64,000 nucleotides of DNA from contig NC_086383.1 of assembly GCF_036588685.1 (NCBI RefSeq), positions 24,986,001 through 25,050,000 of the forward strand, read 5' to 3'. The position numbers and the translations under genes were made by a program. Shown here in pieces: positions 1 to 64,000 of this stretch; position 1 is the first letter of the stretch, and each line of letters opens with the position of its first letter. The notes beneath the pieces are model-generated. The model did not search any database and had not been told where the DNA came from. It saw only the letters and a list, made by a program, of their open reading frames with translations. The DNA is from Mytilus trossulus (Eukaryota).

Positions 1-3000
1 ATGATGGAAAGAACATAAAGGACATAAACTATTACCGTACAAAAAAAAGTGTGTTTTTGTCTATAAGTTCATTCACTAAACACATTTTAAGTTATTTTTA
101 AGGGTTAACCTTTTGGTTTTAAATAAAGAAAACAGATGGATATTGTAAAGTTTGTTATTTTATCATTTTCATTTAAAAAAAAACGAAAAAGAAAGGAATA
201 CTTTTTTTGTATTTTCAAGATGATGTAATTTACAACAATAAAGATAAATTATTATTTTAAGCAAGCAACTTTAAAAAAAAAAAGTTTTGTCAGATGAACA
301 TAAATATGTTTTAATAAAGCCTCTACATAAACATAAACTGTTGACAGATATAAGCATAATTATCGGATAATTTTTGAAGCATTGAAATAAAATCGAAGAA
401 CTCCTAAAACCATATCATGTTAACCAAGCCCTACTAACTTCACTGGACCGTTGATGTTCGTATACTTTACTGTAAGATTAATTGGATACATGTCCACCAA
501 TCAAAATTCTCTATCTTATTTTTCTGACAAGTATTTTACACAAATTTTTTTTAAGGGTACCAAATAATGATAATGTATAGTTTAATTTTAAAAATCTTTT
601 ATAAACTATTAAATAAAAAAAAAACAATTTCCATTTTATCATATTGGAGCTGATACTTGAATTCACAAAATTTTAAGCTTTTTCCCAAATAGTTAAATTT
701 TCGCGTTATTATGTGAAAATGTATATGCTTTTTAAAAATTACATTACATAAGAATGTGAAGTATGATTGCCAATGAAAGATAACTATCGCCCAAAGACTA
801 ACTACAAACACATTGAAGGAACGAAATGACAATGCCAATGAGAAGCCCTTCGAGACGTATTTTGGGTTTTATTTTCTATTCACAAGTTTGGATGAATGTT
901 TTACGCATGATCTCGGGTAAAATCCCGAGAATAAAATACAAGATAATGTGTTCAACATCAGTTATAAAAGAATTACTTTTTTATATGCAGAAATTTATAA
1001 CCTTTCAAATATGTTTTACATGTAGCGATGTAAAATTCACATATTACTACTTTCAAGTCTATTCTTGTTATGTTTTATTTATTTATTTTAGTTTTAATTA
1101 TTTGAAAATCGACGGACATAATGCATAAATAACTTAAACAAAACATAACCTAAACTATGAAAATATGGTGTACAGTCATAGGACAAAAGTGAGTTCCCAT
1201 TCAAAAACAGTTTTATCATTTCAACTAAAATCGATTTCAAAAAAATTGTTCAAAGTGACTTTTTGAATGATTTTCATATAATAGATACCATAAGATGTAG
1301 AAATGTCAGAAGTTTAATTGTTTATTGTGTCATAACTTTTGTCAGGGATGTTATCATTATCTAATGGGTAAAACACAAATGCAAATTTTATGATTTTAAT
1401 TTGGTTAGAATACATGACAAACTTTTCCAGAATTTTTTTTCTCTGAGTTCACCTAGTCAGAAAATAAATATGAGCCTGATTAATATCAGGGCCAAATTAA
1501 CAATAAAACTTTAAAAATTTCTGCATATTATTTTGTTTATTTCATATAAATCAGTGGTGTAGTTATTATGAAATATGTTTTTGAAAAATATTGATTTTAG
1601 TTGAAATGATAAGAGAGACATTTATTGAGTGAGAACTTACTTTTGTCCACTGACTGCACTCTTTTAGGGAAAAAAGAACTACATAATTCTAATATATCAA
1701 ATTTTGAAAAGAGACAAAAAATACCTATGGGATAATTCAAATGTATAAACCGACAAACGATTTTAAAAAGCACGAGGTAATAAACAGTATTCAAAATACT
1801 ACATAGAAAACTAAAAATAAAAATTGATCAACAAGAACTTTACCGATATCTGACGTGAACAGAAAAAATTGTTTTCATATATGATTGAAAGGTTAGGATA
1901 ACAAAAACTATTCGTGTACTTAAAAAAAACTTTTTTAAATATATATTTGATGCATCAACTTAAAATATAATATTTGGTGAATCCTTTCATGTACAAATTT
2001 AAGTACTGTAATTACATTAAACTTAAACAAAAAATAAATTTTTCCATATTTTCATCATTTTATTTGCAAAAAAGAAAAGAAAATACTTTAGTTAACATGT
2101 ACTAAAGTTTGTAGTTTCAATTTATTCTGCATATTAACAGCAGTAAACATTAAATATTTTTTAAAGGAAGCAACTTACAAAAGAAAACATTAGATATTTT
2201 TTATTAACACTCATTTTAATATTTTGTTTGATGAAGCCGGCAATTAAAATGAAAGTTGTTGACTAAGTTCGTGTTGCTTATTCTTTAGTTTGATATGCTG
2301 TATCATGTGTACTATCGTTAGTCTGTTTGTCTTTTTCATTTTTTGCCATGGTGTTGTCAGTATATTTTCGATTTATGAGTTTGACTGTCCATCTGGTGTC
2401 ATTCCTCCCTCTTTTAAAAAAGGTTTGATCGCTTGATAATGAAATTCTTTTTAAAATAGCATTTAAATACATGTTATGTAAACTTTAAACCTAAAACAAT
2501 TAATAAACATACAACTATAATTACAACATAGATGAACATAACAGCAAAACATCTTTTGCTTCACATGACCATTGATATTCGCATACTTTAACTCTCTAAG
2601 ATTTCCATAACCAATAGTCCATTTTCAAATTACCGATTTGAATATGTTATTACAAATTTTAAAATAAATGACTTCCCTTTGTCAATTGCAGGCTGGTTTT
2701 TTTTGCCCATACAATGAATAAGTTAAACATCGGCGTTTCAACATTTGTATTATAACTGGTGTCGAAGTGTAGATTTTAACAACAAATTAAATGGATCAAA
2801 AAATTTGAAAAACTTAAAGGTTACACACAAACCGCACAGATAAATTTACTCCTGTCGATCCTCTTTTTACTCCCTAAATTTGATGCTAAAATGTACAACT
2901 GAGTTTACCATACATGATAACAAATTGATGTTTTTCACCTCACTCTTGTTGCATACTTATATGTTATCTGACATGCCATACGATCTAAAGTATATCAATG

Positions 3001-3387
3001 ATAAGATATGCCAGGAGTTATGTTCATTTTTGTAGACTGCACAGATATATGCTACTATTTACTCATAACGCTTACGACATTTTTCTAAATAAAAAATAAA
3101 GCTTGCTCGGTTCTATAACTCAGGAAGGGTATACTGTAGACAAATCGCGCTATTTCACTTTAAAACTATTTTTTTGTGACTCTTTAAGTAATTGAATCAC
3201 ACAAGTCACAGGTTCAAGATCTCTAAGGTCTTCGTCATGAGTTGGAAAATTAATTGTTGCAGCTTTTCACTTTCTCATTACTTAGAACCATCATATCCTT
3301 CAAATTCATCTGCCATGGTCAACCATGTAAATAAACAACGACCTTTGAAAATTATCAGTTCCCTTTTTCCCTATTCTGTTTTCATTA

Positions 3388-3538
3388 AAAGAAGAACGAA
3401 ATATACCAGAGGGACTGTCAAACTCATAAATCGAAAATAAACTGACAACGCCATGGCTAAAAATGAAAAAGACAAACAGACAAACAATAGTACACATGAC
3501 ACAACATTGAAAACTAAAGAATAAACAACACGAACCCC
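3388..3538 (+). repeat. Abundant short interspersed repeat (aagagggacgaaagataccagagggac family)
   Basis: Related copies on both strands at ~2268-2415(-), 7290-7445, 9828-9990, 18697-18870, 19958-20095(-), 25829-25973 and in the duplicated blocks. It is the source of many spurious ORFs. Confidence 0.75.
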
Positions 3539-4265
3539 AATATGACAATTGTATTACTTTGAATATATTTTGAAAAAACAGTCGGAAGATATCAAAAGGA
3601 CAATGAAAATTCAATAGACCAATAAAACCATGACAAAACAAGGAGAAACGACGAAAAGACAGTGTATAAAACACTAAAGAGAAAACTAAAGATCAGGCAC
3701 CATGAACTTGAAGATAATGTTATCTAGACTTTTGTTTCATACATAACTAACATTGTTGTTTTCATAAATGATGAAAATGATGCAATTATAAACAATTACA
3801 ATATCCCAGAGTTTTTATATCTTTATAACGAAATTTGTTTTGCATTAGACAAAATATTATACTCTTTTTTCAGGTACAAATTTTAGTATTTACTTTAAAC
3901 TTTAATAAAAACTAAGTGTTTCCTTATTTTTATTATTTTCTTAAAAAGAAAAAGATAAAGTTTGATAAAAATGCTCTAAATTATTATTTAAAGGAAACAA
4001 CTTTTAACAAATATTTTTTTGTTTGCCGAAAACAGTTTACTTCGCAACTCGTTTGAATACTTTTTTTAGTAATGAAATAAATTTGTTGACAATATTTACC
4101 AATGATCGCCTGATAATAAAATTTAAAAATAGCACTAAAATACACACAAAAGACATTAAATAAAAACCTAGCCCTTCTGACATGAATTAACATAACATCA
4201 GTTAAAATCTTATCAACATTTTGCTTCAGTGGACAATTGAAATCCGCAAACGCTCACTCTTATTT

Positions 4266-4374
4266 TGATTGGATATAATATCCACCAATCACAATTCTCC
4301 ATCCAGTATAAATACAACGAACCGCGCTTAATTCAAATTATCAACATATTCAGCAGCAACGATATTGATCCAAG
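4266..4374 (+). promoter_or_regulatory. Core promoter of gene A1 (inverted CCAAT pair plus TATA box)
   Basis: ATTGG 4268-4272, CCAAT 4285-4289 and TATAAATA 4307-4314, 68 nt before the ATG. The same arrangement precedes A2 (~30707-30815) and A3 (~51001-51109). Confidence 0.7.
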
Positions 4375-7300
4375 ATGAAAATATTAAGAACATTGGTACG
4401 TATCTATTTCTATTTTAATTCATATATTATTCTATAGAAATTGTTTTATAGTTATAACTGATTTTTGAATATGATATTTGAACATAATATGTTAACTTTA
4501 CATACTAGTGCCTCTAATTCTCATGTTCAAAATGGTTCTTCATAAGTATTTCATTTATTCATTTTTATTTTTATTTTTTAGTATTTATTGACCTCTCGTT
4601 TACTTGATAATGCAATTATTTTCTTACACTATTTATTTATATCTTTATTTTTGTATTTTTCAATTATTTTTTTTTACCATTTATATATTTTGATTATTTA
4701 TCTATGTATCTATGCCATCATCTTTAAATGGTAAGCAATCAAGCAAAGGACATTTAAAAACTACTGATCATTTGTCAAGTTCCATTTGCAATGTTTGATC
4801 TAATTCAGATATGGTACCTTAGTCATATTCATTGTTTGTGGAGAAAAAAACGCAGGTTTTTGGCATTAAAAACACCCTCTGTGCAAAAAGCAGTACGACA
4901 CTTAGATTCGTAAGACTTTTAAAAAACTAAAAATTGTCCGTCAACATCCATTTGAACATTGAATTGTCATTTCATAAAACTAAAGTTAAGTTTGTATACA
5001 TGGTTTTTTTTTGTTTTTTTGTTTTATCTTTGGTGATTTCACATTTGTGCTCTGAAAAAAGGTGCAAACGAAGTAAACTGTATTTGATAAATGCATATTA
5101 AAATGCAGGTGCTTGTTGACATAATTGATTTGTATTATCAATACCTTCGTTTTTTAGGTATTCTTCTGTGTCTTGGCATATGGCTTCTGCCAAGAAGAAG
5201 ACCAATGTGATTCTCAGTATAATGATGATATTCTAGCAGGATTTGATTTCGATGATGCCGATAAATACCCTGAGTGAGTTAGCTTCACCTATGATGTTTT
5301 GTCTTATCATATGGCGTTTATATATCAATTAATCTTTGTTTCTTTAAAATGTTCTTAGTCTTATCAATTATACTTCAAGAAACTGATTTATAAATGATTT
5401 GGTATATATATCATATTTTATAAAATAAAGTAATTCCGAGAATCCCGTATCACGATGAAATTTTTTTTATCTCTTTTATCAACCATTTTCTACATACGAA
5501 TGCAAATGAATTTCAAACAATTTACGACTTTTCACTTTTAAAAAAAAATTAATGCATGGTCCTCCATTTTCTACATAAGAAAATGGGGAAAGATCCGTTT
5601 GCGCCAAAAATGCGTCCTTTTGTGCCACAATTTTTTTCTCCAATTCTCCAATGCTACGTTTGCGCCACCTGTTTTAAAATTACATGGTATAATTTACGCC
5701 AATAATAAAACATACGATTGCGCCAATTAGAAGAAAAATGACTCTCCTCCTCCTTTATTCGGACTTGGAACCGGCAGTTTACATGGCAAATGTGTCCTTT
5801 TCTGAAACATACTTTCTTCTTTCTGCTGATGAATGGGTACTTCCTTATATGAGGTATGTAGTGGCTTGTAACTTCACTTTATTGTCCAGAAAAATAAAAA
5901 AATGAAGGATGAAATGCATACGACAGTTCATAATAATTATCCGTGGAATGCTTTTGCTTCATTACTTGTACGTCTTGCGGAAGATAGAGTTTCAGGCCGG
6001 ATGATGGAAACAAAGCACGGTGTCATCAACATATTTGGATAAAACATGATCAGCAAAAGCTTCTGTTTTCTTCTCTTTTGGCATATCGTGTATTTAATAT
6101 TCAGCAAAGCAATAAGTTTTATTCTCTCTCTGTACATGGACTGTCTATTGCATTTTAAGTAATTTATCTCTTGATGCTCATCTTCATTGTGAAATATCTC
6201 CGACCATCTGATACTGTTTAAGCCAAAAATAAATTTACATATTGATCATTAATATTTATAATTATAGATATTTGTACAGGTAAATTGGCGCAAATGAGTT
6301 CCGATTATTGGCGCAAATGATACATTTGGAAAACAAAATTTGGCGCAAATGATACCCCTGAAAAACAGTAATTGGCGCAAAAAGACTGCTTCCATGCTGA
6401 TATATTTGTGATGTTGATTAAGCTTGATTACTCTAAATCTTATTCTATTGTAGGGGTGAAATAGCTGGGGCGGAAAGAGAACTTTCTAAACAGAATGCAA
6501 GAGATTATGAGCAGTTAAAGAGTGACAAAGACGCTGCACAAAGCCTCATTTCTTTTAATTCCAAAGAGCCGTGGATCGCACCACCGTAAGATAAATATAT
6601 TACCATATGCATTATTTTAATTGATTTTCACATTCATGCTTAACTCTGGACCACATTTGTATGCCCCTACTACGATAGTAGAGGGTGCTGTGTTTTTTGG
6701 TTTGTGCGTACGTTCGTTCGATCGTCCGTCTGTCCGCTTCATGTTCACGTTTTTTATCAAGGTAGTTTTTGAGGTAGTTGACGTCCGAACAGCTTGAAAC
6801 TTAGTACACATGCTCCCTATGATATGCTTTTTTCTAATTTTAATGACAAATAAGAGTTTTTATCCCAATTTCACGGTCCATTGAACATAGAAAATGAAAG
6901 TGCGAGTGGGCGTCCGTGTACTCTGCACACATTTTTGTTTTGAAATTTTACCTGGAAGTGTCTTCGTTCTTGTATTGTTTTATTAAGGTCCTTTAATAAT
7001 GACATAAATTACTGATAGAACACAAAATAGTTCTGCTATTAAAAGCTCAAAATCATTGCTTTCAATGGTAGGTACACGCTGTATTTGGCAAAACTTTTAG
7101 GAAATTTTGGTCTTGCACTTCAACTTTGTACTTTATTTGGCCTTATAAAAGTTTTTGATTCGAGGGTCACTGGTAAGTCTTTTGAATACAAACCGTGCGA
7201 CTGGTGTAAATACTAAATTTCTTTACATCATATAAATATATGTATATATTTGATTTGATATGAATTATAGAAATAAAAACTCAATAAAAGAGAGGCGAAA

Positions 7301-8719
7301 TGTATCAGAATTAAATTCAAACTCATAAGTCGAAATGAAACCGACATTACTATGGAAAAGAAAAAAACACCCCCAAAAAACGACTAACAAACAAACACAG
7401 GAACACAAAAAAATAAAGAAAACTAAAGACTGAGCAACAGGTACTCTACCAATGTAGGTGTGCTGCTTCTTTGTCTCCTTCAGACTTTCAAAATTGGTCA
7501 CATTGCTTCTAATTCTAACAAAATCAACTTGTACTGTATTATTATCATGTTCCTTTTTCAGTGATAAATATTTCACATTTTCTCGGGCTTTATATTTATA
7601 AATATATTTGATATCTATCGGAAAGTTGTCTTATTGGCGTTTATACCAACTCTTCTTATTTTCAAATTTGATTTTTAGACAACCTGCTGGAGCATCGATG
7701 TGTGAGTCTAAGTTCAGATCATTGAATATTGGTAAAACATTTTGGTATTATGGGGAAAAGTGTTACGTGCTGAAACCCTGGTGGAATACTGTTTTTACAG
7801 CTATAACGTATGCTGACTGCAAGTAAGTTATCAATTATTATCTTACCTCCTATACATTTCTAGGAATATGATTGGTTAAAAGCGTCCTCGTGGAAACCGT
7901 GTATATTTAATATCAGGTTATTTGGGAGGCGGGGCATATTTCATACACGGTTAGTCAATTAGTATTAACCTTCAAATTATGTAAATATACTTATGTTTTT
8001 TCTTGTTTGAGTGGTTAAAACTAGTCATTTGTTGTGCCCTTGCTGTTCGGTGTGAGCCAATGCTCCGTGTTGGAGACCGTATTTTGACCTATAATGGTTT
8101 ACTTTTAAAAATTGCGACTTAGACGGAGATTTGTCTCATTGGCACTTATACCAGATCTTTTTTATCTTTTTATGATAAGGTTCCTTACTCTTAGACATCA
8201 CTGGTTCATATTTGATCCAATACCTTTTCCAGAATGACGAGTTGTCTTTGTCAACACTGTTGTAATCCTTGAAAGATAAACAAATCGTATATTGGTTTCA
8301 AGAATTTTCATTATTGTAACATAGGACATCCTGAATCAATGACCACAATGTTTTGGTGTATTGATAACAAATCTACACAGAATGCTTTCATAAATACAAA
8401 CTACTTGACCCATAATTGTTAACACACATTGTGACTTGGGAGGAGAGTTGTCTCATTGGCATTAATTCATACCACATCTTCTTATTCATACTTTTCTCAT
8501 TTCAGACCACAATATTGTAAGAATGTTCCTTGCATGTCCTGGATGTTCCCATACAGATATAAGTGTGTACAAAGCAACTATAAAATCTTCAACATTTGGC
8601 TTTACTGTCCACAACCATTCCCACGTATACACAGACTACAACTGAAAGCTCCACAATGTTGTGAATGCAGGAAATTCAAAGCACCTTGGATTGCATTGGA
8701 AGATTTAACCAAAGAGTAG
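4375..8719 (+). CDS. Secreted Spaetzle-like cystine-knot protein, type A, copy 1 (208 aa, 5 exons)
   Basis: Exons 4375-4395, 5158-5273, 6454-6585, 7679-7822, 8506-8719, all GT..AG, phases 0,2,2,2, 627 nt open. Protein: MKILRTLVFFCVLAYGFCQEEDQCDSQYNDDILAGFDFDDADKYPEGEIAGAERELSKQNARDYEQLKSDKDAAQSLISFNSKEPWIAPPQPAGASMCESKFRSLNIGKTFWYYGEKCYVLKPWWNTVFTAITYADCKPQYCKNVPCMSWMFPYRYKCVQSNYKIFNIWLYCPQPFPRIHRLQLKAPQCCECRKFKAPWIALEDLTKE*. It has a signal peptide, an acidic pro-region with a YP motif, and a 10-Cys domain with Spaetzle-type motifs (MCES, CVQxxY, PQCCEC). The family label comes from motif recognition only. Confidence 0.9.
5585..6393. mobile_element. Putative non-autonomous DNA transposon in intron 2 of gene A, with inverted subterminal TTGCGCCA/TGGCGCAA repeats
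   Basis: Several TTGCGCCA motifs at the left end and four TTGGCGCAAA at the right end. Copies occur at 52328-53132 and, truncated, at ~31945-32628. Inverted, internally deleted relatives lie at ~60810-61130 and ~16157-16384. Confidence 0.6.
6656..6941 (+). mobile_element. DINE-1/HINE-like (Helentron-associated) element in intron 3 of gene A (also 33034-33309, 53538-53814)
   Basis: T-rich flanks, subterminal inverted ATGCCC...GGGCAT (clearest in A2/A3), a 5' palindrome ctactacgatagtag, an internal cgtccgtctgtccg microsatellite and a 3' stem-loop tgtgtactctgcacaca. Confidence 0.65.
7077..7220 (+). mobile_element. Decayed retrozyme-like fragment in intron 3 of gene A (also ~33434-33578, ~53937-54083)
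   Basis: gctgtatttggcaaaacttttaggaa...gagggtcactggtaagtcttttgaatacaaaccgtgcg matches the family body with an eroded hammerhead. Confidence 0.6.
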
Positions 8720-8875
8720 AGAAATGAGCATGTACTTTAAGTTTGAATCAGAAACTACAAGAAATTCAACTGCATATTGTGACGAAGACATTATTTTCGA
8801 ATATTGTTTTTAGATATGACATGTTTTGAAGAAAAAAAAACATGTAATTTTTCTTCACTTATTATATCAGTACTT

Positions 8876-9145
8876 AATAAATAAAAAGATTTTTGTTCAA
8901 TTATATTACTTGAAACTGTTATTATTGAAATTGCCTCTAAACACTTCTCTAGTATATCTTGCCTGATTATACCACCTTTGCACTTCAAAGCAAAATCATT
9001 GGAACCAACCTTATCGCATTTCATGAACTAATATAGAAAAAAAATTTACTATTTCTTCAAGTATTTCAATTACAATTCATTATTGTTTTATATAATTTCA
9101 TGTATGTTTGTAAGTAATTATCATTGTTTTTAAAATAAGAATAAA
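8876..9145 (+). terminator. Candidate polyadenylation signals of A1
   Basis: AATAAA at 8876-8881 and 9140-9145 downstream of the stop. This is weak evidence in AT-rich DNA. Confidence 0.35.
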
Positions 9146-9340
9146 GTTCTTTCAATCTGGTATATACTGGCATGTTTAATTTGTCTCTAAAAAGCATGTT
9201 ATTACCTTAAATTTGCCATCACCAAGACGGTTCCTGGATTTATAAACTGTTTATAAAACGAAAGAGAAGATCACGGTACTAAGAACCAAAAGTCAAATAA
9301 AATCGTAATGCCCTATGACCAAAATAAAGAACGTCGGGTT

Positions 9341-9459
9341 AGCTGTCTTTGGCAAAACTTTTAGAAATTTTGGTCCTCAATGCTCTTCAACTTCGTACTT
9401 ACCAATCGCGCGTCTGGCGTATATGCTAAATTTGGTCCTGGTATCTGTGATGAGTTTAT
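9341..9459 (+). mobile_element. 5'-truncated, internally deleted retrozyme-like insertion
   Basis: Absent from the paralogous site at ~56843 (gtcgggttttctatg). Keeps cgcgcgtctggcg and the family 3' end gatgagtttatt. Confidence 0.6.
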
Positions 9460-10583
9460 TTTCTATGAATACTACGACTAAAGATTGGGAAAAACACGAA
9501 TCCAACCAACAAAAAAGGGCTTCCTTTCAACACTATACAAATGAAACTAAACATTGAAAACCCCAGGGATGAACTCATGTCTACAATTTGGAAATTAGTA
9601 TGGCGTTCATTATCACTGAACTAGTATAATATTTGCTAAGGGGCCAGCTGGAGGGCGCCTCCGGGTGCGGGAATTTCTCGCTACATTGAAGACCTGTTAG
9701 TGAACTTCTTCTGTTGTTTTTTATATGGTCGGGTTGTTGTCTCTTTGACTATTTCCCCATTTCCATTCTCAATTTTATCTTCTGCAGGAAGTTGCAGTTC
9801 TTGCTCCATTAGTGATATTTAGTAAAATAGAGGCGAAAGATTCAAGAGAGACATTCAAACTTATAAGTCGAATACAAACTGACAACGCCATTGCTAAAAC
9901 AAACACCAACATACAATTGATAGTACATAAAAAATAGAATAGAAACTAAAGATTTAGCAGCACGAATATCATCAAAACCTATAGGGTTGAACGCATGTGC
10001 TCTGAAAGGGAAAGCAGATCATGTTCCATGTGGCACCCGTCGTGTGGCTCATGTTTGTACAAACACGGTACTAGGTATAATTTGGGAGGTCAGATGTGTG
10101 AAAAGGAAACCTGCATATGACGCTCAAAGGTAACTGAACGAATACATTGTCCTCTTGAAGTACTGCTGTAAAGTTGCTTTTTATATTATTTGCACTTTTT
10201 TTTATCAAAAGAAGCAGTTTCTATCACAAATGATATCTAACGTATCTTATATATTTATTTCAAACTTGGAAAGATGTCTGTTTGTCAAAATTTAATACCA
10301 TACTCATGTGAAAAAAGAGGTCTCATTCGCAATTTTTTTTTTATCAGAATGCTAAAAAAAATTATCAGGAAATGAAAATGTTATTAACTTCGTCTCATTA
10401 ATTATAAAAGCTTATAAAAGTACCAGCAATGTATTACTATTCCAGTTTCCGGATCATCAAATCATGGAGTGAAATAAAAGAGTTCGGTTTTTTTCTTATT
10501 CTTTTTCTGGACTATTTTTTTTTTTATTAAATCTAAATCAAGGAACACAAAGTCCAGGAGTTGCCGTTAGTTGCTATTATATA

Positions 10584-13500
10584 TAGGGTTGTCACTGACT
10601 CAGACGTACTTATGAATATAATTATTTTCTGTGACTGTATCTTACATTAATTTGTAGGATCCTTTACTATAGATAATTTAGCTGATCTGTAACAATAACA
10701 TCTTCATGCCTTATATATCATGTACTGTAGTACGCCGCTAGATTAAAACTGACGTGGAAAGGTAACATATGGCCACCGAAAGCTCTTTTTTTGAGAGCCC
10801 AGGTGGTCATGTGGTCTAGCGGGACGGCTGCAGTGCAGGCGATTTGGTGTCACGATATCACAGTAGCATGGGTTCAAATCCCGGCGAGGGAAGAACCAAA
10901 AAAATTTGCGAAAGCAAATTTACAGATCTAACATTGTTGGGTTGATGTTTAGACGAGTTGTATATACATTATGTACACAGCCATGTATCACCATCATTGA
11001 TGGCGATCCGATGGATACATCTGTTGTAGGGTTGTCACTGACTCAGACGTACTTATGAATATAATTATTTTCTGTGACTGTATCTTACATTAATTTGTAG
11101 GATCCTTTACTATAGATAATTTAGCTGATCTGTAACAATAACATCTTCATGCCTTATATATCATGTACTGTAGTACGCCGCTAGATTAAAACTGACGTGG
11201 AAAGGTAACATATGGCCACCGAAAGCTCTTTTTTTGAGAGCCCAGGTGGTCATGTGGTCTAGCGGGACGGCTGCAGTGCAGGCGATTTGGTGTCACGATA
11301 TCACAGTAGCATGGGTTCAAATCCCGGCGAGGGAAGAACCAAAAAAATTTGCGAAAGCAAATTTACAGATCTAACATTGTTGGGTTGATGTTTAGACGAG
11401 TTGTATATACATTATGTACACAGCCATGTATCACCATCATTGATGGCGATCCGATGGATACATCTGTTGTAGGGTTGTCACTGACTCAGACGTACTTATG
11501 AATATAATTATTTTCTGTGACTGTATCTTACATTAATTTGTAGGATCCTTTACTATAGATAATTTAGCTGATCTGTAACAATAACATCTTCATGCCTTAT
11601 ATATCATGTACTGTAGTACGCCGCTAGATTAAAACTGACGTGGAAAGGTAACATATGGCCACCGAAAGCTCTTTTTTTGAGAGCCCAGGTGGTCATGTGG
11701 TCTAGCGGGACGGCTGCAGTGCAGGCGATTTGGTGTCACGATATCACAGTAGCATGGGTTCAAATCCCGGCGAGGGAAGAACCAAAAAAATTTGCGAAAG
11801 CAAATTTACAGATCTAACATTGTTGGGTTGATGTTTAGACGAGTTGTATATACATTATGTACACAGCCATGTATCACCATCATTGATGGCGATCCGATGG
11901 ATACATCTGTTGTAGGGTTGTCACTGACTCAGACGTACTTATGAATATAATTATTTTCTGTGACTGTATCTTACATTAATTTGTAGGATCCTTTACTATA
12001 GATAATTTAGCTGATCTGTAACAATAACATCTTCATGCCTTATATATCATGTACTGTAGTACGCCGCTAGATTAAAACTGACGTGGAAAGGTAACATATG
12101 GCCACCGAAAGCTCTTTTTTTGAGAGCCCAGGTGGTCATGTGGTCTAGCGGGACGGCTGCAGTGCAGGCGATTTGGTGTCACGATATCACAGTAGCATGG
12201 GTTCAAATCCCGGCGAGGGAAGAACCAAAAAAATTTGCGAAAGCAAATTTACAGATCTAACATTGTTGGGTTGATGTTTAGACGAGTTGTATATACATTA
12301 TGTACACAGCCATGTATCACCATCATTGATGGCGATCCGATGGATACATCTGTTGTAGGGTTGTCACTGACTCAGACGTACTTATGAATATAATTATTTT
12401 CTGTGACTGTATCTTACATTAATTTGTAGGATCCTTTACTATAGATAATTTAGCTGATCTGTAACAATAACATCTTCATGCCTTATATATCATGTACTGT
12501 AGTACGCCGCTAGATTAAAACTGACGTGGAAAGGTAACATATGGCCACCGAAAGCTCTTTTTTTGAGAGCCCAGGTGGTCATGTGGTCTAGCGGGACGGC
12601 TGCAGTGCAGGCGATTTGGTGTCACGATATCACAGTAGCATGGGTTCAAATCCCGGCGAGGGAAGAACCAAAAAAATTTGCGAAAGCAAATTTACAGATC
12701 TAACATTGTTGGGTTGATGTTTAGACGAGTTGTATATACATTATGTACACAGCCATGTATCACCATCATTGATGGCGATCCGATGGATACATCTGTTGTA
12801 GGGTTGTCACTGACTCAGACGTACTTATGAATATAATTATTTTCTGTGACTGTATCTTACATTAATTTGTAGGATCCTTTACTATAGATAATTTAGCTGA
12901 TCTGTAACAATAACATCTTCATGCCTTATATATCATGTACTGTAGTACGCCGCTAGATTAAAACTGACGTGGAAAGGTAACATATGGCCACCGAAAGCTC
13001 TTTTTTTGAGAGCCCAGGTGGTCATATGGTCTAGCGGGACGGCTGCAGTGCAGGCGATTTGGTGTCACGATATCACAGTAGCATGGGTTCAAATCCCGGC
13101 GAGGGAAGAACCAAAAAAATTTGCGAAAGCAAATTTACAGATCTAACATTGTTGGGTTGATGTTTAGACGAGTTATATATACATTATGTACACAGCCATG
13201 TATCACCATCATTGATGGCGATCCGATGGATACATCTGTTGTAGGGTTGTCACTGACTCAGACGTACTTATGAATATAATTATTTTCTGTGACTGTATCT
13301 TACATTAATTTGTAGGATCCTTTACTATAGATAATTTAGCTGATCTGTAACAATAACATCTTCATGCCTTATATATCATGTACTGTAGTACGCCGCTAGA
13401 TTAAAACTGACGTGGAAAGGTAACATATGGCCACCGAAAGCTCTTTTTTTGAGAGCCCAGGTGGTCATGTGGTCTAGCGGGACGGCTGCAGTGCAGGCGA

Positions 13501-15387
13501 TTTGGTGTCACGATATCACAGTAGCATGGGTTCAAATCCCGGCGAGGGAAGAACCAAAAAAATTTGCGAAAGCAAATTTACAGATCTAACATTGTTGGGT
13601 TGATGTTTAGACGAGTTGTATATACATTATGTACACAGCCATGTATCACCATCATTGATGGCGATCCGATGGATACATCTGTTGTAGGGTTGTCACTGAC
13701 TCAGACGTACTTATGAATATAATTATTTTCTGTGACTGTATCTTACATTAATTTGTAGGATCCTTTACTATAGATAATTTAGCTGATCTGTAACAATAAC
13801 ATCTTCATGCCTTATATATCATGTACTGTAGTACGCCGCTAGATTAAAACTGACGTGGAAAGGTAACATATGGCCACCGAAGCTCTTTTTTTGAGAGCCC
13901 AGGTGGTCATGTGGTCTAGCGGGACGGCTGCAGTGCAGGCGATTTGGTGTCACGATATCACAGTAGCATGGGTTCAAATCCCGGCGAGGGAAGAACCAAA
14001 AAAATTTGCGAAAGCAAATTTACAGATCTAACATTGTTGGGTTGATGTTTAGACGAGTTGTATATACATTATGTACACAGCCATGTATCACCATCATTGA
14101 TGGCGATCCGATGGATACATCTGTTGTAGGGTTGTCACTGACTCAGACGTACTTATGAATATAAATATTTTCTGTGACTGTATCTTACATTAATTTGTAG
14201 GATCCTTTACTATAGATAATTTAGCTGATCTGTAACAATAACATCTTCATGCCTTATATATCATGTACTGTAGTACGCCGCTAGATTAAAACTGACGTGG
14301 AAAGGTAACATATGGCCACCGAAAGCTCTTTTTTTTGAGAGCCCAGGTGGTCATGTGGTCTAGCGGGACGGCTGCAGTGCAGGCGATTTGGTGTCACGAT
14401 ATCACAGTAGCATGGGTTCAAATCCCGGCGAGGGAAGAACCAAAAAAATTTGCGAAAGCAAATTTACAGATCTAACATTGTTGGGTTGATGTTTAGACGA
14501 GTTATATATACATTATGTACACAGCCATGTATCACCATCATTGATGGCGATCCGATGGATACATCTGTTGTAGGGTTGTCACTGACTCAGACGTACTTAT
14601 GAATATAATTATTTTCTGTGACTGTATCTTACATTAATTTGTAGGATCCTTTACTATAGATAATTTAGCTGATCTGTAACAATAACATCTTCATGCCTTA
14701 TATATCATGTACTGTAGTACGCCGCTAGATTAAAACTGACGTGGAAAGGTAACATATGGCCACCGAAAGCTCTTTTTTTGAGAGCCCAGGTGGTCATGTG
14801 GTCTAGCGGGACGGCTGCAGTGCAGGCGATTTGGTGTCACGATATCACAGTAGCATGGGTTCAAATCCCGGCGAGGGAAGAACCAAAAAAATTTGCGAAA
14901 GCAAATTTACAGATCTAACATTGTTGGGTTGATGTTTAGACGAGTTGTATATACATTATGTACACAGCCATGTATCACCATCATTGATGGCGATCCGATG
15001 GATACATCTGTTGTAGGGTTGTCACTGACTCAGACGTACTTATGAATATAATTATTTTCTGTGACTGTATCTTACATTAATTTGTAGGATCCTTTACTAT
15101 AGATAATTTAGCTGATCTGTAACAATAACATCTTCATGCCTTATATATCATGTACTGTAGTACGCCGCTAGATTAAAACTGACGTGGAAAGGTAACATAT
15201 GGCCACCGAAGCTCTTTTTTTGAGAGCCCAGGTGGTCATGTGGTCTAGCGGGACGGCTGCAGTGCAGGCGATTTGGTGTCACGATATCACAGTAGCATGG
15301 GTTCAAATCCCGGCGAGGGAAGAACCAAAAAAATTTGCGAAAGCAAATTTACAGATCTAACATTGTTGGGTTGATGTTTAGACGAGT

Positions 15388-15389
<2 letters not shown>
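10584..15389 (+). repeat. Tandem array of ~10.9 x 443-bp units with a tRNA-derived (SINE-like) Pol III head, inserted in a TA microsatellite
   Basis: Unit starts (tagggttgtcactg) at 10584, 11027, 11470, 11913, 12356, 12799, 13242, 13685, 14127, 14571 and 15014 (partial). Units are near-identical and the array is flanked by TA runs. The empty paralogous site is at ~57769-57774. Confidence 0.95.
10793..11235 (+). ncRNA. Predicted ~440-nt structured Pol III transcript (one per array unit)
   Basis: A-box TGGTCATGTGG 10804-10814, B-box/T-arm GGTTCAAATCC 10871-10881, T7 at 11229-11235, and extensive 5'/3' end pairing with G-U wobbles. Transcription is inferred, not shown. Confidence 0.5.

Positions 15390-15423
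<34 letters not shown>
15390..15423. repeat. (TA)n microsatellite at the array's right junction
   Basis: Uninterrupted tatata run directly after gacgagttg. Confidence 0.95.
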
Positions 15424-15425
<2 letters not shown>

Positions 15426-15427
<2 letters not shown>

Positions 15428-16045
15428 GAAGATGTGGTATGATTGCAAATGAGGCAGTTCTCCACAAGAGAACAAATGACACATAAATTAAAAACTATAG
15501 GTCACCCTACGACCTTCAATAATGATCACATCCAATTCTGCAAAGTCAGATATAAAAGGCCCCGAATGAGTTAACTAACAGCATAATTTATGTACAAAAA
15601 AATGAAAAAAAATAAATATGTAGCACGATCAACAAACAACAACCACTTAATTACATGATTCTGACTTTGGACATACATACAGAATGTGGCGGTGTTACAC
15701 ATGTTAGAGAGATCTCAACCCTCCATTTACATGGAACAGTGGTGTAACAGTACAACATAAGAACAAACTAGAAAAATCAGTTGAAAAAGGCTCATCAGAT
15801 GGATACAAATAGAAATACATCTACGAAAAGCGTGGATGTAGCCGGGTTTTTGTATATCCCAACATTTACAGCGAGTTCCGAACCACTAACAACTAATAAA
15901 AAAAAAATATTCATCTAAGACTAAATTATTAATCGGTACACATCCAATGATCCTATAGATTTAGCGTACAGACGACATGAACAGTCAGAGGTAAACATGA
16001 CTTGCGCAATGCCAAGATACAAGTGTCGACAGACTGTATATCCAT
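15426..16045 (+). repeat. Interspersed repeat (aagaagatgtggtatgattg family)
   Basis: Shares its start with 18916-19035, 57782 onward and an inverted copy at ~8030-8165. The right boundary is approximate. Confidence 0.6.
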
Positions 16046-16681
16046 GCGTTTGAATGGTTGTACACTAGTAATTTTGAGGCCCTTTATAGCTTGTTGTTCG
16101 GTGTGAGCCAAGGCTCCGTGTTGAAGGCCGTACTTTAACCTATAATGGTTTACTTATATTCGGAACTTATTTGCGTCAATTTAGCCGCTGAAACGTTGTG
16201 TGTGCAGCGAGTTACAAATTCCAGTGTATAAAATATATATTGTACGACTGTACCTCGTATATTTTATTTTTGGCGCAAATGATACTATGTAATTTTTAAA
16301 TCAGTGGTGCAAACGTAGCATTAGAGAAAAAAGTTGTGGCGCAAAAGGACGCATATTTGGCACAAACGAATTAATTTCTCCCCTTATAATTGTGTTTGTT
16401 TTAGAGATACTTTTTACTAAAGAAACTCCGGAACTTGGGCCAGTTTTAGGTTCACTGAATAAAATGCCTATGAATATGCTAATAAGCAAATAGACAAACT
16501 GTTTCCGTCTTTGGGAACCAAACTCTACCTCGGAAAGTGGGGTTGGAAAATCATATTTTAATTAACCTTTTTCGAACTTTTAAAAGGAGCATTATTATGT
16601 TTGGGCTCAGAGAAAAGTAAGATATAATTTCTGATTGAGAGTGCTCGTAAGTTAATTTAATGTTAAGTTTTTCATATAAGA

Positions 16682-16712
<31 letters not shown>

Positions 16713-19482
16713 GGTTAATTTATTCTCATGATTTTCAGTATTAAGGGAGGGAGGTCAGTGTACATTATAGAGCTCTATTTATTTATCGGGAAAATCAGAA
16801 TGTTATTCTTATTATAATAGGCAGTGGCTTATTCGCCGGCGCATACAAACGTGACAGGCTGAAATGTGTTATTTTGCCGGCTCTAGGTGAAGATCGGTGA
16901 ACTGAAGACAATTTTGCCAGCAAAACGATTTTGCTGATAAAAAGATATGCAATTCAAAGAATTAACTTTTATTTTTCACATTTATGATTTTGAAGCAATT
17001 TTATTGAATACAGGTTAATAGAATCAGAGTTTAATGTTAAAAGTAATAAAACTTTATATGAGATTTTTTACTTTTGTTTTTTTTTCTTTTTAAGCTTACA
17101 AATAAGTCTGATACATCATTAATTGCTTTACTTCTGGTAATTAATGGATTCTCAATAGTTTTTCTATCATTTCACTTGGATTCTTAAATAGATTTATGTT
17201 ATTATATGAACTGCGTCGCATAGATATCGACCTTATGTAAATGAATCACTATACAAATCATTTGGTTGATTTATAGAACAAATATCGCTTCGATACCCAC
17301 TGACTATTTAAAATGTTCGAAATTATAATACCTATTTTAGGTTCTCCAAATGGTATGAATTGTCTCCCATAAAAAGATGCAACTTCGAAGTTGTTGCAGA
17401 ATGTGCAAATGTCAAAAGGCTGTCAGTATGATTCTACGAATTTCTGCATCATGGTAAAGAAACTAATGCCTTGAAATAAATGCATTAGCTTTCAATATCT
17501 CTAAGTCATAAAACGTTGATTTACCTTACAAAAAGGGGGAGGGTATATGATCTGTCATAAATTTATTTGCAGTCTTGTCTAAAAATAAGGTCAACTTTAT
17601 AAAACACATATGAATTAAACTGAATAGTCTTTTGAAAGGGTATAGGTGGCTTGATTTGTATTTTTCGTCCCGTTGCCAATGTGTTATGCACACCCCGACG
17701 AGAACATAATGATATGATGTCAAGACGAACCATACTTTGTGAACTAGACTGACATGCTGAGCATGATTCTTTTTGTCGTGTTAACCAATAAACAGTGAAT
17801 TTTTGAAATATTAAGACTTTTCTACCTCGGGAATAGATTACCTTAGCTGTATTTGACAAAACTTTTAGGAATTTTGGGTTCGAGCGATAATGATGAGACT
17901 TTTGAAACCGAAACGCGCGTCCTGCGCGAATACAATATTCAATCCTGGTATGTAAAATAAATTTATTATTAAAAAGTAATATTTAACTACTCGGTAAATT
18001 TATCCTTCTGACAAAGTCTTTACCTTTACTTCTATAAAAAAATAACATCATAAACAAAATGCAAACATAAATTTTGCATACATTATTAAAAAAAAGTCAA
18101 GTATGATTATAATGCTATATACAATTTGATAAAAATAAACGTGATGATATAATCGGTTTTCAATATTTTTTCAACAGTTTGACAGACTAATTCGTTATTA
18201 ATCATTTAATGCTATTGTCAAATTTAGATATTATTGATAACCAATTTAGAAAAAGCTCACCAATACGTATACGTTGAAAATAACCTGTTATGTGAATAAG
18301 AAAATTAACGTTTTGCATTTAGAATGATCCTTATTTATTCCGTATTTCCTCAAATTTCGGTAAAATAATCCGCAATATATAAATTTCGTATTGCTCAGTG
18401 TTTCATTTTCTATGAAGTTTTGATTACTTTATAGAAAAAAAGGATACAGGGTTTAAATGCATGCATACTTTTTAAAAATTGTTATTTGGATTGAGAGTTC
18501 AGTGGCACTCACACCACATCTTCCTACATCTAATCAAATTTCATTGCAATTATTTTTTGATGAGTTTGGGATTTTTTCAAACGGCGTTGTCAGTTAAATC
18601 TCGCTTCGGCTGATTAGTTTTCAATCTACCTTTAGTATCTCCCGCTCTTTTTCCCACAGATCTTACAATAGTATAACGATGTTCAAAAGTCATAAAAGAG
18701 GGGCGAAAGATACCAGAGGGACATTCAAACTCATAGTTTGATAATGAACTAAGAATGCAATGGCTAAAAGGAAAAAAGACAGATAAACAATAAAACACAA
18801 CACACAACATATAAAACTAAAGACTATGCCACACGAACCCCACCAAAAACTGGGTTTATCTCAGGTGCTTATGATTGGTAAAAGTCATTTCCTGAGATAG
18901 CCGTATGTAGATATAGGAAGATGTGGTGTGAGTGCCAATGAGACAACTCTCCATCCAAATAACAATTTAAAAGTAAACCATTATAGGTCAATGTACGGCC
19001 TCTAACACGGAGGCTTGGCTCACACCGAACAATAAGCATGTATTTATAAAGCTCTAAATCGCAACGGATTATGCCAAATTGTCTTTATATACAACTGAGA
19101 CAATCTCTATATCTGCAATAAAAAGTTATCAAAGGTACCAGGATTATGATTTAGTACGCCAGACGCGCGTTTTGTCTACATAAGAGTCATACGTGACGCT
19201 CACATCCAAAATATTTATAAAGCCAAAACATGTACAAAATTGAAGAGCATTGCGAATTAAAAATTCAAAAAAGTTGAGCCAAATACGGCTAAGGTAATCT
19301 ATACCAATAAATTATTTATTGGACTTATAAAAAGAGCACTTTGCATGATTTTGTAAAATGACGTAATCTCATTGTCAATAAAGGGGGGAAAAATGACAGA
19401 CCAGGAGCTGGAACACTTTCCATTTTTTAAAGGTAAATTTTGGTTAACGTCCTGACCTCTCCTTTCGAGAAATTGTGAATAT

Positions 19483-19793
19483 AAAACGTTATCAAAAGTA
19501 CCAGGTTTATAATTTAATACGCCAGACGCGCGTTTCGTCTACATGAGACTTATCAGGAACGTTCAGACCAAAATAGTTATAACGCCTAACAAGTACAAAG
19601 TCAAAGAGCGTTGAGGACCTAAAGTTCCTAAAAGTTGTGCCAAATACGGCTAAGGTAATCTATTCCTGGGATAAGAAATTCCTTAGTTTTTCGAAAAATT
19701 CAAAGTTTTGTAAACAGAAAATTTATAACAAGAATACCATATATAATTGATATTCATGTCAACACCGAAGTGCTGACTACTGGGCTGGTGATA
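19483..19793 (-). mobile_element. Hammerhead-ribozyme-containing non-autonomous retroelement (retrozyme-like), decayed
   Basis: Minus strand 19563-19519 reads CTGATAA-GTCT-CATGT-AGAC-GAAA-CGCGCG-TC-TGGCG, a type I hammerhead layout with G8 changed to A. A second, partial copy lies at ~19121-19312. Confidence 0.75.
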
Positions 19794-20283
19794 ATATTTA
19801 CGATACTATACATTAGTTATAAAATTCATTGAACCTTTATTTACCACAAACTTACCATTCGTACTGTTTTCAGCACCGCATACTATGGATATTTTCAGTT
19901 ATCGGGATTTGCACTGTTTGCCCTTACGGAGCACATGAGATCACCCGAAGTTTAAGGTTCGTGTTGCTTTGTCTTTATTTTCTATGTTGTGCTTTGTGTA
20001 CTATTGTTTGTCTGTCTTTTTTTGTTTTTTAATCATGGCATTGTTTTTCTTTGATTTATGAATTTAACTGTCCCTCTGGTATTTTTCGCCTCCTTGTTAA
20101 AGTTCAGCAGTTATAGAGAAAGTAGAGCGAATTCGTTTTTCTCATAACTAAAAACTAACGTCACTTCATTGGTTGAATTTCAAAATGTTTCCAACTAATT
20201 ACAAAATGCTGGTGTACTATTTTGAAAATGTTAACAAGAATGCAATAGATCCTGAAATGGCGAATATGTAATATTGAATTGTT

Positions 20284-20731
20284 GGTCCGAACCCACAATT
20301 GTCGTCCCTTGATTTTCGTTGTTCACAATATAGTCCCTAGTCTTGACAGTGGGTTACTTGCTATTAATTTTTATACCCCTTCCAAATTTATTTCTCAATG
20401 TTTAATGCCTCAAATTGCAAGAAGGGGGTGAAAATTTACTGTAAAATAAATTGGGTCCAGAATTTTAAAGGAAAGTAGAGATTTGGTCCAGCTGAAAAAG
20501 TTTTAAAATTAGCACTTCGGAAGCTGTAAAAAGATTTCAAGACGCCCTAAACATAAAATTGTCCATATTTTGAGTTAGAGGTGATGAACTTTTCTTTAAT
20601 TTTGATATAATTTGACCCAAAAGTAGTACAACACACTGTAAAAGTTTCTCTGAGAAAGCGCAAGTGGTTTTTTTTTATTTTCATTTATGTTCTGAAAGAA
20701 ATGCACTACGAAATAATTATGGTCTCGGACC
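20284..20731. mobile_element. MITE with ~17-bp TIRs and a 4-bp TGTT target-site duplication
   Basis: tgtt|GGTCCGAACCCACAATT ... AATTATGGTCTCGGACC|tgtt. Confidence 0.8.
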
Positions 20732-21101
20732 TGTTGTGATGTGTTGTTTTGCTTCTGCACTGCAGTTCAGGTTTATTGTTTTGTACTTTGATTGTTTTGT
20801 CTGCTCATGTTTTGTCAATTAAGAAGGCACTGGCGAATATATGTGTACTTATATTAAAGTCGAAGTTTTACATAGTTATTTGTCTGATGGTCATTGTCGG
20901 GTTTGTATTTTATCGGTCAGTAAGCTACGTGCATTAGGACACCACACAAGGGTTAAAGGATAAAATCTGAAATGGCTTGGTCATTTAAAAAAGTCGATAT
21001 TATATTGATATTTTATTTTCTATTCATCATTTCTAATTGATACAGGAAGGTCTTTTTTTCAATCAAAATTTTCTCTGTCTGTCTGTCTGTCTCACTTTCT
21101 C

Positions 21102-24100
21102 TCAACATTTAAATCTTTGACATTCACAACACTGAGGCAATTTGAACCATCTTTTACCGAATCCTTTTCCTGGACAATAGGTCCAAGCTACGTAGCCCTT
21201 GTAGTTCGATGGTGTACAACGATAGTTCTTAGCAGAACAAGGTAGGCCTACGCATGATTTTGTTCTACAAATATACAATAAAGAATAATGTAAATTACGT
21301 TTTATTTCCGTGGAGAATTAATACAGATATATATATAAGAAAATACAAAAACACATGTTAAAAGGGTCATTTCCTATAGCTAAAACTTATTAGTTATAAA
21401 TCTTTTATCTGTACAAATTTATTCAACAAATTGTAACAATATTTGTTGAGTTATTCCATTGCGCAGTTCAAACAATATATTTTGAGGTTTTGTTTGCTTG
21501 TATTACTCAATTTATTTCACTTGACTGGGCGGAGTTTATCCAGTTCGCTCATAATAAACCAGTCCATCTATAGATGGGTGTTTTATGATACACTCATCAA
21601 TGCATTGTCCAGTCATTCTTTTCTAAATTTCTTTGATGACACTGATAGGTGATTAGAAAAAAGTAATAACTATAACGGCAATCATCATAATCACACACAT
21701 TTTCAAATCGACTGTCCTAATGCAAATTCAAAAACGTAAGCTCCGCCCGATCAGTTGAAATAACATTGGTCATAAAATACAGCCAGTAATTATATTTAAA
21801 ATACTTCAAACGCGGGGTGTAAAGACTGACACCAGTTGTTTGTCTAGATATATACCGGTTGTCTTCTCCTGAATGAAAACCTTTAATTCGGATGTCTATC
21901 ATATTTGTATTACTAGATTTATTTCACTTGACTGGGCGGAAGTTAGCTTATTTAAGACTAGTCCATCTATTGACATGAGTTTTGGGATAAACTCATCATT
22001 AATAAAGTGTTCAGTTATTCGTCCTATATCATACACTCGGTTCTTTAGATATGCGTTTGGTGACACTGACAAGTGATTAGAATTCAATATATCAATTAAA
22101 ACGGCAATCCTTCTTATCGCACACATCTTCAAATAAACTGTCCTTATGCAATTAAAACATAAGCTCCGTCCGATCAGTTGAAATAACATTGGTAATACTT
22201 GTGCACAAAAAGCGTATGAACTCGGAATATTTTAATAAAAGGTCTATCATATTTGTACTCACGCGCAAACAGCGTATGAGAGAGAAGTATTTTAATAAAA
22301 TTTCTTTCATATTTGTACTTTTTCGCAAACTGTTAATGAAAGCGGAGTGTTTTGATAAATTTTCTACCATATTTGTACTTACGAGCACACAGCGTATGAC
22401 AGTGGGGTATTCCACCATCTATTGAGAATCCAACACTTTCCTAGACTACTGCTTAGAAAATGCCATCCTCTTGGATAGACTGTGACAAATTTGTGAGGGC
22501 AAAGGGATAATGAAAATTGCGAACTGAAAAATAAATATGCCTATAAGCAATAATTTGATTCGCTCTTTGTAATGAAACAAACAACATGGATAAACGATGA
22601 GCTGACATTCTACTTATGATAAAAAGAGGATCAAAGAAACACTATGACAAGTGAATTACAGGTCACACATACAATTGTTGTAATTTAAAAATTCTTGTTT
22701 TAGGTCATACCTCCTTTAAATGATATGATCTTATTTGTTGACTTTTTCATTTTTGACTATTTCATTTACAAACACTACAACACAGTCAATGTATAAGTCT
22801 TTGACCTTTTTAGCTATAGTTTGTCGGATTTCAGAGTAGCGGTTTATATACAGTTATGGACAAAAAGATTAAAATGATAAAACATCAGAACTTACACAGA
22901 CGGAAAAAATTCCAGTTTACTCAAACTTGCCATTTCAGCGGCGTCTTTATCGATCAGTGATTTTGTGTCCCTGTCTAACTTCTCATAAGCACCTTCTATT
23001 TCAGCTCTGGAAAGGGTAAAAACGAATTAGTTTTCATTTAAAAAAAGCATTTTAGATGCATCAATTTTGCATGTATGTTTGACAAATGCCTTTGTGCGTG
23101 TTTGTAAATTAAAAATAAAGGAAGCAATAGAAATTCAATGTTTGTAACGTCCATTATTACACCTAAATGGCGTTTAATGAATGATACAATGTATTTGTAA
23201 TCCTGTATGGCTACAATATCATATATCTTTTTTAGACAAGAAATTTGCTTCAATAAAAAAAAGCGTCTGAAAGACAGAAATAAGCAAACGACATTTGCAA
23301 CCACAGATATGTGTTTCTGCAATAGTTCAACCTATTGCATGAGCCGACTCCAAAAAACTATAAATACTGTGGATACATTTGTTCGTGCGTATCAATTTTC
23401 GTGGATTGAGCAAAACTTGCATTTGCGTGGCGACTTGAGTTCTCGCATTTAATTTATTAAATTGTGACAATATGCCCTTCCCCTCCCAAAAGATGTAGAA
23501 TTAAAACAAAAACCAAACGAATATCAACTTCAGAAAGATTCTTGTTGTTTTATTTTGTTTTTTAACTTACTTTGGATAGCCCTTTTCATCTTCCAATTTT
23601 CCTTGAAATGGATCTTCAGTTTTAGCCTCTGATGCACAAATCTGACTGTTGACAACAGCAACAAAACACAACAGAATCCACTGTAATAAGAATACATTAT
23701 TGAAATGAAAGGCCAAAGAACCTATTAGTGACGGAACGGTTAGAAACAATAATTAGTATTCTGAATTTTCATTCTTCAATCGTTTAAATTTTTTTTAGGA
23801 ATCTGGTATTCTTATTTCCAATTGGTATAATTAATAGTAACATTTAGAATCAATACGAGGCATTATTGCTCGATTTATTGCCTTCAACATAGTGACGCAA
23901 AAAACAATGTAATACTACAGTGAAAACATTTAGCTTTTCATCATTTACTATCATTTTATAGATAAACGTACATGTTTGTCATTATCGAATCAAATGTATT
24001 TTTGTGAACACATCGCCTTATATAATATAGGATTTTGATCTATGATTTTAACAAAATTGTTCTTCATTAGCATATGCATTTTATTTTTCATTGGACGTTA

Positions 24101-24890
24101 AAAAAACTACCAATTAATATATTAAGCTGATGGAGATTTATTTCCACGAGGGTATCACCAGCCCAGTAGTCAGCACTTCTGTGTTGACTTGAGTTATCAT
24201 TGATATGTTCATAATCATAAATTAACTGTTAACAACACTTCTAACTTTTAAATTACTAATTGTTTTCTACCTCAGGATTATATTACCTTAGCTGTATTTG
24301 GCAAAACTTTTAGGAATTTTCGGCTCTCAATTCTCTCCAACTTCGCACTTTGTTTTGCCTTTTAAATTGTTTTGATTCGAGCGTCACTGGTAAATCTTTT
24401 GTAGACGAAACGCGCGTCTGGCGTTTATATAAAATATGAGTATATGTATCTATGATGAGTTTATTAATACAAGTTAACAGTTTAAGATTGCTTAATGAGC
24501 AAGGAACGATACCTTTTACTATTTACTATTGAATAAATACTACCATACGAAACCAGTTTTAATTTCAATATAATTTTTGGCGGTACTTCCACTTTGTTTT
24601 ATTTAACAAATGCAAGGTGTCAAAAAATGTCAGGGAAACAATTCTAAAATTCACAAATTTCTATCAGGTCACAATGGAAAATTTGATAAAACAAAATAAA
24701 AATTAACTGAGAATAAATGTTCAAATCAAGAAACTGTATTTTAAATAATGATAGAATCATAAGTATTTGAGAATATATTTAGTGAATAAAGTATATCTAT
24801 TTCTTTATTACTAAATCGAAGTACATGGTTAGTCATATTTTACAGTTTAGAAAATATTCAATCACTTACCAAAATTCTTAGAACAGCCAT
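21102..24890 (-). CDS. Secreted Spaetzle-like cystine-knot protein, type B, copy 1 (181 aa, 5 exons)
   Basis: Minus-strand exons 24890-24870, 23680-23571, 23006-22896, 22523-22383, 21264-21102; all donors GTAAGT, acceptors AG; phases 0,2,2,2 as in type A; 546 nt open. Protein: MAVLRILWILLCFVAVVNSQICASEAKTEDPFQGKLEDEKGYPKAEIEGAYEKLDRDTKSLIDKDAAEMASLSKLEFFPSVSQFSLSLCPHKFVTVYPRGWHFLSSSLGKCWILNRWWNTPLSYAVCSTKSCVGLPCSAKNYRCTPSNYKGYVAWTYCPGKGFGKRWFKLPQCCECQRFKC*. It shares YP, EIxGA, DKDAA, KC..L..WWNT, SNYK, WxYCP and PQCCEC with type A. Confidence 0.9.
21500..22197. repeat. Diverged ~280-bp direct repeat pair in intron 4 of gene B
   Basis: 21500-21775 resembles 21907-22197, sharing tttatttcacttgactgggcgg, agtccatctat, tgacactga and taagctccg.ccgatcagttgaaataacattggt. 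Confidence 0.8.
22195..22412. repeat. Degenerate 60-bp tandem repeat overlapping the exon 4 donor of gene B (duplicate ~42216-42433)
   Basis: catatttgtact recurs every 60 nt, and cagcgtatga-like motifs recur in register. Confidence 0.8.
24150..24465 (+). mobile_element. Retrozyme-like element in intron 1 of B1 (duplicate at ~44103-44418)
   Basis: Same body as the reverse complement of 19483-19793. The hammerhead relic at 24381-24424 (gcgtca-CTGGTAA-atct-tttgt-agac-GAAA-cgcgcg-TC-tggcgt) has a mutated core. Confidence 0.7.
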
Positions 24891-24985
24891 AGTTGTGATT
24901 TCTTTTCTTGAATGAGTAGAGTGTTGTATGATTTGAACTTCGCGGTGTCTTGCCTTTATATCGAAAAAGCATCTATATCATTGGA
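24891..24985 (-). promoter_or_regulatory. Core promoter of gene B1 (CCAAT plus TATA box)
   Basis: On the minus strand, CCAAT at 24984-24980 and TATAAA at 24960-24955, 70 nt before the ATG. The same arrangement precedes B2 (~44836-44930). Confidence 0.7.
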
Positions 24986-26612
24986 TAAAGGATCAGCAAA
25001 TGAAAATGAACGTAAACAATTTAAAGTTTGGTCATCGAACCATAAGAAAAGAAATCGACACCACAAAGGAGTGTAGATAATATCAGTATATAATTTAATG
25101 GATAATAAGTATGACATGCGCCATAAGGCATGAACTTCTTTATTGAATTAAATACTTAAGTAAAGTAAAACTGCTGATTTTGTTTCCGTAAATAATCCTG
25201 GTTGTAACAAAAAAACAGTATTGGTTCAGCAGACTCCATAAGGAAATACATTTACGTTAACTCAACTTATAAAAAATAAGAATTGAAGATCAAAGGAATT
25301 GTCAAATGAATTAACAAAACTAAGGTAAACGGGATCAATTAAAATTAAAACGAAATGTGTGTAGGATGGGAAGATTCGATTGTGTTTTCTTTGTCACTTG
25401 TTTAGCAGTGTTTACAGTACTTCCAATAAAATACATGTTTTATGTTTTGAATATCATACTTTACTAAATTAAGAAGACACTGACATTTATTATATATTAA
25501 CAAAAGAATTTTTCATTAAATAAATATATAAAATGGGTACATACACTCTTTTCAGTATTATCAAGATAAAAAAAAGTCGCAAAATAAAAGAATTTAAAAA
25601 ATTTGAGACAAAAAGCTTCAAAATAAAACATATATATATCGTCTAAAATATGCTTTTCATCGAAAAACAGTTGGTTGTTTTCAAACTAAAAGAAGATGCA
25701 TATGGTTGCTGTATGTGTGTTAGCAATGAAGTAATGCTCAATATGATTTCAACTACGACTACAATTTCGTTTTAGAATATTCACCTTGAATTATAGAACT
25801 ATCACTTCATCAGTTTGTATTTATATATAAGAGGGACGAAAGATACCAAAGGGACTGTCAAACTCATAAATCTAAAACAAACTAACAACGCCATAGCTAA
25901 AAATGGAAAAGACAAACAGAAAAACAACAGCACACATGACACAACATAGAAAAATAAAGAATAAACAACACGAATATAACAGGTGTTCATTGCTTTGATT
26001 ACTTTGCCATTGTCTACAAACAAAAATGCCTGTACTCAGTGAGAATTATGACAGTTGTTATCCATATATTTGATGAATTGAACTTTTAATTTTGCCTTTT
26101 GATTAAGGACTTTTGATTTTTTGTTTTTTATTTTCCTCGGAGTGGGGTATATTTGTTATTTTACTTTTTGAAATTTATAAACTTCACATTTGTCTTACAT
26201 GCTGCTATGTTCAACAATCAAAATGATATTAATACTTTGATAAAAAAAAAGATACCAAAGATATATTTAAAGCTCAAATGTCGACGAAAAACAATATGGC
26301 AATAAACTAAAAAGCACAAAAGACAAACTAATCAACATAAAATACGATGACCTATAGCTGTTGATTTCTGTCATTTTTGGGGATCTTGTGCAGAGTTGTC
26401 TCATTGGCAATCCTACTACATCTTCTTTTTTGTAGATACAAGATTACATTGTGTTAGCAAGAAAGAGACAGTGGATATCAAAGGGACGATATAAATGCAT
26501 AAGCCGAAGATAGACAAAACAAAAACCCACAGAAAATGAGAAATAGAAATAATGAATGGAGCATCAACAGTTAACAATACACTACATAGATATCTAAAGA
26601 TTGAGCAACTCC

Positions 26613-26764
26613 AAAAAAAAAGGAGTGTCGAATAGAAAAAATGAGTGTCGAATAGAAAAAAAGAGTGCCAAATAGAAACAAGAGTGTCGAATAGACAAAA
26701 ACGAGTGTCGAATAAAAAAAAAAGAGTGTCGAATAGTAAAAAAGAGTGTCGAATAGAAAAAAAA
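26613..26764. repeat. ~20-bp minisatellite (A)nGAGTGTCGAATAG x7 (duplicate at ~46560-46710)
   Basis: Seven visible units. Confidence 0.9.
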
Positions 26765-29700
26765 GTAGACGAATTCTTAATTAGAACCAAAAACATTTTT
26801 TTCTATCATAAATGATGGAAAGGACATAAAGGACATAAACCATTACCGTACACAAAAAAAGTGTGTTTTTGTCTATAAGTTCATTGACTAAACACATTTT
26901 AAGTTATATTTAAGGGTTAACGTTTTGGTTTTAACGTATGTTATTTTATCATTTTCATTTTTAAAAAAAACGAAAAAGAAAGGAATACTTTTTTTGTATT
27001 TTCAAGATGATGTACTTTACAACAACAAAGATAAAATATTATTTTAAGCAAACAACTTCAAAAAAATAAGTTTTGTCAGATGAACATAAATATTTTTTAA
27101 TAAAGCCTCTACATAAACTTAAACTGTTGACAGATATATGCATAATTATCTGATAATTTTTGAAGCATTGAAATAAAATCAAAGATCTCCTTAAACCATA
27201 TCATGTTAACCAAGCCCTACTAACTTCACTGGACCGTTGATGTTCGTATACTTTACTGTAAGATTAATTGGATACATGTCCACCAATCAAAATTCTCTAT
27301 CTCATTTTTCTGACAAGTATTTTACACAATTTTTTTTTTTAAGAGTACCAAATAATGATAATGTATAGTTTTAAAAATCTTTTATAAACTATTGAAGAAA
27401 AAAACAGTTTCAATTTTATAATATTGGAGCTGATACTTGAATTCACCAAATTTTAAGTTTTTTTCCCAAATAGTTAAATTTTCGCGTTATTATGTGAAAA
27501 TGTATATGCTTTTTAAAAATTACATAACATAAGAATGTGAAGGATGATTGCCGATGAAAGATAACTATCGCCAAAAAACTAACTACAAGCACATTGAAGG
27601 CGAGAAATGACAATGCCAATGAGAAGCCCTTCGAGACGTATTTTGGGTTTTATTTTCTAAAATTGTTCAAAGTGACTCTTTTTTTAATGATTTTCAAATT
27701 GTAGATACCATAAGAAGTAGAAATGTCAGAAGTTTAATTGTTTATTGTGTCATAACTTTTGTGAGGGATGTTATCATTATCTAATGGGTAAAACACAAAT
27801 GCAAATTTTATGGTTTTAATTTGGTTAGAATACATGGCAAACTTTTCCAGAATTGTTTTTCTCTGAGTTCACCTAGTCAGAAAATAAATATGAGCCTGAT
27901 TAATATCAGGGCCAAATTAAGAATAAAACTTTAAAAATTTCTGCATATTATTTTGTTTATTTTATATAAATCAGTGGTGTAGTTATTATGAAATATGTTT
28001 TGGAAAAATATTGATTTTAGTTGAAATGATAAGACAGACATTTATTGAGTGAGAACTTACTTTTGTCCACTGACTGCACTCTTTTAGGGAAAAAAGAACT
28101 ACATAATTCTAATATATAAAATTTTGAAAAGAGACAAAAAATAGCTATGGGATAATCAAATTTATAAACCGACAAACGATTTTAAAAAGCACGAGGTAAT
28201 GAACAGTATTCAAAATACTACATAGAAAACTTAAAATAAAAATTGATCAACAAGAACTTTACCGAAAATCTGAGTTGAACAGAAAAATTTGTTTTCATAT
28301 ATGATTGAAAGGTTAGGATAACAAAAACTATTCGTGTACTTTAAAAAAAACTTTTTTAAATATATATTTGATGCATCAACTTAAAATATAATATTTGGTG
28401 AATCCTTTCATGTACAAATTTAAGTACTGTAATTACATTAAACTTAAACAAAAAATAAATTTTTCAATATTTTCATCATTTTATTTGCAAAAAAGGAAAG
28501 AAAATACTTTAGTTAACATGTACTAAAGTTTGTAGTTTCAATTTATTCTGCACATTAACAACAGTAAACATTAAATATTTTTTAAAGGAAGCAACTTACA
28601 AAAGAAAACATTAGATATTTTTTATTAGCACTCATTTTAATATTTTGTTTGATGAAGCCGGCAATTAAAATGAAAGTTGTTGACTAAGTTCGTGTTGCTT
28701 ATTCTTTAGTTTGATATGTTGTATCATGTGTACTATCGTTAGTCTGTTTGTCTTTTTCATTTTTTGCCATGGTGTTGTCAGAATATTTTCGATTTATAAG
28801 TTTGACTGTCCATCGGGTGTCATTCCTCCCTCTTTTAAAAAAGGTTTGATCGCTTGATAATGAAATTCTTTTTAAAATAGCATTGAAATACATGTTATGT
28901 AAACTTTAAACCTAAAACAATTAATAAACATACAACTATAATTACAACATAGATGAACATAACAGCAAAACATCTTTTGCTTCACATGACCATTGTTATT
29001 CGCATACTTTAACTCTCTAAGATTTCCATAACCAATAGTCCATTTTCAAATTACCGAGTTGAATATGTTATTACACATTTTAAAATAAATGACTTCCCTT
29101 TGTCAATTGTAGGCTGGTTTTATACCGGACAAAATTGGGTTTGTTTTGCCCATACAAAGCATAAGTTAAACATCGGCGTTTCAACATTTGTATTATAACT
29201 GGTGTCGAAGTGTAGAGTTTAACAACAAATTAAATGGATCAAAAAATTTGAAAAACTTAAAGGTTACACACAAACCGCACAGATAAATTTACTCCTGTCG
29301 ATCCTCTTTTTACTCCCTAAATTTGATGCTAAAGTGGACAACTGAGTTTACCATACATGATAACAAATTGATTTTTTTCATCTCACTCTTGTTGCATACT
29401 TATATGTTATCTGACATGCCATACGATCTAAAGTATATAAATGATAAGATATGCCAGGAGTTATGTTCATTTTTGTAGACTGCACAGAAATATGCTACTA
29501 TTTACTCATAACGCTTACGACATTTTTCTAATTAAAAAATAAAGCTTGCTCGGTTCTATAACTCAGGAAGGGTATACTGTAGACAAATCGCGCTATTTCA
29601 CTTTAAAACTAATTTTTTGTGACTCTTTAAGTAATTGAATCACACAAGTCACAGGTTCAAGATCTCTAAGGTCTTCGTCATGAGTTGGAAAATTTATTGT

Positions 29701-30815
29701 TGCAGCTTTTCACTTTCTCATTACTTAGAACCATCATATCCTTCAAATTCATCTGCCATGGTCAACCATGTAAATAAACAACGACCTTTGAAATTTATCA
29801 GTTCCCTTTTTCCCTATTCTGTTTTCATTAAAAGAAGAACGAAAGATACCAGATGGACAGTCAAACTCATAAATCGAAAATAAACTGACAACGCCATGGC
29901 TAAAAATGAAAAAGACAAACAGACAAACAATAGTACACATGACACAACATTGAAAACTAAAGAATAAACAACACGAACCCCAATATGACAATTGTATTAC
30001 TTTGAATATATTTTGAAAAAACAGTCGGAAGATATCAAAAGGACAATAAAAATTCAATAGACCGATAAAACCATGACAAAACAAGGAGAAACGACGAAAA
30101 GACAGTATATAAAACACTAAAGAGAAAACTAAAGATCAGGCACCATGAACTTGAAGATAATATTATCTAGACTTTTGTTTCATACATAACTAACATTGTT
30201 GTTTTCATAAATGATGAAAATGATGCAATTATAAACAATTCCAATATCCAAGAGTTTTTATCTTTATAAAGAAATTTGTTTTGGATTAGACAAAATATTA
30301 TACTCTTTTTTCAGGTACAAATTTTAGTATTTACTTTAAACTTTAATAAAAACTAAGTGTTTCCTTATTTTTATTATTTTCTTAAAAAGAAAAAGATAAA
30401 GTTTGATAAAAATGCACTAAATTATTATTTAAAGGAAACAACTTTTAACAAATATTTTTTTGTTTGCCGAAAACAGTTTACTTCGCAACTCGTTTGAATA
30501 CTTTTTTTAGTAATGAAATAAATTTGTTGACAATATTTACCAATGATCGCCTGATAATAAAATTTAAAAATAGCACTAAAATACACACAAAAGACATTTA
30601 ATAAAAACCTAGCCCTTCTGACATGAATTAACATAACATCAGTTAAAATCTTATCAACATTTTGCTTCAGTGGACAATTGAAATCCGCAAACGCTCACTC
30701 TTATTTTGATTGGATATAATATCCACCAATCACAATTCTCCATCCAGTATAAATACAACGAACAGCGCTTTATTCAAATTATTAACATATTTAGCAGCAA
30801 CGATATTGATCCAAG

Positions 30816-33800
30816 ATGAAAATATTAAGAACATTGGTACGTATCTATTTCTATTTTAATTCATATATTATTCTATAGAAATTATTTTATAGTTTTAACT
30901 GATAAACAATATGTTAAAAATATATATACTAGTGCCTCTAATTCTCATGTTCAAAATGGTTCTCCATAAGTATTTCATTTATTCATTTTTATTTTTATTT
31001 TTGAGTATTTATTGACCTCTCGTTTACTTGATAATGCAATTATTTTCTTATACTATCTATTGATATCTTTATTTTTGTATTTTTCAATTATTTTTTGCAC
31101 CATTTATATATTTTGATTATTTATCTATGTATCTATGCCATCATCTTTAGATGGTAAGCAATCAAGCAAAAGACATTTAAAAACTAATGATCATTTGTCA
31201 AGTTCCATTTCCAATGTTTGATCAAATTCAGATATGGCATCTTATTCATATTCATTGTTTGTGGAGAAAACAAATTCAGGTTTTTGGCATTAAAAAACAA
31301 CCTCTGTGCAAAAAGCAATACGACACTTAGATTCATAAGACTTTTAAAAAACTAAAAATCGTCCGTCAACATCCAATTGGAACATTGAATTGTCATTTCA
31401 TAAAACTAAAGTTAAGTTTGTATACATGTTTTTTTTTATCTTTGATGATTTCACATTTGTGCTCTGAAAAAAGGTGCAAACTAAGTAAACTGTATTTGAT
31501 AAATGCATATTAAAATGCAGGTGCTTGTTGACATAATTGATTTGTATTATCAATACCTTCGTTTTTTAGGTATTCTTCTGTGTCTTGGCATATGGTTTCT
31601 GCCAAGAAGAAGACCAATGTGATTCTCAGTATAATGATGATATTCTAGCAGGATTTGATTTCGATGATGCCGATAAATACCCTGAGTGAGTTAGCTTCAT
31701 CTATGATGTTTTGTCTTATCGTATGGCGTTTATATTGATTGATTGTTGTTTGCTTAACGTCCAGTGGCAAATATTTCATGAATATTCAGGACGAATATGT
31801 CGTTTATATATCAATTAATCTTTGTTTCTTTAAAATGTTCTTAGTCTTATCAATTAAACTTCAAGAAACTAATTCATAAATGATTTGGTATATATATCAT
31901 ATTTTATAAAAAAAAAAGTAATTCCGAGAATCCCGTATCACGATGGTATCATTTGCGCCAAAGATAAAACATACGATTGCGCCAATTTGAAGAAAAATGA
32001 CTCCCCTCCTCCTTTATCGGACTTGAAACCTACAGTTTACACGGCAAATGTGTCCTTTTCTGAAACATACTTTCTTCTTACTGCTAATGAATGGGTACTT
32101 CCTTATATAATGTATGTAGTAGCTTGTAACTTCACTTTATTGTCCAGAAAAATAAAAAATGAAGGATACAATGCATACGACAGTTCATAATAATTATCCG
32201 TGGAATGCTTTTGCGGTAGATAGAGTTTCAGGCCGGATGGTGGAACAAAGCACGGTGTCCTCAACATATTTGGATAAAACATGATCAGCAAAAGCTTCTG
32301 TTTTCTTCTCTTTTGGCATATCGTGAATTTAATATTCAGCAAAGCAATAAGTTTTATTCTCTCTCTGTACATGGACTGTCTATTGCATTTTAAGTCATTT
32401 CTCTCTAGATGCTCATCTTCATGGTGAAATATCTCCGACCATCTGATACTATTTAGGCCAAAAATAAATTTACATATTAATCATTTAAATTTATAATTAT
32501 AGATATTTGTACAGGTAAATTGGCGCAAATGAGTTCCGATTATTGGCGCAAATGATACATTTGGAAAACAAAATTTGGCGCAAATGATACCCCTGAAAAA
32601 CAGTAATTGGCGCAAAAAGACTGCTGCCAGAAAATGCATGTACCAAGTCAGGAATATGACAGCTGTTATCCATTCGTTTTATGTTTTTGAGCTTTGATTT
32701 GCCATTTCCGTTTTGAATTTTCCTCGGAGTTCGGTATTTATGTTATTGTAAAGCTAGCATGAAATATTTCCATGCTGATATATTTGTGATGTTGATTAAG
32801 CTTAATTACTCTAAAACTTATTCTATTGTAGGGGTGAAATAGCTGGGGCGGAAAAAGAACTCTCTAAACAGAATGCAAGAGATTATGAGCAGTTAAAGAG
32901 TGACAAAGACGCTGCACAAAGCCTCATTTCTTTAAATATCAAAGAGCAGTGGATCGCACCACCGTAAGATAAATACATTACCATATGCATCATTTTAATT
33001 GATTTTCACATTCATGCTTAACTCTGGACCACATTTTTATGCCCCTACTACGATAGTAGAGGATGACGTGTTTTCTGGTCGTTCGATTGTCCGTCTGTCC
33101 GCTTCATGTTCACGTTTTTTAGCTAGGTAGTTTTTGAGGTAGTTGACGTCCGAACAGCTTGAAACTTAGTACACATCACATGCTCCCTATGATATGATTT
33201 TTCTTATTTTATTGACAAATAAGAGTTTTTATCCCAATTTCAAGGTCCATTGAACATAGAAAAAGTAGTGCGAGTGGGCATCTGTGTACTCTGCACACAT
33301 TTTTGTTTTGAATTTTTACTTGGAAGTGTCTTCGTTCTTGTATTGTTTTATTAATGACATAAATTGCTGACAGAACACAAAAAAGTTCTGCTATTTAAAG
33401 CTCAAAATTATTGCTTTCAATGGTAGGTACACACTGTATTTGGCAAAACTTTTAGGAAATTTTGGTCCTCTTTGCTCTTCAACTTCGTACTTTATTTGGC
33501 CTTGATTCGAGGGTCACTGGTAAGTCTTTTGAATACAAACCGTGCGTCTGGTGTAAATATTAAATTTCAATCCTGGTATAAGAATAAGAATAAGAATACT
33601 TTATTAATCCAATTATGGACCCTTGCGGGTTTTAAATTTCATACAATGATTACAATGATTTGTCATAACAATGAAATAATAAAATGAAATACATGACAAT
33701 AGAACACTGAACAGTTATTGCATGCACTGGAATAGAAAGTAATATGGGAGACAATCAATTTCTGTAAGGATTATTCCCCTTTAAACAGATGTGGTGTTTT

Positions 33801-35696
33801 GAGTTGCATAAAAATGATATGCAGCCCCAACTGATAAGATATAAAGGTATTGTTCTCCCATGTACACACAGCAACCAATTACTAGATATTTATGTATATA
33901 ATTATATTTTTTGACAATTGCAAGAATATGATTAGCACCTTAGAGTTTTACTGCAGTTTGTTAATGCATATATAAGTATTTACATATTTATGACGAGTTT
34001 CTTTACATCATATAAGTATATGTATATATTTGATTGTAAATATGAATTATAGACATAAAAACTCCATAAAAGAGAGGCAAAATGTACCAGAATTAAATTC
34101 AAACTCATAAGTCGAAACGAAACCGACACAACTATGGAAAAGAAAAAACACCCCCCAAAAACGACTAACAAACACAGGAACACAAAAAAATAAAGAAAAC
34201 TAAAGACTGAGCAACAGAAACTCTACCAATGTATGTGTGCTGCTTCGTTGTCTCTTCAAGACTTTCAAAATTGGTCAAATAGCTTCTAATTATTAACAAA
34301 AACAACTTAGACTGTGATATCATTATGTTCCTTTTTCGGTGATGTATATTTCACAATTCCTAGGCCTCAATATTTATAAATATATTTGATATCTATCGGA
34401 AAGTTGTCTCATTGGCGTTTATACCAACTCTTCTTATTTTCAAATTTGATTTTTTTAGACAACCTGCTAATGCATCGATGTGTGAGTCTAAGTTCAGATC
34501 ATTGAATATTGGTAAAACATTTTGGTATTATGGTAAAAAGTGTTACGTGCTGAAACCCTGGTGGAATACTGTTTTTACAGCTATAACGTATGCTGACTGC
34601 AAGTAAGTTATCAATTATTATCTTATCTCCTATACATTTCTAGGAATATGATTGGTTAAAAGCGTCCTCGTGGAAACCGTGTATATTTAATATCAGGTTA
34701 TTTGGGAGGCGGGGCATATTTCATACACGGTTAGTCAATTAGTATTAACCTTCAAATTATGTAAATATACTTATGTTTTTTCTTGTTTGAGTGGTTAAAA
34801 CTAGTCATTTGTTGTGCCCTTTATATCTTGTTAATCGGAGTGAGCCTATGCTCCGTGTTGAAGACCGTATTTTGACCTATAATGGTTTACCTTTAAAAAC
34901 TGCTACTTAGACGGAGATTTGTCTCATTGGCACTTATACCAGATCTTTTATATCTTTTTATGACAAGGTACCTTACTCTTAGACATCACTGGTTCATATT
35001 TGATTCAATACCTTTTCCAGAATGACGAGTTGTCTTTGTCAACACTGTTGTAATCCTTGAAAGATAAACACATCGTATATTGGTTTCAAGAATTTTCATT
35101 CTTGTAATATACCAATTTTCGTGGTTTTCGTGGGTTCAGGTGAACCACGAATTCAAACGTTCAACGAATTACACATTTTCTATAGGCTTTGTACTAGTAT
35201 GCAGATATTGGCAAAACCACGAATTAAATCAAATATCCACGAAAATGCTGTTTTTTGTCAATCCACGAAAATTGATACCCACGAAAATAAATGAGTCCAC
35301 AGTAGGACATCCTGAATCAATGACCACAATGTTTTGGTGTATTGATAACAAATCTACACAGAATGCTTTCATAAATACAAACTACTTGACCCATAATTGT
35401 TAACACACATTGTGACTTGGAAGGAGAGTTGTCTCATTGGCATTCATACTACATCTTCTTATTTATACTTTACTCATTTCAGACCACAATATTGTAAGAA
35501 TGTTCCTTGCATGTCCTGGATGTTCCCATACAGATATAAGTGTGTACAAAGCAACTATAAAATCTTCAACATTTGGCTTTACTGTCCACAACCATTCCCA
35601 CGTATACACAGACTACAACTGAAAGCTCCACAATGTTGTGAATGCAGGAAATTCAAAGCACCTTGGATTGCATTGGAGGATTTAACCAAAGGGTAG
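30816..35696 (+). CDS. Spaetzle-like cystine-knot protein, type A, copy 2 (208 aa)
   Basis: Exons 30816-30836, 31570-31685, 32832-32963, 34459-34602, 35483-35696; splice sites and frame intact. Differences from A1: R54K, F80L, S82I, P85Q, G94N, E116K, E208G. Confidence 0.9.
33579..33983 (-). mobile_element. Probable 5'-truncated LINE 3' end in intron 3 of A2 (also ~54084-54495 in A3)
   Basis: On the minus strand it ends in AATAAA followed by an (ATTCTT)n tail. It splits the retrozyme 3' end (cctggtat / atttatgacgagttt) and is absent from A1. Confidence 0.5.
35108..35303. mobile_element. MITE-like fragment in intron 4 of A2 (also ~55620-55818 in A3), absent from A1
   Basis: Inverted ttttcgtgg/ccacgaaaa repeats and a terminal ccacagta. 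Relatives lie at ~23365-23420, ~36625-36810 and ~63320-63395. Confidence 0.55.
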
Positions 35697-37573
35697 AGAA
35701 ATGAGCATGTACTTTAAGTTTGAATCAGAAACTACAAGAAATTCAACTGCATATTGTGACGAAGACATAATTTTCGAATATTGTTTTTAGAAATGACATG
35801 TTTTGAAGAAAAAAACATGTAATTTTCCTTCACTTATTATATCAGTATTTTATAAATAAAAAGATTTTTGTTCAATTATATTACTTGAAACTGTTATTAT
35901 TGGAATTGCCTCTAAACACTCCCCTAGTATATCTTGCCTGATTATACCACCTTTTTTACTTCAAAGCAAAATTCCTTGGAACTAACCTTATTGCATTTCA
36001 TGAACTAATATATTTGGCGTGACCTCACTGGATACCTACAGGGGAAAGAATGTGAGGATAAAAGCGACAGTATCTCATCTTTCTGGACATGGATTCATGT
36101 TAAAAATTGTATCTTGGGGCGGCTCGATTACCTACGAAGTTGTCTACTCGTGGATGGCGTGTCCCAATTAGACCTACAAAGAATCAGATTTATACCTATT
36201 TCTCTATGCGTGTATTCCAATTGTGACTTTCTACAAACTCCTTGTTTTTATTTTGTTATTTTTTTAATGTAATAAGGCTTTACTCAAATACTTTTAAATT
36301 TTGTTAATCAATAACTATCGGAGGACAACAAGTTGAATATTATAAACAAACTCATGACGCAACCGATTTGTATTTTGCGAATTTCGCTAAAAAAACCGTC
36401 AAAATAAATCGTTGAAATATAGAATCTTTAATCTTTCTTCAAGTAAATTTGAAGGTGGCAAAATAGCCGCTGAGTGGTCTATGAGCAATAAACATGAAAT
36501 GAGGTACATGTAAGCACAACAGCATGCAGAGGTTATCAGCTAATTATCATTTTCTCTTCGGACCTGATTAATGCCGTACTTTTCTTGAATTTGTGTTCGT
36601 CAATTAAGAAATAAAACTGACCATGCTGTGGATTCTGTAATTTCATTTACTTTCGTAGGTACCAATTTTCGTTGATATTCAATTTTAAATCCGTGATTTT
36701 GCCAAAGTCTGTATATAGGTCGTAACAAATTTGTCATTCGTTGAACATTTTATTTCGTTGTTCACCTGTACCAACGAAATTCACAAAAATTGGTATTCCC
36801 CGAATAATAATAATATATCCAAATTATAAGAATTTGGCTACTTTCAATATCACTTCATGACATGTAGTTCCCTATGTTTCTACTTTCACAATTTGATGAC
36901 ATGTAGTTCCCTATTTTTCTACTTTTTCACAATTTCATCTTCCTTGCCTTTACAAATCTTTAAGATTTAGGATTCCTTAATGATATATATCTAACTGTTT
37001 TTTATTGATTGTATTACCAGTTTGAAGGGATATGCTCGATAAACAAAGTTTCAGATATTTAAATTCAAATCCATCTTTTCTATCGATTTACTTTTGTTGA
37101 TAGAACTATAATTATCAGCACCGCACAAGTACCTCATAGAAATGCCTTCCACATACATATGCATGTTTAACCTATTAGATGCACTGTGCACTGAAACAAA
37201 ATTATAAAGGGGAAAAGGGAACTAAAAAGTAATAGGTTAACTTAAGGCTCAAGAACTTTCGAATTTTCTATTTTCAAACGTTATTTTTAAGTTAAAACAT
37301 GTTTTATTTGCCTAAATATGCAGGAGGGATTAGACACAATTTATTCAAACTTATATACTAGTAGTCTTATATACGTTAAATATAAATTCATATCGTAAAA
37401 CAAACCATTATAGGTCGAGGTACGGTCTTCAACACGGAGGAAAGGCTCACATCGAACAGCAAGCTTTAAAGGCCTAAACAATTACTAGTGTAAAACCATT
37501 GAAACGGGAAATCCAACGGTCTAATCTATATAAAAAAAACGAGAAACACTTATGAACCACATAAACAAACGAC

Positions 37574-37699
37574 ATATGAACCAATCAGAATTGGGTTTAC
37601 CTACATGATATGAACCAATCAGAATTGGGTTTACCTATATGATATGAACCAATCAGAATTGGGTTTACTTACATGATATGAACCAATCAGAATTGGGTA
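37574..37699. repeat. 34-bp minisatellite x3.7
   Basis: atatgaaccaatcagaattgggtttacctacatg starts at 37574, 37608, 37642 and 37676. Confidence 0.9.
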
Positions 37700-37861
37700 T
37701 TAAGGTATGAAACATGGTTTCAAATCAAATAATGTATAAATGAAAAGACAATAACTCAGTATTTGGAATGAATTATGCCGAAACTGTTGATCTTTCTGCA
37801 GATTATACCTAGCTCTTTGAAAGGAGTTTATGACCTGGTTGTGTTGTTTGTGACTCTCCGT

Positions 37862-37965
37862 TGTATTTGACAAAACTTTTAGGAATTTTGGATTCGAGAG
37901 AAACTGATGAGACTTTTGTAGACGAAACGCGCGTCCTGCGCAAATACAATATTTAATCCTGGTAT
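37862..37965 (+). mobile_element. Retrozyme-like fragment with intact hammerhead core (paralog at ~17790-17970)
   Basis: CTGATGA 37904-37910, GAAA 37924-37927, CGCGCG-TC 37928-37935. Stem I is degraded. Confidence 0.65.
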
Positions 37966-39485
37966 ATTTTTTATCAAAAAGTAATATTTCAATACTTGGT
38001 CAATTTATCCTTCTGACAAAGTCTTTACGTTTACTTCTATAAAAAATAAAATCATAAACAAAATGCAAACATAAATTTTGCATACATTATTAAAAAGGTC
38101 AAGTATGATTAAATTGCTATATACCTTTTGATAAAAATAAACGTGATGATATAATCGGTTTTCAATATTTTTTTCAACAGTTTGACAGACTAATTCGTTA
38201 TTAATCATTTAATGTTATTGTCAAATTTAGATATTAGTGATAACCAATTTAGAAAAAGCTCACGAATACGTATACGTTGAAAAAAACTTGTTCTGTGTAA
38301 TAGAAAATTAACGTCCTACTGTTAGAATGATCCTTATTTATTCCGTATTTCCTCAAATTTCGGTTAAATAAACCGCAATATATAAATTTCGTATTGCTCA
38401 GTGTTTCATTTTCTATGACGTTTTGATTACTTTGAGAAAACAAAGGATACAGGGTTTAAATGTATGCATACTTTTTTAAAATTGTTATTTTGATTGAGAG
38501 TTCAGTGGCACTCACACCACATCTTCCTACATCTAATCAAATTTCATTGCAATTATTTTTTGTTGAGATTGGGATTTTTTCAAACGGCGTTGTCAGTTAA
38601 ATCTCGCTTCGGCTGATAAGTTTTAAATCTACCTTTAGTATCTCCCGGTCTTTTTCCCACAAATCTTACAATAGTATAACGATGTTCAAAAGTCATAAAA
38701 GAGGGGCGAAAGATACCAGAGGGACATTCGAACTCATAGTTTGATAATGAACTAAGAATGCAATGGCTAAAAGGAAAAAAGACAGATAAACAATAAAACA
38801 CAACACACAACATATAAAACTAAAGACAATGCCACACGAACCCCACCAAAAACTGGGTTTATCTCAGGTGCTTATGATTGGTAAAAGTCATTTCCTGAGA
38901 TAGCTGTATGTAGATATAGGAAGATGGGGTGTGAGTGCCAATGAGACAACTCTCCATCCAAATAACAATTTAAAAGTAAACCATTATAGGTCAATGTACG
39001 GCCTTCAACACGGAGGTTTGGCTCAAACCGAACAATAAGCATGTATTTATAAAGCTCTAAATCGCAACGGATTATGCCAAACTGTCTTTATATACAACTG
39101 AGACAATCTCTTTATCTGCAATAAAAAGTTATCAAAGGTACCAGGATTATGATTTAGTACGCCAGACGCGCGTTTTGTCTACATAAGACTCATACGTGAC
39201 GCTCATATCCAAAATATTTATAAAGCCAAAACATGTACAAAGTTAAAAAGCATTGCGAATTAAAAATTCAAAAAAGTTGAGCCAAATACGGCTAAGGTAA
39301 TCTATACCAATAAATTATTTATTGGACTTATAAAAAGAGCACTTTGCATGATTTTGTAAAATGACGTAATCTCATTGTCAATAAAGGGGGATAAAATGAA
39401 AGACCATCAGCTGGAACACTTTCCATTTTTTAAAGGTAAATTTTGGTTAACGTCCTGACCTCTCCTTTCGAGAGATTGTGAGTAT

Positions 39486-39794
39486 AAAACGTTATCAAAA
39501 GTACCAGGTTTATAATTTAATACGCCAGACGCGCGTTTCGTCTACATGAGACTTATCAGTGACGCTCAGACCAAAATAGGTATAACGCCTAACAAGTACA
39601 AAGTCAAAGAGCGTTGCGGACCTAAAGTTCCTAAAAGTTGTGCCAAATACGGCTAAGGTAATCTGTTCCTGGGATAAGAAATTCCTTAGTTTTTCGAAAA
39701 ATTCAAAGTTTTGTAAACAGAAAATTTATAACAAAAATACCATATATAATTGATATTCATGTCAACACCGAAGTGCTGACTACTGGGCTGTGAT
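39486..39794 (-). mobile_element. Retrozyme-like element, duplicated copy
   Basis: Minus strand 39565-39522 reads GCGTCA-CTGATAA-GTCT-CATGT-AGAC-GAAA-CGCGCG-TC-TGGCGT; stem I GCGTCA/TGGCGT pairs. A partial second copy lies at ~39122-39305. Confidence 0.75.
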
Positions 39795-40284
39795 AATATT
39801 TACGATACTATACATAAGTTATAACATTCATTGAACCTTCATTAACCACAAACTTACCATTCGTACTGTTTTCAGCACCGCATACTATGGATATTTTCAG
39901 TTATCGGGATTTGCACTGTTTACCCTTACGGAGCACATGAGATCACCCGAAAATTAAGGTTCGTGTTGCTTTGTCTTTATTTTCTATGTTGTGCTTTGTG
40001 TACTATTGTTTGTCTGTCTTTTTTGTTTTTTAACCATGGCATTGTTTTTCTTTGATTTATGAATTTAACTGTCCCTCTGGTATCTTTCGCCTCCTTGTTA
40101 AAGTTCAGCAGTTATAGGGAAAGTAGAGCGAATTCGTTTTTCTCATAACTAAAAACTAACGTCACTTCATTGGTTGAATTTCAAAATGTTTCCAACTAAT
40201 TACAAACTGCTGGTGTACTATTTTGAAAATGTTACCAAGAATGCAATAGATCCTGAAATGGCGAATATGTAATATTGAATTGTT

Positions 40285-40734
40285 GGTCCGAACCCACAAT
40301 TGTCGTCCCTTGATTTTCGTTGTTCAAAATATAGTCCCTAGTCTTGACAGTGGGTTACTTGCTATTTATTTTTATACCCCTTCCAAATTTATTTCTCAAT
40401 GTTTAATGCCTCAAATTGCAAGAAGGCGGTGAAAATTTACTGTAAAATAAATTGGGTCCAGAATTTTAAAGGAAAGTAGTGATTTGGTCCAGCTGAAAAA
40501 GTTTTAAAATTAGCACTTCGGAAGCTGTAAAAAGATTTCAAGACGCCCTAAACATAAAATTGTCCATAATTTGAGTTAGAGGCGATGAACTTTTCTTTAA
40601 TATTGATATAATTTGACCCAAAAGTAGTACAACACACTGTAAAAGTTTCTCTGAAAAAGCGCAAGTGGTTTTTATTTTTATTTTCATTTATGTTCTAAAA
40701 GAAATGCACTACAAAATAATTGTGGTCTCGGACC
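40285..40734. mobile_element. Duplicated copy of the TGTT-TSD MITE
   Basis: tgtt|GGTCCGAACCCACAATT ... AATTGTGGTCTCGGACC|tgtt. Confidence 0.8.
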
Positions 40735-41123
40735 TGTTGTGGTGTGTTGTTAAGCTTCTGCACTGCAGTTCAGTTTTATTGTTTTGTGCTTTGATTTTTT
40801 TGTCTGCTCATGTTTTGTCAATTTTAAGAAGGCACTGGCGAATATATGTGTACTTATATTAAAGTCGAAGTTTTACATATGATTATACATAGTTTTTTGT
40901 CTGATGGTCATTGTCGAGTTGGCTTTTCAGCGGTCAGTAGGCTACATATCACGTGCATCAGGACACCACTCAAAGGGTTAAAGGACAAAATCTTAAATAG
41001 CTGGGTCATTCAAAAAAAGTCGATATTATATTGATATTTTATTTTCTATTCATCATTTCTAATTGATACAGGAAGGTCTTTGTTTCAATCAAAATTTTCT
41101 CTGTCTGTCTGTCTCACTTTCTC

Positions 41124-44100
41124 TCAACATTTAAATCTTTGACATTCACAACACTGAGGCAATTTAAACCATCTTTTACCGAATCCTTTTCCTGGACAAT
41201 AGGTCCAAGCTACGTAGCCCTTGTAGTTCGATGGTGTACAACGATAGTTCTTAGCAGAACAAGGTAGGCCTACGCATGATTTTGTTCTACAAATATATAA
41301 TAAAGAATAATGTAAATTACGTTTTATTTCCGTGGAGAATTAATACAGATATATATATAAGAAAATACAAAAACACATGTTAAAAGGGTTCATTTCCTAT
41401 AGCTAAAACTTATTAGTTATAAATCTTTTATCTGTACAAATTTATTCAACAAATTGTAACAATATTTGTTGAGTTATTCCATTGCGCAGTTCAAACAATA
41501 TATTTTGAGGTTTTGTTTGCTTGTATTACTCAATTTATTTCACTTGACTGGGCGGAGTTTATTCAGTTCGCTCCTAATAAACCAGTCCATCTATAGATGG
41601 GTGTTTTATGATACACTCATCAATGCATTGTCCAGTCATTCTTTTCTAAATTCCTTTGAGGTCACTGATAGGTGATTAGAAATAAGTAATAACTATAACG
41701 GCAATCATCATAATCACACACATTTTCAAATCGACTGTCCTAATGCAAATTAAAACGTAAGCTCCGCCCGATCAGTTGAAATAACATTGGTAATAAAATA
41801 CAGCCAGTAATTATATTTAAAATACTTCAAACGCGGGGTGTAAAGACTGACACCAGTTGTTTGTCTAGATATACACCGGTTGTCTTCTCCTGAATGAAAA
41901 CCTTTAATTCGGATGTCTATCATATTTGTATTACTAGATTTATTTCACTTGACTGGGCGGAAGTTAGCTTATTTAAGACCAGTCCATCTATAGACATGAG
42001 TTTTGGGATAAACTCATCATTTATAAAGTGTTCAGTTATTCGTCCCATATCATACACTCGGTTCTTTAGATATGCGTTTGATGACACTGACAAGTGATTA
42101 GAATTCAATATATCAATTAAAACGGCAATCCTTCTTATCGCACACATCTTCAAATAAACTGTCCTTATGCAATTAAAACATAAGCTCCGTCCGATCAGTT
42201 GAAATAACATTGGTAATACGTATGCACAAAAAGCGTATGAACTCGGAATATTTTAAAAAAATGTCTATCATATTTGTACTCACGCGCAAACAGCGTATGA
42301 GAGAGAAGTATTTTAATAAAATTTCTTTCATATTTGTACTTTTTCGCAAACTGTTTATGAAAGCGGAGTGTTTTGATAAATTTTCTACCATATTTGTACT
42401 TACGAGCACACAGCGTATGACAGTGGGGTATTCCACCATCTATTGAGAATCCAACACTTTCCTAGACTACTGCTTAGAAAATGCCATCCTCTTGGATAGA
42501 CTGTGACAAATTTGTGAGGGCAAAGGGATAATGAAAATTGCGAACTGAAAAATAAATATGCCTATAAGCAATAATTTGATTCGCTCTTGGTAATGAAACA
42601 AACAACATGGATAAACGATGAGCTGACCTTCTACTTATGATAAAAAGAGGATCAAAGAAACACTATGACAAGTGAATTACAGGTCACACATACAATTGTT
42701 GTAATTTAAAAAATTCTTGTTTTAGGTCAAACCTTCTTTAAATGAATAAGTCTTTGACCTTTTTAGCTATAGTTTGTCGGATTTCAGAGTAGCGGTTTAT
42801 ATACAGTTATGGACAAAAAGATTAAAATGATAAAACATCAGTACTTACACAGACGGAAAAAATTCCAGTTTGCTCAAACTTGCCATTTCAGCGGCGTCTT
42901 TATCGATCAGTGATTTTGTGTCCCTGTCTAACTTCTCATAAGCACCTTCTATTTCAGCTCTGGAAAGGGTAAAAACGAATTAGTTTTCATTTAAAAAAAA
43001 CATTTTAGATGCATCAATTTTGCATGTATGTTTGACAAATGCCTTTGTGCGTGTTTGTAAATTAAAAATAAAGGAAGCAATAGAAATTCAATGTTTGTAA
43101 CGTCCATTATTACACCTAAATGGCGTTTAATGAATGATACAATGTATTCGTAATCCTGTATGGCTACAATATCATATATCTTTTTTATACAAGAAATTTG
43201 CTTCAATAAAAAAAAGCGTCTGAAAGACAGAAATAAGCAAACGACATTAGCAACCACAGATATGTGTTTCTGCAATAGTTCAACCTATTTCATGACCCGA
43301 CTCCAAAAAACTATAAATACTGTGGATACATTTGTTCGTGCGTATCAATTTTCGTGGATTGAGCAAAACTTGCATTTGCGTGGCTACTTGAGTTCTCGCA
43401 TTTAATTTATTAAATTGTGACAATATGCCCTTCCCCTCCCAAAAGATGTAGAATTAAAACAAAAACGAAACGAATATCAACTTCAGAAAGATTCTTGTTG
43501 TTTTATTTTGTTTTTTAACTTACTTTGGATAGCCCTTTTCATCTTCTAATTTTCCTTGAAATGGATCTTCAGTTTTAGCCTCTGATGCACAAATCTGACT
43601 GTTGACAACAGCAACAAAACACAACAGAATCCACTGTAATAAGAATACATTATTGAAATGAAAGGCCAAAGAACCTATTAGTGACGGAACGGTTAGAAAC
43701 AATAATTAGTATTCTAAATTTTCATTCTTCAATCGTTTAAATTTTTTTTAGGAATCTGGTATTCTTATTTCCAGTTGGTTTAATTAATAGTTACATTTAG
43801 AATTAAAACGAGGCATTATTGCTCGATTTATTGCCTTCAACATAGTTACGCAAAAAACAATGTAATACTACAGTGAAAACATTTAGCTTTCCATCATTTA
43901 CTATCATTTTATAGACAAACGTACATGTTTGTCATTATCGAATCAAATGTATTTTTGTGAACACATCGCCTTATATAATATAGGATTTTGATCTATGATT
44001 TTAACAAAATTGTTCTTCATTAGCATATGCATTTTATTTTTCATTGGACGTTAAAAAAACTACCAATTAATATATCAAGCTGATGGAGATTTATTTCCAC

Positions 44101-44835
44101 GAGGGTATCACCAGCCCAGTAGTCAGCACTTCTGTGTTGACTTGAGTTATCATTGATATGTTCATAATCATAAATTAACTGTTAACAACACTTCTAACTT
44201 TTAAATTACTAAGGGTTTTCTACCTCAGGATTATATTACCTTAGCTGTATTTGGCAAAACTTTTAGGAATTTTCGGCCCTCAATGCTCTCCAACTTCGCA
44301 CTTTGTTTTGCCTTTTAAATTGTTTTGATTCGAGCGTCACTGGTAAATCTTTTGTAGACGAAACGCGCGTCTGGCGTTTATATAAAATATGAGTATATGT
44401 ATCTATGATGAGTTTATTAATACAATTTAAGATTGCTTAATGAGCAAGGAACGATACCTTTTACTATTTACTATTGAATAAATACTACCATACGCAACCA
44501 GTTTTAATTTCAATATAATTTTTGGCGGTACTTCAACTTTGTTTTATTTAACAAATGCAAGGTGTCAAAAAATGTCAGGGAAACAATTCTAAAATTAACA
44601 AATTTCTATCAGGTCACAATGGAAAATTTGATAAAACAAAATAAAAATTAACTGAGAATAAATGTTCAAATCAAGAAACTTTATTTTAAATAATGATATA
44701 ATCATAAGTATTTGAGAATATATTTAGTGAATAAAGTATATCTATTTATTTATTACTAAATCGAAGTACATGGTAAGTCATATTTTACAGTTTAGAAAAT
44801 ATTCAATCACTTACCAAAATTCTTAGAACAGCCAT
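41124..44835 (-). CDS. Spaetzle-like cystine-knot protein, type B, copy 2 (181 aa)
   Basis: Minus-strand exons 44835-44815, 43633-43524, 42959-42849, 42544-42404, 41286-41124; intact. The protein is identical to B1; the three coding differences seen are synonymous. Confidence 0.9.
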
Positions 44836-47800
44836 AGTTGTGATTTCTCTTCTTGAATGAGTCGAGTGTTGTATGATTTGAACTTCGCGGTGTCTTGCCT
44901 TTATATCGAAAAAGCATCTATATCATTGGATAAAGGATCGGCAAATGAAAATGAACGTAAACAATTTAAAGTTTGGTCATCGAACCATAAGAAAAGAAAT
45001 CGACATCACAAAGGAGTGTAGATAATATCAGTATATAATTTAATGGATAATAAGTATGACATGCGCCATAAGGCATGAACTTCTTTATTGAATTAAATAC
45101 TTAAGTAAAGTAAAACTGCTGATTTTGTTTCCGTAAATAATCCTGGTTGTAAAAAAAAACAGTATTGCTTCAGCAGACTCCATAAGGAAATACATTTACG
45201 TTAACTCAACTTATAAAAAATAAGAATTGAAGATCAAAGGAATTGTCAAATGAATTAACAAATCTAAGGTAAACGGGATCAATTAAAATTAAAACGAAAT
45301 GTGTGTAGGATGGGAAGATTCGCTTGTGTTTTCTTTGTCACTTGTTTAGCAGTGTTTACAGTACTTCCAATAAAATACATGCTTTATGTTTTGAATATTA
45401 TACTTTACTAAATGAAGAAGACACTAACATTTATTATATATTAACAAAAGAATTTTTCATCAAATAAATATATAAAATGGGTACATACACTCTTTTCAGT
45501 ATTATCAAGATAAAAAAAAGTCTCAAAATAAAAGAATTAAAAAAATTTGAGACAAAAAGCTTCAAAATAAAACATATATATATCGTCTAAAATATGCTTT
45601 TCATCGAAAAACAGTTGGTTGTTTTCAAACAAAAAGAAGATGCATATGGTTGCTGTATGTGTGTTCGCAATGAAATAATACTCAATATGATTTTAACCAC
45701 GACTACAATTTCTTTTTAGAATATTCACCTTGAATTATAGAACTATCACTTCATCAGTTTGTATTTATATATAAGAGGGACGAAAGATACCAAAGGGACT
45801 GTCAAACTCATCAATCTAAAACAAACTAACAACGCCATGGCTAAACATGGAAAAGACAAACAGAAAAACAACAGCACACCTGACACAACATAGAAAAATA
45901 AAGAATAAACAACACGAATATAACAGGTGTTCATTGATTTGATTACTCCACCATTGTCTACACACAAAAATGCCTGTACTTAGTGAGGATTATGACAGTT
46001 GTTATCCATATATTTGATGAATTGAACTTTTAATTTTGCCTTTTGATTAAGGACTTTTAATTTTTTGTTTTTTATTTTCCTCGGAGTGGGGTATATTTGT
46101 TATTTTACTTTTTGAAATTTATAAACTTCACATTTGTCTTAAATGCTGCTATTTTCAACAATCAAAAATATATTACTACTTAAAAAATAAAGCGGAAGAT
46201 ACCGAAGGTATATCTAAAACTCAAATGTCGACGAAAAACAATATAGCAATAAACTGAAAAGCACAAAAGACAAGCTAATCAACACAAAATACGATGACAT
46301 ATAGCTGTTGATTTCTGTCATTTTTGGGGATCTTGTGCAGAGTTGTCTCATTGGTAATCCTACTACATCTTCTTTTTTGTAGATACAAGGTTAGATTGTG
46401 TTAGCAAGAAAGAGACAGTGGATATCAAAGGGACGATATAAATGCATAAGCCGAAGATAGACAAAACAAAAACCCACAGAAAATGAGAAATAAAAATAAT
46501 AAATGGAGCATCAACAGTTAACAATGCACTACATAGATATCTAAAGATTGAGCAACTCCAAAAAAAAGGAGTGTCGAATAGAAAAAAAGAGTGTCGAATA
46601 GAAAAAAGAGTGCCAAATAGAAAAAAGAGTGTCGAATAGAAAAAAACGAGTGTCGAATAAAAAAAAAAGAGTGTCGAATAGTAAAAAAAAAGTGTCGAAT
46701 AGAAAAAAAAGTAGACGAATTCTTAATTAGAACCAAAAACATTTTTTTCTATCATAAATGATGGAAAGGACATAAAGGACATAAACGTGTGTTTTTGTCT
46801 ATAAGTTCATTGACTAAACACATTTTAAGTCATTTTTAAGGGTTAACTTTTTGGTTTTAAATAAAGAATGAACAAATGGATATTGTAACGTTTGTTATTT
46901 TATCATTTTCATTTAAAAAAACGAAAAAGAAAAGAAATACTTTTTTTGTATTTTCAAGATGATGTAATTTACAACAATAAAGATAAATTATTAGTTTAAG
47001 CAAGCAACTTTAAAAAAATAAGTTTTGTCAGATGAACATAAATATGTTTTAATAAAGCCTCTACATAAACATAAACTGTTGACAGATATATGCAGAATTA
47101 TCTGATAATTTTTGAAGCATTAAAATAAAATCAAAGAACTCCTAAAACCATATCATGTTAACCAAGCCCTACTAACTTCACTGGACCGTTGATGTTCGTA
47201 TATTTTACTGTAAGATTAAATGGATACATGTCCACCAATCAAAATTCTCTATCTTATTTTTCTGACAAGTATTTTACACAAAAATTTTTTAAGGGTACCA
47301 AATAATGATAATGTATAGTTTAATTTTAAAAATCTTTTATAAACTATTGAAGAAAAAAAAACAATTTCCATTTTATAATATTGGAGCTGATACTTGAATT
47401 CACAAAATTTCAAGCTTTTTCCCAAATAGTTAAATTTTTGCGTTATTATGTGAAAATGTATATGCTTTTTAAAAATTATATAACATAAGAATGTGAAGTA
47501 TGATTGCCAATGAAGATATCTATCGCCCAAAAACTAACTACAAACACATTGAAGGAACGAAATGACAATGCCAATGAGAAGCCCTTCGAGACGTATTTTG
47601 GGTTTTATTTTCTATTCACAAGTTTGGATGAATGTTTTACGCATGATCTCGGGTGAAATCCCGAAAATTAAATACAAGATAATGTGTTCAACATCAGTCA
47701 TAAAAGAATAACTTTTTTTATACGCAGAAATTTATAACCTTCCAAATATGTTTTACATGTAGCGATGTAAAATTCACATATTACTACTTTCAAGTCTATT

Positions 47801-50800
47801 CTTGTTATGTTTTATTTATTTATTTTAGTTTTAATTATTTGAAAATCGACGAAGATCATAATGCATAAACAACTTAAACAAAACATAACCTAAACTTTGA
47901 AAATATGGTGTACAGTCATAGGACAAAAGTGAGTTCCCATTCAAAAATAATTTTATCATTTCAACTAAAATCGATTTCCAAAAAATTGTTCAAAGTGACT
48001 TTTTGGATGACTTTCATATAATAGATACCCTAAGATGTAGAAGTTTAATTGTTTAATGTGTCATAACTTTTGTGATGGATGTTATCATTATCTAATGGGT
48101 AAAACACAAATGCAAATTTTATGATTTTATTTTGGTTAGAATACATGGCAAACTTTTCCAGAATTTTTTTTCTCTGAGTTCACCTAGTCAGAAAATAAAT
48201 ATGAGCCTGATTAATATCAGGGCCAAATTAACAATAAAACTTCAAACAATTCTACATATTTTTTTGTTTATTTCATATAAATCAGTGGTGTAGTTATTAT
48301 GAAATATGTTTTTGAAAAATATTGATTTTAGTTGAAATGATAAGACATTTATTGAGTGATAACTCACTTTTGTCCACTGACTGCACTCTTTTAGGGAAAA
48401 AAGAACTACATATAATTCTAATATATCAAATTTTAAAAAGAAAAAAATACCTATGGGATAATCCAAATTTATAAACCGACAAACGATTTTAAAAAGCACG
48501 AAGCAATGAACAATATTCAAAATACTACATAGAAAACTAAAAATAAAAATTGATCAACAAGAACTTTACCGAAAATCAGAGTTGAACAGAAAAATTTGTT
48601 TTGATATATGATTGAAAGATTAGGATGACAAAAACTATTCGTGTACTTTTTTAAAATATATATTTGATGCATCAACTCAAAATGTAATATTTAGTGAATC
48701 CTTTCATGTACAAATTTAAGTACTGTAATTACATTAAACTTAAACAAAAAATAAAATTTTCCATATTTTCATCATTTTATTTGCAAAAAAGGAAAAGAAA
48801 ATACTTTGGTTTACATGTACTATTATTGGTAGTTGCAATTTATTCTGCATATTAACAGCAGTAAACTTTAATTCTTTTTAAAGGAAGCAACTTACAAAAG
48901 AAAACATTAGATATTTTTTATTAGCATTTTAATATTTTGTTTGATGAAGCCGGTAATTAAAATGAAAGTTGTTGACTAAGTTCGTGTTGCTTATTCTTTA
49001 GTTTGATATGTTGTCTCATGTGTACTATCGTTTGTCTGTTTGTCTTTTTCATTTTTTGCCATGGTGTTGTCAGTATATTTTCGATTTATGAGTTTGACTG
49101 TCCATCTGGTGTCATTTCTCCCTCTTTTAAAAAAGGTTTGATCGCTTGATAATGAAATTCTTTTTAAAATAGCATTGAAATTCATGTTATGTAAACTTTA
49201 AACCTAAAACAATTAATAAACATACAACTATAATTACAACATAGATGAACATAACAGCAAAACATCTTTTGCTTCACATGACCATTGATATTTGCATACT
49301 TTAACTCTCTAAGATTTCCATAACCAATAGTCCATTTTCAAATTACCGATTTGAATATGTTATTACACATTTTAAAAATAAATGACTTCCCTTTGTCAAT
49401 TGTAGGCTGGTTTTATACCGGACAAAATTGTTTTGTTTTGCCCATACAAAGCATAAGTTAAACATCGGCGTTTCAACATTTGTATTATAACTGGTGTCGA
49501 AGTGTAGAGTTTAACAACAAATTAAATGGATCAAAAAATTTGAAAAACTTACAGGTTACACACAAACCGCACAGATAAATTTACTCCTGTCGATCCTCTT
49601 TTTACTCCCTAAATTTGATGCTAAAATGGACAACTGAGTTTACCATACATGATAACAAATTGATTTTTTTCATCTCACTCTTGTTGCATACTTATATGTT
49701 ATCTGACATGCCATACGATCTAACGTATATCAATGATAAGATATGCCAGGAGTTATGTTCATTTTTGTAGACTGCACAGAAATATGCTACTATTTACTCA
49801 TAACGCTTACGACATTTTTCTAAATAAAAAATAAAGCTTGCTCGGTTCTATAACTCAGGAAGGGTATACTGTAGACAAATCGCGCTATTTCACTTTAAAA
49901 CTAATTTTTTGTGACTCTTTAAGTAATTGAATCACACAAGTCACAGGTTCAAGATCTCTAAGGTCTTCGTCACGAGTAGGAAAATTAATTGTTGCAGCTT
50001 TTCACTTTCTCATTACTTAGAACCATCATATCCTTCAAATTCATCTGCCATGGTCAACCATGTAAATAAACAACGACCTTTGAAATTTATCAGTTCCCTT
50101 TTTCCCTATTCTGTTTTCATTAAAAGAAGAACGAAAGATACCAGAGGGACAGTCAAACTCATAAATCGAAAATAAACTGACAACGCCATGGCTAAAAATG
50201 AAAAAGACAAACAGACAAACAATAGTACACATGACACAACATTGAAAACTAAAGAATAAACAACACGAACCCCAATATGACAATTGTATTACTTTGAATA
50301 TATTTTGAAAAAACAGTCGGAAGATATCAAAAGGACAATAAAAATTCAATAGACCGATAAAACCATGACAAAACAAGGAGAAACAACGAAAAGACAGTAT
50401 ATAAAACACTAAAGAGAAAACTAAAGATCAGGCACCATGAACTTGAAGATAATGTTATCTAGACTTTTGTTTCATACATAACTAACATTGTTGTTTTCAT
50501 AAATGATGAAAATGATGCAATTATAAACAATTCCAATATCCAAGAGTTTTTATATCTTTATAACGAAATTTGTTTTGCATTAGACAAAATATTATACTCT
50601 TTTTTCAGGTACAAATTTTAGTATTTACTTTAAACTTTAATAAAAACTAAGTGTTTCCTTATTTTTATTATTTTCTTAAAAAGAAAAAGATAAAGTTTGA
50701 TAAAAATGCACTAAATTATTATTTAAAGGAAACAACTTTTAACAAATATTTTTTTGTTTGCCGAAAACAGTTTACTTCGCAACTCGTTTGAATACTTTTT

Positions 50801-51109
50801 TTAGTAATGAAATAAATTTGTTGACAATATTTACCAATGATCGCCTGATAATAAAATTTAAAAATAGCACTAAAATACACACAAAAGACATTTAATATAA
50901 ACCTAGCCCTTCTGACATGAATTAACATAACATCAGTTAAAATCTTATCAACATTTTGCTTCAGTGGACAATTGAAATCCGCAAACGCTCACTCTTATTT
51001 TGATTGGATATAATATCCACCAATCACAATTCTCCATCCAGTATAAATACAACGAACGGCGCTTAATTCAAATTATCAACATATTCAGCAGCAACGATAT
51101 TGATCCAAG

Positions 51110-54100
51110 ATGAAAATATTAAGAACATTGGTACGTATCTATTTCTATTTTAATTCATATATTATTCTATAGAAATTATTTTATAGTTATAACTGATTTT
51201 TGAATATGATATTTGAACATAATATGTTAACTTTACATACTAGTGCCTCTAATTCTCATGTTCAAAATGGTTCTCCATAAGTATTTCATTTATTCATTTT
51301 TATTTTTATTTTTTAGTATTTATTGACCTCTCGTTTACTTGATAATGCAATTATTTTCTTGTACTATTTATTTATATCTTTATTTTTGTATTTTTCAACT
51401 ATTTTTTTTTACCATTTATATATTTTGATTATTTATCTATGTATCTATGCCATTATCTTTAAATGGTAAGCAATCAAGCAAAGGACATTTAAAAACTGCT
51501 GATTATTGTCAAGTTCCATTTGCAATGTTTGATCTAATTCAGATATGGTACCTTAGTCATATTCATTGTTTGTGGAGAAAAAAACGCAGGTTTTTGGCAT
51601 TAAAAACACCCTCTGTGCAAAAAGCAGTACGACACTTAGATTCATAAGACGTTTAAAAAACTAAAAATCGTCCGTCAACATCCATTGGAACATTGAATTG
51701 TCATTTCATAAAACTAAAGTTAAGTTTGTATACATGTTTTTTGGTTGTTTTTTTTTTATCTTTGATGATTTCACATTTGTGCTCTGAAAAAAAGTGCAAA
51801 CTAAGTAAACTGTATTTGATAAATGCATATTAAAATGCAGGTGCTTGTTGACATAATTGATTTGTATTATCAATACCTTCGTTTTTTAGGTATTCTTCTG
51901 TGTCTTGGCATATGGTTTCTGCCAAGAAGAAGACCAATGTGATTCTCAGTATAATGATGATATTCTAGCAGGATTTGATTTCGATGATGCCGATAAATAC
52001 CCTGAGTGAGTTAGCTTCACCTATGATGTTTTGTCTTATCATATGGCGTTTATATATTAATTAATCTTTAATTTAATTTGTTTCTTTAAAATGTTCTTAG
52101 TCTTATCAATTTTATTTCAAGAAACTAATTCATAAATGATTTGGTATATATATATTATTTTATAAAATAAAGTAATTCCGAGAATCCCGTATCACGATGA
52201 TTTTTTTTTTATCTCTTTTATATACCATTTTCTACATACGAATGCAAATGAATTTCAAACAATTTACGATTCTTCACTTTTAAAAGCATTTTGAATGCAT
52301 GGTCTTCCATTTTCTACATAAGAAAATGGGGAGAGATCCGTTTGCGCCAAAAATGCGTCCTTTTGTGCCACAACTTTTTTCTCCAATTCTCTAATGCTAC
52401 GTTTGCGCCCCCTGTTTTAAAATTACATGGTATCATTTGCGCCAAAGATAAAACATACGATTGCGCCAATTTGAAGAAAAATGACTCCCCTCCTCTTTTA
52501 TCGGACTTGAAACCGACAGTTTACACGGCAAATGTGTCCTTTTCTGAAACATACTTTCTTCTTACTGCTAATGAATGGGTATTCCTTATATAATGTATGT
52601 AGTAGCTTGTAACTTCACTTTATTGTCCAGAAAAATAAAAAATGAAGGATACAATGCATACGACAGTTCATAATAATTATCCGTGGAATGCTTTTGCTTC
52701 ATTACTTGTACGTCTTGCGGTAGATAGAGTTTCAGGCCGGATGGTGGAACAAAGCACGGTGTCATCAACATATTTGGATAAAACATGATCAGCAAAAGCT
52801 TCTGTTTTCTTCTCTTTTGGCATATCGTGTATTTAATATTCAGCAAAGCAATAAGTTTTATTCTCTCTCTGTACATAGACTGTCTATTGCATTTTAAGTC
52901 ATTTCTCCCTAGATGCTCATCTTCATTGTGAAATATCTCCGACCATCTGATACTATTTAAGCCAAAAATAAATTTACATATTAATCATTTAAATTTATAA
53001 TTATAGATATTTGTACAGGTAAATTGGCGCAAATGAGTTCCGATTATTGGCGCAAATGATACATTTGGAAAACAAAATTTGGCGCAAATGATACCCCTGA
53101 AAAACAGTAATTGGCGCAAAAAGACTGCTGCCAGAAAATGCATGTACCAAGTCAGGAATATGACAGCTGTTATCCATTCGTTTTATGTTTTTGAACTTTG
53201 ATTTGCCATTTCCGTTTTGAATTTTCCTCGGAGTTCGGTATTTATGTTATTGTAAAGCTAGCATGAAATATTTCCATGCTGATATATTTGTGATGTTGAT
53301 TAAGCTTAATTACTCTAAAACTTATTCTATTGTAGAGGTGAAATAGCTGGGGCGGAAAAAGAACTCTCTAAACAGAATGCAAGAGATTATGAGCAGTTAA
53401 AGAGTGACAAAGATGCTGCACAAAGCCTCATTTCTTTAAATATCAAAGAGCAGTGGATCGCACCACCGTAAGATAAATACATTACCATATGCATCATTTT
53501 AATTGATTTTCACATTCATGCTTAACTCTGGACCACATTTTTATGCCCCTGCTACGATAGTAGAGGATGTTGTGTTTTCTGGTCGTTCGATTGTCCGTCT
53601 GTCCGCTTCATGTTCACGTGTTTTAGCTAGGTAGTTTTTGAGGTAGTTGACGTCCGAACAGCTTGAAACTTAGTACACATCACATGCTCCCTATGATATG
53701 ATTTTTCTTATTTTATTGACAAATAAGAGTTTTTATCCCAATTTCAAGGTCCATTGAACATAGAAAATGATAGTGCGAGTGGGCATCTGTGTACTCTGCA
53801 CACATTTTTGTTTTGAATTTTTACTTGGAAGTGTTTTCGTTCTTGTATTTTTTCATTAATGACATAAATTGCTGACAGAACACAAAAAAGTTCTGCTATT
53901 TAAAGCTCAAAATTATTGCTTTCAATGGTAGGTACACGCTGTATTTGGCAAAACTTTTAGGAAATTTTGGTCCTCTTTGCTCTTCAACTTCGTACTTTAT
54001 TTGGCCTTGATTCGAGGGTCACTGGTAAGTCTTTTGAATACAAACCGTGCGTCTGGTGTAAATATTAAATTTCAATCCTGGTATAAGAATAAGAATAAGA

Positions 54101-56217
54101 ATAAGAATACTTTATTAATCCAATTATGGACCCTTGCGGGTTTTAAATTTCATACAATGATTACAATGATTTGTCATAACAATGAAATAATAAAATGAAA
54201 TACATGACAATAGAACACTGAACAGTTATTGCATGCACATGGAATAGAAAGTAATATGGGAGACAATCAATTTCTGTAAGGATTATTCCCCTTTAAACAG
54301 ATGTGGTGTTTTGAGTTGCATAAAAATGATATGCAGCCCCAACTGATAAGATATAAAGGTATTGTTCTCCCATGTACACACAGCAACCAATTACTAGATA
54401 TTTATGTATATAATTATATTTTTTGACAATTGCAAGAATATGATTAGCACCTTAGAGTTTTACTGCAGTTTGTTAATGCATATATAAGTATTTACATATT
54501 TATGACGAGTTTCTTTACATCATATAAGTATATGTATATATTTGATTGTAAATATGAATTATAGACATAAAAACTCCATAAAAGAGAGGCAAAATGTACC
54601 AGAATTAAATTCAAACTCATAAGTCGAAACGAAACCGACATAACTATGGAAAAGAAAAAAACACCCCAAAAAACGACTAACAAACACAGGAACACAAAAA
54701 AATAAAGAAAACTAAAGACTGAGCAACAGAAACTCTACCAATGTATGTGTGCTGCTTCGTTGTCTCTTCAAGACTTTCAAAATTGGTCAAATAGCTTCTA
54801 ATTATTAACAAAAACAACTTAGACTGTGATATCATTATGTTCCTTTTTCGGTGATGTATATTTCACAATTCCTAGGCCTCTATATTTATAAATATATTTG
54901 ATATCTATCGGAAAGTTGTCTCATTGGCGTTTATACCAACTCTTCTTATTTTCAAATTTGATTTTTTTAGACAACCTGCTAATGCATCGATGTGTGAGTC
55001 TAAGTTCAGATCATTGAATATTGGTAAAACATTTTGGTATTATGGTAAAAAGTGTTACGTGCTGAAACCCTGGTGGAATACTGTTTTTACAGCTATAACG
55101 TATGCTGACTGCAAGTAAGTTATCAATTATTATCTTATCTCCTATACATTTCTAGGAATATGATTGGTTAACAGCGTCCTCGTGGAAACCGTGTATATTT
55201 AATATCAGGTTATTTGGGAGGCGGGGCATATTTCATACACGGTTAGTCAATTAGTATTAACCTTCAAATTATGTAAATATACTTATGTTTTTTCTTGTTT
55301 GAGTGGTTAAAACTATAGTCATTTGTTGTGCCCTTTATATCTTGTTGTTCGGTGTGAGCCTATGCTCCGTGTTGAAGACCGTATTTTGACCTATAATGGT
55401 TTACCTTTAAAAACTGCGACTTAGACGGAGATTTGTCTCATTGGCACTTGTACCAGATCTTTTATATCTTTTTATGACAAGGTACCTTACTCTTAGACAT
55501 CACTGGTTCATATTTGATCCAATACCTTTTCCAGAATGACGAGTTGTCTTTGTCAACACTGTTGTAATCCTTGAAAGATAAACACATCGTATATTGGTTT
55601 CAAGAATTTTCATTCTTGTAATATACCAATTTTCGTGGTTTTCGTGGGTACAGGTGAACCACGAATTCAAACGTTCAACGAATTACACATTTTCTATAGG
55701 CTTTGTTCTAGTATGCAGATATTGGCAAAACCACGAATTAAATCAAATATCCACGAAAATGCTGGTTTTTGTCAATCCACGAAAATTGATACCCACGAAA
55801 ATAAATGAGTCCACAGTAGGACATCCTGAATCAATGACCACAATGTTTTGGTGTATATATAACAAATCTACACAGAATGCTTTCATAAATACAAACTACT
55901 TGACCCATAATTGTTAACACACATTGTGACTTGAAAGGAGAGTTGTCTCATTTCTCATTGGCATTCATATCACATTTTCTTATTCATACTTTACTCATTT
56001 CAGACCACAATATTGTAAGAATGTTCCTTGCATGTCCTGGATGTTCCCATACAGATATAGGTGTGTACAAAGCAACTATAAAATCTTCAACATTTGGCTT
56101 TACTGTCCACAACCATTCCCACGTATACACAGACTACAACTGAAAGCTCCACAATGTTGTGAATGCAGGAAATTCAAAGCACCTTGGATTGCATTGGAGG
56201 ATTTAACCAAAGGATAG
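51110..56217 (+). CDS. Spaetzle-like cystine-knot protein, type A, copy 3 (208 aa)
   Basis: Exons 51110-51130, 51890-52005, 53336-53467, 54971-55114, 56004-56217; intact. The protein matches A2 except K157R. Confidence 0.9.
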
Positions 56218-58833
56218 AGAGATGAGCATGTACTTACAGTTTGAATCACACACTTAGAGCTACAAGAAATTCAACTGCATATTGCGACGAAGACATTATT
56301 TCGGATTCTGTTTTTTAGAAATGACATGTTTTGAAGAAGAAAAAAACATGTAATTTTCTTTCACTTATTATATAATCAGTATTTTATAAATAAAAATATT
56401 TTTGTTCAATTACTTGAAACTGTTATCATTGGAATTGCCTCTAAACACTCCCCTAGTATATCTTGCCCGATTATACAACCTTTGCACTTCAAAGCAAAAT
56501 TCCTTGGGACCAACCTTATTGCATTTCATGAACTAATATAGAAAAACATTTCACTATTTCTTCAAGTATTACAATTAGAATTCATTATTGTTTTATATAA
56601 TTTCATGTATGTTTGTAAGTAATTATCATTGTTTTTAAAATACGAATAAAGTTCTTTAAATCTGGTTTATGCTGACATGTTTAATTTGTCTCTAAAAAGC
56701 ATCTTATTACCTTAAACTTGCCATCACCAAGACGGTTCCTGGATTTATAAACTGTTTATAAAACGAAAGAGAAGATCACGGTACTAAGAACCAAAACTCA
56801 AATAAATCGTAATACACTATGACCAAAATGTAGAACGTCGGGTTTTCTATGAATACTGCAACTAAATATTGAGAGAAAGACACGAAACCAACCAAAAAAA
56901 ATGACTTCCTTTCAACACTATACAAATGAAACTACAATTGAGAAACCCAGGGAGGAATTCATGTTCTTCTGCAGGAAGTTGCAGTTCTTGTTCCACCATT
57001 GTGATGTTTAGTAAAATAGAGGCGAAAGATGCAAGAGGGACATTCAAACTTATAAGTCGAATATAAACTGACAACGCCATTGCTAAAACAAACACCAACA
57101 TACAATTAATAGTACACAAAACATAGAATAGAAACTAAAGATTTCGCAGCACGAACATTATCAAAACTTAGGGTGGAACTTGTGTGCTCCGAAAGGGAAA
57201 GCAGATCATGTTCCATGTGGCACCCGTCGTGTGGCTCATGTTTGTACAAACACGGTACTAGGTATAATTTGGGAGGTCAGACGTGTGAAAAGGAAACCTG
57301 CATATGACGCTCATAGGTAACTGAACAAATACATTGTCCTCTCGAAGTACTGCTGTAAAGTTGCTTTTTATATTATTTGCACTTTTTTTTTTTATCAAAA
57401 AAAGCAGTTTCTTGCACAAATGATAACGTATCTTACATATTTATTTCAATCTTGGAAATAAATCTGTTTGTCAAAATTTAACACCATATTCATGTGAAAA
57501 AGGAGGTCTCATTCGTATATATTTTTTTAACAGAATGCTAAAAAAAAATATCAGGAAATGAAAATGTAATTAACTCCGTCTCATTAATTCTAGTTGTGTC
57601 GGTCTAAAGGTACCAGCATTGTGTTACATTTCCAGTTTCCGGATCATCAAATCATGGAGTGAAATAAAATAATTAATTTTTTTCTTATCCTTTTTCTTGA
57701 CTATTTTTTTCTGTTTTATTAAATCTAAAGCAAGGAACACAAAGTCCAGTATAGTTGTCGTTAGTTGCTATATAAATAAAAAAGAAGATGTGGTATGATC
57801 GCAAATGAGACAGCCCTCCACAAGAGAACAAATGACACATAAATTAACAACTATAGGTCAGTATACGACTTTCAACAATGAGCACATCCCATTCCGCAGT
57901 CAGATATAAAAGGCCCCGAAATCAAAAATGTTAAACAATTCAAATAAGTTAACTAACGGCATAATTTATGTAAAAAAAAAATGAAAAAAAATAAATATGT
58001 AGCACGATCAAAAAACAACAACCACTTAATTACATGCTTCTCACTTTGGACAGGCACGTACATACAGAATGTGGCGGTGTTACACATGTTAAAGAGATCT
58101 CAACCCTCCATTTACATGGAACAGTGGTGTAACAGTACAACATAAGAACAAACTAGAAAAATCAGTCGAAAAAGGCTCATCAGATGGATACAAATAGAAA
58201 TACATCTACGAAAAGCGTGGACGTAGCCGGGTATTTGTATATCCCAACATTTACAGCGAGTTCCGAACCACTAACAACTAATAAAAAAAAATATTCATCT
58301 AAGACTAAATTATTAATCGGTACACATCCAATGATCCTATAGATTTAGCGTACAGACGACATGAACAGTCAGAGAAAAACATGACTTGCGCAATGCCAAG
58401 ATACAAGTGTCGACAGATTGTATATCCATGAAGGTGTATATGTATAAGACAATAATATTTAGTTTGCATTTAATTTTCTGATAAAAAAAATTCAATACTA
58501 ATACCAACAAAAACTGTATTTAATTATATAATTACAGTAATGAATTGATAACCTGGCTGGTATATTTAACTGGTTTTTTTTTTCAAGAAATCGTTTTGAC
58601 TTACGAAGGGTAGCTGATTTAATTTAGTAAATTGTTCCACATTCTGTTACTAAGGGGCCTTTTGTAGCTTATCATACGATAAATGTTTTTACAGTTGTTG
58701 AAAATCGTGTTAAGACAGTTTATAACAGCATTATTTACATTTGATCCTGACTGATTGATAGCTTTTACTTAACGGCCAGTGGCAAATATTTCATGCATGT
58801 TTAGATACATTAATTAACAGCAGTTATATAATT

Positions 58834-60648
58834 ATGACGGCGTGCACAAAGCTCAATCCACAAACGTAACGTCTTCAAATTACTAAAACCATTTACGACG
58901 TCGGCATTTTCCACCAGCTAGAAAACAAGCGCGTAACAAAAACACTGCTGGACACCTAGTTTATCACATTACTTTAAATATTAACGTTCAACATATTTCT
59001 TTTTTCTTTCAAACAAAAATGTGCAGCAAATGCACATTCTGGAAATATAAATAAATATATGCTACGAGCAGTGAAATGGAAATGATTAACGACTATGTCG
59101 TGGACCCTTTTCAGAAAATAGCGTTAAAACGTAATTTCTTTAGATTGTAACATAATAGCTGGACATTAAAAAAAATTCAGGTGTTCGGACTGGACTATCA
59201 AATCATTTATATTTTGCAGATTATTTTAAACCTCTGGTTATGCACATTTGGAATACCAAATTATTTTGAAAATAAAAAGATTGCCATTACATATTTTTTC
59301 TTGCCGATTCTTCCATTTCAATTAATATTCTTTTCTAATAAAATTGAGAAAGGAAATGGTGAATATGTCAAAGCGACAACCACCCGACCATAGAGCAGAT
59401 AACAGCCGAAGGCAACCAATGGGTCTTCAATGTAGCGAGAATTCCCGCACCCGTACGTGTCCTTCAGCTGGCCCCTAAAAATATGCATAATAGTACAGTG
59501 ATAATGGACGTCATACTAAACTCCGAATTATACACAAGAAACTAAAATTTAAAATCATACAAGACTAACAAAGGCCAGAGGCTCCTGACTTGGGACAGGC
59601 GCAAAATTGCGGCGGGGTTAAACATGTTTATGAGATCTCAACCCTCCCCCTATACCTCTAGCCAATGTAGAAAAGTAAAAGAATAACAATACGCACATTA
59701 AAATTCAGTTCAAGAGAAGTCCGAGTCCGATGTCAAAAGATGTAACAAAAGAAAATAAATAAAATGACAATAATACATAAATAACAACAGACTACTAGCA
59801 GTTAACTGACATGCCAGCTCCAGACCTCAATTAAACTGATTGAAAGATTATGTCTTCATCATATGAATATCAGGCACAATCCCTCCCATTAGGGGTTTAG
59901 TATCATACTATCATAAAATATATGAGAAGAACATAACCCGTGTCATGCCAACAACTGTTTTTTTTTAGAAATAAATGTGTTTAGTTCCGATGCAAAGACC
60001 CTATCAGTGAATCAATATTAAAGCCAAAATATGCAATCTTTAATGACCTGACAACAGTATCGTAACTATGTCCCCTTCTAATAAGTCTATTTAAAGGTTT
60101 TGTTAGTTTCTGAGGAGAATACTGACATTTTTGTGCTTTATAAAGAATATTTCCATAAAAAATTGGATGTGAAATACCTGAACGTATAAGATGTCTGCAT
60201 GTTGAGTTATATTTACTAATAACTACTACTACTACTTACACATAACGAAGATCATTCCCAACTTATCTATCATGATCGTTTTTGATTGTTTTTGCGATAA
60301 ATTTCGTGTGATGTCCGAGTCAAAATCCATACAATTTTTCTTTTATGAAAATCCAGGAAAATTTGTTGATTTTGTATAATTTTTAGGTAAAAAAAACTAA
60401 TTTATGCTTATTCAATGTTACAAGTTGCACTGTACTTTTGCCGTTATTCTATATGTCCGTTTCATGCTTTATAGATTAAATTTTAATTTACCTTACTAGC
60501 AATTTGGATTTTAATAGAGTGCATTCATCACTTTATCATAACAAGAATCTTATTTTTATTCTTATTCAAAAATATTTTAAACACGGTTGTATAAAACTAT
60601 TAAAAAAGCGAATTTTACAGTTGCCGTTAACTTTGTGCACGCCGTCAT
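58834..60648. mobile_element. Non-autonomous TIR DNA element (perfect 18-bp TIRs) with a nested repeat
   Basis: ATGACGGCGTGCACAAAG at 58834-58851 and its exact reverse complement at 60631-60648. No transposase ORF and no clear TSD. Confidence 0.75.
59338..60216 (+). mobile_element. Interspersed repeat nested in the TIR element (related inverted copy at ~9597-9778)
   Basis: Begins ataaaattgagaaaggaaatgg...cgaccata; its first part is the reverse complement of ~9640-9778. The 9580-9778 insert is absent from the paralogous site at ~56963. The right boundary is approximate. Confidence 0.55.
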
Positions 60649-63600
60649 TATATTAGGTAATCAACAATTATGAAGGGCAGTAAATAATGTTATTTTATGT
60701 TCTCTAGCTAGTTGTAACAATTTCTGTTTATAAAATGTAGGTACCGAAATATAAGTAAACTAAACAGAAAGACGACGACGAAAACCCTTTGATGTGCTTC
60801 ACAATAGGCGGCAGGAGTACTTTTGAGCCAATTACTGTTTTTCGGGGGTATCATTTCCGCCAAATTTAGTTTTTTTCAAATGTATCACTATGATTGCGCC
60901 AATATTCGGAACTGATTTGCGTCAATTTAGCCGCTGAAACGTTGTATGTGCAGCGAGTTACAAATGCCAGACTGTGTAAACAATATATTGTACGACTGTA
61001 CCTCGTATATTTTATTTTTGGCGCAAATGATACTATGTAATTTTAAAATCAGTGGTGCAAACGTAGCATTAGAGAAAAAAGTTGTGGGGCAAAAGGACGC
61101 ATATTTGGCACAAACGAATTAATTTCTCCCCTTATAATTGTGTTTGTTTTAGAGATACTTTTTACCAAAGAAACTCCGGAACTTGGACCAGTTTTAGGTT
61201 CACTGAATAAAATGCCTATGAATATGCTAATAAGCAAATAGACAAACTGTTTCCGTCTTGGGGAACCAAAATTTATTTAACTCTACCTCGGAAAGTGGGG
61301 TTGGAAAATCATATTTTAATTAACCTTTTTCGAACTTTTAAAAGGAACATTATTATGTTTGGGCTCAGAGAAAAGTAAGATATAATTTCTGATTGAGCGT
61401 GCTCGTAAGTTAATTTAATGTTAATTTCTTCATATAAGATAAAAAAAGAAAAGAAAAAAAAGGAGGTTAATTTATTCCTATGATTTTCAGTATTAAGGGA
61501 GGGAGGTCAGTGTACATTACAGAGCTCTATCTATTTATGGGGGAAATCAGAATGTAATTCTTATTATAATAGGCAGTGCCGGGCTTATTCGCCGGCGCAT
61601 ACAAAACAGGCTGAAATATGTTATTTTGCCGGCTCTAGGTGAAGATCGGTGAACTGAAGACAATTTTGCCGGCAAAACGATTTTGCTGATGAAAAGATAT
61701 GCAATTCAAAGAATTAACTTTTATTTTTCACATTTATGATTTTGAAGCAATCATTTTCATTGAATACAGGTTAATAGAATCAGAGTTTAATGTTTAAAGT
61801 AATAAAACTTTATTTGAGATTTTTTACTATTGTTTTTTTTTCTTTTTAAGCTTACAAATAAGTCTGATACATCATTAATTGCTTTACTTCTGGTAATTAA
61901 TGGATTCTCAATAGTTTTTCTATCATTTCACTTGGATTCTTAAATAGATTTATGTTATTATATGAACTGCGTCGCATAGATATCGACCTTATGTAAATGA
62001 ATCACTATACAAATCATTTGGTTGATTTATAGAACAAATATCGCTTCGATACCCACGGACTATTTAAAATGTTCGAAATTATAATACCTATTTTAGGTTC
62101 TCCAAATGGTATGAATTATCTCCCCTAAAAAGATGCAACTTCGAAGTTGTTGCTGAATGTGCAAATGTCAAAAGGCTGTCAGTATGATTCTACGAATTTC
62201 TGCATCATGGTAAAGAAACTAATGCCTTCAAATAAATGCATTAGCTTTCAATATCCCTAAGTCATAAAACGTTGATTTACCTTACAAAAAGGGGGAGGAT
62301 ATCTGATCTGTCATAAATTTATTTGCAGTCTTGTCTAAAAATAAGGTCAACTTTATAAAACACATATGAATTAAACTAAAAAGTCTTCTGAAGACGATTA
62401 TGAGTCTTATCCTATGAATAAATATATAGAAACAGCAGACAGATAAATAAATTCTGAAAAAAACTTTCGGCTTTGACTGTGCTGTTGCACTTGTCTTTTT
62501 TGTAGTCTAGATAATTATGATGTCTTACTGGCGTGACAGAAAAAAAATAAAATAGCCTTTCAAGAGGTCATTTTAATTTTTAACGGCCTCACAGAAAAAG
62601 TTAAAATATAGCCTTTCAAGATATGTCATAATTATTTTCCTGGCATCACCATATCACAGAAAAAAATTAAAATAGTGTTTCAAAAAGTCATAATTATTTG
62701 GACTAGTGGTAGCCTTGTACATTTACTGTACAAACTGTTCAGGGTAAGACCTCTGCAGAAAATCAAGTTTGCTGTCATTCTGACAGCCTCTTGTTTGTTT
62801 ATACTGAAATACTTATAGATTATCTTTGTTCATCTCAACGAGATTGATTTTCCTCGCTAGAGCCGGCACAGCGAAAACAAGAAATGCAATTGAGTTGAGA
62901 TGACCAATGATATTCTGTTTATCCCTATTTTACCTATGATGATGTTGTCAATTTCATGTTAATTTCATTAGCAACGCCACATGCCTCCTTAGTTTCTAGC
63001 GATAATTTTCCATCTCAAGCGAGTAGCATGATATGAAAAATTATCACAAAAAAAGTTCACAGGTAAAATGCACAAAATAGCGATAAAAATGTATAACCTT
63101 AAGCCAAACAAAATTTGATGTGGATGAAAAAATATATAGTAATGTTAATGTATAAATGATGTACATGTGCGTGTAGTTAAATGTACATATGACATGTACT
63201 GTGTTTCTTTTTTTTTCATTTGATTCCAATTTTATTGATTTCTTGGGTGAAGGTGAACTAGGCAATGAAATGTTCAATGAAAGACAAATTTAATATAGGC
63301 TTGTATTCAGACTTCAGGAAAACCACTAAATTAAATATCCACTAACATTTTTTTCATGAAAATTGGAATCCATGAAAATATGTAAATCCACAGTACATTA
63401 AATTATTGTAGGAGAGAAACCGAGAAAGTTAGAAAACTTAATTCTTCAAAAAAATAAATAATTGGCAGTAAACTGATTACAGAATGGTTATTTTACATGG
63501 TCAACAAGAATTGCAGGGGTGGATCCAGCCATTTAATAAAGGGGGGGGGTCCAACTACATATCCCCATTCAAATGTATTGATCGTCCCAAATCGTCTAAT

Positions 63601-64000
63601 TTATTAGAGTCTAACCTCTTTAAAACATTTGATATAAAACACAATATAATATACACAATTTATAAAAGAGTCACTCTAAAAAGAGTTATGAGATACTGTA
63701 AAAACACAGATTAAAATACATTTATATTACATTTACAGTGATATTGTTGGCTTTTTTCAAAACTACCTTTTTTATTGAGAAAATATGCATCATTTTCATC
63801 AAATTAGGAAATTTAAAATCAACGTTGAATTTACTGGAATTTCAATTTACAGAGCCATTTTCAAGAGTCAATCCCTGCTTTAAAATAAGACCTCATTTTG
63901 TTAGTGATGATACATAAATAGACCCTCAAATCTGCAAGTATAGTCATTTGAGGCATAAAAAATGTTTAAATGAGTGTTTTTCAGTTTATATTCATGCACA

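What the first reader, a model, noticed from the sequence alone, without database searches (positions are those of the whole stretch)
4375..56217. Tandemly amplified head-to-head pair of two divergent Spaetzle-like genes, largely hidden from the ORF track
Seen: five intact genes in the order A> <B A> <B A>, with B and A divergently oriented about 5.9-6.3 kb apart. A and B share exon phases and ten aligned cysteines but are otherwise strongly diverged, so the pair is old and its amplification recent. Known: arthropod Spaetzles are pro-proteins whose cystine-knot dimers activate Toll receptors, and cystine-knot heterodimer partners are sometimes encoded by linked genes. Bivalves have many TLRs whose endogenous ligands are poorly defined. 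Inference: a co-regulated two-subunit secreted system (Toll-ligand-like, or a secretory/structural role) under dosage amplification.
Basis: partly seen in the sequence, partly recalled or inferred. Interest (0 to 1): 0.8.

Follow-up and report, generated by a model that had tools for sequence, protein, structure and literature searches.

The report
Amplified paired Spaetzle-like mussel genes
A mussel chromosome carries three tandem copies of a back-to-back pair of genes for two old, divergent secreted cystine-knot proteins of the Spaetzle/coagulogen/nerve-growth-factor type, which are expressed but whose function is untested.

Summary
The window (Mytilus trossulus chromosome piece C11) holds five intact 5-exon genes, A> <B A> <B A>, at exactly the stated ends. 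A sixth gene (B) lies 2.1-5.7 kb before the window, so the array is three <B A> pairs in ~20-27 kb segmental duplicates.

All six exon models equal RefSeq "uncharacterized proteins". RNA-type contigs break exactly at the last splice acceptors of both genes.

A (208 aa) and B (181 aa) are 31% identical. They share exon phases and ten knot cysteines.

Both belong to a very small family; every source I looked up is a bivalve or unnamed. Its only sequence signals, all below curated thresholds, point to Spaetzle:
- Pfam PF16077, 12-20 bits against a cut-off of 27.
- Aedes Spz1C in the PDB, E 0.0019.

Predicted folds are cystine knots. Coagulogen, Spaetzle, IL-17 and NGF tie as best matches.

- **Supported:** secreted Spaetzle-like pro-proteins, an old pair, later amplification, purifying selection.
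- **Not shown:** heterodimer, co-regulation (separate TATA promoters 5.9-6.5 kb apart), Toll binding, read-depth proof of copy number.

The scan noted similar Spaetzle-like clusters elsewhere in this genome (four notes).

The parts
4375..8719 (+). Gene A1 (208 aa). Coding exons 4375-4395, 5158-5273, 6454-6585, 7679-7822, 8506-8719.
   Evidence: GT-AG introns, phases 0,2,2,2. The exon translations equal RefSeq XP_063405658.1 (LOC134689618, P0001) piece by piece.
21102..24890 (-). Gene B1 (181 aa). Coding exons 24870-24890, 23571-23680, 22896-23006, 22383-22523, 21102-21264.
   Evidence: The exon translations equal P0053 (XP_063407164.1/XP_063407165.1, LOC134690921/20).
30816..35696 (+). Gene A2 (208 aa). 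Coding exons 30816-30836, 31570-31685, 32832-32963, 34459-34602, 35483-35696.
   Evidence: Equals P0020 (LOC134690918). RNA-type contigs start exactly at 35483 and carry 68 (X1) or 374 (X6) further upstream letters that do not lie on the genomic stretch (records 1 and 25).
41124..44835 (-). Gene B2 (181 aa, protein identical to B1). Coding exons 44815-44835, 43524-43633, 42849-42959, 42404-42544, 41124-41286.
   Evidence: The 652-nt contig in X6 (record 32) covers 41029-41286 and has 397 further letters off the stretch, which equals exons 1-4 (383 nt) plus 14 nt.
51110..56217 (+). Gene A3 (208 aa). Coding exons 51110-51130, 51890-52005, 53336-53467, 54971-55114, 56004-56217.
   Evidence: Equals P0017 (LOC134690919).
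1..17636 (.). Duplication unit 1 (begins at window -10289, outside the window). It carries B0 (outside the window) and A1. Its tail is interrupted by a 443-bp satellite array at 10584-15402.
   Evidence: Self-BLAST.
17848..36012 (.). Duplication unit 2 (B1 + A2). Its head and tail are shorter than in units 1 and 3. The unit 1/2 junction lies at 17636-17848.
   Evidence: 95.4-97.0% identity to unit 3.
36464..62392 (.). Duplication unit 3 (B2 + A3). The unit 2/3 junction at 36012-36464 differs from the unit 1/2 junction.
4285..4313 (+). Core promoter of A1: CCAAT at -90 and TATAAAT at -68 from the ATG. The same elements sit at the same offsets before A2 (TATA at 30748) and A3 (TATA at 51042).
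   Evidence: present in 3 of 3 A copies.
24954..24984 (-). Core promoter of B1: CCAAT at -94 and TATAAAG at -70 from the ATG. The same elements sit before B2 (TATA at 44905) and B0.
   Evidence: present in 3 of 3 B copies.

Best explanation
Three tandem segmental duplicates each carry a divergently transcribed pair of five-exon genes. Both genes encode secreted pro-proteins with the same layout: a signal peptide, a short N-terminal stretch with a conserved cysteine, a helical hairpin, a disordered linker, and a C-terminal cystine-knot domain of about 100 residues with ten cysteines.

A and B are old paralogues within a small, very divergent family that is closest to arthropod Spaetzle. At the fold level the family belongs to the Spaetzle/coagulogen/NGF group.

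- **Shown:** gene structure, intactness, identity with RefSeq models, splicing and presence in RNA-type runs, purifying selection, predicted cystine-knot fold, and sub-threshold Spaetzle affinity.
- **Inferred:** the proteins are secreted, matured by cleavage in the exposed linker, and dimerise through the knot. They then act as extracellular ligands. Toll/TLR-type receptors are the leading candidates but are untested.

The amplification reflects the copy-number dynamism of the Mytilus edulis species complex rather than proven dosage selection.
For: **Structure and intactness**
- They are identical to six RefSeq loci.
- RNA-type contigs from three runs of three studies break exactly at the exon-5 acceptors of A2 and B2. 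The upstream lengths fit exons 1-4.
- dN/dS is 0-0.51 in 6 of 6 copy pairs.

**Family size**
- 15 proteins reach E <= 0.001 among 1.84 billion representatives.
- Of the 7 whose source I looked up, 5 are Mytilus, 1 is oyster and 1 is an unnamed transcript assembly.

**Spaetzle affinity**
- Pfam Spaetzle is the only domain family matching the cysteine-rich C-terminal domain; three chance-level hits lay elsewhere (see full report). B scores 12.9-16 bits and paralogue P0006 scores 19.8 bits over profile positions 3-95 of 96.
- The family profile against PDB sequences finds Aedes Spz1C at E 0.0019 over the whole knot, with 7 cysteines aligned including CCxC.
- ESM Atlas: 15 of 30 nearest clusters are Spaetzle-bearing, for both A and B.

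**Fold, model A**
- An unbiased scan of 48,161 chains gives coagulogen Z 5.7, Spaetzle Z 5.0, IL-17 Z 4.6 and NGF Z 4.5.
- 22 of the first 23 rows are named cystine-knot proteins.
- Drosophila Spaetzle chains are the top four in the second look, at 21-25% identity.

**Fold, model B**
- Coagulogen Z 5.5, then noggin and NGF.
- All 46 Foldseek rows shown are cystine-knot growth factors.
Against: - No member reaches the Pfam gathering score (27 bits), and A has no Pfam hit at all.
- PF16077 scanned over the whole genome gives nothing over its cut-off.
- Structural Z-scores are modest (5-5.7). By the tool's own notes they are within the range of common arrangements, and rows within 1 Z unit are tied.
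- The models are of middling confidence (mean pLDDT 68.5 and 69.1, pTM 0.59) and come from shallow alignments of 25 and 24 sequences.
- The linker before the knot has no Arg or dibasic site in A or B, only a Lys 14-15 residues before the first knot cysteine.
- No tissue, infection or receptor data could be obtained.
- An NF-kB-like motif is at chance level (2 found, 1.12 expected).
Confidence: 0.7

Rival explanations
1. A and B are obligate partners of one two-subunit (heterodimeric) ligand, kept together and co-amplified as a module.
For: - The pair is kept as adjacent-numbered records in M. californianus, M. coruscus, M. galloprovincialis and M. edulis.
- All three duplications copied both genes.
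- A second cluster on C6 also co-amplifies two divergent family members three times.
- A clusters with the C6 D-type, and a B+C clade is not rejected (p-AU 0.16). The module itself may therefore have been duplicated.
- A lacks the C-terminal cysteine that B and most relatives keep.
- A and B contigs co-occur in 3 runs and are both absent in 1.
Against: - No dimer model or biochemical test was possible.
- The promoters are separate and about 6 kb apart.
- Any 20-kb segmental duplication copies its neighbouring genes, whatever their function.
- In the C6 cluster the two types are head-to-tail, not head-to-head.
- The runs were selected with a stretch that holds both genes, so co-occurrence is biased.
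- The clades tested were named after the tree had been seen.
Confidence: 0.2
2. The proteins are coagulogen-like clottable or structural secretory proteins. Excision of the helical segment would expose the knot for polymerisation (wound plug, mucus or another secreted matrix), and high copy number would serve bulk production.
For: - Horseshoe-crab coagulogen is the single best full-length structural match for both models. For A it scores Z 5.7 with 140 of 175 residues aligned (model 24-195). For B it scores Z 5.5 with 138 aligned, about 2 Z units above the next row.
- The layout resembles coagulogen as I recall it: an N-terminal cysteine, a helix, then the knot.
- Contig depth was high in one run (B 541, A 112 in X1). 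The tool warns that depth is a poor measure.
Against: - There is no sequence signal to coagulogen. Pfam gives no hit at E <= 1, and coagulogen is absent from the PDB profile search at E <= 10.
- Coagulogen is the only NGF-like entry solved with its N-terminal part, which inflates its aligned length against Spaetzle entries that hold the knot alone.
- Z 5.5-5.7 is modest.
- Arg-type cleavage sites flanking the helix are absent.
Confidence: 0.12
3. They are cystine-knot proteins of another functional class, such as an IL-17-like cytokine or a sclerostin/DAN/noggin-like antagonist, and not Spaetzle-type ligands.
For: - IL-17 chains score Z 4.4-4.8 for model A, within 1 unit of Spaetzle.
- Sclerostin is the top Foldseek hit for B (E 5.9e-3) and a weak PDB profile hit (E 0.44).
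- One M. edulis paralogue carries the automatic name 'SOST'.
Against: - There are no Pfam IL17, DAN, sclerostin or noggin hits at E <= 1.
- Sequence identity in structural alignments is 8-14% to IL-17 against 21-25% to Spaetzle.
- The only sub-threshold sequence hits covering the whole domain are to Spaetzle.
Confidence: 0.08
4. The three units are partly an assembly artefact, with uncollapsed haplotypes placed in tandem, so the real copy number per haplotype is lower.
For: - Units 2 and 3 differ by only 3-4.6% in non-coding DNA. A2/A3 differ by 4 coding nucleotides and B1/B2 by 3. From recall, that is within the range of mussel allelic divergence.
- Read depth was not tested.
Against: - Three units exceed two haplotypes.
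- The two junctions differ in structure, and unit 1 alone holds the satellite expansion.
- No extra A or B exons exist on other contigs of the assembly.
- M. edulis records hold 7 distinct A proteins and 6 distinct B proteins on one chromosome, although some may be isoforms.
Confidence: 0.1

Closest known systems
Arthropod Spaetzle (Pfam PF16077; PDB 3E07, 4BV4, 4LXR/4LXS, Aedes Spz1C 7B1B/7B1C)
   Same: - Secreted pro-protein with a C-terminal cystine knot of about 100 residues.
- Seven cysteines, including the C-terminal CCxC, align with Spz1C.
- Highest sequence identity among structural matches, 21-25%.
- The only Pfam and Atlas affinity.
   Different: - Below the Pfam threshold, and A has no hit.
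- Ten or eleven knot-domain cysteines instead of seven.
- No Arg activation site before the knot.
- A confidently predicted helical hairpin in the pro-region.
- Seen only in bivalve records among the sources I looked up.
- Toll binding is untested.
Horseshoe-crab coagulogen (PDB 1AOC)
   Same: Best full-length structural match for both A and B (Z 5.7 and 5.5, 138-140 residues aligned). The N-terminal segment, the helix and the NGF-like knot all sit in one chain.
   Different: No detectable sequence similarity. Cleavage sites and clotting behaviour are unknown here.
Vertebrate neurotrophins (NGF, BDNF, NT-3, NT-4/5)
   Same: Top Foldseek matches for model A (E 3.7e-3, TM to target 0.50-0.62). 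Same knot fold and pro-protein logic.
   Different: No Pfam NGF hit; 9-15% identity; no furin RXXR site.
Clam Paphia undulata Spaetzle homologue (Yu et al. 2015, as cited in PMC7773633; the original was not read)
   Same: A mollusc gene that its authors called Spaetzle-like. The 2020 paper says it was the only one described outside arthropods (passage read).

Membership tests
Spaetzle (Pfam PF16077) | Score at or above the curated gathering threshold (27 bits) | tested here: not met
   - A has no hit at E <= 10 exon by exon or at E <= 1 full length.
- B scores 16 bits (last exon) and 12.9-13.2 bits (full length).
- The best paralogue, P0006, scores 19.8 bits at E 0.0013.
- The genome-wide scan finds none over the cut-off.
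Spaetzle (Pfam PF16077) | NGF-like cystine-knot fold of the C-terminal domain | tested here: met
   AlphaFold2 models give a knot region with block pLDDT of about 59-88. In a scan of 48,161 chains, 22 of the first 23 rows are named cystine-knot proteins. Drosophila Spaetzle scores Z 5.0-5.4. This is a prediction only.
Spaetzle (Pfam PF16077) | Canonical cysteine framework, including the C-terminal CCxC | tested here: met
   The profile alignment to Aedes Spz1C places 7 cysteines in register. The family adds 3-4 further cysteines. Disulfide pairing itself was not testable.
Spaetzle (Pfam PF16077) | Pro-domain removed by a clip-domain serine protease at an Arg just before the knot (feature recalled) | tested here: inconclusive
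   The linkers of A and B have no Arg or dibasic site. Each holds one Lys, 14 (A) or 15 (B) residues before the first knot cysteine, inside a segment with pLDDT below 50.
Spaetzle (Pfam PF16077) | Disulfide-linked dimer that binds and activates a Toll receptor | not testable with these tools
   Structure prediction folds single chains only, and there are no binding data.
Coagulogen (horseshoe-crab clottable protein) | Sequence similarity to coagulogen | tested here: not met
   No Pfam family other than Spaetzle hits the knot at E <= 1. 1AOC is absent from the PDB profile hits at E <= 10.
Coagulogen (horseshoe-crab clottable protein) | Full-length fold: N-terminal segment plus helix packed on an NGF-like knot | tested here: inconclusive
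   Coagulogen is the top structural match for both models, but only at Z 5.5-5.7 and rmsd 4.6-5.4 A.
Neurotrophin (Pfam PF00243) | Pfam match and a furin-type RXXR pro-peptide site | tested here: not met
   No Pfam NGF hit. No RXXR before the knot. Only fold-level similarity.
IL-17 (Pfam PF06083) | Pfam match | tested here: not met
   No hit at E <= 1. Structural Z 4.4-4.8 at 8-14% identity.
Sclerostin/DAN | Significant sequence match | tested here: not met
   PDB profile E 0.44 and 1.7, C-terminal 40 residues only. The name 'SOST' appears on one paralogue as an automatic label.

The most novel reading that the evidence does not exclude
A and B are the two subunits of a Spaetzle-like ligand module. 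The module has been copied as a unit both locally (3 x on C11) and between chromosomes (the C/D pairs on C6). This would give mussels a combinatorial set of endogenous, protease-matured ligands for their expanded Toll-like receptors. It would be the first such ligand system outside arthropods.
Probability: 0.12. Interest if true: 0.8.

Novelty: new variant of a known kind. Interest (0 to 1): 0.55.

Why it matters
Bivalves have very large Toll-like receptor repertoires, but essentially no endogenous ligand has been characterised. A 2020 mussel immunology paper states that no Spaetzle homologue had been described outside arthropods apart from one clam gene (PMC7773633, passage read).

This locus supplies concrete reagents: expressed and conserved candidates with exact gene models, a paired genomic layout, and copy-number variation among Mytilus species. 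With them, three questions become directly testable. Do mollusc Tolls use cytokine-like ligands? Do A and B pair? Or are they coagulogen-like structural proteins?

If they prove to be none of these, the locus is still a clean example of recent segmental amplification of an old gene pair.

Tried and rejected
**Approaches that gave little or nothing**
- **Pfam on single exons.** Only the last exon of B gave a weak Spaetzle hit.
- **The search for homologous proteins.** I queried the family alignment (capped at 8,000 candidates), B and P0006. These returned only 5, 2 and 4 Mytilus clusters. None carried precomputed Pfam domains, so there is no bridge to bona fide Spaetzle proteins.
- **PF16077 over the whole genome.** Nothing was over the cut-off. 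Exon-wise six-frame search is insensitive for a split domain.
- **Profile-profile comparison with a Spaetzle alignment.**
- **NF-kB-like motif.** At chance level.
- **tRNA and Rfam scans.** Nothing in the satellite or elsewhere in the window.
- **Literature.** I searched Spaetzle/Spatzle with Mytilus, bivalve and mollusc terms. Searches were too loose to be useful. Twelve accession numbers of A and B proteins appeared in no main text. Coagulogen with mollusc terms gave nothing relevant. Supplements were closed, so expression or proteome tables listing these accessions could exist unseen.
- **Duplication history.** A simple two-step tandem-duplication history did not fit the two different junctions together with the similarity pattern, in which units 2 and 3 are closest. 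I leave the history open.
- **Cysteine-parity argument for a free interchain cysteine.** Dropped, because the signal-peptide cleavage point (before or after Cys18 of A) is unknown.


Full report
**What is in the sequence**

The window is AT-rich eukaryotic DNA from G000:C11:24986001-25050000. Protein look-ups identify contig C11 (71,253,669 bp) as a Mytilus trossulus RefSeq chromosome.

Self-BLAST of the window, and of the window extended by 30 kb upstream and 20 kb downstream, shows three tandem units:
- Unit 1 runs from window -10289 to about 17636.
- Unit 2 runs from 17848 to 36012.
- Unit 3 runs from 36464 to about 62392.

Pairwise identities are 90-97%. Units 2 and 3 are 95.4-97.0% identical.

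The two junctions differ. Unit 2 has a shorter head and tail than units 1 and 3. Only unit 1 holds a 4.8-kb array of a 443-bp satellite (10584-15402, copies 99.5-99.8% alike). At least two separate rearrangements are therefore needed. I could not fit a simple history to them.

**Gene models**

Reading the open frames and splice signals and mapping each exon onto all units gives two gene types, each with five coding exons.

| | A (plus strand) | B (minus strand) |
|---|---|---|
| Exon lengths (nt) | 21, 116, 132, 144, 214 | 21, 110, 111, 141, 163 |
| Protein | 208 aa | 181 aa |
| Intron phases | 0,2,2,2 | 0,2,2,2 |

All 20 introns of the five genes in the window are GT-AG, as are the four of B0, and no exon has an internal stop. 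The genes are:
- A1 4375-8719
- B1 21102-24890
- A2 30816-35696
- B2 41124-44835
- A3 51110-56217

The finding's ends are the A1 ATG and the A3 stop. B-to-A start distances are 5,925 and 6,274 bp.

A third B gene (B0) lies before the window, at window -5655 to -2130, which is C11:24980345-24983870. It sits 6,504 bp from A1. The locus is therefore three complete <B A> pairs, not 2.5. No further A or B exons were found elsewhere in the 1.3-Gb assembly.

That step was left out. Each exon translation was matched piecewise to database proteins:
- A1 = XP_063405658.1 (LOC134689618)
- A2 = LOC134690918
- A3 = LOC134690919
- B0 = LOC134690922
- B1 = B2 = LOC134690921/20

All six are named 'uncharacterized protein'. 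The genes are hidden from a plain ORF list but not from RefSeq.

**Expression and splicing**

The look-up of sequencing runs was given the tail-to-tail stretch 35400-41350, which holds the last exons of both A2 and B2. The runs it returned are coded and only guessed to be RNA, and are kept as contigs.

I laid four of them, from four studies:
- **X1:** a 285-nt contig begins exactly at 35483, the first base of A2 exon 5. It has no mismatches and carries 68 further upstream letters that do not lie on the genome stretch.
- **X6:** a 686-nt contig does the same with 374 upstream letters. A 652-nt minus-strand contig covers 41029-41286 and ends at the first base of B2 exon 5, with 397 further letters, which equals exons 1-4 of B (383 nt) plus 14 nt.
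- **X4:** holds both last exons.
- **X16:** holds neither.

These breaks at the acceptors show spliced transcripts of both genes. One X1 contig (41257-41350) runs on into the intron, so some unspliced RNA or DNA is present too.

Co-occurrence (three runs with both, one with neither) is weak evidence for co-expression, because the runs were chosen with a stretch containing both genes. Contig depth cannot rank genes. Tissue and condition are unknown.

**Promoters**

Every A copy has CCAAT at -90 and TATAAAT at -68 from its ATG. Every B copy has CCAAT at -94 and TATAAAG at -70 (3 of 3 each).

The two core promoters are 5.9-6.5 kb apart, and the space between them holds repeat-derived open frames that recur in each unit. 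This is a head-to-head arrangement, not a shared bidirectional promoter.

An NF-kB-like consensus occurs twice in the window, inside B exon 4. The expected number is 1.12, and 32 of 100 shuffles reach 2.

**What the proteins are**

A and B are 31% identical (E 5e-23). Ten knot-domain cysteines align, and one N-terminal cysteine aligns as well. A lacks the C-terminal cysteine that B and most relatives keep.

A profile of last exons of A, B and two paralogues was searched against 1.84 billion representative proteins. It found only 15 proteins at E <= 0.001. Of the 7 whose source I looked up, 5 are Mytilus, 1 is oyster, and 1 is an unnamed transcript assembly. The other 8 were not looked up.

Sequence evidence on family:
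- **Pfam:** Spaetzle is the only family matching the knot domain, and always below the 27-bit threshold. B scores 16 bits on its last exon alone and 12.9-13.2 bits full length. Paralogue P0006 scores 19.8 bits (E 0.0013) over profile positions 3-95 of 96. A has no hit. Three unrelated chance-level hits also appeared: DDX23 on A exon 3, and a 12-TM membrane-protein family and Bestrophin-like on the hydrophobic signal-peptide exon of B.
- **PDB sequences:** the eight-member family profile hits two constructs of Aedes aegypti Spz1C at E 0.0019 over the whole knot, with seven cysteines in register including CCxC. Sclerostin follows at E 0.44 and 1.7. Nothing else appears at E <= 10.
- **ESM Atlas:** 15 of 30 nearest clusters are Spaetzle-bearing, at scores of 0.93-0.94, for both A and B. 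This is a lead, not a test.

**Fold**

AlphaFold2 was run on P0001 (= A1) and P0053 (= B1/B2) with family alignments of 25 and 24 sequences. The models have mean pLDDT 68.5 and 69.1, and pTM 0.59. Each model has:
- an N-terminal helix (the signal peptide);
- a confident helical hairpin (A residues 46-80, block pLDDT 86-93);
- a linker with pLDDT below 50 (A 82-94, B 78-84);
- a long-stranded beta domain.

Structure searches gave these results:

| Search | Result |
|---|---|
| Foldseek, model A | Nothing at E <= 0.001. All 42 rows shown are cystine-knot growth factors, led by neurotrophins (E 3.7e-3). Spaetzle 3E07 is at rank 18. |
| VIA second look, model A | Four Drosophila Spaetzle entries first (Z 5.0-5.4, 21-25% identity), then IL-17 (4.8), noggin, coagulogen and NGF (4.5). 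|
| VIA wide scan of 48,161 chains, model A | Coagulogen Z 5.7 (140 of 175 residues aligned, model 24-195), Spaetzle 5.0, IL-17A 4.6, NGF 4.5, noggin 4.2. Of the first 23 rows, 22 are named cystine-knot proteins and one has an uninformative title. Only 67 chains reach Z 2. |
| VIA second look, model B | Coagulogen first (Z 5.5, 138 aligned), then noggin 3.6 and NGF 3.0. |
| Foldseek, model B | Sclerostin, NT-3, VEGF-family proteins, coagulogen, NGF and Spz1C. |

These Z values are modest, and rows within 1 unit are tied. What is robust is the cystine-knot growth-factor fold of the Spaetzle/coagulogen/NGF kind. Which subfamily it belongs to rests mainly on the weak sequence signals, and those favour Spaetzle.

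**Membership versus resemblance**

The family fails the Pfam Spaetzle threshold. It has 10-11 knot cysteines instead of seven. It shows no Arg or dibasic site in the linker: A and B each have a single Lys 14-15 residues before the first knot cysteine.

I therefore call it Spaetzle-like and do not file it as a Spaetzle family member. Scanning PF16077 over the whole genome found nothing over the cut-off. That method is insensitive to domains split by introns.

**Age of the pair and of the amplification**

In a family tree (the tool gave long-branch warnings), A groups with the D-type genes of a second cluster on C6 (support 91/87). B groups with an unnamed transcript lineage that is 38% identical to it (96/98).

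Holding A and B alone as one clade is rejected (p-AU 0.00095). A B+C clade is not rejected (p 0.16). The groups for both tests were named after the tree had been seen.

Both A and B exist in M. californianus and M. coruscus as records with adjacent numbers. So the pair predates the genus.

Among the copies, dS is 0.017-0.066 and dN/dS is 0-0.51. Coding differences between units 2 and 3 (4 nt in A, 3 nt in B) are far fewer than the 3-4.6% divergence of the non-coding DNA around them. This fits purifying selection or gene conversion.

Trees of the orthologues show two A and two B sub-lineages within the M. edulis complex. M. trossulus holds only one of each. M. edulis records on one chromosome hold 7 distinct A proteins and 6 distinct B proteins, though some may be isoforms. 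Copy number therefore varies among species.

**A parallel cluster**

C6:66287056-66331326 holds three copies of another two-gene unit of the same family. One gene is C-type (P0002-like), and one M. edulis copy of it is automatically named 'SOST'. The other is D-type (P0007-like). Within a unit the two genes are head-to-tail.

Earlier notes of this scan describe Spaetzle-like clusters on other pieces of this genome. I read them after forming my view, and they did not change it.

**Mechanism, with status**

- **Shown:** two expressed, intact, conserved genes per unit, and a predicted secreted pro-protein with a cystine knot.
- **Inferred (moderate):** secretion, cleavage in the exposed linker, dimerisation through the knot, and action as an extracellular ligand.
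- **Inferred (weak):** that the receptor is a Toll/TLR, that A and B heterodimerise, and that the amplification serves dosage.

The main functional rival is a coagulogen-like clottable or structural role. The main technical rival is partial haplotype duplication in the assembly. I could not test that by depth, because the single read-laying run went to the RNA question.

**Limits**

- Supplements of papers were closed.
- The run identities were coded.
- No multimer prediction was available.
- Of the papers, I read only passages of PMC7773633. All other papers were seen as search listings only.
- Statements about Spaetzle activation by clip proteases, coagulogen cleavage, and mussel heterozygosity are from recall.

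Noticed in passing
window 10584-15402: There is an array of about 11 head-to-tail copies of a 443-bp unit, 99.5-99.8% alike. It is present only in unit 1, at a site where unit 3 (57769-57778) has no array. ARAGORN finds no tRNA in 10400-11600, and Rfam finds no family anywhere in the window.
   Followed up: partly
G000:C6:66287056-66331326 (L021-L026): A second cluster of the same family holds three copies of a two-gene unit. One gene is C-type (P0002-like, 5 exons) and the other is D-type (P0007-like). The order is C> D> <D <C <D <C.
   Followed up: partly
window 3309-3692, 29752-30135, 50044-50427 (minus strand); also 18580-18816 and 38583-38819: Cysteine- and phenylalanine-rich open frames of 79-128 aa recur in each unit between B and A. 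The 38583-38819 copy lies in bins with very high contig depth in all four runs, which suggests an abundant interspersed repeat.
   Followed up: no
L019:6541-7518 (window 70541-71518, plus strand): An intronless 326-aa open frame matches the mitochondrial carrier family (PF00153, E 1.7e-34, three repeats) about 14 kb downstream of A3.
   Followed up: partly
L016:6154-6882 (window -23846 to -23118) and window -13214 to -12876: Two open frames begin with a hydrophobic leader and are followed by acidic proline/serine-rich repeats. They have no Pfam match and may be another secreted-protein gene in two copies upstream of the array.
   Followed up: no
G000:C3:63456834-63456980, C9:37972565-37972777, C14:27455373-27455603: Further last-exon-like matches of the family lie on three other chromosomes. 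The C14 copy has three in-frame stops and is probably a pseudogene.
   Followed up: no
window 72576-74573 (L019/L020): There is a short tandem repeat with a period of about 500 bp, in 3-4 copies that are 93-95% alike, downstream of the array.
   Followed up: no

What the first reader, a model, noticed from the sequence alone, without database searches (positions are those of the whole stretch)
10584..15389. The 443-bp array reads as a head-to-tail concatemer of a complete, end-paired Pol III RNA: a candidate ribozyme-less circular-RNA retroelement
Seen: re-phasing the unit to start at GAGAGC (10793) puts an A box at +12, a B box at +79 and a T7 tract as the last nucleotides (11229-11235). The next GAGAGC follows with no spacer. 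The ends of this predicted RNA pair: GAGAGC/GCUCUU; GGUGGUCAUGUG (10802-10813) with CAUAUGGCCACC (11209-11220); UCUAGCGG (10815-10822) with CCGCUAGA (11178-11185); GCUGCAGUGCA (10827-10837) with UGUACUGUAGU (11164-11174). The non-Watson-Crick pairs in these stems are G-U on the + strand, which points to RNA-level structure on that strand. There is also a GAAA-tetraloop hairpin (10902-10921) and a long-range UUACAGAUC/GAUCUGUAA stem. Known: SINEs usually insert as monomers, and tandem non-LTR retrozymes rely on hammerheads. Inference: the array was copied from a ligated circular RNA, or by repeated template jumping, and Pol III start/stop rather than self-cleavage defines the monomer. Caveat: an internal TTTT (~11068) could terminate transcription earlier.
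Basis: partly seen in the sequence, partly recalled or inferred. Interest (0 to 1): 0.85.

Follow-up and report, generated by a model that had tools for sequence, protein, structure and literature searches.

The report
Ribozyme-less tRNA-headed tandem retroelement in (TA)n
The 443-base tandem array is one young copy of a family with several thousand copies. The family has no genes of its own, has a tRNA-like promoter head, and is copied through a single-stranded (most likely RNA) template into TA microsatellites in the manner of Penelope-like retroelements, yet it lacks the self-cutting ribozyme that known elements of this tandem kind carry.

Summary
There is a 443-bp array of 10.9 copies at 99% identity, with A and B boxes, a T7 run abutting GAGAGC, and end-pairing stems whose only non-Watson-Crick pairs are G-U on the + strand.

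No known ribozyme or tRNA model matches. Spread is polar, which needs a single-stranded + sense template.
- 2,583 genomic copies end at one unit site, TTTAGACGAGTTG followed by a TA run.
- 549 end at a second site, AGACGTACT followed by a TA run.
- Only 3 end at a third, longer TA run that has no AGAC upstream.
- Only 28 show the opposite polarity at the first site.

5' ends vary. Insertions sit in (TA)n and often form head-to-head inverted pairs. Genuine Penelope-like elements (PLEs) in this genome show the same signature, and one 911-aa family ends at TTTAGAC + 3 nt + (TA)n 119 times.

The mobile unit is not the proposed Pol III monomer. Almost all insertions, even those shorter than one unit, run across the T7|GAGAGC junction, and that junction is copied faithfully (T7 in 73 of 89).

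Best reading: a PLE-dependent, ribozyme-less relative of retrozymes with a SINE-like head. Other first readers of this scan flagged the same family in other windows.

The parts
10584..15395 (+). Tandem array: 209-bp 5' partial unit (unit positions 235-443), 10 full units, then a 3' partial unit ending in the unit's TATATA (positions 169-174).
   Evidence: The first five full units are identical and later ones differ by 1-2 changes.
15390..15423 (+). (TA)17 tract at the 3' end of the insertion. Its first 6 bases are also the unit's own TATATA.
   Evidence: The same arrangement occurs at 2,583 genomic 3' ends.
10576..10585 (+). 5' junction: host ATTATATA abutting unit position 235/237. The boundary is ambiguous by the shared TA.
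10793..11235 (+).
10800..10897 (+). tRNA-like head with the A-box-like TGGTCTAGCGG (10812-10822) and the B box (10871-10881).
   Evidence: Read directly from the sequence. The consensus B box is perfect. ARAGORN and Rfam do not call it a tRNA.
11229..11235 (+). T7 run immediately before the next GAGAGC. It is a potential Pol III terminator and also the loop of a junction hairpin, GCUCU/AGAGC.
11068..11071 (+). Internal T4 run, a possible early Pol III stop.
10948..10966 (+). Main 3'-end signal (site 1): TTTAGAC + GAGTTG + TATATA.
   Evidence: 2,583 genomic copies end here, 4,139 read through, and 28 show the opposite polarity.
11045..11063 (+). Second 3'-end signal (site 2): AGAC + GTACT + TA-rich run.
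   Evidence: 549 genomic copies end here, plus 21 at the downstream ATATA.
11155..11161 (+). Third and longest TA run (TATATAT, site 3), with no AGAC upstream. It is almost never used as an end.
   Evidence: 3 genomic ends.
10793..10837 (+). 5' arm of the terminal pairing (four stems). It pairs with 11164-11230.
11164..11230 (+). 3' arm of the terminal pairing, a degenerate inverted copy of the head's 5' part.
10902..10921 (+). GAAA-loop hairpin. Several 5' truncation points (unit positions 112-130) fall in it.
10301..10583 (+). Left flank: part of an older dispersed repeat that the array interrupted.
15424..15900 (+). Right flank: the continuation of the same older repeat.
57487..58285 (+). 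Paralogous uninterrupted copy of the host repeat (the empty site, around 57765-57780, reads TATATAAATAAAAAAG).
   Evidence: A single 802-nt alignment at 87.5% identity spans the joined flanks.

Best explanation
The array is a recent insertion of a non-coding, non-autonomous retroelement family with a 441-443 bp unit. The family has at least 3,100 insertions and at least 6,700 units, about 0.2% of this 1.3-Gb mussel-like genome.

Mechanism:
- Shown: integration is polar and uses a + sense single strand. The 3' end is set at AGAC + 2-10 nt + a TA run, and that TA run merges with a (TA)n target.
- Inferred: this is target-primed reverse transcription. The nicked (TA)n DNA end primes on the UAUA stretch downstream of AGAC in the element's RNA. 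Synthesis then runs back through the tRNA-like head and across the T7|GAGAGC junction into upstream unit copies, and it stops at variable points. This gives 5'-truncated products of 0.6 to more than 10 units.
- Inferred: priming from both nicked strands gives the head-to-head inverted pairs.
- Inferred: the enzyme comes from a Penelope-like element (PLE). The best candidate is the intact 911-aa RT + C-terminal GIY-YIG family, which ends at TTTAGAC + 3 nt + (TA)n. Naiad-type PLEs are the alternative.
- Inferred: the template spans the unit junction, so it is a multimeric read-through transcript of an existing array or a circular monomer.
- Inferred from sequence only: the tRNA-type A and B boxes supply transcription.

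The element works like an animal non-LTR retrozyme but has no ribozyme.
For: Polarity and site choice, as whole-genome exact counts:
- 2,583 ends at site 1, against 28 of opposite polarity at the same palindromic TA run.
- 549 ends at site 2.
- 3 ends at the longer TA run that lacks AGAC.
- AGAC occurs only twice in the unit, each time just upstream of a used site.

Structure of insertions:
- 5' ends are scattered, with none at unit positions 165-185. Most clean 5' flanks are (TA)n.
- Head-to-head twins with both 3' ends facing outward on (TA)n occur in L013, L017, L046, L047, L023 and L044. Large examples are visible in the coordinates (C1:2.826-2.837 Mb and C1:15.508-15.515 Mb).
- The window copy has an empty-site paralogue.

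Link to PLEs:
- The genome holds at least 149 GIY-YIG hits with many intact ORFs. Domain orders are RT + C-terminal EN (911 aa) and N-terminal EN (1,056 aa).
- The 911-aa PLE is flanked by (TA)n, has the inverted plus tandem structure, and ends at TTTAGACTGA + (TA)n, 119 times genome-wide.
- Family copies abut PLE ends in 5 of about 20 PLE loci.
- TAGAC lies within 16 nt of 10 of 152 non-family (TA)n flanks, against a background of 1.06%.

Literature: PLEs form tandem/inverted insertions, and Naiads prefer (TA)n and lack hammerheads (PMC8557442). Animal retrozymes are 150-450 bp tandem repeats linked to PLEs (PMC7229834; bioRxiv 10.64898/2026.07.22.740005).

No ribozyme, tRNA or ORF was found in the unit.
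Against: - No RNA data were obtained, so neither transcription nor the template form is shown.
- No extended sequence similarity links the unit to any sampled PLE. The only shared feature is the 7-nt TTTAGAC motif plus the TA run.
- Only about 8 PLE loci were examined, and no Naiad 3' end was seen.
- T7 should stop Pol III, so a Pol III origin for junction-spanning templates needs read-through, circularisation, or another polymerase.
- Part of the copy number in long arrays could come from later unequal crossing-over.
- 5' ends cluster at unit positions 214-255, 112-130 and 346-353. I attribute this to RT pauses or joining preferences, without proof.
Confidence: 0.68

Rival explanations
1. Pol III starts at GAGAGC and stops in the T7 run. 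The end-paired 443-nt RNA is ligated into a circle without a ribozyme, and rolling-circle reverse transcription of that circle (or repeated 5'-to-3' template jumps) yields the concatemer.
For: - The A and B boxes and T7 are correctly placed, and the ends pair with G-U only on the + strand.
- Every insertion crosses the junction, as a circular template predicts.
- Arrays are internally homogeneous: the window's first 5 units are identical, and several arrays carry fixed non-consensus variants.
- No 100% identical source array was found elsewhere.
- Two insertions start exactly at unit position 2, the predicted transcription start (L017).
- Mussel retrozyme RNAs are known to be circular (PMC7229834).
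Against: - The junction is T7 in 73 of 89 units and its variants are array-specific. Pol III stops inside T runs, so a joint remade in each generation should be shorter and heterogeneous.
- No cleavage or ligation device is known that would give RtcB-compatible ends here.
- Multimeric read-through RNA from the thousands of existing arrays explains the same facts.
- There are no RNA data.
Confidence: 0.17
2. DNA-level spread of a SINE-derived satellite. Extrachromosomal circles or break-induced copying at fragile (TA)n tracts are joined by TA microhomology, and unequal crossing-over follows.
For: Junctions lie in TA-rich sequence on both sides. (TA)n tracts are known fragile, cruciform-forming sites (general knowledge). 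Some arrays are heterogeneous, for example L069.
Against: - A double-stranded template and a palindromic TA repeat predict both polarities equally, but the counts are 2,583 against 28.
- The longest TA run in the unit is used 3 times, against 2,583 and 549 for the two runs preceded by AGAC.
- The same end rule holds for an RT-encoding PLE.
Confidence: 0.06
3. Rolling-circle (Helitron- or IS91-like) one-ended DNA transposition of the - strand, with a fixed origin next to the TA run and variable termination. Tandem copies would arise from continued rolling-circle synthesis.
For: One end is fixed and the other variable; the structure is tandem; insertion is in AT-rich DNA.
Against: - There is no 5' TC / 3' CTRR and no subterminal hairpin at the fixed end.
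- There are two alternative fixed ends.
- The head-to-head twins and the (TA)n preference match PLEs that encode RT and GIY-YIG in the same genome.
Confidence: 0.04
4. A Helenus-type miniature LTR retrotransposon (TRIM with a tRNA-like Pol III promoter in the LTR), arranged LTR-internal-LTR in tandem. The LTR would be unit positions 235-443 + 1-177 and the internal part positions 178-234.
For: - Helenus families occur in Mytilidae, and tandem arrays of such elements are known (PMC10886601).
- About a quarter of 5' ends fall at unit positions 214-255, and several copies are about 0.9 or about 1.9 units long.
Against: - 5' ends are not precise (214, 222, 223, 232, 235, 242, 243, 246, 246, 247, 255), and many lie elsewhere.
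- There is no primer-binding site next to the putative LTR end and no purine tract before the next one.
- Flanks are (TA)n rather than 5-bp duplications.
- A second 3' end and inverted twins do not fit integrase-mediated insertion.
Confidence: 0.03

Closest known systems
Animal non-LTR retrozymes (tandem repeats with type I hammerheads; Cervera and de la Pena 2020, PMC7229834; Li et al. 2026 preprint)
   Same: Non-coding units of 150-450 bp; GC content of 40%; arrays from dimers to long multimers dispersed over the genome; highly structured + strand RNA; occurrence in mussels; association with Penelope-like elements.
   Different: No hammerhead or any other Rfam ribozyme, and the CUGANGA core is absent. 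The unit carries tRNA-type A and B boxes plus a T7 run instead. Circular RNA is not shown here.
Penelope-like elements, canonical EN+ and Naiad (Craig et al. 2021, PMC8557442)
   Same: (TA)n target bias, partial-tandem and inverted insertion structure, 5' truncation, and in this genome the TTTAGAC + few nt + (TA)n 3' end.
   Different: No ORF (longest 66 codons). No extended similarity to the sampled PLE tails. It has its own Pol III-type promoter head.
tRNA-derived SINEs
   Same: A 5' head with A and B boxes at tRNA-like spacing, followed by a short A run. It is non-autonomous and depends on another element's reverse transcriptase.
   Different: Copies are circularly permuted relative to the promoter and mostly cross the unit junction. 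They are tandem, have no LINE-derived tail or poly(A) end, and have a (TA)n-merged 3' end. The likely partner is a PLE, not a LINE.
Helenus/Cassandra (TRIMs with a Pol III promoter, Kojima 2024, PMC10886601)
   Same: A small-RNA-gene-derived promoter inside a non-SINE retroelement; tandem arrays occur; present in Mytilidae.
   Different: No LTR termini, primer-binding site, purine tract or 5-bp duplications. Polar 3' ends and ragged 5' ends.
Bivalve tandem-repeat-bearing MITE/Helentron elements and dispersed satellites
   Same: Short arrays of a satellite-like unit scattered through a bivalve genome and bordered by a microsatellite.
   Different: No fixed flanking arms or terminal inverted repeats outside the array. 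Ends lie inside the unit and are strand-polar.

Membership tests
Animal non-LTR retrozyme | Short (150-450 bp) non-coding tandem units of low GC content, dispersed in many arrays | tested here: met
   443 bp, GC 0.40, no ORF over 66 codons, arrays on all large contigs.
Animal non-LTR retrozyme | A type I hammerhead ribozyme in every unit | tested here: not met
   No Rfam ribozyme at E up to 10 in 917-nt and 191-nt scans. CUGANGA is absent on both strands. The CUGACGU...GAAA stretch near the junction lacks A9 and the A15.1-U16.1 pair (my reading of the sequence).
Animal non-LTR retrozyme | Expressed as a unit-length circular RNA | not testable with these tools
PLE-mobilised non-autonomous element | Insertion bias for microsatellites, here (TA)n | tested here: met
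   The window copy lies in a TA-rich site of an older repeat.
PLE-mobilised non-autonomous element | Partial-tandem plus inverted (head-to-head) insertion structure with 5' truncation | tested here: met
   L013, L017, L023, L044, L046, L047. The same structure is seen in the 911-aa PLE loci L064 and L070.
PLE-mobilised non-autonomous element | 3' end or tail shared with an autonomous PLE of the same genome | tested here: inconclusive
   Only the TTTAGAC + 2-6 nt + (TA)n motif is shared. nhmmer and blastn find no longer similarity in the PLE loci held.
tRNA-derived SINE | Head recognisable as a tRNA, with A and B boxes | tested here: inconclusive
   The boxes match (B box 11/11 in the consensus, A box 9/11). 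ARAGORN and the Rfam tRNA model give no hit.
tRNA-derived SINE | Copies begin at the transcription start and end in a LINE-type tail or A-rich tail, with target-site duplications | tested here: not met
   Only 2 of about 40 clean insertions start at unit position 2; the rest are permuted across the junction. The 3' end merges with (TA)n.
Helenus / TRIM | Precise LTR termini, primer-binding site, purine tract, 5-bp duplications | tested here: not met
   Ragged 5' ends, no primer-binding site or purine tract at the required places, (TA)n flanks.
Helitron | 5' TC, 3' CTRR with a subterminal hairpin, insertion between A and T | tested here: not met
   The fixed end reads GAGTTG + TA run or GTACT + TA run. 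There are two alternative ends and variable 5' ends.

The most novel reading that the evidence does not exclude
This is the first retrozyme-type element that has replaced the ribozyme with a tRNA-like module. It would be a Penelope-dependent 'SINE' that makes its own Pol III transcripts. Its unit-length RNA would be released and circularised by host tRNA-processing and ligation enzymes rather than by self-cleavage. Its AGAC + spacer + (UA)n stretch would be the signal that the Penelope reverse transcriptase and endonuclease use to choose the RNA 3' end at (TA)n targets. That signal would also be shared by several unrelated passenger families in the genome.
Probability: 0.22. Interest if true: 0.82.

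Novelty: new variant of a known kind. Interest (0 to 1): 0.62.

Why it matters
How Penelope-like elements integrate is unsolved, including why they form tandem and inverted copies and why they choose microsatellites. No in vitro system exists for them (PMC8557442). This family is a small, very abundant and very young natural reporter of that machinery. Thousands of insertions reveal a simple rule for the 3' end (AGAC, a short spacer, then a TA run), strict strand polarity, and twin priming.

The family also shows that the retrozyme lifestyle of short non-coding tandem units riding on PLEs does not need a hammerhead. That bears on whether ribozymes are essential to that life cycle or are merely passengers. 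Combining a Pol III tRNA-type head with a PLE-style insertion would extend the SINE concept beyond LINE partners; I found no published case in four literature searches.

In practice, the family is a source of insertion polymorphisms and of 0.4-5 kb palindromes at (TA)n sites in a mussel genome.

Tried and rejected
The more divergent C22 arrays (95-96% identity) and further PLE 3' ends could not be fetched, so the covariation analysis was limited to copies 92-100% identical and is uninformative.
- L066 lead: a 71% match of unit positions 106-180 near a Naiad copy proved to be a low-copy sequence, not a Naiad tail. I dropped it.
- Hammerhead remnant: other first readers suggested one near the junction. 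It lacks two essential core features and no covariance model scores it.
- Metagenome scan: it returned one near-identical copy (L071), which confirms the structure but adds no divergence.
- Site 2 count: my first pattern placed the boundary at unit position 271 and gave only 21 hits. Re-reading the junctions moved the boundary to AGACGTACT + TA run, which gave 549.
- BLAST end label: the BLAST end at unit position 177 is really position 174, extended by 3 nt across one mismatch into the TA tract.
- Rejected explanations: Helitron, TRIM and eccDNA readings were considered and rejected as set out under the rival explanations.
- tRNA-Glu resemblance: the head resembles tRNA-Glu from my memory only. 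This was not tested.


Full report
**1. The observation**

Tandem Repeats Finder reports an array at 10584-15395 with period 443, 10.9 copies and 99% matches, followed by (TA)17 at 15390-15423.

- The A-box-like TGGTCTAGCGG lies at 10812-10822, with a second overlapping copy at +12.
- GGTTCAAATCC lies at 10871.
- T7 at 11229-11235 runs straight into GAGAGC.
- A T4 run lies at 11068.
- The GAAA-loop hairpin and the 9-nt long-range repeat are present.

The + strand folds to -142 kcal/mol (z -5.5), and the predicted fold contains the four terminal stems. The - strand reaches only -112 kcal/mol (z -3.2).

In the family consensus the 38 terminal pairs include 8 G-U and no A-C. Read as a decayed inverted repeat, all eight differences are transitions of the one kind that keeps pairing on the + strand. 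This is unlikely without selection on a + strand single-stranded form.

ARAGORN and Rfam find no tRNA and no ribozyme, even at E up to 10 on 917-nt and 191-nt stretches. CUGANGA is absent from both strands, and no reading frame exceeds 66 codons.

**2. A family, not a local satellite**

The window lies on contig 11 of a 1.3-Gb assembly with 14 chromosome-sized contigs. Other notes of this scan call the genome mussel-like; I did not verify the species.

The unit occurs on all large contigs at 92-100% identity, in arrays from less than one unit to more than ten units. The consensus of 54 distinct copies is 441 bp and has a perfect B box, GGTTCGAATCC. The window array carries its own variants (A at q17, A at q84, and an A7 run).

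The window's first five full units are identical, and later units differ by 1-2 changes. The two flanks, joined, align in a single 802-nt stretch at 87.5% identity with an uninterrupted paralogue at 57487-58285. The array is therefore an insertion into a TA-rich spot of an older repeat.

**3. Anatomy of the insertions**

I mapped about 60 array segments in 40 loci.
- 3' ends fall almost only at two unit positions. BLAST labels them q177 and q271; the true boundaries are the TATATA at q169-174 and the TA-rich run starting at q262. Both are followed by (TA)n.
- 5' ends are scattered, with clusters at q112-130, q214-255 and q346-353. None lies at q165-185.
- Clean 5' flanks are mostly (TA)n as well.
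- Insertions shorter than one unit (for example 272, 334, 397 and 407 bp) still run across the q443/q1 junction.
- Only two insertions, both in L017, begin at q2.
- Head-to-head pairs with both 3' ends facing outward on (TA)n recur in L013, L017, L023, L044, L046 and L047.

Whole-genome exact pattern counts make these points quantitative.

| Pattern | Count |
|---|---|
| Ends at TTTAGACGAGTTG + TA run (site 1) | 2,583 |
| Reads through site 1 | 4,139 |
| (TA)5 continuing into q175 onward (opposite polarity at site 1) | 28 |
| Ends at AGACGTACT + TA run (site 2) | 549 |
| Ends at the downstream ATATA of site 2 | 21 |
| Ends at the third and longest TA run, q363-369 (site 3) | 3 |

AGAC occurs exactly twice in the unit, 6 and 5 nt upstream of the two TA runs that are used.

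Two conclusions follow.
- (TA)n is its own reverse complement, so any process that copies double-stranded DNA by TA microhomology should give both polarities. A ratio of about 90 to 1 requires a single-stranded + sense template.
- TA microhomology alone is not enough. An upstream AGAC, usually as TTTAGAC, marks the sites that are used.

**4. Which machinery**

The literature describes exactly this signature for Penelope-like elements (PLEs): pseudo-LTR tandem and inverted insertions, 5' truncation and microsatellite bias. Naiad-type PLEs prefer (TA)n and lack hammerheads (PMC8557442). Animal non-LTR retrozymes are 150-450 bp tandem repeats with type I hammerheads, are abundant as circular RNA in mussels, and are thought to ride on PLEs (PMC7229834; 2026 preprint).

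This genome has at least 149 GIY-YIG matches, many in intact frames of 911-1,060 codons.
- L064 and L070 carry a 911-aa protein with RVT_1 followed by a C-terminal GIY-YIG domain.
- L063 carries a 1,056-aa protein with the GIY-YIG domain at residues 183-273, the Naiad domain order.

The 911-aa element sits between (TA)n tracts and has an inverted partial copy plus tandem copies. It ends either at TATAGACTTT + (TA)n or, in its inverted partner, at the internal TTTAGACTGA + (TA)n. The latter end occurs 119 times genome-wide.

At least three further sequences end the same way: a family ending CAATTTAGACTCG, L034:1370, and window 25631. TAGAC lies within 16 nt of 10 of 152 non-family (TA)n flanks, against a background of 1.06%.

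Copies of the 443-bp family abut PLE ends in L051, L052, L068, L069 and L070. This is far more often than a density of about one insertion per 0.4 Mb predicts, and it is expected if both use the same targets.

I found no longer similarity between the unit and the PLE loci I hold. The partner is therefore inferred from shared behaviour and a short motif, not from a shared tail.

**5. What the template was**

The T7|GAGAGC joint is T7 in 73 of 89 units, and the few variants (T6, T6 + AGAGC) are fixed within single arrays. The joint is thus inherited like any other internal sequence.
- This argues against repeated template jumps between separate Pol III transcripts within one event.
- It also argues against a joint that is rebuilt in each generation by termination inside the T run plus ligation; such a joint should be ragged and should shrink.
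- It fits a multimeric read-through RNA from an existing array.
- It also fits a circle that was closed once and then copied many times.

The facts that favour a monomer-derived multimer are the internal homogeneity of young arrays, their fixed non-consensus variants, and the lack of an identical source array elsewhere. Later unequal exchange or an unassembled source could give the same picture.

The two q2 starts fit a transcription start at q1-2.

**6. Rival explanations**

- DNA-level spread by circles or break repair fails on polarity and site choice.
- A Helitron-like rolling-circle transposon lacks the defining ends and would not explain two alternative ends or the match with RT-encoding PLEs.
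- A Helenus-type miniature LTR element occurs in mytilids and carries tRNA-like promoters (PMC10886601), so it was worth testing. It would need precise LTR ends, a primer-binding site, a purine tract and 5-bp duplications, and none is present.

**7. Verdict**

The element is best filed as a new variant of a known kind. It is a relative of retrozymes, most likely PLE-dependent, that carries a SINE-like tRNA head instead of a hammerhead and follows a clear AGAC + (TA)n rule for its 3' end. Several first readers of this scan noted the same family in other windows. None of those notes had a follow-up that I could see, and I reached the PLE reading from the literature before seeing them.

Noticed in passing
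L030:2761, L044:85/636/2071, L069:6202-6223, L040 and L045 flanks: Another dispersed repeat family ends in CAATTTAGACTCG + (TA)n and repeatedly sits next to copies of the 443-bp family. It is probably a second passenger of the same integration machinery.
   Followed up: partly
window 25631-25700 (- strand): An unrelated sequence ends ...CATATTTTAGACGA + (TA)4, the same AGAC + TA-run end as the family.
   Followed up: no
window 10301-10583 + 15424-15900 and 57487-58285: An older dispersed repeat is present twice in the window at 87.5% identity. One copy is interrupted by the array.
   Followed up: partly
L065:689-1484 and 2671-2804: A Naiad-type element (1,010-codon frame) has tandem repeats of about 270 bp in its 3' region and repeated blocks of 0.8-1.5 kb upstream of the ORF.
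   Followed up: no
G000 C1:2826058-2836591 and C1:15508522-15514582 (coordinates): Large head-to-head palindromes of the family, with about 11 units on the - strand facing 4-12 units on the + strand.
   Followed up: no
L071 (ENA marine metagenome contig ORXM01027908): A marine metagenome assembly holds a copy at 97-99% identity (unit positions 119-443 + 1-177 + (TA)n). This is presumably mussel DNA in the sample.
   Followed up: partly
G000 contig 22, 1.0-2.9 Mb: Many arrays of a subfamily at 95-96% identity are concentrated on one small contig. This may be a larger satellite-like block or an older source region.
   Followed up: no
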